A stretch of 35,022 nt of DNA from Pseudovirgaria hyperparasitica (taxonomy: Eukaryota): NCBI GenBank assembly GCA_010093815.1, contig ML996608.1. One strand, written 5' to 3'. The notes beneath the pieces are model-generated. The model made no database searches and was not told the origin of the DNA. It saw nothing but the letters and a program-made list of their open reading frames with translations. Every line of letters starts with the position of its first letter. Position 1 is the first letter of the stretch. A program made the translations under genes and the position numbers. This document shows positions 1 to 35,022 of this stretch, piece after piece.

Positions 1-266
1 TCTAGAGGTCTAGAAGATTCCTATTATTAATTAAGAGAAGGATCTAGAATATATAAGAAGGAATATATAAGGAACGGTCTCTCTATATATTTAGTTCTCT
101 CTCTATCTAGTCTTTACTTTAAGAATTATACTATATTCTTATTATCTTTAAGCTATACTCCGCCGATCCGTTTATTATATAATAGTCTATTATGGCTAGA
201 TCCTATTATATAACTCTATTTAGATATATATTCCTTATATAAGGAATATTATATATCTATTTATAC
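1..266. repeat. End of an AT-rich, RIP-degenerated repeat block (family not identifiable)
   Basis: Extreme TpA excess and near absence of CpA/TpG. Abrupt switch to normal dinucleotide composition at ~266. Confidence 0.75.
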
Positions 267-321
267 CTGCCCTTTTCACAACGTTCATATCTGAAAACGA
301 GCCTGGGTACGTTTAGTAAAT

Positions 322-1566
322 CTACGGCTTCAAGATCAATTTTCCAGTTGTCTTCCTGCCCTCAAGATCCTGATGCGCCCTTGCAACTTCTGCCAACGGA
401 TAAGTATCGTGAACCCTCGGGTCCAAGTTATTATCTTGGATATACTTGAAGAGCTCCTGTACGTATCCGTCGTACTCCTGTCTCGTAACAATGTAATTGA
501 ACAGTGTAGGCCTCTGTACCTTGGCATTTTTCGCCGCCAGCCTGGCCAGCACCAACGGGTCTGGTGCTCCGGACGCGTTTCCAAATGATACTAACGTACC
601 CTTGCGCGCGATACTCTCCAGGCTATCGTCGAACGTTGACTTACCCACACCGTCAAACACAGCAATCACTCCCGCGCCATTCGTTACCTCTTTGACCTTT
701 TCGGGCACGGAGTCTTTCGTGTAGTCGATGAGCACTTCAGCACCATGACTTCGCGCAAGCTCGCGCTTCTCTGGCGTGCTGGCTGTCCCAATAGCGTGTG
801 CACCGACAGCCTTGAGCAGTTGACATAACCATAACCCAACGCCGCCAGCAGCAGCATGAACCAACACCCAGTCGCCTTTCTTCACGGGGTGACTCTCACG
901 AATAAGCGTGAGAGCCGTAACACCTTGAAGGAGGCTTGCTGCGGCAACCTCTTGCGAGATACCGGGGGGAATGACCGATGTATGCAATGAGGTGGCGATG
1001 GTGTATTCGGCGTACGCACCCGTACCGATATATATGACACGATCACCTATTTTCAGAGAGTGCAGATTACCGGAACCTGTGGATACAATAGTGCCGGAGG
1101 CTTCGCGGCCAAGAACATGAGGAAAAGATGGAGGTTTGTATAGTCCTGTGCGGAAGTAGCTGCGCAAAGTGAGGTTAGAAGATGGTGTCTGAAGTACTGT
1201 TTTTGGACATAGGACTGGTAATGCTTTGAATTTAGGAATTGCTAGAGTTGTCGCTAGACACATGCCCTACATCATGAAGTGGCGTGGGGAGACTTACGTG
1301 TCGATGTAGTTGACTCCGATGAAGTCATTCTTCACTAGTATTTCGCCTTCCTTCGGTTGTGGCACTGGAAGATCTGTCTTATACTGAAGTACCTCAGGCC
1401 CGCCGTTCTTTTCAATGATTACGCCCTTCATAGTCTTAGGGATCTCTTGTGAAGCCATTGCTCTTGCAAACGTGCGTGATGAAGACGATGTAAATTGAGT
1501 TCGCAGTATATCTAGACGAGATAACGTTGCAACTCGTGACTGCTTTAAGATTGAGCGACGAAACAT
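322..1566 (-). CDS. ZTA1: NADPH:quinone oxidoreductase, zeta-crystallin-like (MDR family); exons 1566-1298, 1159-322; ~368 aa
   Basis: Motifs GGPEVLQY, GVNYIDTYFRTGLY, VLVHAAAGGVG, DGVGK and GRKTTGKLIL. Intron 1160-1297 has a GTAAGT donor, CTAAC branch point and CAG acceptor, and joins IDT|YFR in frame. Second in-frame ATG at 1458. Confidence 0.93.
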
Positions 1567-2335
1567 GGGCTTATGAACGTTTCAACAGCGGCGAGGAGTT
1601 GCATCGACATGATTGCGTGATTGTCCACGGAATCATTCCATGGAGGGTTGCCGGATTGAGCTTTCTCCACTTTCCACTGGTCACGTCATAGCTCGCCGGA
1701 TACGGACCGCTGTCACGGAATAGAGTCCGAGTCGGAAGATACCATGACTCTGTTTTCAGGGTCATTGGTGAGAGTACCTCCATCTGCCTTGCATTTGTTT
1801 GACACGTTTTCCCCGTCCATTCTCTACTTCACCATCATGACCACGCTGCTTCCGAGGGGGATAGCAAGAATCTAACCACTTCAATAAGCTCCTCGAAGAT
1901 TCGATGGGCCCACATTCTCAACAAAGATGCATTTAACAGCGTAGACTACAATGAGGAATGAACGGGCCCATGAAACAGTACGAGAAAGGAGATATGATTT
2001 GCTATAAATGTTATACCTTGCTGAGTTTGATCGCCGCTGGGAGAATGTATTATCACGGAGTGCTACACATCCTACCCAGCATGCGTTGAGTTAAGCTGGA
2101 TATCTGTCTCATCAAGTGGCTTAGAAAGTGCATTTCTCAATCGTATCATATACACACCTACGGAGTTCAAATATAGTCTAGCAAAAGTTTCCATCGAGAA
2201 CACCTTTTGTCTCCAAGCTAGTCTCACCAGGTTATGGAATGTAGTGCATCGCCACATCGAATCGACTGGGACTAACGTCACCCATAGACAAGAAACGCCA
2301 TATACTCCTATGTCTCTCTTCAAAGCCCACTGCCA

Positions 2336-3489
2336 TTATTTGAGCACTTTTCCTTTCGCCTCTGAATCTGATAGTTCTCGGATGAAGACTTTGACGACAG
2401 AGCCTTCAATGTCCTCTTGGCCATCTTCGAAGCCAGAGCTCACAGCGACGGCGAGATACCGACCATCCTTCGAGAAGTCCAAGGCTGCTATACTGGCAGG
2501 ATACTTCTGATATTGCCGAATACGTCGTTTCGCAACGCCGTCCCATAACGCTACGACACCGTCTCCACCACCGGAAGCGAACGTGCCGTGTTTCGGATGA
2601 AAAGAGAGCGCATTGACGGGGTATACGACGTCTACACTATCAACAGTCTGTCTGTGGCACTTGAAAGCATACTTTCGTGCTTGCGATTCGGACGATGGGT
2701 CAAACCATTCCACAGCGACGCGACCTTCAATACTGCTGCTCGCGTAGCCAGCATCATTTGACATGCAGGATACTGCACGTGTCATAAACTTTAATGAGCT
2801 TTCCCGTGTTTGCCACGGCTCGACTTCAAGTAGATTTGGTGAAGGTTGGGATGATTGTGCAGCTGCCGTAGCAAGAGCATCAAGTTCGTAGATGTGTACC
2901 GCGCGAGTCGCCATAGCGACGACAACTTTTGTAGCTGTTAAGGAAATTGAGAATGCTTTACTGGGAAGCTGTATCGTATTTGGGACGTGGTCGGGTTGTG
3001 ATCGCAGATGAATATGCAGAGTCGAATCCCAGCCACCAGAGATGACCATGTCGTGCGCTGGGTCGTAGACCACAGCATTTGCGCCTGCGTCGTGACTACT
3101 GAGGACAGTCTGTTCACCTGTGGTCAAGTCGACTCTGAATACAACATTCCGGTCAGTTTGGTATGCCTGGGTCCTTAGTGGTGGCACTCACCTTCGTACA
3201 TCCCAATCCACGCCTACGGTGAAAGCCTCTTGATCGTCTTTTCCAAAGCACAAGTCTAGTACAGGGGCACGGTGCTCATACTTCTGCAGTATGCGGGCCG
3301 AATCTCCTTCAGAGGCATCATATAGGTATACATGCTTGTCCCATGAGGCAACTAGCAGCTTGGGAGAGCTGGACGCGAACTTCACGGCAGAGATGGCATC
3401 TTGAGGAGACTCTGAAAGCTCAAACTGATCTATGCAATGTTAGTTCCACCTAACTCTCGTTCCTGTGGGTCTACCTTACGTGAAGTCAT
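2336..3489 (-). CDS. BUB3: Spindle assembly checkpoint WD40 protein Bub3 (SldB); exons 3489-3480, 3429-3192, 3134-2336; ~348 aa
   Basis: Motifs DAISAVKF, LLVASWD, RESSLKFMTR, SSIEGRVAVEWFD, KYAFKCHR, VYPVNAL and GTFASGGGDG. Introns 3430-3479 (GTAAGG..CTAAC..TAG) and 3135-3191 (GTGAGT..CTGAC..CAG) preserve frame (1047 nt total). Confidence 0.95.
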
Positions 3490-3658
3490 TTTGGGTATGG
3501 CGAAGGCTTGGTCACCTCAAGCTTGCCCAGATCAGCCAGTCATTGTTTTGAAGCTGCGGGCAACTTCACGGCTTCACTTCCGCTCCGAAATTTTACCGAT
3601 GTCTGCTAATGGGTCATTATCATCCCAACCTAACTCAAAGCTTCACATATACCACTAA
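3490..3658. promoter_or_regulatory. Probable shared bidirectional promoter of BUB3 and GPN2
   Basis: Only 169 bp separate the two divergent start codons (3489 and 3659). Confidence 0.6.
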
Positions 3659-4845
3659 ATGCCTTTTGCACAACTCATCGTTGGACCACCTGGGTCTGGC
3701 AAAAGCACATATTGCGATGGTATGCACCAATTCATGTCCGCTATCGGGCGCAAATGCTCAGTCGTCAACCTCGACCCCGCCAACGATCATACCTCATATC
3801 CAGTCGCCCTGGACGTTCGAGATCTTGTCACACTGGATGAAATAATGAGAGACGAGGATTTAGGTCCAAATGGCGGTGTATTGTACGCATTGGAGGAGCT
3901 CGAGCACAATTTCAAGTGGCTAGAGGACGGCCTGAAGAGTCTCGGAGGTGAACCAGATAACGCACCTATCTTCAAAGGAACATAGCTGACGTAGCTATGA
4001 AGACGATTATGTACTTTTCGACTGCCCTGGGCAAGTGGAGCTATTCACACATCATGCATCACTGCGGAATATCTTCTTCCGCCTGCAGAAGATTGGGTAC
4101 AGAGTCCGCCCTCCCTCATATCCCTGATTCTTGCACGCAACCTGGCATGCAAGCTGACATTATTTCGTAGCTGGTAGTAATACACCTGACGGACTCTTTC
4201 GTACTCACGCAGCCCTCTCTATATATCGCAGCACTGCTCCTAGCCCTGCGTAGCATGCTGCAGATGGATCTTCCCCACCTTAACGTCTTGACCAAGGTCG
4301 ACAACCTGTCAAGCTATCCTCCGCTTCCATTCAGCCTAGATTTTTACACTGAAGTCCACGATCTCTCCTATCTTCTACCATTCTTGAACGCGGAACAAAG
4401 TGGACGCAATCCGTCTACCCAATCTCTTGGAGATACCGAACGGGGGCTTCCCGAATCCAGATACGCATCTCTAAACCGTGCGATCACATCGTTAGTGGAG
4501 GATTTTGCACTTGTCGGCTTCGAGACACTTGCCGTGGAAGATAAGAAATCAATGACGGTACTACTGCGTGCTATAGACCGTGCAGGGGGCTACGTGTTTG
4601 GTGGGACCGAGGGAGCGAATGATACAGTGTGGCAAGTAGCTATGAGACAAGACGCAGTTACGATGGATGCGAGAGACGTTCAAGAGCGATGGATAGATCG
4701 AAGGACGGAGTTCGATGAGGCAGAAAGAAGGGCATGGGAGGAGGAAGCAAAGGGCTGGGTCGGGGGACGTACAGAACATGGCAATGGGCGTTCTGAAGTT
4801 ACGAGTACGAATAATGGCATCAAAATTGTTAGGAAAGGGGGATGA
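3659..4845 (+). CDS. GPN2: GPN-loop GTPase 2; exons 3659-3947, 4003-4103, 4171-4845; ~354 aa
   Basis: P-loop GPPGSGKST, VVNLDPAN, LGPNGG (GPN loop), YVLFDCPGQVELFTHH and NVLTKVD. Introns 3948-4002 and 4104-4170 (both with CTGAC branch points) restore one 1065-nt frame. Confidence 0.93.
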
Positions 4846-5180
4846 ATTACGGTCCGGCGCACGACCGATTTCAATATGGCGCAAGCCCAGTCTCAAGAAG
4901 CTGGCAATTAAGCTACTTCTGATGTTGACATACGACTTAACATCGATGATAGTGGAGTGCGCTGGTCGCGATACTCAACCAATATCGGCGAAAGTCAGGT
5001 AAAAAAATGGCCGATAGCGCTGGCCAAGCTGGGAAAGCAAGACACGATATTATAGGAAAGAATGATCTATTATGTCTCCTAAAGAGGAATTACAAAGTCT
5101 ATGACTTAAGATGTAGCTTTCGGTCAAACTCCTGAACGCCTTCGCTCATATTCAATAACTCGCTAAATCCAATCACTGCT

Positions 5181-6184
5181 CTACACCAATTGCGCGTGGT
5201 CCATTGCATTCGCATCGTTCATAATAGGATCCTTGGACTCTTCCTGCGCTGTATCCCCGAAGGTCTCCTCCTCAGTCTTTACCGCGTATGAACCCCTTGC
5301 ACCATTCGGCACGTGGAAACGCAAATCGATCCGTAGAATCGCGAACATATACACAATTATAATCTCGATCCCAAAGTTAACCAGATAGAATGCTACCTTG
5401 TGGAAATAGTCTGGCAACGGCTCTCTCTGGCTCACCGGTGTCAAATAACTCGTTGCAGCTCGATAGCTCGCGCCCAGGCATGCCAATATCGAACTCGCGT
5501 ACAGAATCGCGATCTTCGTCCGGAAGCGTCCTGAGCCAAATTTGTCCGTGCGCTGTTTGCGCGGCAGCAGCAATGCTATCGTGAGCAGTGGGATCGGGTA
5601 GAAGCTGAAGAGCATGAAGAACGACTGGCCGTACATCTGGATGTCGCGGTCTATGCGACGCGTGTTCGTGCTCAAGGTGAAAAAGCTCTGCACTGTCGCA
5701 GTAATGACCATGACCAAGGACAAGACTATAAGTACGTAGTTCGACACCAGGAAGATCTTGAACCCTTTATGCCAGCCCCATGTCGGATGCATCGCGCGCA
5801 CCACCCTCTGCGTGAATAGGAGGTTTACGATGAATATGAGCAGCACGCCCGCGGCGACGAAGATCGAGGCTGCGATGGAGAGGTTAAGGTTGGTGGGAAG
5901 CGATGTCGAGGCGATGCGCAGCGTGGTGGTTGCGATGCGCGACATGCAGAAGCCAAAGAGAAGTACCGAGAAGATGAACTTGTGGCCGCGGCGACGGTTC
6001 AATTGGAATATTGTCATGTGCGTAGCGGCGCCGAGGATGAAGAGGACGAGGAAGACGGCGGTGATCGGTATGTCGACGTGCTTCACATTTGCGCCGCCGA
6101 GGGCCCAGTTTGTTGGGCGATATGGACCCTGAATATGTTAGACGAGTCTCATGACTTTTATGTTGTTATGCTTACACTTGACAT
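5181..6184 (-). CDS. Fungal multi-pass (~7 TM) membrane protein, DUF3112-like; exons 6184-6176, 6128-5181; ~318 aa
   Basis: Several hydrophobic helices. Motifs DIPITAVFLVLF..A.HM.IFQ.NRRRGHKF..S..LFGFCM.RI and RIDLRFHVPNG recalled as typical of this family. Micro-exon ATGTCAAGT, then intron 6129-6175 (GTAAGC..CTAAC..CAG) in frame. Confidence 0.8.
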
Positions 6185-7036
6185 TGTTGCACGACTTGGT
6201 TGCAGATGGGTACCGTGAAACGACACTCTTTGGTGCAGACAGGTTACAGGTCGCTGGGACGGTGTCTTCGCTATTTAGCACAGGTTGTGAAACTTGTACG
6301 ATGACGTGTTAGAGTGAGTGATGATGAGATAGATTGAAGTGAATCTATGAAAATGTGGTATGAAATGCAGTTCCTGCGTCATCTATATATCTCCTTGTAG
6401 GGCCGAGAGAAACGTCCGATAGATATACCTCAAAACCCCTTCTGGCGCGAGAGGCCGACGCCGTTAAGATTGTTGGTGTTGGCTAACGTCTCCATATGGG
6501 GAAGGAACGTGCTGGCCCATCGAAATCCACGTGCTAAACCCCGAAAAAACGATGAATGAGCATCGCTTTTGTAATACCAGCCAATAAGACGCCTTCGTTT
6601 GTGCAAAGAAGCGCCTCAGGCAGTAGTCTCGGCATCTGCGAGTAGCGAGCGCAGAGCCGACTCACCGACTTCTTAGTGCATCAGATGGCTAGATCGATCC
6701 TCAACTGTTCCCTAGTTATTTATGTGCGTGAGAAAAACGAACCCTTGCCGTCGGATCGGTGCTGTGCAGAGTTCCGTCGCGTAGCAATAATGACCACCCT
6801 ACGTAAATATATTTGTAAGCAGACATCATGTTCGATACAATGTGTCGGAGGACGAACGCCGAGACGGCAGAAACTTGCCGGATCCAATGCTATGATTGCA
6901 TTATAATTTGTGCATAACAGACGTATACTACCATGAAATGATAGATACGCGATTCAGATGGAAGATGTACGAGCATTAGAAATGGCGACAAGCGATGCCT
7001 GGGAACCGAATCCACGCTGGCCATTGAGCTGACAAT

Positions 7037-9074
7037 TCAGCCCTTGGAGAATTTGATAAATGGAGGGCGGAAGGGGATTGTTGGCAAGCTGCGTCCCTGA
7101 GATGTTGTTCCGAAAAGACTATTCACGCTGTGCGCTAAATTCGTAGTGCTTGAGTTGCTAGACGTTGCACGATGTGGCACTTGCGTCCGCGACCTCAGTT
7201 GGTTTTCTATCGGTGTATGTATTTGCGTAGAAGTCAGCTTCGTGTTATATTTTCTCGACCGGGTCGTCACGCAAGGTGGTCTTCGTGAGTCATGCGACTC
7301 GGGCTGTATCTGGGCCAGCGAAAAACACCGATTCTCACTATTGGATATGTGTACTACCATCCTCTATCAGCAGACAGTCTTGTCAAAGGTTGTGTCATAC
7401 ATACTTTGCGTTGACTTGGCTCGAGTATGAATCAATTCGTTTGTTTGGTGGGTGGGAACTATCGTATATTTCAGTCTTGATGTTGAACGAAGAAGCCATA
7501 AAAGAGAACCATGTATTGGCTGACTTACATCTGGAACCTATTCCTATGGTCGGCCGAAGGAGCTCAGTGCTCTTTGCGGTACATTGATATTCGGGGTCTG
7601 TTTACAAGTTACATATCAGCGAGGCAAGCGACAAACGTTAATGAGAAGATGGTAAGAATGGAAGATATATCAGGTTCATAGTCTCACTTGTTAGCACGTG
7701 GCGTAATTGCACTTGAAGTAGTACAGGTTCGGTTCTTTTGATGGTTGCCACCCCTGGCAAATCTATAGGCATTGAGCGCTCTTGATGAGCTATGGACTGC
7801 TCTTGACTGCTTGGGTAGCATTCATCATACACCTCCATCCATGCATCAGGTCTCCGCATGGATGGAATCTGACATGGACGCCATGGATAGTCAGATTGCG
7901 TGGTTTTGCTCCTTTCAGTGATCTCGCCCTGGAAAATATCATCATAACTGATCTCATCGTTCTCAATGTGAGATATTATAGAACTTGGACCAGAAGCACG
8001 ATCTTCGGAATCACTCATTTCCGACATGCTAGAATCCATGCTAGAATCCATGCTGCTTGGTGTGCCCGTACGTGCAGGAGCTGTGATTTGAGCGAGCTCG
8101 TAGTACACTTGGCTGTTCATGCGGGTGCGTCCCAAACCCACTCCGCTTTCAGTTGATACGTGCATCGGGCAGCCTTGGAGGTCAGTCTTTGCTACATAAT
8201 CCCTGCTGTGTTCTTTGAGATGTACGGAGCAACTGTAGGCCGGTCAACTTGTACCACTAGACATGGAGATTTTGCGAGTGGAATCTATCTATAGAGATAT
8301 CGCTGTAGAGCGAGAGACGTACCCTGGTTCTGGGGCCTCGTCAATCAAGACCAAAGTACTTTTCTTGGTCTGTTCATTGACAAGAGTCGCATGTGATGTT
8401 GGTCTTCCTCGAATTAGATGGAGGCATCTCGGAGCAGAAACTCTGACTCTCGAGTGGAAATGAGCCTTTGGTAGCGGGCCTATCCTAGTCTCAAGAGTCA
8501 AATCAGTATCCCTGAAAACGCGACTCAGCTTTGTCGGCTGCGCCCTAATACTCGAGCCCGCTGATAACTCACGCGACGAAAAGCCATCGTGTAAGCCCTG
8601 AAATAGTAACTTGTTGTGGGCTGGAGTAAAGCTTAAACGACGATATCGACAGCCATGATATCTTGGAATAGATTTGAGCCGAAAGCTAGTCTTCGCATTG
8701 CTCAGAAGTCGACCCGAAGTTCGAATGCCACTCTTTATGAACGACTTCTCAAAATCTTCAATGGGATCAAGATCAATAATAGCAGCTGAACAGGTGTCTT
8801 TTTCAAAAGTGAAGTCTGGGCCCGGGAGTGGTCTGAACGATAGAAGCGGTAATGTAGCAGTTGGTAATCGTTGCTTCTTTGTCCTCACTTGCGTCTGAGC
8901 CTCTTTGCTAGATACGTTACATTTTACGGTGTTTTTGAGAGAGGGGGGGTCGCCCTCTACGGCTGTGGCTAGAACAGAAGCTGCGGTGATTGGAGGGTTA
9001 CGCTGATCTTGACGACCGGATTTTGCACCTGCTTGGCGTGGCTCTAACATCGACACGGAGGGAGCTCTCAGCAT
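7037..9074 (-). CDS. Hypothetical Ser/Thr/Arg-rich protein, 5 exons (9074-8323, 8232-7688, 7597-7529, 7458-7405, 7353-7037), ~578 aa; true start may be upstream
   Basis: Four GT-AG introns (8233-8322 GTACGT..CAG; 7598-7687 GTGAGA..CAG; 7459-7528 GTAAGT..TAG; 7354-7404 GTATGT..TAG) join the three listed minus-strand ORFs into one stop-free 1737-nt frame. No recognisable domain. Confidence 0.6.
8025..8054. repeat. 12-bp tandem repeat (catgctagaatc x2.5) encoding SSMD-SSMD-SSM
   Basis: Directly visible; unit length keeps the frame of the hypothetical gene. Confidence 0.85.
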
Positions 9075-10919
9075 TAATGAGCTGGCAAGGACCAGCCTCT
9101 CGATTGAATATCTCAGGTGTCGGCGGGATGAATGTGCTTTAAAGCCACTTCCGTCGAGCTTCTTCGTTGTTGATAATAACGGAGCATGCGGCCACTATGC
9201 TGCTAAATGTTACGGACGCATACGTCACAAGCAGTATAACTGTGAGGCGCAATATGAAGCTTGATGAAAACAGTGGAGGAGTCTAAAGGCCAACCTGCAA
9301 CACGATGCTGCGTTTGATCTAGAGAACTGGAATGGTGATGTGAGCGGCTCAGCGGACACTGACCTTGAAACAAATGCGCGCGCCCTGAAGGTGAGATTTC
9401 TAGCTGCCTAAGACTTCGGAGTGAGGGCCAGATCTATATGATCGGATACGTCAGACAAGCAATGGTTATCGATTCAGACATGAAGGAGTAGAAGTTATTC
9501 CATGACAGAGAGCAGCGAAGTTCTAAGCATAGTCAGGTGACGTAATCGGACCTACCTTGGTAGTGGATCCGTATATCCATAGTTGCATGGGAAAGCTTGG
9601 CGCCCGATGTTCGCCGTGTCACCAACACACACGATTTAGTATAATCGACATTTTTATCTATTACCACTATATAATACTTATATAGTACTAAATATTACTA
9701 AATATTAGTTCTATATAATCCTTATTATATCTCTATAGCCTTTATATTACTTTATATTATCTATAATACCTCTAAAACTATAGAAAAAAAGTAGTTATAT
9801 AGAGATATTCTATTACGGGAATACGATATATACATAGATATAAGAGTATTTATAGAATATAGTAAGTTTAATAAGGGAGGAAGCCGGAGTCTACTTAGCT
9901 TCCTTAAGATATAGAATAGAGTATACTATTAAAAAGGGGCTTACTAAGCTTTATTAAGTAAGGAGAGAGTAGTAGTACGGGCGTAGTATACTAGCGTTAA
10001 GTATACCTAGAGTCTACCCTTAATATTACTCTCTCCCTCTACTTATTTATTACTAGAGTCTACTCTAGCTATAGACTACTTATAAGTAAGTATTATCTAG
10101 CTTATTTCTACTAACTTTCTAGAAAACCCTTAATAAAGCTACTCTTCTAGGCCTAGTTATTATAGTAGTAATTATTATTAGATTATAGTAATACTTATTA
10201 TTATATATAACGCCCTCTAATATAGGTCTTAGTAACTAGACTTAACGCTTACTATTAGATTATAGTATATATACCTTCTATTAAAAGAATCTATCTATTA
10301 AATCTATTATAAGTTATTTATAGAAGATAGTTTAACTTCTATATTAGTAGCTCCTTTTATATCTATATCTCTCTAGTACCGGGTAAATAGCTATCTATCT
10401 AAGAATAGCTTCCCGATATAGTAGTATCTATTATTACTCTAGTAGTAATAATTATTATTATAGAATAGTAGTAACCTCTATTACTACTATATATAGTACT
10501 CTCTATAAGCTAGACTACTTAGATTTAATATATATATTTGCGTAGTAAGTCTAGCGAAATTTTACTAGACTTACTATCCATGTATCTACTTTAATTTAGC
10601 CCTATACCTTCTTAGACTTTAGCCCTATACCTCCTTAGACCTTAGATCTATTATTAAGTATATAGAAGAAAGAGTTTAGTTCTTTAATTAAGGACTATTT
10701 TTATATTAATCTATCTCTTACTAGGTACTTCTTAGTTAATATAGTACCTATTATTGTATACGCTAGAACTATTTACTCGTCTATTAAGAGTATATAAATA
10801 AGGGTTATTTATATATTCCGGAGTCGCGCGTAAATAGATATTTATATATTATAGATATCTTATTTATAATATCCTATTCACGAAGGTCTATTTATAATTT
10901 TAAGGGTTCTAAGTATAAA

Positions 10920-11725
10920 GGTATAGTTTCTCTTCTATTTTTCTAGACCTTAATAATCTTATCTCTCTCTATTATAAGATTAGATTCTCCTTCCTTATCT
11001 AGTTAGAGTCTAGTTACTAATATTTAGGTTTTATAGATAAATAATATTATCTACTACTAGGGCTATACCCTAGCTAGTAAAGACTACGCTAACTAAGCGG
11101 TAAGTATTAGACTCTATATTATTTATATTAGACTCTACTAATTTACTTAGTTAAACCGAAGTTACTTCTACGCTTATTATACTCTAAGAAGAGTAAATTA
11201 CTAGAATCTATAAGCTAACTTAGGAACCCTTATTATAATAACCGCTAACTAAGTATTTTAGGCCGGAGATCGCTTATATTACTTATATAGTATAGACTTA
11301 GTTAGCTAATACTAGGGCGTAAGTTCTTTTCCCCTCTAGTTCTATGTTTTAATACCCGACTAATAGTTAGTTTAGACTAGATATCTATAAGGACCTCGTC
11401 TAGGTTCTAAAAGCTATAAAGGCTTTATAGTCTTTATAAGTAGCTAGTCTACTTCCTATATAAGACTATTTAGACTCTCTAGATAAATAATTACTAACTA
11501 TACTTTTAGTACTATTGCCTTCTAGATAACTACCTAGGTAACTAATATAGTAGTCTAGTAGAGTTAAATATAAGTTTAATTCTAGACTCTAGTTAAATTC
11601 TCTTACTAACCTTCTATTATAGTATAGGCGGTATTTCTCTAGTATTAGTATTAGAGCCCTATTAGGCTAACCCGTAGGCCTATTAGAATATACTAGCCTC
11701 TAGGCCTTTTCCTTTAGTATTTAGT
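10920..11725 (+). pseudogene. RIP-degenerated intron-rich gene relic, antisense and convergent to element C pol
   Basis: Six intron-shaped units: 10974-11036, 11100-11150, 11210-11261, 11319-11370, 11460-11509, 11538-11622. Each has a GTAAG/GTAAC (or RIPed T|ATAAG) donor, CTAAY branch point and TAG acceptor. Exon phases chain into one protein-like frame. Confidence 0.55.
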
Positions 11726-11799
11726 TCTCTCTCTCTTTTTTTTTATTCTTTTCTTTCTTATAGAATAAATTTCTTTTCTATTCTCTCTTAAGACTATAT

Positions 11800-12247
11800 A
11801 GTCTTTCTCTTCTTTATCTATATTCTATAGGTTACTAGATAGATATCTTCTTTTTCTTTATAGTCTATTACTCTAGTAGACCGTTATTTATCTTAGTAGG
11901 TCTGAACTTCTATTTAAACTTATCTAATATAGCGGTATCTATTAGATTTACTAAGGGTTTCTATATTAGATTATAATATCTAATCTATTTTACTAGGACT
12001 TCTCTTCTCTATTCTCGCCCTTTATTTCTAGTATATAGTATCTCTTTAATTTACTACTCTTCGTGTATCTTAATAAGTATAGAGTCTAGTTATTTATTAT
12101 TAGTATTCTATCTAGATAGAGGGTCTTTACTAGCTAGTCTAAGTAGATCTATATAGAATACTAAGTAGATATTACTAGAAAGCCCCCTTAGTCTAACGGA
12201 TACTAGTAATAGAACTTTATCTATAGTATATTTCGCGTACTTTAAGT
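11800..12247 (-). pseudogene. Element C pol, 3' part: integrase C-terminus plus chromodomain
   Basis: De-RIPed reading KKNLDSKHAKYTV..IHPVFHVDLLRPA.EDPLPGQ..EEWQIEEIL..EVLVKWIGY..PTWEPL. The frame is continuous with 33214+ once element A and one CTAGG copy are removed. End coordinate approximate. Confidence 0.85.
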
Positions 12248-12252
12248 CTAGG

Positions 12253-12390
12253 TGTTATGGATAGCGATGTCATGGCTTGGTCAAGTATTAAATTTATTAC
12301 TAGCTACTTTATAGAATCTACGTCTATCTATATCGGACCTTTAGTCCGTAGTTCTTACCGTTATTCATCTCCTTATTACTTTCTATAATA
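12253..12390 (-). repeat. Element A 3' LTR (138 bp)
   Basis: Matches 33071-33208 without indels (13 transitions by my count). Short purine tract (minus AGGGG, 12395-12399) is adjacent. Confidence 0.95.
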
Positions 12391-12908
12391 GCTACCCCTA
12401 ATTAACTTAAAACGATAAATTAACTCGAAATAATAATATCTTTTATAATAATACTAAAGTCCGTTACTCTAGTAGGCTTACTTTAATTAGGTGCTTGTGT
12501 AGATACTATGCGATATTACTTTCTAAGTATCGGTAGAAGTATTAATAGTATTATTATAATATAGCTCTACGTTTCTCCGGTTCTTACACGAGGATAGCTT
12601 CTATTACCTTTAGATTTATAGTAACTATCTAAAGTCTATTGTGAACCTCGAGGAAAGCTTCGAATTAGTTATCGGGGTATTTAAATATATGATTTAGTAC
12701 TATTCTTATTACTCTTATTTCTTTTATATTTATTTAATCCATTTATAGTATCGGTATAGCTATAGAGATCTAAGACTATTCGTATATATCGTCGTCTTTT
12801 CTTAGCTAATTTAAGTAAGTAGATTTAGTAGGAGTAGAAACTATAGGTATTAGAGTAATAATAGTTTCTATATTTATAGCCGCGGCGGCGCTTACGACGA
12901 CGGTAGTA

Positions 12909-12980
12909 GCTATAGTACTTATAATAACGTTAATCTCTATGTCGGCTATAGTACTTATAATAATATTAATATCTACGTCG
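12909..12980. repeat. 36-bp tandem duplication inside ORF3
   Basis: gctatagtacttataataa recurs at 12909 and 12945. Confidence 0.85.
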
Positions 12981-13837
12981 GTTACGGCATTAGTTTCTAC
13001 TAGTAGTATGGTTTTAGTAGCGGCTTCTTCTATTTAGGAGTCTTCTATATCATAGAATTCGTTTACTAACTCCGAGTTATTAGTATTCACGAGCTTCGCG
13101 AATTACTACCTTTATTTCTTAAACTTATTTAAGACTACTTCTTTATATATAACTTCTATTAGGTCGTTATTTATATTAGTATCTAATTCTCTAACTTCGA
13201 GTAGCTTAATATCTAGGCTCGATCCCTTATTATCTAAGAGCTTCTAGGCGTTTCGTTCTAGAAGTTCCTTAAACTAATACTCTAGCGTAGGAATTCTAGA
13301 AACTAGTATCTCTATCTAAATATTATTAAGTTTAGAATAGTAATTATAAGTACTAGCGGCCGCTACTTCATTAAAGAGCGTTTCGAAGGGTATTCCGTTT
13401 CTATTAGAAGCTTTATATAGTTTATCTTCTTTTATAGCGAGTAGATACTTAAAGCTATCTTAGATATATTACTAGTACCTTCTAATGATTTCTTTAATAT
13501 CTTATACGCCTACTTCTATAGCACGCTCTATGGTTTTCGTCACGCTATTAGGATATTATAGGTTTATAATTATCTCTATGAATCTTCGTATCTAGCCGGT
13601 GATTCTTAGTATTTATCTAATTAATTCTTTCCTAGATAAAGCATCTACCGTAGGCGTAGTAGTTACTATAGGCGTAGCTATTACTACGGGCGTAGCTATT
13701 TCTACTATCGTAGCTATCTTCTACGTAGCGATCTTTTATACTTCTACTATAAACCTTTTTAGAGTCTCCCTTATAATATCTTTTATCTAAGCTTCTATCT
13801 CTTTCTTATGGGCTAAGATAAGCGTGTTTATTTCCGC

Positions 13838-13939
13838 CTCTTATTAACTAATAGCGTTTACGGTTAACGCGGCGGGAATTAAGATAGACTCTTATTAACT
13901 AATAGCGTTTACGGTTAACGCGGTGGGAATTAAGGTAGG
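13838..13939. repeat. 51-bp tandem duplication inside ORF3
   Basis: ctcttattaactaatagcgtttacggttaacgcgg recurs at 13838 and 13889. Confidence 0.9.
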
Positions 13940-16900
13940 TAAGGTCGCGGGAATTAAGGTAGATCGTAGCTCCGTTAGCTCTATTAGAGTAGACGGAAGT
14001 TCTAACGACGTAGAAGCTACCTTAGATACTATTATTTTAGCGGTAATTAACTTTATCTTCTTTACTATTTTAGCTTTCTTTGCGGCGGTAGCTAGTATAG
14101 GTTTTATAATAGAGAGTAGAACCTTAATTACCTCTATTACCTTCGTAACTAGAGCCTATATTTCTTCTAGTATCCTTAATTTAATAACGCCTTCGGTTAG
14201 GTTTATTAGAACGTTTAAGGTAGATACTCCGGCCTTTAGTCCCTTAGCGATCTCTCTTACCGAAATAATTAGCTATACCTTATTAGTATTCGTGAATCCT
14301 TTAATTACGAAAAAGTTATCTATTTTATTAAAACTAGGTAGCGAGCTTATAGTAATAGTTTATATAGAGATAGTTTACGTAGAGGTTTCGGGTAGGGTTA
14401 AAGTATATCTACTAAGTAGGTGTCGTGGTAGGAGTTTATTAATTTTCCTACCCTATATAATTCGATCTTCGCGGGAACCGTCTTAAATAATTATCGGTAT
14501 AGTTATCTAGTCGTTCGTAATACCGTAATTTAAAGGATCTATAAACTATAGTATTTTTTTATAGGCCGTGGCGAATTTCCGTGTAAGGTCTTTAAGAGAG
14601 ACTACCGAGATTAGCTATATATATACTATATCTTCTATATATAGCGCGTGGACTTCTTTAAGTAGCTTTTCTTCTACTCCTTAATACTAGTCTACTATTA
14701 CGCTCTCTATTAGGCCCTATTTTCGAACCAAGTCTTAGAGTATAACCTTATTTAATGGTATCTATAAGTGTACTTCACGGACGTTTTTTATAATTCTAGC
14801 CTTATCTTCTAGGGAACTTAGACGGTAGATTAACTAGAACTAGTATCCGGACGATTATAGTACTATTATATAGTTACCGTTAAGTCCTTTAAGGCGTTAT
14901 ATAATATACTAGAATCTTACGTATCTATAGAGGATGTATTATTAGTATTTATATACCACGAGCGTCGCTTCTTAATTATATTATAATTACTATATGATTA
15001 AGTCTAGAGGTCCTATTACCTATTCCTAGGCGATGTCTCTTTACTACTAAGCTATAACAGTAACCTAAACTAATCCGTCCCTCCTTTACTATACGGCGTA
15101 GCGCCGAATATTCTTGCTATTTAAATCTTATAGCTAAGATACTAGTATATTCCACGCGTAACCATAGTAGCTCCGGATTTCCTCTATAGTATCCGTTATA
15201 AAGTATCGTGCCGGAATCTACGTATATTCTACTTAAGCTATTTCCTTTATAGAGTATCTATTACCTAGTTTTAAGAGCTACGCGATAATACTACTCTTAG
15301 ACGATTACTCTACCTTAAATCTCGTGCCTTTTAGAAGTGTAACGGTAAAGTTCCATTCCTTATCCGCGGATATTATACTCTCCTTAAGTTCTTCGTTAGA
15401 AACCGTGGCTAGAATCTTTATAAAGAATTCTTTTTACTTTAGAATATACCTAATTTCGTCTATAGGTACTAGAGTAAGTAAACCTAGGTAAAGACGGTAT
15501 AGATTTACTCCTAGGTCCGAAAATTCTAACTAATATTACCATATAACGACTGGTTCCTCCTCTTCTATTATAGGCGGCTTATATTTATAGTTAGAGTTAG
15601 AGATTATACTACCATCGAGAATGTTATAACGCATGGTACCGTGCCTTATACTATACTTATTATACGCCTTTTATTCGCCCTTTCTTATAATCTTAAGCTT
15701 ATTTTTCGTCTCGATTATAATATAATATAGTATAGTAATATTTAGTAGTATGGTTAGACCTTTTAGATCCTACGTAACTCCCTTATCTTTCTTATATAGA
15801 AGGTTAATCTATTAAAGCTTATGTAATACTATTTATAATACCTCTATATTCGAATAATAAACCCCGTACTTTAGAAGAGAAGGGTCCTACTAGGTAGGAT
15901 TCTTAATATTAGTATCGGTAAGAATCGGTCGCTTCTTATAGAGCACGTACTAACTAATAGTAAGATAGTAGAACTTTCTATTAACCGTAACCGGCTTTCC
16001 TTTATTATCGTAGTATAAGTATCTATCTTTATAGGGAGGGTCTAGCTTTCGCGGTAGAATATAGAAATTATCGCCTTCCTTCGTTATAAAAGGTAATACT
16101 TCCTTTAAAGACTAAGTCTTTGATACTTAAAATAATACTATAAATCTATTTATAATATTCTTCTAGTAAAAGATATTATTAAGTTTCCTATAGAATATTA
16201 ATGCTACGTAAATCTCGAGTTTATACTTATTAGAAAGGTAGATACCGTAAGTTAGTATCGCAAATCGGAGGCCCTTAACTATAATTCCTAAGGTAGAATA
16301 ATCATAGACTGGTTTTCGTTCGTTATATCTTCTATTAAAGCTTCCTTTTTATTCTATATTGATTCTAATACGCGCTTTATAGAATAGGAAGGTTTCTAAT
16401 TATATAGTTCTAATAATACTACTTATTATTCCTTTTACGCGAGGGTACTTTCTATATACCGCTCGAGTTATAATAGGAACTATATTATATTTTAAGGCGG
16501 TAGACTTCTTAATTAGTAACTTCTTACTCTTTATAGCCTTTTCTTCGTTAATTTCGCTCGCTAAATAACCTCTATTACCTTTATTTCCTTTCGGCTTTCG
16601 CTTACGACCTCTCTTAGTAACTGTTTTTAGTAGAGTTAAGGCGTTTTCCTTATCTAAGGTAACTTTAGCTTTATTATCTTTACTCCGTATTATCTTTATA
16701 TACTATAGATATAAGAGTAAGAAGGAATTAATAACTATTTAAGATTATAGATAAAACTTATTAAGCTAGAGTCTCTATAAGGTTAAGGTAGAGGATAGAA
16801 AGATAAGTTACGCGTTAAGTTAAGGATAAGTAAGTAGAAGGTAAATCGAGCTCGGTGGTAAGAGTGTTCGCGAGCGTAACGTTACTATTACTACCTTCCT

Positions 16901-17619
16901 TTAACGGTAGAGTGAATTCTCCTTTTACTAAGATTATATCTACTAGTACTAGATTTACGTCGTTAAGAGGACTAATAGCGGTAAGTATAGTAATAATATT
17001 ATTAACTACTAAATAGTATCGTGTTCGTTATCATTATTATATATAGTAATATATTTCTACTAACGGATACTAAACGGTAGTCTATAGCGTGTACTTAATA
17101 GCCGATTAAGATATATATAGTAAGGAGGGCATTCTCGGATCCTAGTATTAATCTATATAGATATAGTACTATGAGATTACTCCTTTATCGTCCTTACGGA
17201 ATTCGTATTATAATATATTAAGAATTCGTTTAAGCTCGTAGGTATATAGTAATAATTAATATTACTATATTTTTATTTACGGATTCTATTTCTCTTAGAC
17301 CGTTATACTATTTTACTTACTATTACTACGAATATTTAGGGGACATGATTATAGGAATAGTTATATACATAGGCGTAGTTTCGGTGAAGTATGTTTTTTA
17401 GATTAGAGATATATCTAATATTAGATATAATACTTTAATACTATTACACGTTTAACATTAGATATAATTCTTTTATTAATATAATTCTTTTATTATACGG
17501 TAGTACTTCTAAAGGGTAAACGCGAAAAGGAACGTATATATACAATTAATAATAATTCGGAATTATATCTATCTTAGGTAGGAACCTTTCGGTTTCTAAC
17601 CTAAGCTAGGATTTTAACG

Positions 17620-20600
17620 CTATATAAGAAACGCCTCTTAGTACTTAAGGCTATGAATTCCTTTTATCTAGGTCCTCTTTTACGGTTTCTTATCTCCGTT
17701 TTTAAGGTTAGATATATTATATTAAATTCCTCTCGAAGTTCGCGGGTATCTCTAAGGTCTTCTTTATTATACCATTAGTTATAAATTAGACCCTAGCCCT
17801 TCCATTTAACTAGGTACTATTTCTTCTTTATATTCTAATTCTAGCGTCGGTCGAGAAACCTTTTAATTTCATAAGACGGATATTCGTCTAGATCGTCTTC
17901 GGCGAAAACGCTAGGTAGTTTATTAGTACTATAGTTATATCTAAATAGATCCGTACCGGGCGGGTATAGTACTAGCTAGCTAACTAATACTACTAGGTGA
18001 ATTTTTACGCTCTCCGGAAGGTCGAGTTCGTATATATTATTTCTAATACGTTATAAAATTTTAAACGGACCGGTTCTCTAAATATCGAACTTCCTATTTA
18101 CGTGCCCGTGTACGCGGTAACTATAGTATAATTATAGATATACTTCGGCTCCGGGTTTTAGACGAAGAGGCTTATACTTCTTATTATATCGGTACTTTAT
18201 TATTACCGCTACGAAGCTAGTAGCTTCGGCGGCTATTTCTCTATTCTTTAAACGGAGCGATTTATAATCTTTAGGAGGTAATTTATGTAGTATATCCGCG
18301 CTATCTTTAACTTTAAAACCATATAATTACTTATTTAGAGACATGCTAGTAGTTTCATTTATAGCGTTATTTATAAAGCCTTATAGGAATAGTAAGTAGG
18401 TATCCTAATCTTCGTTAGGATTCTCGGTAACCACGAAACGAATTCTAATCTCTATAGATTAGTTTATTCTCTCTATCTAGCCGTCTATTTATAGGCGATA
18501 TACGGCGGACATTAGAAATTTAACTTCTAGCATGCTAAAGACCTTTTACTAGAAGGCTAAAAGCTATCTTATATCCCTATCTAAAATAATTTCAGCCGGA
18601 ATTCCCTAATCGTGTTTAACGAGGTTTAGTAGAATTAGACTAGCCTATTCTTTAGCGCCCTAGTTAGTGCGTCCTAGAACGAGAAGTACTCTTTTTATAG
18701 CTTTATAGGTAATAGGCGCTAGAGCGTCGTAACCCGTTACTATTTCAGGTAGAGCGGTAATAAGGTCGAGGTATATGGTTCTAAATGGTACGTGCTAAGT
18801 CGCGATAGGCGTGAAACTCCCGTATAGCTATTACCGAGAGGTCCTCACCTCGTTACATTACTTATAATATTTAATATAGGCCTTGACTTCTTTCGAAAGA
18901 TGGCGTACGTAGAAAGATACGGACACTCTCTTATAGAGTCTATTCTCTCCTTAATAGAAACTATAATTATAAAGTACGTTAAAGATCTCGCTAAGAAGGG
19001 CATAGGGAATATATAGCCTTTCCCGATTATTACCTCTATCGATGTTATAGATTATCTTATCTTTTATAAAGAATTTTAGTCTATTTAGAGGTTATGATTT
19101 CCCTTTTAGTAGTAATTTACCTTTAGAGAAGTTAACGTATATTAGTACGTTCTCGTCTCTATGTTAGAGAGTATCTTCCTTAATTAGTACTTCGCGTACT
19201 TTATTCCATGCCTCGTCGTCTTTATAGACTTTTTATAGGCGATTCTTAAATTTATCTACTATTTTAATCAAGACTACGTGATAGACGTAGGTGAGTTTAG
19301 TAATCGTCCCTTTATCGCTACCGATCGTAAAAGCCTATGCGATCTTATCTAGTATATTACCTTCTACGGCTAGCGCCGTACTTATAAGCCTACTAAGAGC
19401 ATCTAGTATAATATAGTTTCTACTAGGGCGGTATCGGATATCGAGCTTATATTATAAGAGATATTAAGCTACTCGGATAAGACGGATATTCTTATAGTCG
19501 GCGGCTATGCTAGAGAGCTTCGTCTAATATATAATAGCTATTATTATAGTATAGTCCGTGAATATAATAAACTATACTAATAATTTAACGAAGTGTTAAA
19601 GTTTAGTTACTAACTAAACTAGACTAGCTATTTCAAGTTCTATGGGCTAATAGTTTCGTTTAGTTACTATAATAGCTTTACTAAGAAATAATATTAGTTA
19701 TATTACTTCCCTTAGAAATAATTCTACCTGGCGTAGCCACGATATTCTTAGGGGGTTAAGTAGATTAAGATTAGTCTTATTAGGATTAACTAGATCGTTA
19801 ACCGGAACTAACGATATTACTAGATCTAGGTCCCCGCGAACGTGGTATATAAAGACTCTAAAGCTATACTCTTTTAAAGCGTTAACGTCTAGAAACGTAC
19901 GGCTTACCGGCTTATAGTAATAATAGAAGATCGGGTCATCCTATAGTCCTTATATGGCTTAAAATGATTTAATAAGTGCTTTAGTCTATGGAACTAGCCT
20001 TTTTAAGGCCTATACTTTTTGCTAAGTCTTTTTACGAGGGGCATAGCGGAAGAGCTTAGTACTAGCTTTTAGTAGCGGTAAGACTAACTATATATAGTAT
20101 AGTAACTATCCTTATAGATATCCTGCGATTCCTAGGTATTATTTAAGTACTATAGTATCTTTTAGGAACTATATTTCTTTTAGAGCTATAATTCTTTCTA
20201 CCTTTAAAGATAGTCCGAAGGCGTTAACTCTTTTTCTAAGAATTATAGTACTTAGATACCCGACGAACGTCTTGGTTACGGCGAGAGACATATTAAAGTT
20301 TAATAGTATACTCTATAGTTACCGTAAATAATAAATATACTCTTCGAATATCTTAGAGAAAACTACTATATCGTCTATATAGGCTTTTACCTATAGGAAT
20401 CCTCGTAGAAGATTATTAAGTTCCCGTTACACGTACTAGACTAAATTAACGTAGCCCATAGTAAGAACTTTTAGGTATTCTTAATCTCTATAGATGTTTA
20501 CCGTGAATTACTTACGATCTTCTTCTCGTACTAACTATTAGTAGAATATACTTATGGCGTCTATTATTATAATATAGTGGTAATCTCGGCTAGCCTAGAG

Positions 20601-23600
20601 TATATTATCTATTCTTATTAACGGGTAGGAATCTTTAACGGTAATTACATTAAGGCCTCTAATATTAATTACTACGCGTGGTTTCCATATCAGCCTATTT
20701 ATCTTTAGATCATAGACCTCTCTCTAGATAACAAAAACTAGGGAGCTAAATTAGGTAGGCTTTTTACTCTAACCTATTTTATCGTTATTATAAAGCCCGT
20801 TAAAGGTTTTATTAATTACTTTACGGTCCTAAGGGCCGACGTTATATACTCGAGTATATAACTTCTTAAGTTCTCGCTAGTCCTCTATAAGGATAAGCTT
20901 TACTTCCCTAGAGTTTACAATAGATTTTTTATCTTACTATAACTCTATAAACTCTTTAATAAGTTCTTTATATTTTATAGCCTTCTCTTCCCTACTATAG
21001 AGTATTATTCCGTTTAGGAGACGTGTCTCGAGCTTAGAGTTAATATTCGCGGCTTCTAAGGGAGGAAGGGTAGCGAGATCTACGTTAGTATTGGAGATTT
21101 AGTAGTATCCTATAATATCTAGTTCGCGGATTTTACTAAGCACCGTATTCCTTAGAATTACGAGTGTCTTATTTCCGTTATTCTTAATTACGATTCCTCT
21201 ACTACTAGAGTCGATAACTACTATATAAATTATAGCTTATCGCTTTCTAGTAGCGGAGAGGTACTCTTTCGTAGGTTCGAAAAGTATATCGCGATTATTT
21301 AGGAGGTTACATGTATCTATAAGAACTACACCTCTTAAATTAGGCTTAATAGATACTAAGTACTACGCTCTTACTATAACATTTAACTACTTCTTATATC
21401 TTAGGCGGACACTTATAGGAGCTACTATATTTTAGCTGTATAGAAAGGTAATCGTACGGTTTTAAACTTTAATATCTATTTCTTCTAGACTAATAGTATC
21501 TATATCTATTAGTAGTTTTAGTACTAGGTTTTTAATAATACGTGCTTCGTATTTAATAGTAACTATAATATCGTTTCCTTCTACGGTAGTAGATACTATA
21601 AGTATTATTTTAATAGACTCGTTACTATTATAAACCTTATTACCGATACCTATAACTACTATTAGGTGTATAAGTTTTATAACATGCTTTTTATAATCTA
21701 GTAGGACTATAGCTAGCTAGTTTCTATCCACGAGACTTAGCTTTACTCTAGTATCTACGATTATTTACTTAGGCTCTATGGTCCCGTTTAATATTACGTT
21801 TATTATAATATAGTTCTAATAACGAAAGCGATAGTCTTTCGTTCCTATCCTTTTTATAGTACTCTTAATAACTTATAGTACTAGTAGAGGCGATAGAAAC
21901 TCGTCTACCATATATACGTGATCTACTGGTTTCTTCGGATACTTTTCTATAATATACTAATATAGCTTATTATTAGAAGGATACTTTTATCTATAGACGC
22001 GATAGTTCCTCGCTATAGTCCTTTTACTCTTCTACGGTTTCTTAAGCGATAGTGCTAGTAGAGTCTTAACTTCCTTAGTTCTTATGAAGAAAACTCTAGC
22101 TAACTTCTTATAAGGTTCCTTGTCCGACTAGCTTTCTTTAGCTTACTCTTAAGCTTATCCGCCCTAATCTTTATCCGGTAAGTCTTCTTTATTTTACGAT
22201 CCTTCTTAATTAAGAAACTCTACTAGGACTATATTATAATAGGCGCGTTACGGCTTTATATAAGGTTGCCTCTCGACTTATATAGAAGTCGTTATAGTCT
22301 TTTCGAAACTCTTTAGCTAATACTTACCATTCCCTTTATATAGGCGACGGTCTACTTTATATAGGCGACGGTCTCTACCTTAATACTAGTTTTAACTACG
22401 GTCTTTACTAGACCTTTACTCGTTTATCTAAGAAGATATAACTTAGATTATTTTCTCGCTTTCTTTTATTATCTAAAACTTATTAGGGCGGTCCTCTCGT
22501 CCGCCGCTACTACTATATTATATCCCGCGGTTCCCTTAAAAGTAGTCGTTTCCGACTTCTTTTTCTTTATAAGAATAGCGGTTTAACGGATACTAGCCTT
22601 ATAACGCTTTACTAGAATAGGAATAGTCGAACTTACTCTACTTATAGAGTTTACGCTAGGTCTATAACTTTTACTCGAGCTATTTATAAAAGGTATCTAG
22701 ATTAGTATTAGATCCGGGTTCCTCTATACTTACCCTAAATCTTAGGTCGAGCTTATTCTAGGTCTATACTATAATAAGTACTTTAGATTTTAAATTTGCT
22801 TCTTTATAAGCCCTAAGTACTTTTATAACATAGTTAGTTATACTCTAGCCTCTATATAAGTTCTCGGGGCTATATAATATGCCTTAGAGTCTCTTTAAGG
22901 CGGCACTTAGAGGTATAGAGAATCTCTTTTCGAGTTTCTTAACCTAGCGCTTAAGTCTATCTCCGCTAGTAAGACTTAACTTTATAGCGTCGCTTAATTA
23001 AGAGCTATACCAAATTTACGCCGTGCCTCTAAGATACTTATAGAGATTATAACGAATGATTTTCGCAGGGTATATCTACTAATAGTTCCTTATTATGTTA
23101 ATAAACGGCTGAACGGATCTATAATAGACCTTTCTATTCTTATTATAAACATCTTCTATTCTTAAAGGATCTATACTCGGATCGAAGAATCTAATATCCT
23201 CCGTCCTAAACTTCGTGTCTCTTAGATTTAAGCTATCGTTATCTTTATAGTCTCTAGTTTCCGTAGTTCGCCGGCGATAATACGGGAGTATATATAATCT
23301 ACGACGGTAACCACAAGCTCTATTATTATCTCCCTATAGATTATCGTCTAAACCTTCGCTTAGATCGTTATTATTCCTTAAAACTCTTACTATAGACTAA
23401 GCTTACCTATAGTAGTCGTTTCTAGACGGACGGTCTCTAGAAAGTTCTTCTTTATCTCTTCCCTAAGGCCTTTTCTAAGAGGGCGCGACTTAGCTAGCTC
23501 TACTTTATTCTACTAGAGGATTTACCCTCTTACGATTATTAAGTACCGCTAAAACTATTATTATAATTTACGCGATTATTTCTACGCTTAGCATATTAGG

Positions 23601-23855
23601 CTAGGCTTACTAAGCTATAATAGGAACTGGAATTAGAGCCGGAATTAGAGGCTCGAGACTTTAAGGCGTTCCGACTTACTCTCTACTTCTCTCTACGCCT
23701 TAGCTCGAGCTTCCTCTTTAATAAGGATTCTCTAGTACTATAATCGCCTTATAAGGATTAGAGATTATCGTCTCGCGAGAATTAGAGTTCTCTAGTCTTA
23801 CGGGTTCGTCGTGAAACTCGAAGTCTTATAGTCTTACGGGCCTTTTCTTTAGTAT
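17620..23855 (-). pseudogene. Element A fused gag-pol polyprotein (~2080 codons): gag, C2H2 finger, protease, RT, RNase H, integrase, chromodomain
   Basis: Landmarks checked (gag core, C2H2, protease, RT, integrase, chromodomain) share one frame (2 mod 3). De-RIPed readings: EDIGFFDP..LRGTAQIWY gag core (~23200-23000), VDTG protease (~21755), AY(I/V)DDIVVFS RT (20381-20370), RNase H DAS and NYWPTELE (~19880-19630), integrase HPQTDGQTER (~18490), chromodomain YLVKWKG (~17805). Ends approximate. Confidence 0.9.
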
Positions 23856-24549
23856 AGTAGGAACTTTAATTAATAATAGAGGGGACGAGGAAGGTAAATT
23901 TACTTCTCTTAGCTATACGAAGTTTCTAAAGTTACTAAAATATTTAGATTAACGGAAATTTACTACTAGCCTTTTAACCTTTATAGCTTTAGTAGTCGCT
24001 AGACGTATTCTATAATCTTTATTTATAAGATAGTTCTAGTTAGGAGAATATCTATCTTTCTAAGGCTATTTACCCCTAGACTATAAACGATTTCGATTTC
24101 TTAAGACTTCTAGATATACGTAGGTAATACCTCGAAGTAAGATAAGGGTATAGAGGTTTAATTCATGTAGTAGACTATCTTTAAAGTAATAAATAAGTTA
24201 ATAAGCTATTTTAATAACTTACTCTAATAGCTTAGAAATTAGTTCCTTCTATAATACTAGTAAGGGAGCTAGTATATCTTATATATTCCCGAGTATACTA
24301 AGAATATCAGCCGTAGGAGGCGCGGACGTAAGCTTCTCTAGTATACTTAGGTAATTAGAAATGTTTAGTAGGAACCTACTCTAACCTTAGTAGCTTACGG
24401 AAACCGAGGCTTCGTATACTAATTATCTCGTCTAATTAGTACTAACCTATTCCTATAAAGTAGGGTTTAACTAGTACTAAGTATAACCGGTTATAGTATA
24501 GTATCGTATTCCTTACTTAATAGGAACTAGAGAATCGTAGAGAGCTCGA

Positions 24550-24787
24550 TGTAAAGAGTGAAGACGTGGGATAGTAGTCTAATAGTTCATAGAGAGACAT
24601 AGGAATATATTTATAGAGTAATCTTACTCTTATACGAGGTTGATTCCTAACGAGTAGAAATCGGTTTATACGGTCTACTTATATAGTAACCTCGCTTAAC
24701 TCAGCTAACTTAACCTAGCTCTAGCCACTACGTGGCTACATGGATTAGAATAGTCTATATAGGTCTATTATAGTTCCCGTCCTAATA
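24550..24787 (-). repeat. Element B 3' LTR (238 bp)
   Basis: Matches 32357-32594 without indels (13 transitions by my count). Confidence 0.95.
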
Positions 24788-25268
24788 ATATCCTTCTTCT
24801 TTTTATGCTTCGCCCCGAAGCACTTAAGTATATATAATCCTAAGTCTCTATAATCTATCGTGTACCTATATATCCGTAACTAAGTTCCTATAACGTTATA
24901 ACCATCCTTAATATAGGTGAACTCGAGATTCTAGTTTACTTTTATTAGTTTATGCACGCGCTTATCCCTTGCTTCGTGGCTACTACCTAGGATATATAAT
25001 TACTACTTTAGTCGAGTATATATTTAGCTTCGCTCACCTTTAATTTTATTCTCTAGTATATCCACCTCGCTCTTAAGGTAAGTCGTTAATTTATATACTA
25101 TCTTCTCTAGTTTAGGTTTAGAAGGGTCTATAGTAGTCTATTCTTATTAGAACCGGTCCTATATAACCTATTCGCGTTATTACGGTTACTAATTTAGCTT
25201 CATTAATCGCCGTTAAGGGTAGACGAATATTCCTTTCTTAGATCTCTAGCTAATATATATATATATAG

Positions 25269-26581
25269 ATATCTAATACTAGTCCTATCTCTAAGCCTGC
25301 CTCCTCCTCTCGTAAGACTTACTCTAAAGGTATCGTCTCCTCCCCGGCCACGCCGGCTAAGAAGCCTACCTATCGCGGTAGTATAAAGGCGCGCTCTAAG
25401 TCGGAGAAGAGAGTAGCTAGGGCTGCTACTACTACTACCTCTACTACTAATATAGCCACTAGTTACTCTAATCTAGGTAATCCTAGTACTAAACTTATGG
25501 ATAAAGTGGTTATAGGTTCTCCTCTCACTCTAAAGCGCACGCCGCCTACTCTACCTCCTCTAGAGGATAAAGAAGATCTCGTTATAGATAATAATCGCGA
25601 GCCCTCGCGCTTACCCACGCCGCCGCCTCGCCGCTCTTCCTTCCGGTCTAATATAGACTAATTTAGTTACTCTAGGTCCTTTTAGGACCTTAATATTCGC
25701 TCTAAACCCTAGCCTACTAATAATAAGACCTAGGTCGCTAAGGATACTAAACGTAGTTACGGTTTACGCCATAGAAAAACAGCGAACTACGGTTTAATAT
25801 ACTATAAGTATATTAAGGGCTATACGGCCGGCTCTAAATATCTCTTTCACTCTAACTCTAGTATTAGCTACTACTCTACTAACCGCGACGGGCCTATACG
25901 CCCTATCTTTACTCTACCTACCCGCTACCGCCGCTATACCGTGACTAGTAAGACTTATCTATAGGTAAGTATAATAGGCTATCTTAATCTAGTATGATCT
26001 AAAGTAGTCCGCGCTAATATATTCTTAGATTTCTATATATATATAAGATATATATAACGATCTTCGCGTCCGTGAGACCCTCGGGGGTCCTTATAGCCGC
26101 CTACCTACTATATAGAGGGAGTTTAGGGAGCGCTATAAGCTCTTTCTAGAGGTTATTAAAGTATAAGTTACGAGCACGTTAATTATTTTTAACACCTATT
26201 AATTTTTCTAGCCGCCGCGAGATCCCTAGCGCCTAGGCTATCTATTCTAGGGAGTCTATCCTAGCTATAGAGGCCGTAGAGAGGATTTACTCTATCCCCC
26301 CCCGTCCGTCTCGCGCTACTAACGGATCTTATAAGAGGTCTACTATTTCTCCCTCTAAGTCGCCTCGTAAGAGGGTATATATTCCCTTCTAGATTATTCT
26401 AGATCGTATTAGCTAACTTTAGACCTAGTCGCTACGCTCCGGTACTTAAGGCTCTTCCCTCTAGGCTCTAACGGATTAGGTTATTACTCTAGAGGCTAAG
26501 GTCGTCGTCCTCCGCCGCCATATCGTACGGTTAGAGAGAACTATACTAGAGATTAGGACGGATAATAAGATAGAGGAGTAG
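25269..26581 (+). pseudogene. Element B antisense accessory gene, 3 exons (25269-25964, 26029-26162, 26212-26581), ~400 codons; basic/disordered N-terminus, putative Cys-rich motif, C-terminal coiled coil
   Basis: First ~125 codons are stop-free despite RIP. Intron 25965-26028 is GTAAGT..GCTAAT..TAG. Intron 26163-26211 has a RIPed donor (T|ATAAGT) and supplies exactly the needed phase change. Exons total 1200 nt. Confidence 0.7.
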
Positions 26582-27039
26582 CTCTATGGTTCTAGCTCTA
26601 TATATTGGCTCTATGCCTAGCTCTATATATTCTAGATCTACTATAGGTGGTACGCGCCGGCTCTATTTACCTAGCTTTTATCCGTTTTAGTCCTTTTTAG
26701 ACCGTTTAGATACCCGTCGGCTAGTTTCTAGTAATTTAATTCTTAACTTAACGATATTATATATACGCTCGCTTAGCTTATAACTATCGGTTTCTATATT
26801 CTGATTTTCCTTAAGTTACCTAAGTGTAGGTACCATATATAAATTAGTTTATCTCTAGAAATTCTATTAGAGTACCTAAACTAGTAGCCTAGTAGTTATT
26901 AGTTCGGGTACTCTAACCTTTTATATTTCGTGTTAAGAGTTTAATTCTATAGTAGGGTACCTTTTTTTAGGTTCTTAGTCCTATGTTTTTCTCATATATA
27001 ATAGTCCATATTAGTCCATTCTAGACTCTTCTATATTAT

Positions 27040-30000
27040 TCTATTATAGTATGTCGCGTTACGTTCCTAAAATAGTTATTTACGCTTTCTTCGCGTCTAG
27101 TAACCGTGCGACGCTTGAATTATAGGACTACTATATAGAGTTTTCCTAGTGCGCGTCTAGATTTCCTAGTTTGGTACTTCGTTCTCTACGGTATCCTTCT
27201 TCTTTTTATAACGACCGCGACGTCGCTATACTTATATTAATAATATACTATTCTACATCTTTTGCTTATACGCAGCCATTATAGAACTTAAGATATATAC
27301 CGCTAGTTCCTAGGTGTCCTTATTCTTAGTATAGTCCTTCTAACGGATTCTATATTTCTAAACACCGTCTTTATCGATCCTATATTCGATAATATAGTCT
27401 ACTTTAAACACGTCTAGTCTATCTTAGGGTATAATAGAGTATAACTACACGTTCGTGCGGCCATATACGTTAGGTTAAAATCTTTTAAGTAGTAAGACGT
27501 AGAACACGTTATAGATTCTTATATCGCTTCCTAAGTCGAGCTTATAGACTCTTATACCGATATAACGTTTAATTCGGAAGGGACTAGCCATTTTATAATT
27601 AAGCTTCTTATTTACTCGCGACGTTCGTATATTATAGACGTTAAGAAGGACCTTATCGTCCTCCTCGTACGTCTAATCCTTAGCTAATCTATTATAGTAC
27701 TTCGTATACGAGTCGTTTACTTATTAGATTATAGCGTAATAGTTACGTACGGTTTTAAAGATTTTAATCGCTAATTCCTAAGCGTGGACGTTCACGTCTA
27801 TTATTCGATTAAATTAGACCGTCTAAGGCTTAAAACCTATCCTTAGACTACGTCCGAGGTTCGCCTAGAAAGGTATAATACCTATCATACTATAACGACT
27901 ATTATTATATACGAACTCTACTATACTTAGTAGGGAGGCCTAGTCGTTCTACTTAAAATTATAGAATACGCGTAGGTAGGCCTCGAGCGTCTAGTTCTAT
28001 CGCTCTATCTAGCTATCCGTCTAAGGATAAAATGCTATAGACATGTTTCTATTTATACTTACCATTTTATAGAATAACGTCTAGAATTTAGACGTAAAGG
28101 TACTTTCTCGGTCCGTAACGATCCTTTTTAGTATACTATGGACCTTAATAATCTCGTTCTAGAACACCTACGCTAGTTCTTTAGATATAATCATCTTCTA
28201 TACTAGGATATATCTAGACATCTTTATAAGTCTATCCACGATAATAAGAATAGAATTATAACTTATCCTAAGCATCTCGCTTAGAGATAAGTTAACTATA
28301 AAGTCTATAGTAACGTCTTCCTATATAAAGAGGGGGGCTGAAAGAGGCTATAAATTTCTATATAGCTTATGCCTAGGGGCCTTTATTCTTTAATAAATTA
28401 GATAAGTAGCTATCTATTCTTCGACGTACTTAGGTATATCTTTCTAAAAATAGTACTAACGAATTAAGCTTAGGGTACGTATATACCTAAAGTGTCCTAC
28501 TAGGTTAGCGTTATAGTATCGGCTAACTACGTTAAATCGCGCGTTATCTATTAGTATATAGTACTTTCTATCGTAGTAAAGCAAGCCGTCCACGAAGGTC
28601 TACTTATAGTCTACTTTAGTCCGTAATAACCCATCTTACTATATTTTATATAACTTTAAAACTATCGGGTCTATCTTCTATAGATCTATAATTAACTAGG
28701 CGAGGTTAATTAGATATTTACGCCGGGTATTATCGCCCTTCCTAATAGCGCTAATAAACGGCCTACTAGGGACTTCGGTACCGCGTCTTTAGTTACCGGC
28801 TTTAGTCTTAGAGATTTGATTACCGGTATCGACGTTAGTATCTCGCTAATCATCTAATAACTTAAAATCTAACCTCGTCCTTAAGAGTTAGGCCTATAGC
28901 TACTCTAGAACTCTATGGCTACTATAATTCTAGGCGCCTTCTTTATAGTTAGGTCTTCTTAACATTCTATTAGCTAGGTTTATACTTCTAGGTTAATAGT
29001 AGATTATAAAGTGAAAGTTCGTAAGCTACTTAGTCTATTAGATCTATTAATGGTTTAAAACCGTTATACTTATAAACCCCTTTAAGTTATAGTAATTAGT
29101 TAGTAACTCGACGTTATACATGGCACCTTTAAGATAATATCGCCACTATTTAAACGACTCTACTATTACTAGTAGCTCTTAGTTATAGATAGTATATCTA
29201 GTCTTAATATCGACTATTTTACGTAAGAAGAACGTAACTAGATACCATTAGACCTTTTTAGACTTAGTTAGTCTAGGCTAGGAGAGAATACCTAAGATTA
29301 TAAATTCTAACGCATCGGTTTTAACGTAGATAGGTTTAGTCGGGTCGAAGTACACTAGTAATAGGGCAGTTATAAATGCCTCTTTGATTTTCTTAAAGGA
29401 GGCCCTTTCGCCTTCCGATAATTCTATAGGCTACGATTTAATATTATACTATTTCTATCTACCGCGGACCGTAATAGATGAATCTATAGTAGTAGTACGC
29501 GTGTTAAGCGGTGCTACTAGCCGGGAGAAATACTTAATGAATTTTTAGTAGTAATTAGTAAATCTAATAAAGACACGTATATCTCGAACCGATCTTAGTT
29601 TAGGCTAGTCCACGATAGTAGCGACCCTGTCCCTTTCTATGGTTATACCTTGATTAGTAATAACGAAGCTAAGGAAGTTAATATGGTCCTGGTGGAACTC
29701 GTATTTAGATAGCTTAATATATAGCTTATATTTTTCTAGCCTATCTAGGACTACACGTACGTGCTAGATGTGTTCTTCTTCGTTATTAGAGAAGATAAGG
29801 ATATTATTAAGGTATATAATGCACGTCGTGTTAAGTAGGCCTACTAGCGCGTTATTAATATATACTTAGAAGGTTCCTAGCGCGTTAGTTAGTCTAAAAG
29901 GGACTACTATATACTTAAAGTATCTATAACGGGTCCTAAACGCCGTTTTCTACTCATCGCCCTTCTTAATATATAGGCGGTAGTAGGTATCGCGTAGATC

Positions 30001-30935
30001 GAGCTTAGTAAAGATCTTCACGCGCTCTAGTCTATTAATAGACTTAGAGATAAGAGGTAGTAGGTAACGATTCTTTCGCGTAATATTATTTAGACTATAG
30101 TAGTCGATACATAGACGGAGACTTCTATCCTTCTTCTTTATAAAGAGGATTAGAGCTCTAGCTAGGGATATACTAGGCCTAATCTATCCTTATATAAGGT
30201 TCTTTTCGATGTATTCTCGGAGGACCTATAGCTCGGGTTCTAATAGAGGGTAGATAGGTCCGTATAGGGGTTATTAACCGTCTTTAAGGTTAATAGTAAG
30301 GTCGGTAGATTAGTATTAAGGTAATTTAGACGAGTCAATCGCTAACGCGATATATTAGTATATTTTATACTAATATAGTAGGTTTTCGTCTACTTTAATA
30401 CTAAGCTCTCTATTTTAAGTAAGTAAGAGGACGTAGATAGCGGAGATTACCTTTTCGTAGTCCTTCTAGAATTATTCGTTGTCGACTAGCTATACTAGGT
30501 TCTATTATAGTAGGTATATACGCTAGCCAGCTGTTTTCTAGATGAAGTCTAGTTTCGGGTTATATTTTTTAAGCTATAGTATACCGAGGATCATGTCGAA
30601 GGGACTATCTACTATAATAAAGGTTAAGTAGTAGGGTTTCCACTTCCCCCCGCTATTCTAGATGCTATATTTAATAGTATAGATACTCTACGATTTAATA
30701 GGACCGTCGATACTATAGAAGGTAGCACCTATTAGTACTTAAATATTAACGTTAAGTTCTCGTGCTTATTAAGTCGATATAACGTTAGTAGCTAAACCGC
30801 TATCGAGTATTATAGTCTAATGTTATCTATAAGGGACCTCGATAGGCCTAGCCTATAGTTTAATATACTAGTTAGCTGGTTATCCCTCTATTTTAGTTAC
30901 GTCTATAAGTCACGAGGGTTCCTCGTAGGTAGTTA
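27040..30935 (-). pseudogene. Element B pol: protease, RT, RNase H, integrase, chromodomain
   Basis: De-RIPed readings: LDSG protease (~30804), YLDDILIFS RT (~29814; now YLNNILIFS), ETDAS..ELLAIV RNase H (~29320-29160), STAFHPQTDGQTERQNQ integrase (~28030), KKLDHKMAGPF (~27590), chromodomain YRIRWKDY..DTWE (~27330). Confidence 0.92.
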
Positions 30936-30942
30936 GTTTTTT
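30912..30942 (-). promoter_or_regulatory. -1 programmed ribosomal frameshift signal (gag->pol) of element B
   Basis: Slippery A AAA AAC (30942-30936) in the gag frame directly before the stop codon. A 9-nt spacer is followed by stem-loop ACGAGG-AAC-CCTCGT (30926-30912). Pol motifs lie in the -1 frame. Confidence 0.75.
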
Positions 30943-32315
30943 ATATCGTGTACCGGGTAGTTAGGCGCGATATATCCTAGCTACTAGCACTTATAGTATA
31001 TAACTAACTTAGTATCTATATTAGTATTCGGTGGTTTCCCTAAGCGGCACTCGGGTACTATATGGTCTATCCTACTATAGATATAGTAGGTGACTTTAGG
31101 TCGTTTATATAAGTCGTTTCTCGCGTCTTAATATATTAACTAGTGGAAAGATCCACGGTACGGGCCTCGTCTTCTCGAGTTCGTAGAGTGGTAGCGCCTA
31201 CGAGGTATTCCGCGCGATCTATTACTAAACTAGTCCTCTTTAGATAATTTTATATCGGATTAGATTAATAGAGATAGTCGTGCGTCTATACGACGTTAGT
31301 TATTTATTATACGCTAATATCGTTCTACGAGATTCGCGAGTACCTAAAGATTAGTAGAGATAGACGTTATAAGGTCGATGCGTTCCTTTATACTTGGGTT
31401 AAGGGACCTTTTAAAGTCGTCGTATTATTAAACTATATAATCTTCCTTAGCTTCTCTCTAAAGAGGTCGGAGATATTTAAGGAGTTATAACGGGGATTAT
31501 CTCTCTCACTATTAAGTCTTAAAGATATAGCTCTAAGTCTATTTATATCGCTCGGCTCTATCGCCGAAGTATTAAAGAAGGAATTTAGTAAACGTGTCCT
31601 AGTTATACGTATCCTTAGGGTGTTTAATTTAATATGCTATCTAACGTTTAGATGGCGTTAGGTCTAGGTAGTTCTATACGAACCTAATCTTATTACTATC
31701 GTTCGTAAATAGGTGGAAGAATCAGCTATACTAGTAAGCCTATTCGTGAAAGCTCCTTCTAGTTTTACCGTTAAAGTAAGGTAGTTTCTTAGGCTAAGGT
31801 AACTAGGATAGTAATAGACTTGGTTAGACTATTTCGGCTTAAGTTAATCCATATTAGTATAGATTAGTTACTACTAGCACTAAAGCGCGTAGTACGGCTT
31901 CGAGTCTAGCGGTTTATCCTTACGCTTTATCGAGTTTACGAAGTTACTACTCGAGCTAAGCCTAACGCTATCTCTCCGTATATAGCTTAGTATATACGTT
32001 ATCGTAAGGCGTGGTTAATGTTAGTTGGTTCTAACGAATTAATTCGTTAACGTTAATAGGGTCTAGTCTTATAGTAAGGATAGGTCTAGTATAGTATAAA
32101 CTAGACCGCGATAGAGTATGATGGACTCCTTCCTTATTATCTAGGTAATCTTCTATAGTTATATAGAATACCGTACTAGTTATTAGTGCGATAGCCTATA
32201 GGGTATACTTATTAGTAGAGGTGGTTATAGGGAGACTATTCTCTTCGTTTAGATTTAGAGAGAGTCTCTTATATAAGGTAGTACCACGGGTATTATGGCG
32301 CGTAGTAGGAGCCAT
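30933..32315 (-). pseudogene. Element B gag with two CCHC zinc knuckles
   Basis: Intact ATG at 32315 (MAPTTRHNTR). De-RIPed knuckles CYICGRMDHIAPEC (~31090-31045) and CYKCQQPGHIAPNC (~31010-30955). Confidence 0.85.
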
Positions 32316-32356
32316 CTCTATAAGCTACCGTCGTGCTATATAGAGAGAAATCAAAA

Positions 32357-32594
32357 TATAAAGAGTGAAGACGTGGGATAGTAGTCTAATAGTTTATAGA
32401 GAGATATAGGAATGTATTTATAGAGTAATCTTACTCTTATACGAGGTTGATTCCTAATGAGTAGGAATCGGTTTATACGGTCTACTTATATAGTAACCTC
32501 GCTTAACTTAGCTAACTTAACCTAGCTCTGGCCACTACGTGGCTACATGGATTAGAATGGTCTATATAGGTCCGTTATGGTTCCCGTCCTAACA
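32357..32594 (-). repeat. Element B 5' LTR (238 bp)
   Basis: Pair of 24550-24787; followed by TSD CTCGA. Confidence 0.95.
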
Positions 32595-33058
32595 CTCGAT
32601 CCTTTTAATGCACGACTTATTTAGAAACACTAGTACTTATACTACTTTTTCGTAATCCTCTAGAACGAGTCTCACGGAATTTAGTATAGTTAGAATAAGG
32701 TAAGGCCTTTAATATAGATACTTATTCCTGTTTTCCTCTAGTAGTAAATCCTTTATTTATCGTTCCCTTAGCTCCTTCCTTAGGACTTTTAGTTATAATT
32801 TTATACTCTTACGAGTCTTAATAATAGTAACGGTAATAAACGTTATCTAGTACCTAGTATTCTTTTATCCTTACTAATTATCTTACTATACTTATAAACT
32901 TCTTTTACTAAATTTTACGGAAGCGTCTTCCGTTTACTAAGTCGGGATATTAACGTCTTTTAATTCGGCTTCGGAGAACTAGTACGTTAGGGCGTTAGTA
33001 TCTTATATTTAACTAGTACTATCTTTCTTTCGAAAATAATTAGCTAGTAGTATACTTT

Positions 33059-33067
33059 TAGCTACTA
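33059..33067 (-). promoter_or_regulatory. Putative tRNA-iMet-type primer binding site of element A
   Basis: Minus strand reads TAGTAGCTA 3 nt inside the 5' LTR. This de-RIPs to TGGTAGCTG, resembling the Ty1/Ty3 PBS start TGGTAGC. Confidence 0.45.
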
Positions 33068-33070
33068 AGA

Positions 33071-33208
33071 TATTATGGATAGCGATGTTATGGCTTAGTT
33101 AAGTATTAAATTTATTACTAGCTACTTCATAGAACCTACGTCTATCTATATCGAACCTTTAGTCCGTAGTTCTTACCGTTATTCGTCTCCTTGTTACTTT
33201 CCGTGACA
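33071..33208 (-). repeat. Element A 5' LTR (138 bp)
   Basis: Pair of 12253-12390; followed by TSD CTAGG. Confidence 0.95.
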
Positions 33209-33213
33209 CTAGG

Positions 33214-34870
33214 TTCTTCTTTAGTTAACTTATTATATAGTTTCTTAAATTAAGCTATACTTTATCTTCTATACGGTATACTAGTACTAGAGTTTACTTT
33301 CTATTCACGGACTTCTCTTATTTTTAGATATTCTCTACTATATTTACTTAATATAGCTTAGTAATATTCTTTATCTTTTTTATAAAGGTTTCCGCTCTTT
33401 ATTTAGTAGAGAGCGAGAAACTAGAGTTAGCTTCTATCTATAGAGGTATAGAGGATAGTAGATTATATCTATAGGTAGTAAAGAAGGGGCTTATTTCTAG
33501 CTCTACTTAGTAGCGCGCGTTTAGTACTAGTTATATAGTTAGAAGCTAGGTTTTCTAATTAGACTATTTCTAATTAATAAAGTTTTATAAGTAGCTCTAT
33601 ACCTTCTAGTTTATTCTCTCTAGACCTCTATCTATTTAAGGATAGTATATAGAGCTTAGTCTATAGATTACTCTAGTAAGGCTATAAAAGGTCTTCTAGA
33701 AATAGCTAGTCTAGTTTATTCCTTAATCGCTCGTTATCGCTAAGGGTATACCGTAGTACCTTACCTAGTAATCTATAAATACCTTAGCGTATTCCTCCGC
33801 CTTTATAGTAGGTATTACTTATAATACTATAGTCTTACTTAGACGGTCTTTAATAATCTATAAGTAGCGGTTCCCTTCTAAGCCGGGTAGATTAGTAATA
33901 AAGTCTATTAAGATCTTCTAGAAGAAATAATTAGAGACTAGAAGAGACTTTAGAAGTCTATATTTTTATTTCTACTATACCTTATTCCGTCTATAGTAGT
34001 TATAATTTTATAGAAACTACCTTATATATCTTATCTATAGTAGCTAGTAGAAGCTTTAAGCTAGTATAGAAGTAGTAGAGTCTTAGCCTAGATAGCTATA
34101 GAGCGGTAAGTTATATATAGACTAGATAAGCTTAGTCTAAAGGACGTCCCCTTCTAAATCGCTAGGCCCTAGTACTTTATACTTAGCTTTTATAGTTATC
34201 TTCGCGCCTAGTACCTATAGTTTTCTATAGTAATTAAGGTAGCCCTCTAAGTTAATACTATAATCTACTACTTAGACTTTTAGCTTTACTTTACTTAGAA
34301 CTAACTATACTTCTTCTATTACGGCACGAAGTATAGTTTAGTATATTAAGTTCTTTTTTACTATTATAGTCTATAGATTGTTTAGAGAGGGGTCCTAGAA
34401 AGGCCCTAGAGAAGCCGGCTCTTTATAGGCGGGCTTAGTCCCTAGTAATATATCCTTAAATAGTAAGTTAGTAGTATAGATCGCCGCTAGCCTTACCTTA
34501 GAGACCGGCTAATCTTTAATATCTTTAGGGTCTAGAAACCTATAGAACCTAGACTCTTTATTATCTACTCTAAGTATATCTTATTTCTATCTTAATAGAG
34601 TATTAGGGATAACCGCTTTAGATCCCGGTTAGTAAACTAGGGAGAACTAATACCTAGATAAGGTTTTATACTACTATATTTAGCGTTCTAATAGATAACG
34701 CTTTATTATAAAGTATTTAAGGTTCTTATAGTCTATCTATATAGTAAAGGGACTATACGCTTTTAACTTAGAGTTCTAGAACTTTAAGTAGAAGATTATA
34801 GTAAGTATTTCCTTATTATAGATATCGTAGTTAATCTCTACTTTATTTAGCTTCTATAAGAAAAACCTAA
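33214..34870 (-). pseudogene. Element C pol, central part: RNase H and integrase of a third Ty3/Gypsy element (LTRs not identified in window)
   Basis: De-RIPed GFFSQKL..EINYDIHDKEMLAI, YRPG....PDALSRR, HHCC finger HDSPLCGHPGR..CDHC, GLLKPLPVP..ISMDFITDLP and AYHPQTDGGPERMNQ. Confidence 0.9.
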
Positions 34871-35022
34871 TAGATATAATAAATTACTAGCTAGAGCCAT
34901 AGAAAGATATATAGACTCTAGTACATGTAAACTTAACCTCTACTATATCTAATAAGTTTATATAAGGTATTTCCTTATTAGGAATAGCTTAATATTAGTA
35001 ATCGATATTACTAATATTATCT

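Follow-up and report, generated by a model that had tools for sequence, protein, structure and literature searches.

Gypsy retrotransposons may carry genes beyond gag and pol, and the locus described here raises the question of whether the DNA between pol and the 3′ LTR of such elements in a fungus is coding. The window, a stretch of 35,022 nucleotides from contig ML996608.1 of Pseudovirgaria hyperparasitica, had been read in a first-pass annotation as three nested chromoviruses (A, B and C), each with a different accessory gene downstream of pol. That part of the claim stands for A, is ambiguous for B and fails for C, where no coding signal follows pol. The reading we favour, which we hold to be probable though well short of certain, is a RIP-dead pile of Gypsy elements in which A has a genuine sense third gene, B has a small antisense ORF that is unproven, and C has none.

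A nested block of RIP-mutated Gypsy elements

Dinucleotide indices, GC content and Pfam domains mark positions 9595–35022 (minus strand) as an AT-rich, RIP-mutated Ty3/Gypsy block. The TpA/ApT index is 1.5–1.9 inside it and 0.76 in the flank, (CpA+TpG)/(ApC+GpT) is 0.04–0.20 against 1.19, and GC content is 0.27–0.41 against 0.45–0.51. Single-copy contigs stop at 9593/9594, where depth becomes 17,220 and then 6,536 as compared with 275 in the flank (depth, here and below, is summed over DNA contigs of the same organism from two runs, X1 and X2, and is not a copy number). Three Ty3/Gypsy elements lie in the block, all on the minus strand and nested in the order C > A > B. Two LTRs with TG..CA-type ends bound both A and B, flanked by a target duplication of 5 bp, within the 4–6 bp range of such elements. 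B is complete at 8,045 bp (24550–32594, ends read), with 238-bp LTRs at 32357–32594 and 24550–24787 (93.6% over 249 nt by blastn), a polypurine tract at 24797–24810 and the duplication TCGAG read directly at 32595–32599 and 24545–24549. A spans 12253–33208 and measures 12.9 kb without B. Its 138-bp LTRs, at 33071–33208 (5′, with RIP-altered TG..CA ends) and 12253–12390 (3′), pair in blastn as 12255–12383 with 33073–33201 at 93.8% over 129 nt, and are flanked by CCTAG, read directly at 12248–12252 and 33209–33213. The leader and start of the internal region of A, upstream of the B insertion, lie at 32600–33070, and a G-rich polypurine-like tract adjoins the 3′ LTR at 12391–12401.

The LTRs of A and B show no sequence similarity in blastn, as had been noted at first pass, and their pol products are only 22–25% identical. 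Both carry RVT_1, RT_RNaseH, Integrase_H2C2 and SH3_Tf2-1 in Ty3/Gypsy order (Pfam). In A, these fall in a gag-pol of one phase (17714–24544, minus; Pfam, Ty3 match and frame map), with RT at 20261–20681, RNase H at 19452–19697, the integrase Zn domain at 18840–19007, SH3 at 17970–18143 and a weak chromodomain match at 17724–17873. The pol of B (26930–31000, minus; Pfam and codon-model frame map) has RT at 29662–30141, RNase H at 29059–29415, integrase Zn at 28378–28539, SH3 at 27478–27657 and a weak chromodomain match at 27262–27408, followed by a basic C-terminal tail that the frame map extends to about 26930. The gag of B is one phase off its pol, and the two arrangements are consistent with different gag-pol expression modes in A and B, these copies being mutated; as to gag type, no Pfam gag family matched at E ≤ 1. 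Chromovirus membership is weakly supported for all three elements. The chromodomain of A has a Pfam Chromo E-value of 9.6e-4 (19.5 bits, below the cut-off of 25.1) and matches CDYL2 chromodomains in the PDB at E 3.5e-4, that of B has a Pfam E-value of 0.0029 (17.9 bits), and that of C is a resemblance by eye only, with no match at E ≤ 1.

The upstream part of C (33209–35022, minus; Pfam and translation) is a portion of pol truncated at the window end on one side and at the A insertion on the other, with RNase H at 34650–34871 (Pfam RT_RNaseH, E 1.3e-7) and a weak integrase core match at about 33700–33900 (Pfam rve, E 0.014). A splits this integrase. The frame of C resumes at 12252, continuous with 33209 onwards, and the downstream part (11871–12252, minus; translation, codon model +19.9) supplies the integrase C-terminus and a chromodomain-like pol end. 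The LTR pairs, the target duplications, the domain order and the continuation of the C frame across A place B as an insertion within A, which itself interrupts the integrase of C, and the three nested Gypsy elements of the first-pass annotation are borne out. What remains is an unremarkable stack of Ty3/Gypsy retrotransposons inactivated by RIP; every copy seen bears RIP mutations, and the window contains no functional version of these genes.

The extra open reading frame of element A

Pol of A is followed by a 0.9-kb spacer (16800–17713) free of coding signal, where each of the three minus frames has 32–34 stops per 333 codons, the chi2 for three-base periodicity is below 7 and a codon model is negative in all six frames. 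Beyond it, the minus-strand segment from 16699 to about 12550 was a long protein-coding gene, now degraded by RIP. This extra ORF (aORF) keeps to one sense frame, out of phase with pol, for about 1,380 codons, and stops, periodicity and codon usage all uphold the earlier proposal of one long sense ORF after the pol of A. The frame has 77 stops in 1300 codons (88 in 1400 over a longer read), where the other two sense frames have 186 and 139, a pattern like that of A pol (72 in 1339, with 169 and 172 in the other frames). In Markov simulations with the same dinucleotide content, the minimum-of-three-frames count averaged 125.5 stops (sd 7.4), and the lowest was 104. Periodicity reaches a chi2 of 80 within 12600–16200, where pol gives 18–49 and the spacer stays under 10. 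The codon model was built from pol of both A and B, and picked the correct frame in a cross-check in which each pol was scored by a model of the other. For the aORF frame it yields +171 bits, with negative scores in the other five frames, and along 12526–16800 it ranks the aORF frame top in 17 of 18 sliding windows. Tandem arrays have a period divisible by three in 5 of 5 cases within the aORF and 5 of 21 elsewhere in the block (hypergeometric p = 0.004), and the net indels in other copies within it, four of them of known length, are 6, 0, 36 and 63 nt. These in-frame arrays and indels are no more than hints of purifying selection.

Parts of the frame are less regular. A stop-dense patch at 14776–15225 has a codon score of −1.1, for which an intron, local decay or a shift of frame could each account, and the top periodicity values overlap in-frame tandem repeats and Ile/Thr/Val-rich low complexity. 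No start codon survives; the ATA at 16699 may represent an ATG lost to mutation. At 195 codons, the plus-strand frame at 13899–14486, antisense within the aORF, is the longest open one in the block. A pol also has a low-stop antisense frame of comparable kind (83 in 1338).

The summed contig depth of the aORF is 0.90 (X1) and 1.01 (X2) of that of A pol, about 10–16 times the single-copy flank (X1), and a 60-kb contig from another locus has the LTR adjoining the aORF end. Since its depth equals that of pol, the aORF belongs to the A family. Lying between pol and the polypurine tract, it would be part of the genomic RNA and be copied into each new insertion, and hence be as abundant as pol. It follows the spacer, stops some 150 bp short of the 3′ LTR, and would be a genuine third gene of the A family.

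The product has no recognised relative: no homologue was found among 1.84 billion representative proteins, no Pfam family at E ≤ 10 and no PDB chain at E ≤ 1. Its translation contains no Cys and no Gln, with Met at 0.1% and His at 0.6%. All its Cys and Gln residues, and almost all of its Met, His and Trp, have been lost to RIP, and such rewriting lowers the sensitivity of homology searches; the lack of matches would suit a non-gene as well. An envelope protein was considered and rejected, as the basic N-terminus has no signal peptide and there is no convincing membrane span; a single 19-residue window exceeds a Kyte-Doolittle value of 2.0 (2.09), with charged residues within it. A basic cluster, KRGRKRKPK, lies at residue 29. 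By inference, the message for the protein was probably subgenomic, whether leader-spliced in the manner of env or begun at an internal promoter, and the protein probably served the element's own cycle.

The regions after pol in elements B and C

In B, the family of which has a depth hundreds of times single copy, the post-pol region proper covers 24811–26929 (depth and periodicity). Summed depth in X1 is 146,000–171,000 there and 202,000–263,000 over the integrase, and the post-pol to integrase ratio is 0.68 and 0.78 in the two runs. The 2.4 kb after pol, partly basic Pol tail, is thus family-wide, and copy-specific insertion, which would have undercut the first-pass proposal, does not account for the post-pol DNA of either A or B at these depths relative to pol. 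Coding signal is more limited. Periodicity (chi2 35–48) is confined to 24901–25800, and the codon model finds pol-like usage in none of the frames of either strand. A 130-codon plus-strand frame at 25269–25661 is a candidate antisense extra ORF, its length being reached in 0–2 of 1000 Markov simulations (0 to 0.2%). Its product would be rich in Ser, Thr, Pro, Lys and Arg; codon position 1 is purine-rich and position 3 pyrimidine-rich, and protein searches returned no homologue and Pfam no match. Two minus-strand frames are also fairly open across 25200–25700, a segment with triplet-like runs. The best reading of this 0.9-kb coding-like stretch is a small antisense ORF of the type of brtn, the antisense gene of the Boty element, a candidate that is unproven, its strand included.

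After the pol of C, periodicity is absent, none of the frames scores positively in the codon model, and open frames stay below 70 codons. The DNA there is probably a purine-rich tract (about 11700–11860, minus) and an LTR of about 0.86 kb, together at 10840–11870, followed by a different repeat. The probable 3′ LTR runs from about 11703 down to 10840 on the minus strand, its boundary placed by three contig joints that end at 10837–10840 beside depth steps; the 5′ LTR lies beyond the window. The other repeat (9595–10839), also RIP-mutated and of higher summed depth, borders the single-copy genes. C is without detectable cargo. The two spliced antisense genes once proposed for B and C are therefore replaced by one unspliced plus-strand frame without pol-like codon usage in B, and by nothing in C.

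Competing readings and known extra genes

The 4-kb segment of A might be the remnant of a mobile element or a transduced host gene, a passenger without a role. A is oversized for an element with 138-bp LTRs, the signal-free spacer separates the segment from pol, and capture and nested insertion are named as possible origins of extra ORFs in a review of plant elements, as far as drawn on here (PMC7264820). Against this, the segment is not bounded by terminal or inverted repeats, its depth is that of pol, which implies no independent copies, and its codon usage is like that of A's own pol. It also contains no reverse transcriptase, transposase, helicase or other Pfam domain at E ≤ 10. A conserved host gene or transposon enzyme should have been matched in the search of 1.84 billion proteins, much as the pol of A, as mutated as the aORF, still matches the Ty3 Gag-Pol structure 7q5b (PDB, E 8.3e-31). 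We regard a passenger as unlikely. It is more improbable again that the post-pol regions are long non-coding 3′ untranslated regions, with frame signals that arise from composition, tandem repeats and RIP. Such a view would suit B and C, neither of which has pol-like codon usage in any frame, and C in particular, which lacks periodicity; all the tested frames are without homologues, and the aORF itself contains low complexity and tandem arrays. What it does not explain is a frame sustained for 3.9 kb in A whose stop density, periodicity and codon score all match or exceed those of pol, a stop count well below the simulated minimum, or the rarity of the B frame among simulated sequences.

The first-pass annotation went further, and proposed that the post-pol region may be a general and overlooked cargo slot of these fungal chromoviruses, with nuclear products that might counter RIP, heterochromatin or RNA silencing. 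In its favour, A and B have very different pol genes, and in both the post-pol DNA is family-wide and shows some sign of coding, in segments that are mutually unrelated; basic clusters occur in the aORF, the B Pol tail and the B antisense frame, and certain plant antisense products are described as nuclear (PMC7264820). C lends it no support, however, and the gene of B is unproven. The nuclear products are not borne out, as the proposal depends on K/R-rich patches, which are weak evidence in a composition rewritten by RIP, and Pfam returned nothing associated with chromatin or RNA silencing. Other copies differ from the window sequence by transitions, the RIP-type change, at 2001 of 2136 differing places (X1); the proteins therefore did not protect these families from RIP, and counter-defence is unsupported. 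Nor is the slot new, having already been described in plants and in Boty (PMC7264820). We consider this combined proposal to be very improbable indeed.

The favoured reading, with a third gene in A, has precedents. The extra ORF of A is retrotransposon cargo of a type known from plants and one fungus. For plants, additional sense or antisense ORFs in the interval from pol to the 3′ LTR have been reviewed, with env-like sense examples in Athila and Bagy2 and antisense ones in Grande, RIRE2, Retand and PvRetro13; they are present in most copies of a family, have no clear homologue, and have been proposed to play a regulatory or nuclear role (PMC7264820). On that account the aORF resembles them in position, in being family-wide by depth and in lacking a homologue, and differs from the env-like ones, found in plant hosts, in having neither signal peptide nor membrane anchor. 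The non-plant example in the portion of the review used here is Boty, an element of Botrytis cinerea and Sclerotinia sclerotiorum that carries brtn in antisense (PMC7264820). A Boty-like element of Botrytis has a chromodomain (PMC4227169), and Boty, also called BcGypsy1, is described there as having gag, Zn finger, PR, RT, IN and chromodomain, plus an extra gene after pol, before the 3′ LTR, which genome annotation missed (PMC4227169, PMC8365987, PMC7264820). Compared by description, the candidate ORF of B shares the place and orientation of brtn, whereas the much longer aORF of A is sense. Bdelloid rotifer LTR retrotransposons have captured additional ORFs besides gag and pol (PMC5408684), which gives them a third ORF in common with A, in an animal host. 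The AT-rich isochores of Leptosphaeria maculans, as described, contain large, nested, RIP-mutated Gypsy elements such as RLG_Rolly (11,875 bp), and these families resemble the present block in being oversized, nested, RIP-degraded, AT-rich and adjacent to GC-balanced gene regions (PMC3105345). By the same description, their lengths and LTRs (235, 250 and 179 bp) do not match those of A (138 bp, 12.9 kb) or B (238 bp, 8,045 bp). A large sense-strand extra gene like the aORF was not found described for fungi in the literature searched.

A bolder version of this reading, which we offer as speculation and think decidedly unlikely, though less so than non-coding post-pol DNA, would have the third gene of A encode a protein of about 150 kDa that is restricted to its lineage. 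Translated from a subgenomic RNA, the protein would act on the host nucleus, either helping the pre-integration complex to enter it or interfering with silencing, and the ORF of B would be an independent second acquisition in the same slot. If this were true, extra genes would recur among fungal Gypsy elements, concealed by RIP and under-annotated.

A RIP-mutated block with three nested elements

The first 9.6 kb of the window (1-9594) is a flank of ordinary genes with a GC content of 0.45-0.51, encoding a zinc-type alcohol dehydrogenase, a WD40 protein, a GPN-type ATP-binding protein and a DUF3112 protein, along with two minus-strand ORFs without a Pfam family (7641-8165 and 8292-9074). From about 9595 to the window end, GC falls to 0.27-0.41, TpA/ApT is 1.5-1.9 (0.76 in the flank), (CpA+TpG)/(ApC+GpT) is 0.04-0.20 (1.19 in the flank) and TGA codons are nearly absent. 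Such a shift is characteristic of repeat-induced point mutation (RIP). Open frames in the block reach at most 195 codons, and Rfam and tRNA scans of the window gave no match.

Retrotransposon domains were found on the minus strand only, by Pfam search of translations in which stops were read as X, and self-comparison of the window gave two LTR pairs. Element A (12253-33208, minus strand) has 138-bp LTRs and the target duplication CCTAG on both sides; with the B insert subtracted it measures 12.9 kb, a large size for a Gypsy element whose LTRs are of 138 bp. Element B (24550-32594, minus strand; 8,045 bp) lies within A, and has 238-bp LTRs, the target site duplication TCGAG and a polypurine tract, AAAAAGAAGAAGGA, that adjoins its 3' LTR. 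Element C, also on the minus strand, is split by A into an RNase H and integrase part (35022-33209) and a second part, starting at 12252, in which the same reading frame continues through the integrase C-terminus to an end that resembles a chromodomain. A and B are distant relatives, with 22-25% identity between their pol products and no similarity between their LTRs. Chromodomains are weakly indicated in A and B, and in C by a resemblance seen by eye only, while the gag regions of A and B matched no Pfam family at E<=1. Identity with families of Leptosphaeria maculans was considered and rejected, because the LTR and element sizes do not match.

A degraded sense-strand gene downstream of A pol

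The chromodomain of A ends at 17724, and the next ~0.9 kb has no coding signal of any kind. Beyond this spacer, the minus-strand frame from 16699 to about 12550 behaves as a RIP-degraded gene. Of its 1300 codons, 77 are stops, and the two alternative sense frames have 186 and 139; for comparison, the A pol frame contains 72 in 1339, against 169 and 172. The fewest stops seen in the best frame of 300 first-order Markov simulations was 104. Its 3-base periodicity equals or exceeds that of pol. A codon log-odds model was trained on A and B pol, with a cross-check in which one pol served for training and the other for testing. It gives the frame +171 bits and all five remaining frames less than zero, and of 18 overlapping windows of 450 nt it ranks this frame best in 17, all except 14776-15225. 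All five tandem-repeat arrays within the ORF have a period divisible by 3 (36, 18, 15, 51 and 15), compared with 5 of 21 arrays elsewhere in the block. In-frame tandem duplications lie in its C-terminal third at 13838-13938 (51 nt), 12909-12981 (36 nt) and 13651-13739 (18/15 nt), and at two of these three places other copies of the element differ by 36 and 63 nt. The few ORF indels of known net size in other copies, among those listed, are of 6, 0, 36 and 63 nt; in the spacer (17713-16800), where the indels listed are also few, a net difference of 53 nt occurs in one copy.

Antisense to this ORF, and inside it, runs the block's longest open frame (13899-14486, plus strand). In the codon model it scores close to zero, where the sense frame over the same stretch scores +17 to +23, and A pol likewise has a low-stop antisense frame (83 stops in 1338 codons). 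We take it to be a shadow cast by the sense frame and not a gene.

Presence across the A family was examined by aligning Logan contigs of four public runs to 8801-28800 at a likeness of at least 80%. Two of these, X1 and X2, are DNA runs from one sample, possibly the one from which the window derives. Summed contig depths, which are not copy numbers and are used solely as ratios within one element, were 275 (X1) and 255 (X2) over the single-copy flank and 2,774-4,499 and 1,796-2,811 over the whole of A (12803-24141); as means of six bins they were 3,786 and 2,334 over the extra ORF and 4,195 and 2,309 over pol. As the depth of the ORF matches that of pol, the ORF moves together with A and has no copies of its own. 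In one 60-kb contig from another locus, the A LTR adjoins the ORF end. Between this copy and the contigs aligned to it in X1, 2001 of 2136 differences are transitions, as expected from independent RIP.

A stretch of 164 bases with CT..AC ends (9200-9363) is absent from the contigs of the other two runs, X3 and X4. It resembles an intron spliced from the minus-strand gene beside the repeat block, and its absence suggests that these runs, whose kind is unstated, are of RNA. Apart from a trace of 0.21 in one X4 bin, they give no cover over 10135-28800, and no inference was drawn from this.

The extra ORF of A found no match among 1.84 billion representative proteins (phmmer, E<=0.001) or in PDB (E<=1), and no second similar stretch in the six frames of the window. 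Pieces of the ORF, the A spacer and three B frames matched no Pfam family at E<=10, and in scans of metagenome contigs with the ORF and with A pol, patterns matched and no relative was confirmed. A pol, read likewise and equally mutated, matches yeast Ty3 Gag-Pol in PDB at 8.3e-31, so a conserved enzyme or host gene in the ORF would probably be detectable. The N-terminus of the translation is basic and no membrane span in it is convincing; the product is therefore not env-like. As a result of RIP, the translation is devoid of Cys and Gln and almost devoid of Met, His and Trp, which makes motif-level calls such as 'nuclear localisation signal' unsafe. Our reading is that the ORF encodes a lineage-specific accessory protein. 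It would be carried along through its location between pol and the polypurine tract, and we infer its route of expression, a spliced or internally started message, as well as its role.

The post-pol regions of B and C

In B, the chromodomain (27408-27262) is followed by pol-like codon usage to about 26930, as a basic tail. From there up to the polypurine tract, periodicity is confined to 24900-25800 (chi2 35-48). This stretch includes a candidate antisense ORF of 130 codons (25269-25661, plus strand), a length that simulated sequences attain in 0 to 2 of 1000 runs. The codons of this ORF are rich in purines at the first position, in C at the second and in T at the third, and Ser, Thr, Pro, Lys and Arg abound in its product. 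Several observations speak against an antisense gene: pol-like codon usage occurs in no frame of the post-pol region, two minus-strand frames are also fairly open at the site, the DNA of the stretch has triplet-like runs, and the frame had no match in a word-indexed protein collection. The spliced antisense gene proposed here by the first-pass annotation reduces to this one open frame, with no sign of splicing. A small antisense gene analogous to brtn, the antisense gene of the Botrytis element Boty, is possible and unproven.

The post-pol region itself belongs to the B family: its summed depth in four bins is 146,000-171,000 in X1 and 55,700-71,100 in X2, and that of the integrase, in two bins, is 202,000-263,000 and 79,700-82,000. 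Over 24142-28800 the depth of the family exceeds that of single-copy sequence by a factor of roughly 500-950 in X1 and 200-320 in X2, and with a depth several hundred times that of the flank, B is probably among the dominant repeats of the genome. Contigs from other loci join the A spacer (17166) to the B LTR (24736), and the B LTR end (24788) to the repeat that lies near 9.8 kb in the window (9805); such joints indicate that B-family insertions into A-family and other repeats recur elsewhere in the genome.

In C, a strongly purine-rich tract (11860-11700) follows the chromodomain-like end at about 11870. Three DNA-run contigs join other sequence to 10837-10840, as at the end of a repeat unit, and summed depth steps from 3,643 (11469-12135) through 5,535-6,536 (10135-11468) to 17,220 (9468-10134). 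The simplest reading is a C 3' LTR of ~0.86 kb (~11703 to 10840) followed by a different, more abundant repeat (10839-9595). This repeat, RIP-mutated and lying between the genes and C, has a depth above that of C (17,220 and 6,536 against 3,643). X3 and X4 contigs match 9567-9793 with about 85-90% likeness and continue past it into GC-rich sequence that is unrelated. After pol, C has no periodicity, no codon signal and no open frame of at least 70 codons. As C is the most mutated of the three elements, coding signal may have been lost there. The earlier proposal of an accessory gene in each of the three elements is thus clear for A and doubtful for B, and no such gene is seen in C.

Extra genes in known elements and the place of A

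Plant LTR retrotransposons have a well-catalogued set of extra genes. A review of them describes extra ORFs on either strand between pol and the 3' LTR, shared by most copies of an element and lacking homologues, and names Boty of Botrytis and Sclerotinia, with its antisense gene brtn, as the non-plant case (PMC7264820). The Botrytis Boty-like element comprises gag, Zn finger, PR, RT, IN and chromodomain, plus brtn (PMC4227169). According to a further report, the current genome annotation lacks brtn, and extra ORFs are predicted in other Botrytis elements (PMC8365987). The post-pol slot is therefore already known. Of the first-pass interpretation of this region, what holds is that the A and B segments are family-wide by summed depth; the idea is neither general nor new as a concept. 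Whereas brtn is antisense, the extra gene of A is sense, of ~1,380 codons and without relatives. In the literature searched, brtn was the only named fungal case of an extra gene, and a fungal sense-strand extra ORF was not found, which is no proof of absence. What is new is a large sense-strand extra gene in a fungal element, a second and very different fungal case after brtn. The suggested role in counter-defence finds no evidence in the window, from which neither it nor a general cargo slot follows.

The window also shows that, even where RIP has mutated the DNA fully and left no intact ORF, coding frames are recoverable when stop density and periodicity are used together with a codon model trained on pol of the same element. 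Should un-mutated relatives of A exist in related fungi, the function of the protein encoded by its extra ORF would become testable.

Follow-up and report, generated by a model that had tools for sequence, protein, structure and literature searches.

A RIP-mutated third open reading frame, probably an element-borne gene, between pol and the 3′ LTR of a fungal Ty3/Gypsy chromovirus

The segment 12407-16705 of the window, the 35,022-nt stretch of Pseudovirgaria hyperparasitica DNA (GCA_010093815.1 ML996608.1) that we analysed, is a former sense-strand coding region. We consider it likely to be the RIP-inactivated, element-borne third gene (ORF3, about 1,350-1,430 codons) of a Ty3/Gypsy chromovirus, element A, and a lineage-specific cargo of a variable slot. 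Fungal LTR retrotransposons are viewed as plain gag-pol elements, and the long internal stretches of their RIPed copies are usually dismissed as junk or nested insertions. Here a transition-blind test reveals such a stretch as a former gene, exact boundaries assign this gene to the element, and intact environmental relatives mark the position behind pol as a recurrent cargo site in the clade. The analysis of ORF3 is based on the one copy of A within the window.

Element A occupies 12253-33208 on the minus strand and measures 12.9 kb without the nested element B. It is composed as follows:

33209..33213, minus strand: TSD CCTAG of A, upstream copy, repeated at 12248-12252
33071..33208, minus strand: 5′ LTR of A, 138 bp, starting with TGTCACGG and ending in ..ATAATA, the RIPed form of ..ACA
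33061..33067, minus strand: primer-binding-site-like TAGTAGC, 3 nt past the 5′ LTR
32600..33060, minus strand: leader and probable gag-pol start of A, upstream of the B insertion
24550..32594, minus strand: element B, a Gypsy element of 8,045 bp with 238-bp LTRs, nested in the N-terminal region of A's gag-pol
24545-24549 and 32595-32599: TSD TCGAG flanking element B
17667..24544, minus strand: gag-pol of A in a single frame, with gag-like region, protease, RT, RNase H, integrase, chromodomain and basic tail
about 20681-20259, minus strand: RT of A, inside the gag-pol frame
17873-17724, minus strand: chromodomain of A (Pfam Chromo, E=9.7e-4)
16706..17666, minus strand: non-coding spacer between pol and ORF3, 960 nt, with stops in all frames and no codon periodicity (p=0.64)
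12253..12390, minus strand: 3′ LTR of A, starting with TATTATAG, which is TGTCACGG with transitions only
12248..12252, minus strand: TSD CCTAG of A, downstream copy, matching 33209..33213

The two LTRs show 94% identity to each other and are identical in purine/pyrimidine space, hence differ by transitions only. The PPT is weak (AGGGG). Loose ends of other A copies in the sample contigs carry TGGTAGC at the primer-site position, a type of site that would correspond to initiator tRNA-Met. Removal of element B with one copy of its TSD joins 32600..33060 to 24544 downwards; a comparison of this portion with the poorly conserved N-termini of relatives gave no significant match. In Pfam scans, where stops of RIPed frames were read as X, one minus frame of A contained RVT_1, RT_RNaseH, Integrase_H2C2, SH3_Tf2-1 and Chromo in this order. 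The Chromo match (19.5 bits) stays under the 25.1-bit cut-off, as expected because of RIP, and the aligned relatives carry PF00385. The pol of A matched the intact gag-pol P0001 with E=3e-180, and a RIP-aware alignment of A gag-pol with P0001, P0002 and P0003 spans 23507 to 20703. The chromovirus traits checked in A (pol domain order, chromodomain, LTRs with TSD and PBS) were present. An earlier note, made from the sequence of the window, had set the segment in a Gypsy chromovirus with a 3′ LTR beyond it. Pol domains in one minus frame, LTRs and TSD confirm this, and the 3′ LTR is found at 12390-12253. For the chromodomain end of pol, which it had placed at ~17620, we instead find the basic tail to stop near 17667.

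Element A is itself inserted in the integrase of another element, host element C, whose integrase frame breaks at the 5′ LTR of A and resumes, together with a chromodomain, directly past its 3′ LTR. The exact LTR and TSD bounds and this insertion therefore place ORF3 within A, past pol and ahead of the 3′ LTR, as first proposed: a coding region within the LTRs, downstream of pol and apart from it. Its features are the following:

12407..16705, minus strand: ORF3 remnant of 1433 codons, 92 of them stops of RIP type; likely original coding span about 16699 to 12650
16576..16621, minus strand: basic N-terminal stretch of ORF3, ..KRGRKRKPKGNKGNRG..
13838..13938, minus strand: 51-bp in-frame tandem repeat, two units, inside ORF3
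13651..13717, minus strand: 18-bp in-frame tandem repeat, 3.7 units; 36 nt are missing in another copy
12909..12981, minus strand: 36-bp in-frame tandem repeat, two units; net 63 nt difference in another copy

TAA and TAG make up all 92 stops of the ORF3 frame, which is what RIP of CAR and TGG codons would produce. Their density (6.4% of codons) matches that in the RIP-mutated pol frame of A (5.8%) and the Gln and Trp content of intact relatives (5.5-7.8%). In the remaining two minus frames over ORF3 the stops number 204 and 146. The longest ORF free of stops in the region, 195 aa, is on the opposite strand.

The coding test examined the purine fraction per codon position, which transitions cannot alter. 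Values for ORF3 were 0.645, 0.474 and 0.542 at positions 1, 2 and 3 (pol of A, position 1: 0.605), and the purine excess at position 1 marks the ORF3 frame across about 4.1 kb. This frame came out on top in all five blocks of 900 nt and was significant singly in four of them. That the periodicity stems from tandem repeats and a composition skewed by RIP in non-coding DNA is hardly credible: although its highest values (0.74-0.82) sit in the repeat-rich, low-complexity 12750-14400, the signal persisted with the repeats masked (chi-square 56.8, p=4.6e-13) and in the first 900 nt, which are free of repeats (p=0.0065), whereas the adjacent, equally RIPed spacer gave p=0.64. In addition, the stop deficit concerns one frame only.

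The middle of ORF3 is weaker. Block 15805-14906 gave p=0.19, and codons 500-600 contain 17 stops, with fewer in a different frame there; ORF3 may therefore comprise two ORFs, or this copy may be frameshifted. Two ORFs, a pair of frameshifts and a stretch rich in Gln would account for the weak part equally well. Codons 101-520 have a codon-class make-up equal to that of pol. Periodicity also weakens below about 12650, so that the true end of ORF3 is probably not the PPT but a point 200-300 nt ahead of the LTR. The description of the segment as one continuous frame of ~4.3 kb ending at the PPT could therefore not be maintained, given the 92 in-frame stops and a coding signal that fades earlier.

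Copies of A were collected from contigs of the same sample at a threshold of at least 80% identity (4591 pieces in X1 and 2487 in X2). These pieces covered all bins of 10011-24318, with a depth of 3054-4774 in ORF3 bins versus 2972-5081 in pol. Coverage of ORF3 by the contigs is as even as that of pol, which makes the segment part of the repeated family; copies of A without it were what the earlier note had held against its own proposal. Such coverage indicates that ORF3 was co-amplified and is not proof of function. A 60-kb contig links the end of ORF3 to the LTR. In runs X3 and X4, of the same species label, contigs were found at 9564-9880 only and none spans element A. Differences from other A copies were almost all transitions (among 40 of 2249 differences listed). 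The resolved ORF3 indels among those listed (6 nt, 36 nt, 68-5=63 nt and a -1/+1 pair) all keep the frame; they are few (n=4), and two of them fall in tandem repeats with a unit that is a multiple of 3. The spacer showed an indel of net 53 nt in another copy, not a multiple of 3.

We searched for homologues of ORF3 by several procedures. Pfam found domains in pol only across six frames of 12001-24600, and zero domains, viral glycoproteins included, in ORF3 divided into four pieces (E<=10). Similarly, phmmer with 1200 X-read ORF3 residues, a query that left out the last 233 codons, gave 0 matches among 1.84 billion representatives at E<=1e-3. In Smith-Waterman comparisons of ORF3 with other unexplained stretches of the window, none exceeded shuffles. 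Against ORFs of relatives, blastp returned one row at E=4 and phmmer zero; tblastn against 74 loci of relatives gave no match. A first RIP-aware matrix, scoring the best possible ancestor, turned random scores positive and was dropped. With a RIP-aware log-odds matrix the score of the pol control went up to 1670, from 1433; the top score for ORF3 among 2296 ORFs in 3 frames was 79, in a non-ORF3 frame and hence noise. In alignments by purine/pyrimidine codon classes the pol control reached 690-850, the median being 63. For ORF3, the best match by this procedure (108; shuffles mean 68.5, sd 9.3, max 100.9) was gap-ridden, lay upstream of pol in the relative L059, and was rejected.

The features seen in the frame were largely recovered. 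The KRGRKRKP basic stretch was located near 16612, the 51-, 36- and 18-bp repeats all lie in frame within ORF3, and a pyrimidine-rich tract ending in TAG is present at 16705-16703. This single tract makes a candidate splice acceptor for ORF3. With its basic N-terminus and the lack of an N-terminal hydrophobic run, the product may have been nuclear and not an envelope. An envelope-like glycoprotein of the errantivirus or Athila type is extremely improbable. ORF3 does occupy the site of retroviral and errantiviral env, between pol and the 3′ LTR, and two stretches (one at codons 1258-1290, near the C-terminus), with a pyrimidine at position 2 in 17-19 of 20 codons, could be hydrophobic. However, gag-pol of A also attains a maximum of 18 of 20, so that these stretches carry little meaning. 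Unlike env, ORF3 shows no evident signal-peptide-like start and no homology to it: its first 70 codons lack a run of hydrophobic-class codons (RIP blurs hydrophobicity), 46% of its first 100 codons are of charged or polar class, a Pfam match is absent, and the ORF3s of relatives are not envelope-like.

In metagenomic relatives of A's clade, gag and pol share one frame of about 2,100-2,500 aa, the LTRs measure 138-170 bp and start with TGTCAYG, and the primer site is TGGTAGC. In a quick tree A groups with P0001 and L001 (SH-aLRT 100), while L047 branches deeper. Among relatives with DNA, L001/P0002 is the closest to A (35% identity to the RIPed A pol); it is un-RIPed and has the gag-pol-ORF3 layout sought for a check of the proposal. 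As in A, LTRs start with TGTCAYG, the primer site is of the TGGTAGC type, the PPT is G-rich and ORF3 stands past an untranslated spacer; in L001, TGGTAGC follows the LTR directly. An ATG 328 nt past the pol stop opens MPPKGSKQRR, and a 629-aa ORF ends 236 nt ahead of the TGTCATG... LTR and TGGTAGC. P0018 unites both pieces in one protein, giving an orphan ORF3 of about 750 aa. This type of ORF3 shows 51-55% identity across three independent contigs; a search for it returned 3 proteins including itself, with no longer version among 5652 candidates, and the ESM Atlas value for P0017 (0.80) is in the range of chance. The second relative, L047, displays the same hallmarks, with TGGTAGC directly past its LTRs, and a giant ORF3 in the same slot. 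Its 12,494-nt unit carries a 1,681-aa ORF3 with AAA_11 and AAA_12 SF1-helicase domains and in-frame tandem repeats (75 nt x3) near the C-terminus; this ORF begins 332 nt past pol and stops 212 nt ahead of the LTR. Location of ORF3 inside the element was demonstrated in these two relatives only.

The ORF3s themselves differ. The N-terminus of L001/P0018 resembles the basic stretch of A in motif (PKG[S/N]K) only, the alignment not being significant. Between the ORF3 of A and the L001 type (P0016-P0018) we found no significant similarity, as 50-188 of 300 shuffles equalled the observed RIP-aware score; a profile of the L001 type (conserved domain GECEHW..YQWLKL..MRPMGRGVY) gave <0 bits on the frames of A. 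Among 6888 RIP-aware comparisons, the ORF3 of L047 did not come into the top 25. We rejected an SF1 (Upf1-like) helicase as the identity of ORF3 in A, for which the AAA_11/AAA_12 match is missing and a strict Walker-A pattern (GPPGTGKT-type, in purine/pyrimidine space) is absent, looser ones being uninformative. That it shares an ancestor with the ORF3 of any relative is thus unproven.

These layouts bear on two further explanations. ORF3 could be a composite, left by an older repeat (or two) inserted behind pol in the family ancestor, that is the coding region of an unrelated element. The spacer, 960 nt in A where L001, L047 and L059 have about 330 nt, and the weak, stop-rich middle block would agree with this, and Muszewska et al. 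2011 (PMC3248453) put extra domains in fungal LTR elements down to nested insertions. We nevertheless judge it very improbable: TIR, LTR and TSD around ORF3 are all absent, and with them the ends expected of a separate nested element; its six frames gave no Pfam domain, be it of a transposase, an RT or another protein, whereas pol domains RIPed to the same grade are detectable; ORF3 has the orientation of A and a single frame on either side of the weak block; and L001 and L047 share the layout. Less remote, although still unlikely, is a passenger, a transduced cellular gene or fragment copied in a short burst and never of use to the element. The mutually unrelated ORF3s of relatives, one with a plainly cellular-type SF1 helicase domain, fit repeated capture; many relatives do without ORF3, and even coverage reflects co-amplification. 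On the other hand, phmmer found no cellular homologue among the representatives searched, while the equally RIPed pol reached its relative easily, and the listed indels in A's ORF3 keep the frame. Conservation of the L001-type ORF3 across three contigs further indicates that at least that cargo was maintained.

The reading as a third gene of A would imply that a lineage-specific cargo gene was acquired into the post-pol slot, was carried along as the family multiplied, and was later silenced by RIP with the remainder of the element. As to how it acted when intact, we hold it evenly balanced that it supplied an accessory protein from its own RNA, acting on element RNA, integration or host silencing, and not an envelope. 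Genes between pol and the 3′ LTR are usually expressed from a spliced subgenomic RNA. The untranslated spacer of 330-960 nt with stops in all frames rules out simple read-through from pol, and the template for ORF3 translation would have been a separate RNA, spliced or started internally. The protein would comprise a basic N-terminus, possibly binding nucleic acid or chromatin, a part of globular composition, and a repeat-rich charged tail. As the window copy of A is dead, its present direct biological effect is probably nil.

A wider and rather doubtful proposal, which we offer tentatively, is that the clade possesses a modular cargo slot with a conserved untranslated spacer, where large unrelated genes would serve the element through subgenomic RNAs. 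Cargo would then include a 1,681-aa SF1/Upf1-like helicase, the conserved orphan of ~750 aa and the ~1,400-codon orphan of A, which might, for instance, counter host RNA surveillance or silencing, or steer integration. If so, such elements would correspond in fungi to the complex retroviruses. Provided that the cargo genes are functional, they would represent untapped element-encoded factors, a helicase among them, with a possible bearing on the contest between retroelements and fungal genome defence.

Additional ORFs have precedents. Novikova et al. 2010 (PMC2864245) give 4.4 to >13 kb for fungal Gypsy elements, and their Figure 3 legend mentions an 'add. ORF with unknown function', without analysis; the accessible supplementary text holds no matching terms on it. 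In the literature covered, searches on a third ORF in fungal gag-pol retrotransposons found no account, and on additional ORFs in fungal LTR retrotransposons only that paper fits. The claim of an undescribed accessory protein thus stands in part: ORF3 belongs to no family recognisable by Pfam or phmmer, but an additional ORF had been drawn earlier in PMC2864245. From what that paper presents, A shares with fungal chromoviruses the RT-RNase H-integrase-chromodomain order, short LTRs, a 5-bp TSD and a fused gag-pol; it differs in an ORF3 of ~1,400 codons, longer than its 1,011 codons from RT to chromodomain, and in belonging to a clade with variable slot content. Plant Tat/Athila, Retrosat2 and bdelloid rotifer LTR elements also carry additional ORFs (PMC5408684, PMC3485330, PMC9289625). 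According to the portions consulted these are, like A's, lineage-specific, placed beside gag-pol and apparently captured repeatedly. Yet they occur in other host kingdoms and other Gypsy lineages, the plant ones are often antisense whereas ORF3 is sense, and the likeness noted here is one of layout.

Across the relatives, the stretch from pol to the polypurine tract contains ORFs that differ and are unrelated to one another, or no ORF at all; many relatives have none after pol, so that the slot is dispensable. Two pairs (L011/L009 and L050/L020) have a conserved ORF of 196 aa or 293 aa located 74-134 nt past pol. Downstream ORFs of L030 and L045 were discarded as ORF3 candidates, being pieces of other elements' gag-pol. 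Finally, ATG-ORFs of 200-263 aa were observed past pol in L042, L044 and L054, that of L042 resembling a tandem repeat.

ORF3 is the RIP-mutated remnant of a third gene in the Ty3/Gypsy chromovirus A; it once comprised about 1,350-1,430 codons and lies in sense with pol inside a precisely bounded element. We observed normal base composition for bases 1-10000 (GC 45-51%), and from about 10000 to the end an AT-rich sequence (27-41% GC) in which TGA is nearly missing from every frame and stops are almost all TAA or TAG. RIP, the fungal repeat-mutating defence, converts CpA and TpG to TpA and causes transitions only; the stop pattern together with the AT-richness is a near-saturating RIP signature. 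The length of stop-free ORFs is therefore uninformative here, the longest within 10000-24000 being 195 aa on the plus strand. Long ORFs are found in the normal-GC part between 322 and 9194 (e.g. 314 aa at 322-1266, 283 aa at 2336-3187 and 318 aa at 5181-6137, all minus strand) and are presumably host genes.

Self-comparison of the window returned two repeat pairs only. The features on which the boundaries rest are as follows.

Features of elements A, B and C in the window
12253-12390 and 33071-33208, minus strand: LTR pair of A, with 94% identity, rising to full identity in purine/pyrimidine space; start TGTCACGG (3′ copy TATTATAG, transitions only), end ..ACA; CCTAG on both outer flanks
3 nt past the 5′ LTR of A: TAGTAGC, with TGGTAGC at this place in loose ends of other copies
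23507 to 17667: gag-pol of A, one frame, as aligned to intact relatives
16705-12407, minus strand: ORF3, between the pol tail (~17667) and the 3′ LTR of A
24550-32594, minus strand: element B, a second Gypsy element nested in A, with 238-bp LTRs, TSD TCGAG and a clear PPT, AAAAAGAAGAAGGA
34871-33702: RNase H and integrase core of element C, in a frame running to the 5′ LTR of A

The frame of C picks up directly past the 3′ LTR of A with the end of the integrase and a recognisable chromodomain, which shows that A inserted cleanly into C. This third Gypsy element (33214-35022 and 10000-12247, minus strand) is split by A in the C-terminal region of its integrase. B interrupts the N-terminal region of A's gag-pol, which is poorly conserved; without B, A measures 12,906 bp. 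The earlier note had allowed for ORF3 being a separate nested element; instead, the bounds of A enclose it, and no repeat pair bracketing it, inverted or direct, was detected above the AT-rich background. B itself carries about 2.6 kb between pol and 3′ LTR (24788-27400), less AT-rich (GC about 0.39-0.41), with weak codon periodicity (p=0.02), no Pfam match and, on the opposite strand, a 130-aa low-complexity ORF (25269-25661).

The note had proposed a continuous sense frame of about 1430 codons ending at the PPT. Starting at 16705 on the minus strand, this frame now holds 92 stops in 1433 codons, against 204 and 146 in the other minus frames and 123, 78 and 180 in the plus frames of the same region. 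All 92 are TAA (48) or TAG (44). Stops make up 6.4% of ORF3 codons, 5.8% in A's pol and 6.2% in its whole gag-pol; the codons that RIP converts to stops are those for Gln and Trp, which together amount to 5.5-7.8% in intact relatives. Because RIP causes transitions alone, coding was tested by purine versus pyrimidine content at each codon position, a measure blind to transitions. Purine fractions in the ORF3 frame were 0.645, 0.474 and 0.542 at positions 1, 2 and 3; the pattern is that of the pol of A (0.605 at position 1) and of B (0.581), and no plus-strand frame displayed it. With tandem repeats masked, periodicity was highly significant (chi-square 56.8, p=4.6e-13), and the ORF3 frame came out top in five of five 900-nt blocks (p=0.0065, 0.19, 4.7e-7, 0.0012 and 0.00055). 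The 960-nt spacer between pol and ORF3 lacked codon periodicity (p=0.64), the same test giving p=2e-5 on A's pol. Thus, by purine periodicity and by type and density of stops, the frame has the look expected of an open 1,400-codon gene after RIP, and the proposed frame stands as a former coding frame, although it is no longer continuous. Its end at the PPT did not hold, since periodicity dwindles below ~12650; translation probably once ended 200-300 nt short of the LTR, as in relatives. The weak block (15805-14906), where codons 500-600 contain 17 stops and another frame has fewer, could represent a Gln-rich stretch, a frameshift pair in this copy, or a junction of two ORFs.

Judged in RIP-proof codon classes, the composition of ORF3 falls into four parts: a charged/polar, basic start; about 420 codons with a class make-up equal to that of pol; a stop-rich part of the Gln/Trp/Arg/aromatic class; and low complexity of the Ala/Thr/Val/Ile class that bears the 51-, 18- and 36-bp repeats and leads into a mixed charged tail. 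No signal-peptide-like start was apparent in the RIP-altered frame, and candidate hydrophobic stretches were not stronger than those in gag-pol.

We then considered other copies of A. Two sequencing runs of one sample (X1 and X2) contain the stretch, and their contig pieces matching at at least 80% identity (4591 and 2487, respectively) covered all bins of 10011-24318. Summed depth in X1 was similar for ORF3 bins (3054-4774) and pol (2972-5081), this evidence coming from short contigs in which pol and ORF3 of other copies are covered separately. Variable places in X1 comprised 1800 transitions versus 126 transversions, which shows many copies, each RIPed differently. ORF3 hence belongs to a multi-copy RIPed family. 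One 60-kb contig carries the end of ORF3, 233 diverged letters and the LTR. Within the rows available for inspection (12 of 48 for indels, 40 of 2249 for differences), the indels resolved in ORF3 preserved the reading frame: one of 6 nt, one of 36 nt, one of 68 minus 5 nt, and a -1/+1 pair separated by three bases. One in the spacer amounted to 53 nt (86 minus 33). This result is suggestive only. A short stretch on the margin of the normal-GC region (9560-9880) is itself repeated: its depth far exceeded that of its neighbours, variant letters were numerous, and it contains an inverted joint at 9692/9782; contigs of two further runs with the same species label matched the covered region at this stretch only.

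Searching longer proteins with the pol of A, its stops read as X, gave fifteen matches. The best ten (P0001-P0010) are intact fusions of gag and pol, 1,921-2,485 aa long, and their contigs measure 6.7-11.9 kb. P0001, the nearest relative of A, is encoded on a contig of 11,941 nt, some 4.5 kb of which is not gag-pol. P0001-P0004 end 50-130 aa past the chromodomain in a basic tail, with a GRP (AT-hook-like) core in two of the four sequences inspected (P0001 and P0004). All ten carry a CxxC...H motif between gag and protease, with C944, C947 and H960 invariant (P0001 residues 944-960), which ends as HxxxH in three and HxxxC in one of P0001-P0004; it looks like a C2H2-type finger replacing the usual CCHC knuckle. 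When metagenome contigs were scanned with the relatives' alignment, 542 of 606 candidate stretches were confirmed, and 74 loci were retained. A quick maximum-likelihood tree, in which the branch of A is long and its composition skewed, grouped A with P0001 and locus L001 (=P0002) with an SH-aLRT of 100; P0004, P0005 and the L050/L011 pair formed the sister group, and L047 lay deeper.

In these relatives the content of the slot behind pol varies. Of the 26 loci that have a GC of at least 0.44 and extend 1 kb or more beyond pol, eight carried a sense ATG-ORF of at least 190 aa starting within 1.2 kb of pol, two of them parts of other elements; the remaining 18 had no such ORF (e.g. L002, L005, L025, L033 and L072). 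In L001, the pol stop is followed by 328 untranslated nt and an ATG opening MPPKGSKQRR..., in a frame running off the contig. The other contig end carries a 629-aa ORF whose stop lies 236 nt ahead of GGGGGAC, directly followed by TGTCATG... of a 157-bp LTR, then AT, TGGTAGC and gag-pol. P0018, from another source, has this N-terminus and, further on, the conserved domain present in the 629-aa ORF. Both pieces thus belong to a single ORF3 of ~750 aa, which makes the contig a permuted or tandem assembly. Three members of this family (P0016, P0017 and P0018; L001:14-1900) were found in the searched ranges of 5.8 billion clusters. They share a conserved Cys/Trp-rich domain of ~250 aa and match no Pfam domain, qualifying as a putative orphan retroelement protein. 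L047, an intact metagenomic chromovirus whose identical 73-nt ends define a unit of 12,494 nt, has the order gag, pol, 332-nt spacer and a 1,681-aa ORF3 (7192-12234). The latter contains SF1/Upf1-like helicase domains (AAA_11, E=4.6e-7; AAA_12, E=4.1e-9) and a 75-nt tandem repeat (x3), and stops 212 nt ahead of GGGGAGGGGGCA, directly followed by TGTCATGG... of a 170-bp LTR and then TGGTAGC. Smaller ORFs of 196 aa (L011/L009) and 293 aa (L050/L020), 29% identical to each other, start 74-134 nt past pol. Comparison of the ORF3s of L001, L047 and L011/L050 gave no match among them. The two intact relatives whose ORF3 is large, L001 and L047, have post-pol spacers of 328-332 nt, a length shared by L059. 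GTAAGT, the fungal 5′-splice-site consensus, lies 12-14 nt ahead of the ORF3 ATG in L001 (10126-10142) and L047 (7180-7194) and is absent from the other five ORF3-bearing loci checked.

Homologues of A's own ORF3 were sought by several procedures. Neither Pfam, with all frames of the region (E<=10), nor phmmer, with 1200 residues read with stops as X against 1.84 billion representatives (E<=1e-3), gave a match. The pol of A was recovered under the same treatment at E=3e-180, and therefore RIP alone would not mask pol-level conservation of an ORF3 relative. A log-odds matrix relating RIPed codons to amino acids via possible pre-RIP codons raised the pol score from 1433 to 1670; with it, the spacer and ORF3 of A in three frames gave noise only against 2296 ORFs of relatives. 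Scores of ORF3 against P0016-P0018 and the N-terminal piece of L001 were attained by 50-188 of 300 shuffles, and a profile of that family scored under zero on it. Purine/pyrimidine codon-class alignment found pol even in RIPed relatives (690-850 versus a median of 63); an ORF3 match scoring 108 was dismissed as full of gaps and wrongly placed. The sole likeness, not significant as a match, is PKGNK in A's ORF3 and PKGSK where the ORF3 of the L001 type opens; the difference, Ser to Asn, is of the kind that RIP produces.

Extra ORFs are well known in LTR elements of plants, insects and rotifers, and the one mention found for fungi is a figure legend with an 'add. ORF with unknown function' (PMC2864245). 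Our literature search returned no paper on a third open reading frame of a fungal gag-pol retrotransposon, and an analysis of a slot holding such large cargo (up to 1,400-1,700 codons, with a helicase among it) within a single fungal chromovirus clade appears to be lacking from the literature searched. The ORF3 of A would be a lineage-specific cargo of the post-pol slot, and its expression would have required a separate messenger, given that the spacer is closed in every frame. That it served the element is about an even bet, the alternative being a mere passenger. The copy of A in the window is itself dead.

Follow-up and report, generated by a model that had tools for sequence, protein, structure and literature searches.

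To our knowledge, antisense accessory genes of LTR retrotransposons have been described from plants and from one fungal family (Boty), none of them with a known function. Among retroviruses, HTLV-1 possesses HBZ, an antisense, spliced and nuclear bZIP protein. The fungal case, the gene brtn of Boty, lies antisense, between pol and the 3' LTR of its element, as outlined in passages of PMC8365987, PMC7264820, PMC4227169 and PMC5987419. For plants, antisense open reading frames of the Ty3/gypsy elements Retand/Tat, Grande and RIRE2 are treated in passages of PMC7264820 and PMC11963269, the latter also mentioning the antisense genes of HTLV; TRP28 (PF04195) is encoded by 97% of the Retand clusters. 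It should be pointed out that the fungal precedent, brtn, was overlooked in the original prediction made for the locus presented here.

The window, i.e. the whole stretch of 35,022 nucleotides analysed, contains on its minus strand an 8,045-bp Ty3/gypsy chromovirus (24550-32594), designated here as element B, which encloses a remnant in antisense orientation. Its two LTRs of 238 bp each, the 3' one at 24550-24787 and the 5' one at 32357-32594, both on the minus strand, were delimited by a self-BLAST pair (24549-24795 and 32356-32604, 93.6% identity) and by reading their ends, the plus strand of the 3' LTR starting with TG and ending with TA, i.e. a RIPped CA. Identical target site duplications of five bases, CTCGA, were read in the letters at 24545-24549 (left) and 32595-32599 (right). 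The RIP-degraded pol covers 27259-30339 on the minus strand, with reverse transcriptase, RNase H, integrase and SH3_Tf2-1 recognized by Pfam (RVT_1 1.4e-19, RT_RNaseH_2 2.2e-16, SH3_Tf2-1 8.3e-10) and tblastn, position 27259 corresponding to the last residue aligned by tblastn with intact homologues. The assignment to the Ty3/gypsy chromoviruses is based on the order of reverse transcriptase, RNase H and integrase, the LTRs and the 5-bp duplication; Chromo is not among the Pfam matches of this RIP-degraded copy at E ≤ 0.01, and PF00385 is present in most of the nearest homologues, the C-terminal parts of which align down to 27259. Since the polypurine tract, read as a pyrimidine run on the plus strand, is positioned at 24791-24804 (minus strand) and adjoins the 3' LTR, the segment 24788-27258 is internal to element B, and it is the 2.47-kb gap between pol and this tract that holds the antisense remnant.

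The family of element B is highly repeated, the contigs of runs X1 and X2 with at least 80% likeness covering all 30 of 30 bins of 24584-32535, the antisense stretch included, although these contigs are short and their depth cannot rank the individual parts of the element. The host repeat also occurs without the element, as seen in contigs of both runs that join 24550/24546 to 32615. One difference between sibling copies, among 40 listed of 596, falls inside the antisense stretch (25996 G>A). The effect of RIP is strong (TA/AT 1.73-2.53; (CA+TG)/(AC+GT) 0.09-0.35), and a control is provided by element B itself, in which the conserved integrase motif C-x2-C-Q now reads Y-x2-Y-stop (28381-28407).

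The remnant can be described by a model of four exons on the plus strand, 25269-25964, 26029-26162, 26212-26374 and 26423-26581, totalling 384 codons. They may be preceded by a 5'-UTR intron of 191 nt (25078-25268, plus strand), a candidate recognized by its signals, i.e. GTAAGT at 25078-25083, GCTAAT at 25249-25254 and TAG at 25266-25268; similar signals in the intact relative L045 (see below), GTGAGT at 7143, CTAAC at 6976 and CAG at 6948, span 196 nt upstream of its ATG. The exon 1 remnant comprises 232 codons with five RIP-type stops and ends with TAG directly followed by GTAAGT; its first 130 codons (25269-25658), to which the open stretch is limited, are rich in S, T, P and K, and they are succeeded by the motif of Tyr, formerly Cys, residues at 25800-25961. 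The start codon may be the ATA at 25269, as a former ATG, or the intact in-frame ATG at 25497. Intron 1 (25965-26028, plus strand, 64 nt, phase 0; GTAAGT..GCTAAT..TAG) begins two codons past the last of the former Cys. The exon 2 remnant, 134 nt long and with two stops, has a length of 2 modulo 3, as does exon 2 of L045 (164 nt), and is followed by intron 2 (26163-26211, plus strand, 49 nt, phase 2), which ends with TAG and whose putative donor ATAAGT possibly represents a RIPped GTAAGT. The exon 3 remnant ends in the basic patch SPSKSPRKR (26348-26374). Intron 3 (26375-26422, plus strand, 48 nt, phase 0) is newly proposed here; it would begin with GTATAT, possibly a RIPped GTATGT, has GCTAAC at 26412-26417 and ends with TAG, and splicing it out takes away three stops. 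The exon 4 remnant contains a heptad-like C-terminus (26480-26551) and closes with a terminal TAG (26579-26581).

Many of these details had been anticipated: the intron beginning at 25078, the frame 25269-25964, the ATAAGT at 26163, the patch SPSKSPRKR and the heptad-like end all read as originally described, and both the end of pol at 27259 and the LTR at 24550-24787 confirm the predicted location between pol and the 3' LTR of a minus-strand element. Concerning the proposed gene of three exons and 400 codons, its frame and coordinates hold, whereas it is not an open gene and its third intron was missed. Within the 400 codons of this frame there are 16 stops (5 + 2 + 9), all of them TAA or TAG and none TGA, and not a single Cys, Gln or Trp.

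The key to the remnant is offered by intact relatives. L045, a metagenome locus that has not been RIPped, is the sister of element B in the pol tree of 72 rows (SH-aLRT 94), both being found inside a clade of 10 (SH-aLRT 99), although the placement of element B is less sure owing to its long branch (1.25) and deviant composition. As in element B, the region between pol and the polypurine tract/LTR of L045 harbours an antisense gene, in this case intact and spliced, consisting of four exons (801 nt in total, no internal stop) and encoding 266 residues; its introns of 44, 47 and 51 nt have GT..YAG ends and the branch sites CTGAC/CTAAT, and exon 1 contributes six Cys to the product, which further shows a basic patch and, towards its C-terminus, a helical region. 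The LTR of this locus was checked by hand, and L045 alone was used from the survey of pol-to-LTR gaps (16 loci, 60-2038 bp), which is unreliable for repeat pairs at contig ends. A second member of the same pol clade, L031, also carries an intact spliced antisense gene, of 212 residues and with six Cys; the terminal repeat of this locus is a contig overlap that includes exon 4. In both L045 and L031, a phase-0 intron is positioned two residues after the sixth Cys, and the two share an exon plan, brought out by the present analysis, of a six-Cys exon 1 and then three short introns, which element B fits once intron 3 is added. With this third intron, the intron phases are 0, 2, 0 in both element B and L045.

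Similarity between L045 and element B, for which plain BLAST found nothing, appears only in a RIP-aware Smith-Waterman alignment with a custom-built, normalised score, which accepts TA as the product of an earlier CA or TG. When the L045 protein was compared with all six frames of 10001-35022, the top five peaks (72.0 to 49.3) were all on the plus strand, with ends at 25844-26486, the best peak outside the antisense region reaching 46.8; the window-wide maxima of 51 shuffled L045 queries had a mean of 51.5 (sd 3.9) and a maximum of 66.4. Against the spliced model of element B, L045 scored 60.6, a value that three sets of shuffles reached in 0 of 300, 0 of 100 and 1 of 300 cases, the eleven other downstream ORFs giving z values of -1.3 to 1.9 with element B; multiple testing applies to these figures, since L045 had been singled out by visual inspection from roughly a dozen ORFs. 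Residues 10-100 of L045 align with 25677-26067 of the window, the Cys of the former facing Tyr of the latter, as exemplified by the pairs CVKCAKGY/YYKYIKGY and SYQDL/SF*DL (L045/element B). It is exon 1 that carries the similarity (z -0.86 for exon 2 by itself, 1.1-1.3 for exons 3-4), and as the best path of the unspliced scan continues in frame +0 beyond the end of this exon, to 26156, the alignment by itself is no proof of the splice site. The L031 protein is not significantly similar either to that of L045 (z 0.1-0.3) or to element B (z -0.1).

Other searches were without a match. Exon 1 of element B yielded nothing at E ≤ 0.01 in a word-index protein search among proteins of 127-406 residues and no related locus among metagenome and viral contigs; two HMMER matches among 1.84 billion representatives were judged spurious, being tandem-repeat proteins matched in many stretches. 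Pfam found nothing at E ≤ 5 in the three originally proposed exons and pol domains only, TRP28 (PF04195) not among them, in all frames of 24501-33000 at E ≤ 0.01. With tblastx, nothing convincing turned up for the segment 24796-27240 elsewhere in the window (E 0.024 at best), nor anything at E ≤ 1e-2 in 79 loci. Exon 1 of L045 retrieved only itself in the word-index search and only an engineered RecA multimer in the PDB with phmmer, its AlphaFold model made without an alignment was unusable (pLDDT 42.8), and Foldseek of the A2 model gave nothing at E ≤ 0.001.

The remnant also stands out by its coding signal. Nowhere in the RIPped 25 kb is triplet periodicity stronger than in the region 25200-25950 (TA-phase chi-square p of 2.9e-6, 1.7e-6 and 7.1e-5 in the 300-nt segments at 25200, 25350 and 25650), p < 1e-4 being reached in just 5 of the 166 segments over 9900-34950, three of which are at the remnant, and stops occupy 5 of the 232 codons in frame +0 of 25269-25964 versus 87 of 1220 in the true pol frame. 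Both this periodicity and the low number of stops, as well as the specific similarity to L045, make it very improbable that no gene is present, i.e. that the few stops and the periodicity reflect the local composition of RIPped non-coding DNA, with motifs and introns picked by eye. That explanation would draw on the intron pattern, which is not enriched in the window (8 matches versus 4.46 ± 2.43 in shuffled sequences, 10 of 100 shuffles reaching 8), on the abundance of Tyr in any RIPped frame (7.9% of the residues in that of pol), on the low recognition value (1399) of the stop-free 76-residue stretch of element B in the Atlas, where it has no usable match, and on a codon-usage strand test against in-silico RIPped host genes, which was dropped as powerless, its pol positive controls being close to zero. 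With regard to the strand, the mirror frame of 25269-25964 on the minus strand is almost equally open (9 stops in 232 codons, below the pol rate), so that periodicity alone does not reveal it. The minus strand might then code for a third sense ORF past pol, Arg/Gly-rich and RNA-binding-like, in frames -2 (25210-25990) and -1 (26170-26470), in agreement with the plus strand being pyrimidine-rich here (GC skew -0.206, AT skew -0.078) and the minus strand purine-rich, as sense strands often are; moreover, the frame with the fewest stops at 12750-14400 resembles, by eye, the non-coding mirror, so stop counts can mislead. Such an ORF is nevertheless quite unlikely, because it needs a change of the minus frame within 25463-25472, where frame +0 of the opposite strand stays open for 130 codons, and because the strand of L045 corresponding to it has no ORF of at least 90 residues over the antisense exons. 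The assignment to the plus strand follows from the canonical introns at the frame changes and from the RIP-aware comparison with L045, which peaks on this strand, the best minus-strand peak of the region, 45.5, lying within the noise.

Even if the antisense coding remnant is real, it could have arisen by a lineage-specific capture of a piece of a host gene or of other foreign DNA and share no descent with the genes of L045 and L031, its likeness to L045 being due to chance and common composition. This would be compatible with the failure of the standard searches to provide a homologue, with exon 1 alone scoring, with L031 and L045 not being detectably alike, and with the 130-codon S/T/P-rich N-terminal stretch of element B having no counterpart in L045. 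We nonetheless consider it improbable, given that the sister element has a gene at the same position and in the same orientation, that the real score was reached by none of the 51 window-wide shuffles and by 0-1 of 300 shuffles with the model, that just one of the 12 tested ORFs stands out, and that the intron phases of element B and L045 are equal. The explanation which, as a whole, appears likely is that 25269-26581 on the plus strand represents a RIP-inactivated remnant of an accessory gene carried by element B in antisense orientation to gag-pol.

The former Cys deserve special attention. In element B, the Tyr patterns are Y-x2-Y-x3-Y (25800-25823) and Y-R-R-Y-x6-Y (25926-25958), whereas the Cys of L045 and L031 are spaced as C-x2-C-x14-C-x22-C-x2-C-x5-C and C-x2-C-x11-C-x8-C-x2-C-x6-C, respectively. 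That the Tyr codons are Cys codons altered by RIP, as originally suggested, agrees with both the alignment to the Cys of L045 and the fate of the integrase C-x2-C-Q motif. The accompanying likeness to half a Zn(II)2Cys6 cluster is not supported: the spacing of PF00172 (C-x2-C-x6-C-x5-12-C-x2-C-x6-8-C) is seen neither in L045 nor in L031, and, with Tyr allowed for Cys, it is absent from 24788-27258, a single match occurring elsewhere in 10001-35022. Pfam Zn_clus (cut-off 21 bits) did not match the exons of element B (E ≤ 5), where the change of Cys to Tyr by RIP would mask a match, exon 1 of L045 (E ≤ 10), or L031, L019 and two further exons of L045 (E ≤ 1).

The exact zinc-cluster spacing was found, however, in unspliced antisense ORFs of another chromovirus clade, namely in L015, L022, L042, L053, L067 and L073 (C-x2-C-x6-C-x8-11-C-x2-C-x6-7-C, no introns; 166-193 residues when counted from the first Met, 174-202 codons between stops), which the present analysis adds as well. 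These ORFs resemble those of element B and L045 in being antisense and directly 3' of pol and in having an N-terminal six-Cys module, which is followed by a helical/coiled-coil region, but they belong to pol clades different from that of element B. They gave no significant profile match with exon 1 of L045 (hhalign E 0.1, 9 columns) and no significant match with element B (z -1.3 to 1.9). No paper tying a zinc cluster to an ORF of an LTR retrotransposon was found in the literature searches made, the nearest one dealing with host factors that act on Ty5.

Introns antisense to the genomic RNA are not spliced from the transposition intermediate; a gene in this orientation would thus keep its spliceosomal introns, which would be copied along with element B. 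The intact product would be a small protein with six Cys in exon 1, arranged as C-x2-C ... C ... C-x2-C-x5/6-C; judged from the sequence, it may be a zinc-binding, nucleic-acid-binding and probably dimeric nuclear protein, which would act on the transcription of its own element or of the host. In the present copy, RIP would have turned every Cys codon to Tyr and every Gln and Trp codon to a stop, so that nothing functional is made from it. An antisense, intron-containing and Cys-rich accessory gene, as originally proposed, thus appears to be the best, partly supported reading of the remnant, which the L045 gene, the Cys/Tyr pairing, the shuffles and the intron phases uphold, with the qualification that this copy is dead.

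A broader, tentative reading, to which we attach a rather lower probability, is that the ascomycete chromoviruses comprise entire clades with small proteins of their own that resemble transcription factors, are encoded antisense 3' of pol and tune LTR transcription or rival the zinc-cluster factors of the host. One such clade would have a spliced gene whose six-Cys module is non-canonical (element B, L045, L031 and perhaps L019), and a second one a minimal Gal4-like protein with the exact Zn2Cys6 spacing and a long coiled coil but devoid of a regulatory domain; both might form DNA-binding dimers as a fungal counterpart of HBZ of HTLV-1, the introns being kept only through the antisense orientation. 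Should DNA binding by these proteins hold true, regulators would be carried by the fungal retrotransposons themselves, which would bear on the control of copy number, the escape from silencing and the rewiring of host genes by the elements. On the practical side, intact and spliced relatives can be assigned to a dead copy from a RIPped genome, homology missed by BLAST is recoverable by RIP-aware alignment, and spliced antisense genes between pol and the LTR should be anticipated by gene finders as well as in transposable element libraries.

With its LTR-bounded position between pol and the polypurine tract and its strand opposite to gag-pol, the remnant exhibits the location and orientation of the aORF-3R class, the additional ORFs read antisense past pol in Ty3/gypsy elements. 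Boty, a chromodomain element, is among the closest known systems and resembles element B in being a fungal Ty3/gypsy element whose additional gene lies past pol, before the 3' LTR, and runs antisense to gag-pol; the comparison with brtn is one by description, as given in the passages cited above, and no protein named BRTN was among the matches to exon 1 of element B or of L045. The antisense ORFs of plants are alike, in the cited passages, in their long pol-to-3' LTR position, in their orientation and in the role suggested for them, DNA-binding or regulatory; Retand/Tat, Grande and RIRE2 are, however, non-chromovirus lineages, unlike element B, and the TRP28 of Retand has no Pfam match in element B or the relatives examined. 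Although HBZ of HTLV-1, likened here by description, is a bZIP protein instead of a Cys module and belongs to an animal retrovirus, it shares with the gene proposed for element B the reading of the opposite strand from the 3' end, the splicing and the combination of a basic region with a dimerising helix.

The window contains ordinary fungal genes until approximately 9.5 kb (GC 0.45-0.51), and from 10 kb onward it is AT-rich (GC 0.27-0.41) and bears the signature of repeat-induced point mutation (RIP), the TA/AT and (CA+TG)/(AC+GT) indices being 1.73 and 0.14 for 10000-24500 vs. 0.76 and 1.19 for 1-9500. For the element B, the only LTR pair found by self-BLAST is 24549-24795 and 32356-32604 (minus strand; 93.6% identity), and direct reading placed the ends at TG 24550 and CA 32594 (minus strand, 8,045 bp), flanked by the 5-bp target duplication CTCGA (24545-24549 and 32595-32599), with the minus-strand polypurine tract at 24791-24804 adjoining the left LTR. 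Pfam recognized RVT_1 (1.4e-19), RT_RNaseH_2, Integrase_H2C2 and SH3_Tf2-1 in one minus-strand frame, with no other match in six frames of 24501-33000 at E <= 0.01, and the alignment of intact pol homologues extends down to 27259. These landmarks define B as a minus-strand Ty3/gypsy element, so that the 2,471 bp of 24788-27258 are internal to it, between pol and the polypurine tract. Contigs from two DNA runs of the same organism, of which 28,091 and 10,015 were placed on 24300-32800, cover all 30 bins of that region at at least 80% likeness and differ nearly always by transitions alone; since contig depth cannot rank the parts of B, the claim stops at the stretch being repeated and covered. 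Two such contigs connect 24550/24546 with 32615, i.e. they represent the surrounding repeat without B.

It should be mentioned that B sits within another repeated, RIPped minus-strand gypsy element (24300-24549 and 32600-35022), with pol fragments at 33573-33956 and 34590-34871. A further RIPped chromovirus is represented at 17676-19025 (minus) by its integrase part, 24-28% identical to intact homologues, and a 129-nt direct repeat (12255-12383 and 33073-33201; 93.8% identity, 20.8 kb apart) may represent two copies of one further element family.

Concerning the plus-strand stretch 25269-26581 of B, all the coordinates and motifs of the original prediction were recovered by direct reading. The 400-codon, three-exon frame proposed there is, however, not open: it is interrupted by 16 stops, exclusively TAA or TAG, and lacks Cys, Gln and Trp, which is the expected effect of RIP on a coding frame. 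The same effect is seen in the integrase, where C-x2-C-Q-R-x-K of 18 intact homologues has become Y-x2-Y-stop-R-x-K in B (28381-28407). The true pol frame of B has 87 stops in 1220 codons, frame +0 of 25269-25964 only five in 232. In the latter stretch, a single codon phase holds the great majority of the TA dinucleotides (chi-square p 2.9e-6, 1.7e-6 and 7.1e-5), and p < 1e-4 was reached in only five of the 166 windows of the RIPped region, three of them within the antisense stretch. Because TA is self-complementary, the mirror minus-strand frame gains equally (9/232 stops), and the periodicity thus indicates former coding and says nothing on the strand; by eye, the least interrupted frame of 12750-14400 resembles the non-coding mirror. 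A codon-usage strand test was discarded, its own positive controls having failed, and the intron pattern by itself shows no enrichment across the window, with 8 matches vs. 4.46 expected. Triplet periodicity is also very strong over a second stretch, 12600-14400 (p down to 5.5e-7), with 0-4 stops per 100 codons in frame +0, a mirror minus-strand frame more protein-like by eye, no Pfam match in either of these frames, and a 51-nt tandem duplication at 13838-13938.

No credible match to the antisense stretch of B was obtained by word-index protein search, Pfam, metagenome and viral scans or Atlas, and HMMER against 1.84 billion representatives yielded just two, both spurious repeat proteins. The RIPped pol of B still recovers chromoviruses (E as low as 1.8e-171), and its relatives were examined as 18 aligned chromovirus homologues and 79 metagenome loci with pol set on the plus strand (designated L0xx); blastn and tblastx of the extra stretch against these loci gave no resemblance. 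A maximum-likelihood tree built on 72 rows of the RT-RNase H region makes L045 the sister of B (SH-aLRT 94) and puts both in a clade of ten (SH-aLRT 99), the placement of B being less certain owing to its long branch (1.25).

The locus L045 (7,696 bp, GC 0.50) is free of RIP and its LTR pair is genuine, with unrelated DNA before the 5' copy and a purine run, approximately 2 kb from pol, before the 3' copy. It carries an antisense gene of four exons (6844-6551, 6506-6343, 6295-6154 and 6102-5902; 801 nt, 266 residues, no internal stop), the sense strand over these exons having no ORF of at least 90 residues. Its introns of 44, 47 and 51 nt exhibit the donors GTAGGT, GTATGT and GTACGT, branch sites CTGAC or CTAAT and YAG ends. 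Exon 1 contains six cysteines (C-x2-C-x14-C-x22-C-x2-C-x5-C) and ends two residues past the last of them. A motif near TTGGCG(C/T)AAA is present in all three coding introns, twice in intron 2 (minus strand, 6529-6520, 6328-6319, 6318-6309 and 6135-6127), with no match on the L045 plus strand; it could serve as a binding site or have been left behind by intron duplication.

Plain tblastn of the L045 protein found no match in B. A RIP-aware Smith-Waterman comparison, in which each TA of B may count as former CA or TG and every codon has an equal expected score, was run across six frames of 10001-35022. The best five peaks (72.0, 63.2, 59.7, 53.6 and 49.3) all lie on the plus strand with ends at 25844-26486, the best peak elsewhere being 46.8; window-wide maxima of 51 shuffled queries were 51.5 +/- 3.9, the top one 66.4. 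Against the spliced B model the score was 60.6, reached by 0/300, 0/100 and 1/300 shuffles, and eleven other downstream-of-pol ORFs from other loci gave, by the same procedure, z of -1.3 to 1.9. The alignment spans L045 residues 10-100 and 25677-26067 of the window, including such L045/B pairs as SYQDL/SF*DL and CVKCAKGY/YYKYIKGY. Against homology count the facts that L045 was initially spotted by eye, that the likeness is carried by exon 1, similarity being non-significant in exon 2 (z -0.86) and exons 3-4 (z 1.1-1.3), and that the unspliced scan path stayed in frame +0 past the proposed exon end of B. On balance, the stretch is probably the RIP-killed remnant of a spliced antisense chromovirus accessory gene, orthologous to the intact one of L045.

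The predicted gene structure stands overall with amendments: the frame is RIP-killed, and a candidate third intron had been missed in the last exon (26375-26422, plus strand, 48 nt). This intron, around which stops cluster, is canonical, with GTATAT as a possible RIP product of GTATGT, followed by GCTAAC and TAG. The resulting four-exon model (696, 134, 163 and 159 nt; 384 codons, 13 stops) has intron phases 0, 2 and 0, as does L045. In L031, another member of the ten-row clade, the antisense gene is intact and spliced (exons 877-692, 645-430, 379-212 and 162-94; introns of 46, 50 and 49 nt; 212 residues). Its first exon has six cysteines (C-x2-C-x11-C-x8-C-x2-C-x6-C), and two residues past the sixth comes a phase-0 intron. 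This arrangement of the exon-1 end is common to L031, L045 and B, where it reads Y-x2-Y-x6-Y-L-stop followed by GTAAGT. The terminal repeat of L031 includes exon 4 and is therefore a contig overlap, which places the gene directly 3' of pol. The L031 protein shows non-significant similarity to both L045 and B, reflecting either fast evolution or a common plan alone. In the same clade, the antisense ORF of L019 opens with an S/P-rich part and contains one stop and the cysteine pattern C-x2-C-C-x19-C-x9-C-x2-C-x6-C, and no such gene was seen in L034 and L063; the sequences of the remaining four end at most 282 nt from pol according to the automatic pol-to-LTR gap survey, which the L031 overlap makes unreliable for contig-end pairs.

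As for the proposed half of a Zn(II)2Cys6 cluster, the half-motif is there in B, but the full spacing is absent even with Tyr counted as Cys, and the cysteines of the intact relatives L045 and L031 are spaced differently. Across six frames of the 610,691 nt of loci, eight strict Zn2Cys6 matches are present, six of them antisense and within 2.5 kb 3' of pol (L015, L022, L042, L053, L067 and L073), a zone of 13% of the DNA; the two exceptions are a second copy in L053 and L048 on the sense side. The unspliced ORFs, on the minus strand with pol on the plus strand, are L015:2839-3411, L022:5638-6159, L042:3650-4228, L053:6626-7174 and 173-736, L067:5377-5982 and L073:5608-6129. The antisense ones, of 174-202 codons stop to stop and without introns, share six invariant cysteines across the alignment of six, followed by a long coiled coil; the C-terminal end is G-(G/N)-S-S in five and overlaps the pol end in the five lying 3' of a mapped pol. 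Pfam Zn_clus scored 14.6 and 11 bits, under the cut-off of 21. An AlphaFold model (pLDDT 75) consists of a small N-terminal module and a single long helix (66-150), and among the Foldseek matches listed, 12 of 16 were DNA-binding domains of Pho7, Hap1, Put3, AlcR, Gal4 and Leu3, proteins known as zinc-cluster factors, though at E 0.75-8.2. Atlas groups the L067 ORF with ascomycete 'hypothetical proteins', in clusters of 122, 62 and 140. This family belongs to pol clades other than that of B and has no detectable relation to L045 exon 1 (hhalign E 0.1, 9 columns) or, with RIP-aware scoring, to B. In L048, the ORF (8511-9173, plus) is 68% identical to that of L042; it shares the strand of the adjacent pol and may have been inverted as a fragment. 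A 310-residue ORF 3' of pol in L040 (5171-6100, minus), considered as an accessory gene, was rejected; its HTH_Tnp_Tc3_2 match (1.7e-10) marks it as a fragment of a Tc1/mariner-type transposase, from a neighbouring transposon.

The L045 and L031 exons match no Pfam family, and L045 exon 1 alone gave an unusable AlphaFold fold (pLDDT 42.8). Zinc binding may reasonably be inferred from the conserved pattern of six cysteines, and the functional reading of the antisense product of B would be plausible. Full-text literature searches returned no paper linking a zinc cluster with a retrotransposon-borne ORF. The plant elements Grande, RIRE2 and Retand have been described as carrying antisense additional ORFs between pol and the 3' LTR (PMC7264820; PMC8365987); those of Retand contain, in most cases, TRP28, and DNA binding has been proposed for them, according to the account in PMC11963269. 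In fungi, Boty of Botrytis and Sclerotinia carries the antisense gene brtn in the same position, between pol and the 3' LTR, as outlined in PMC7264820 and PMC8365987; brtn represents a fungal precedent for this kind of feature, an antisense additional gene.
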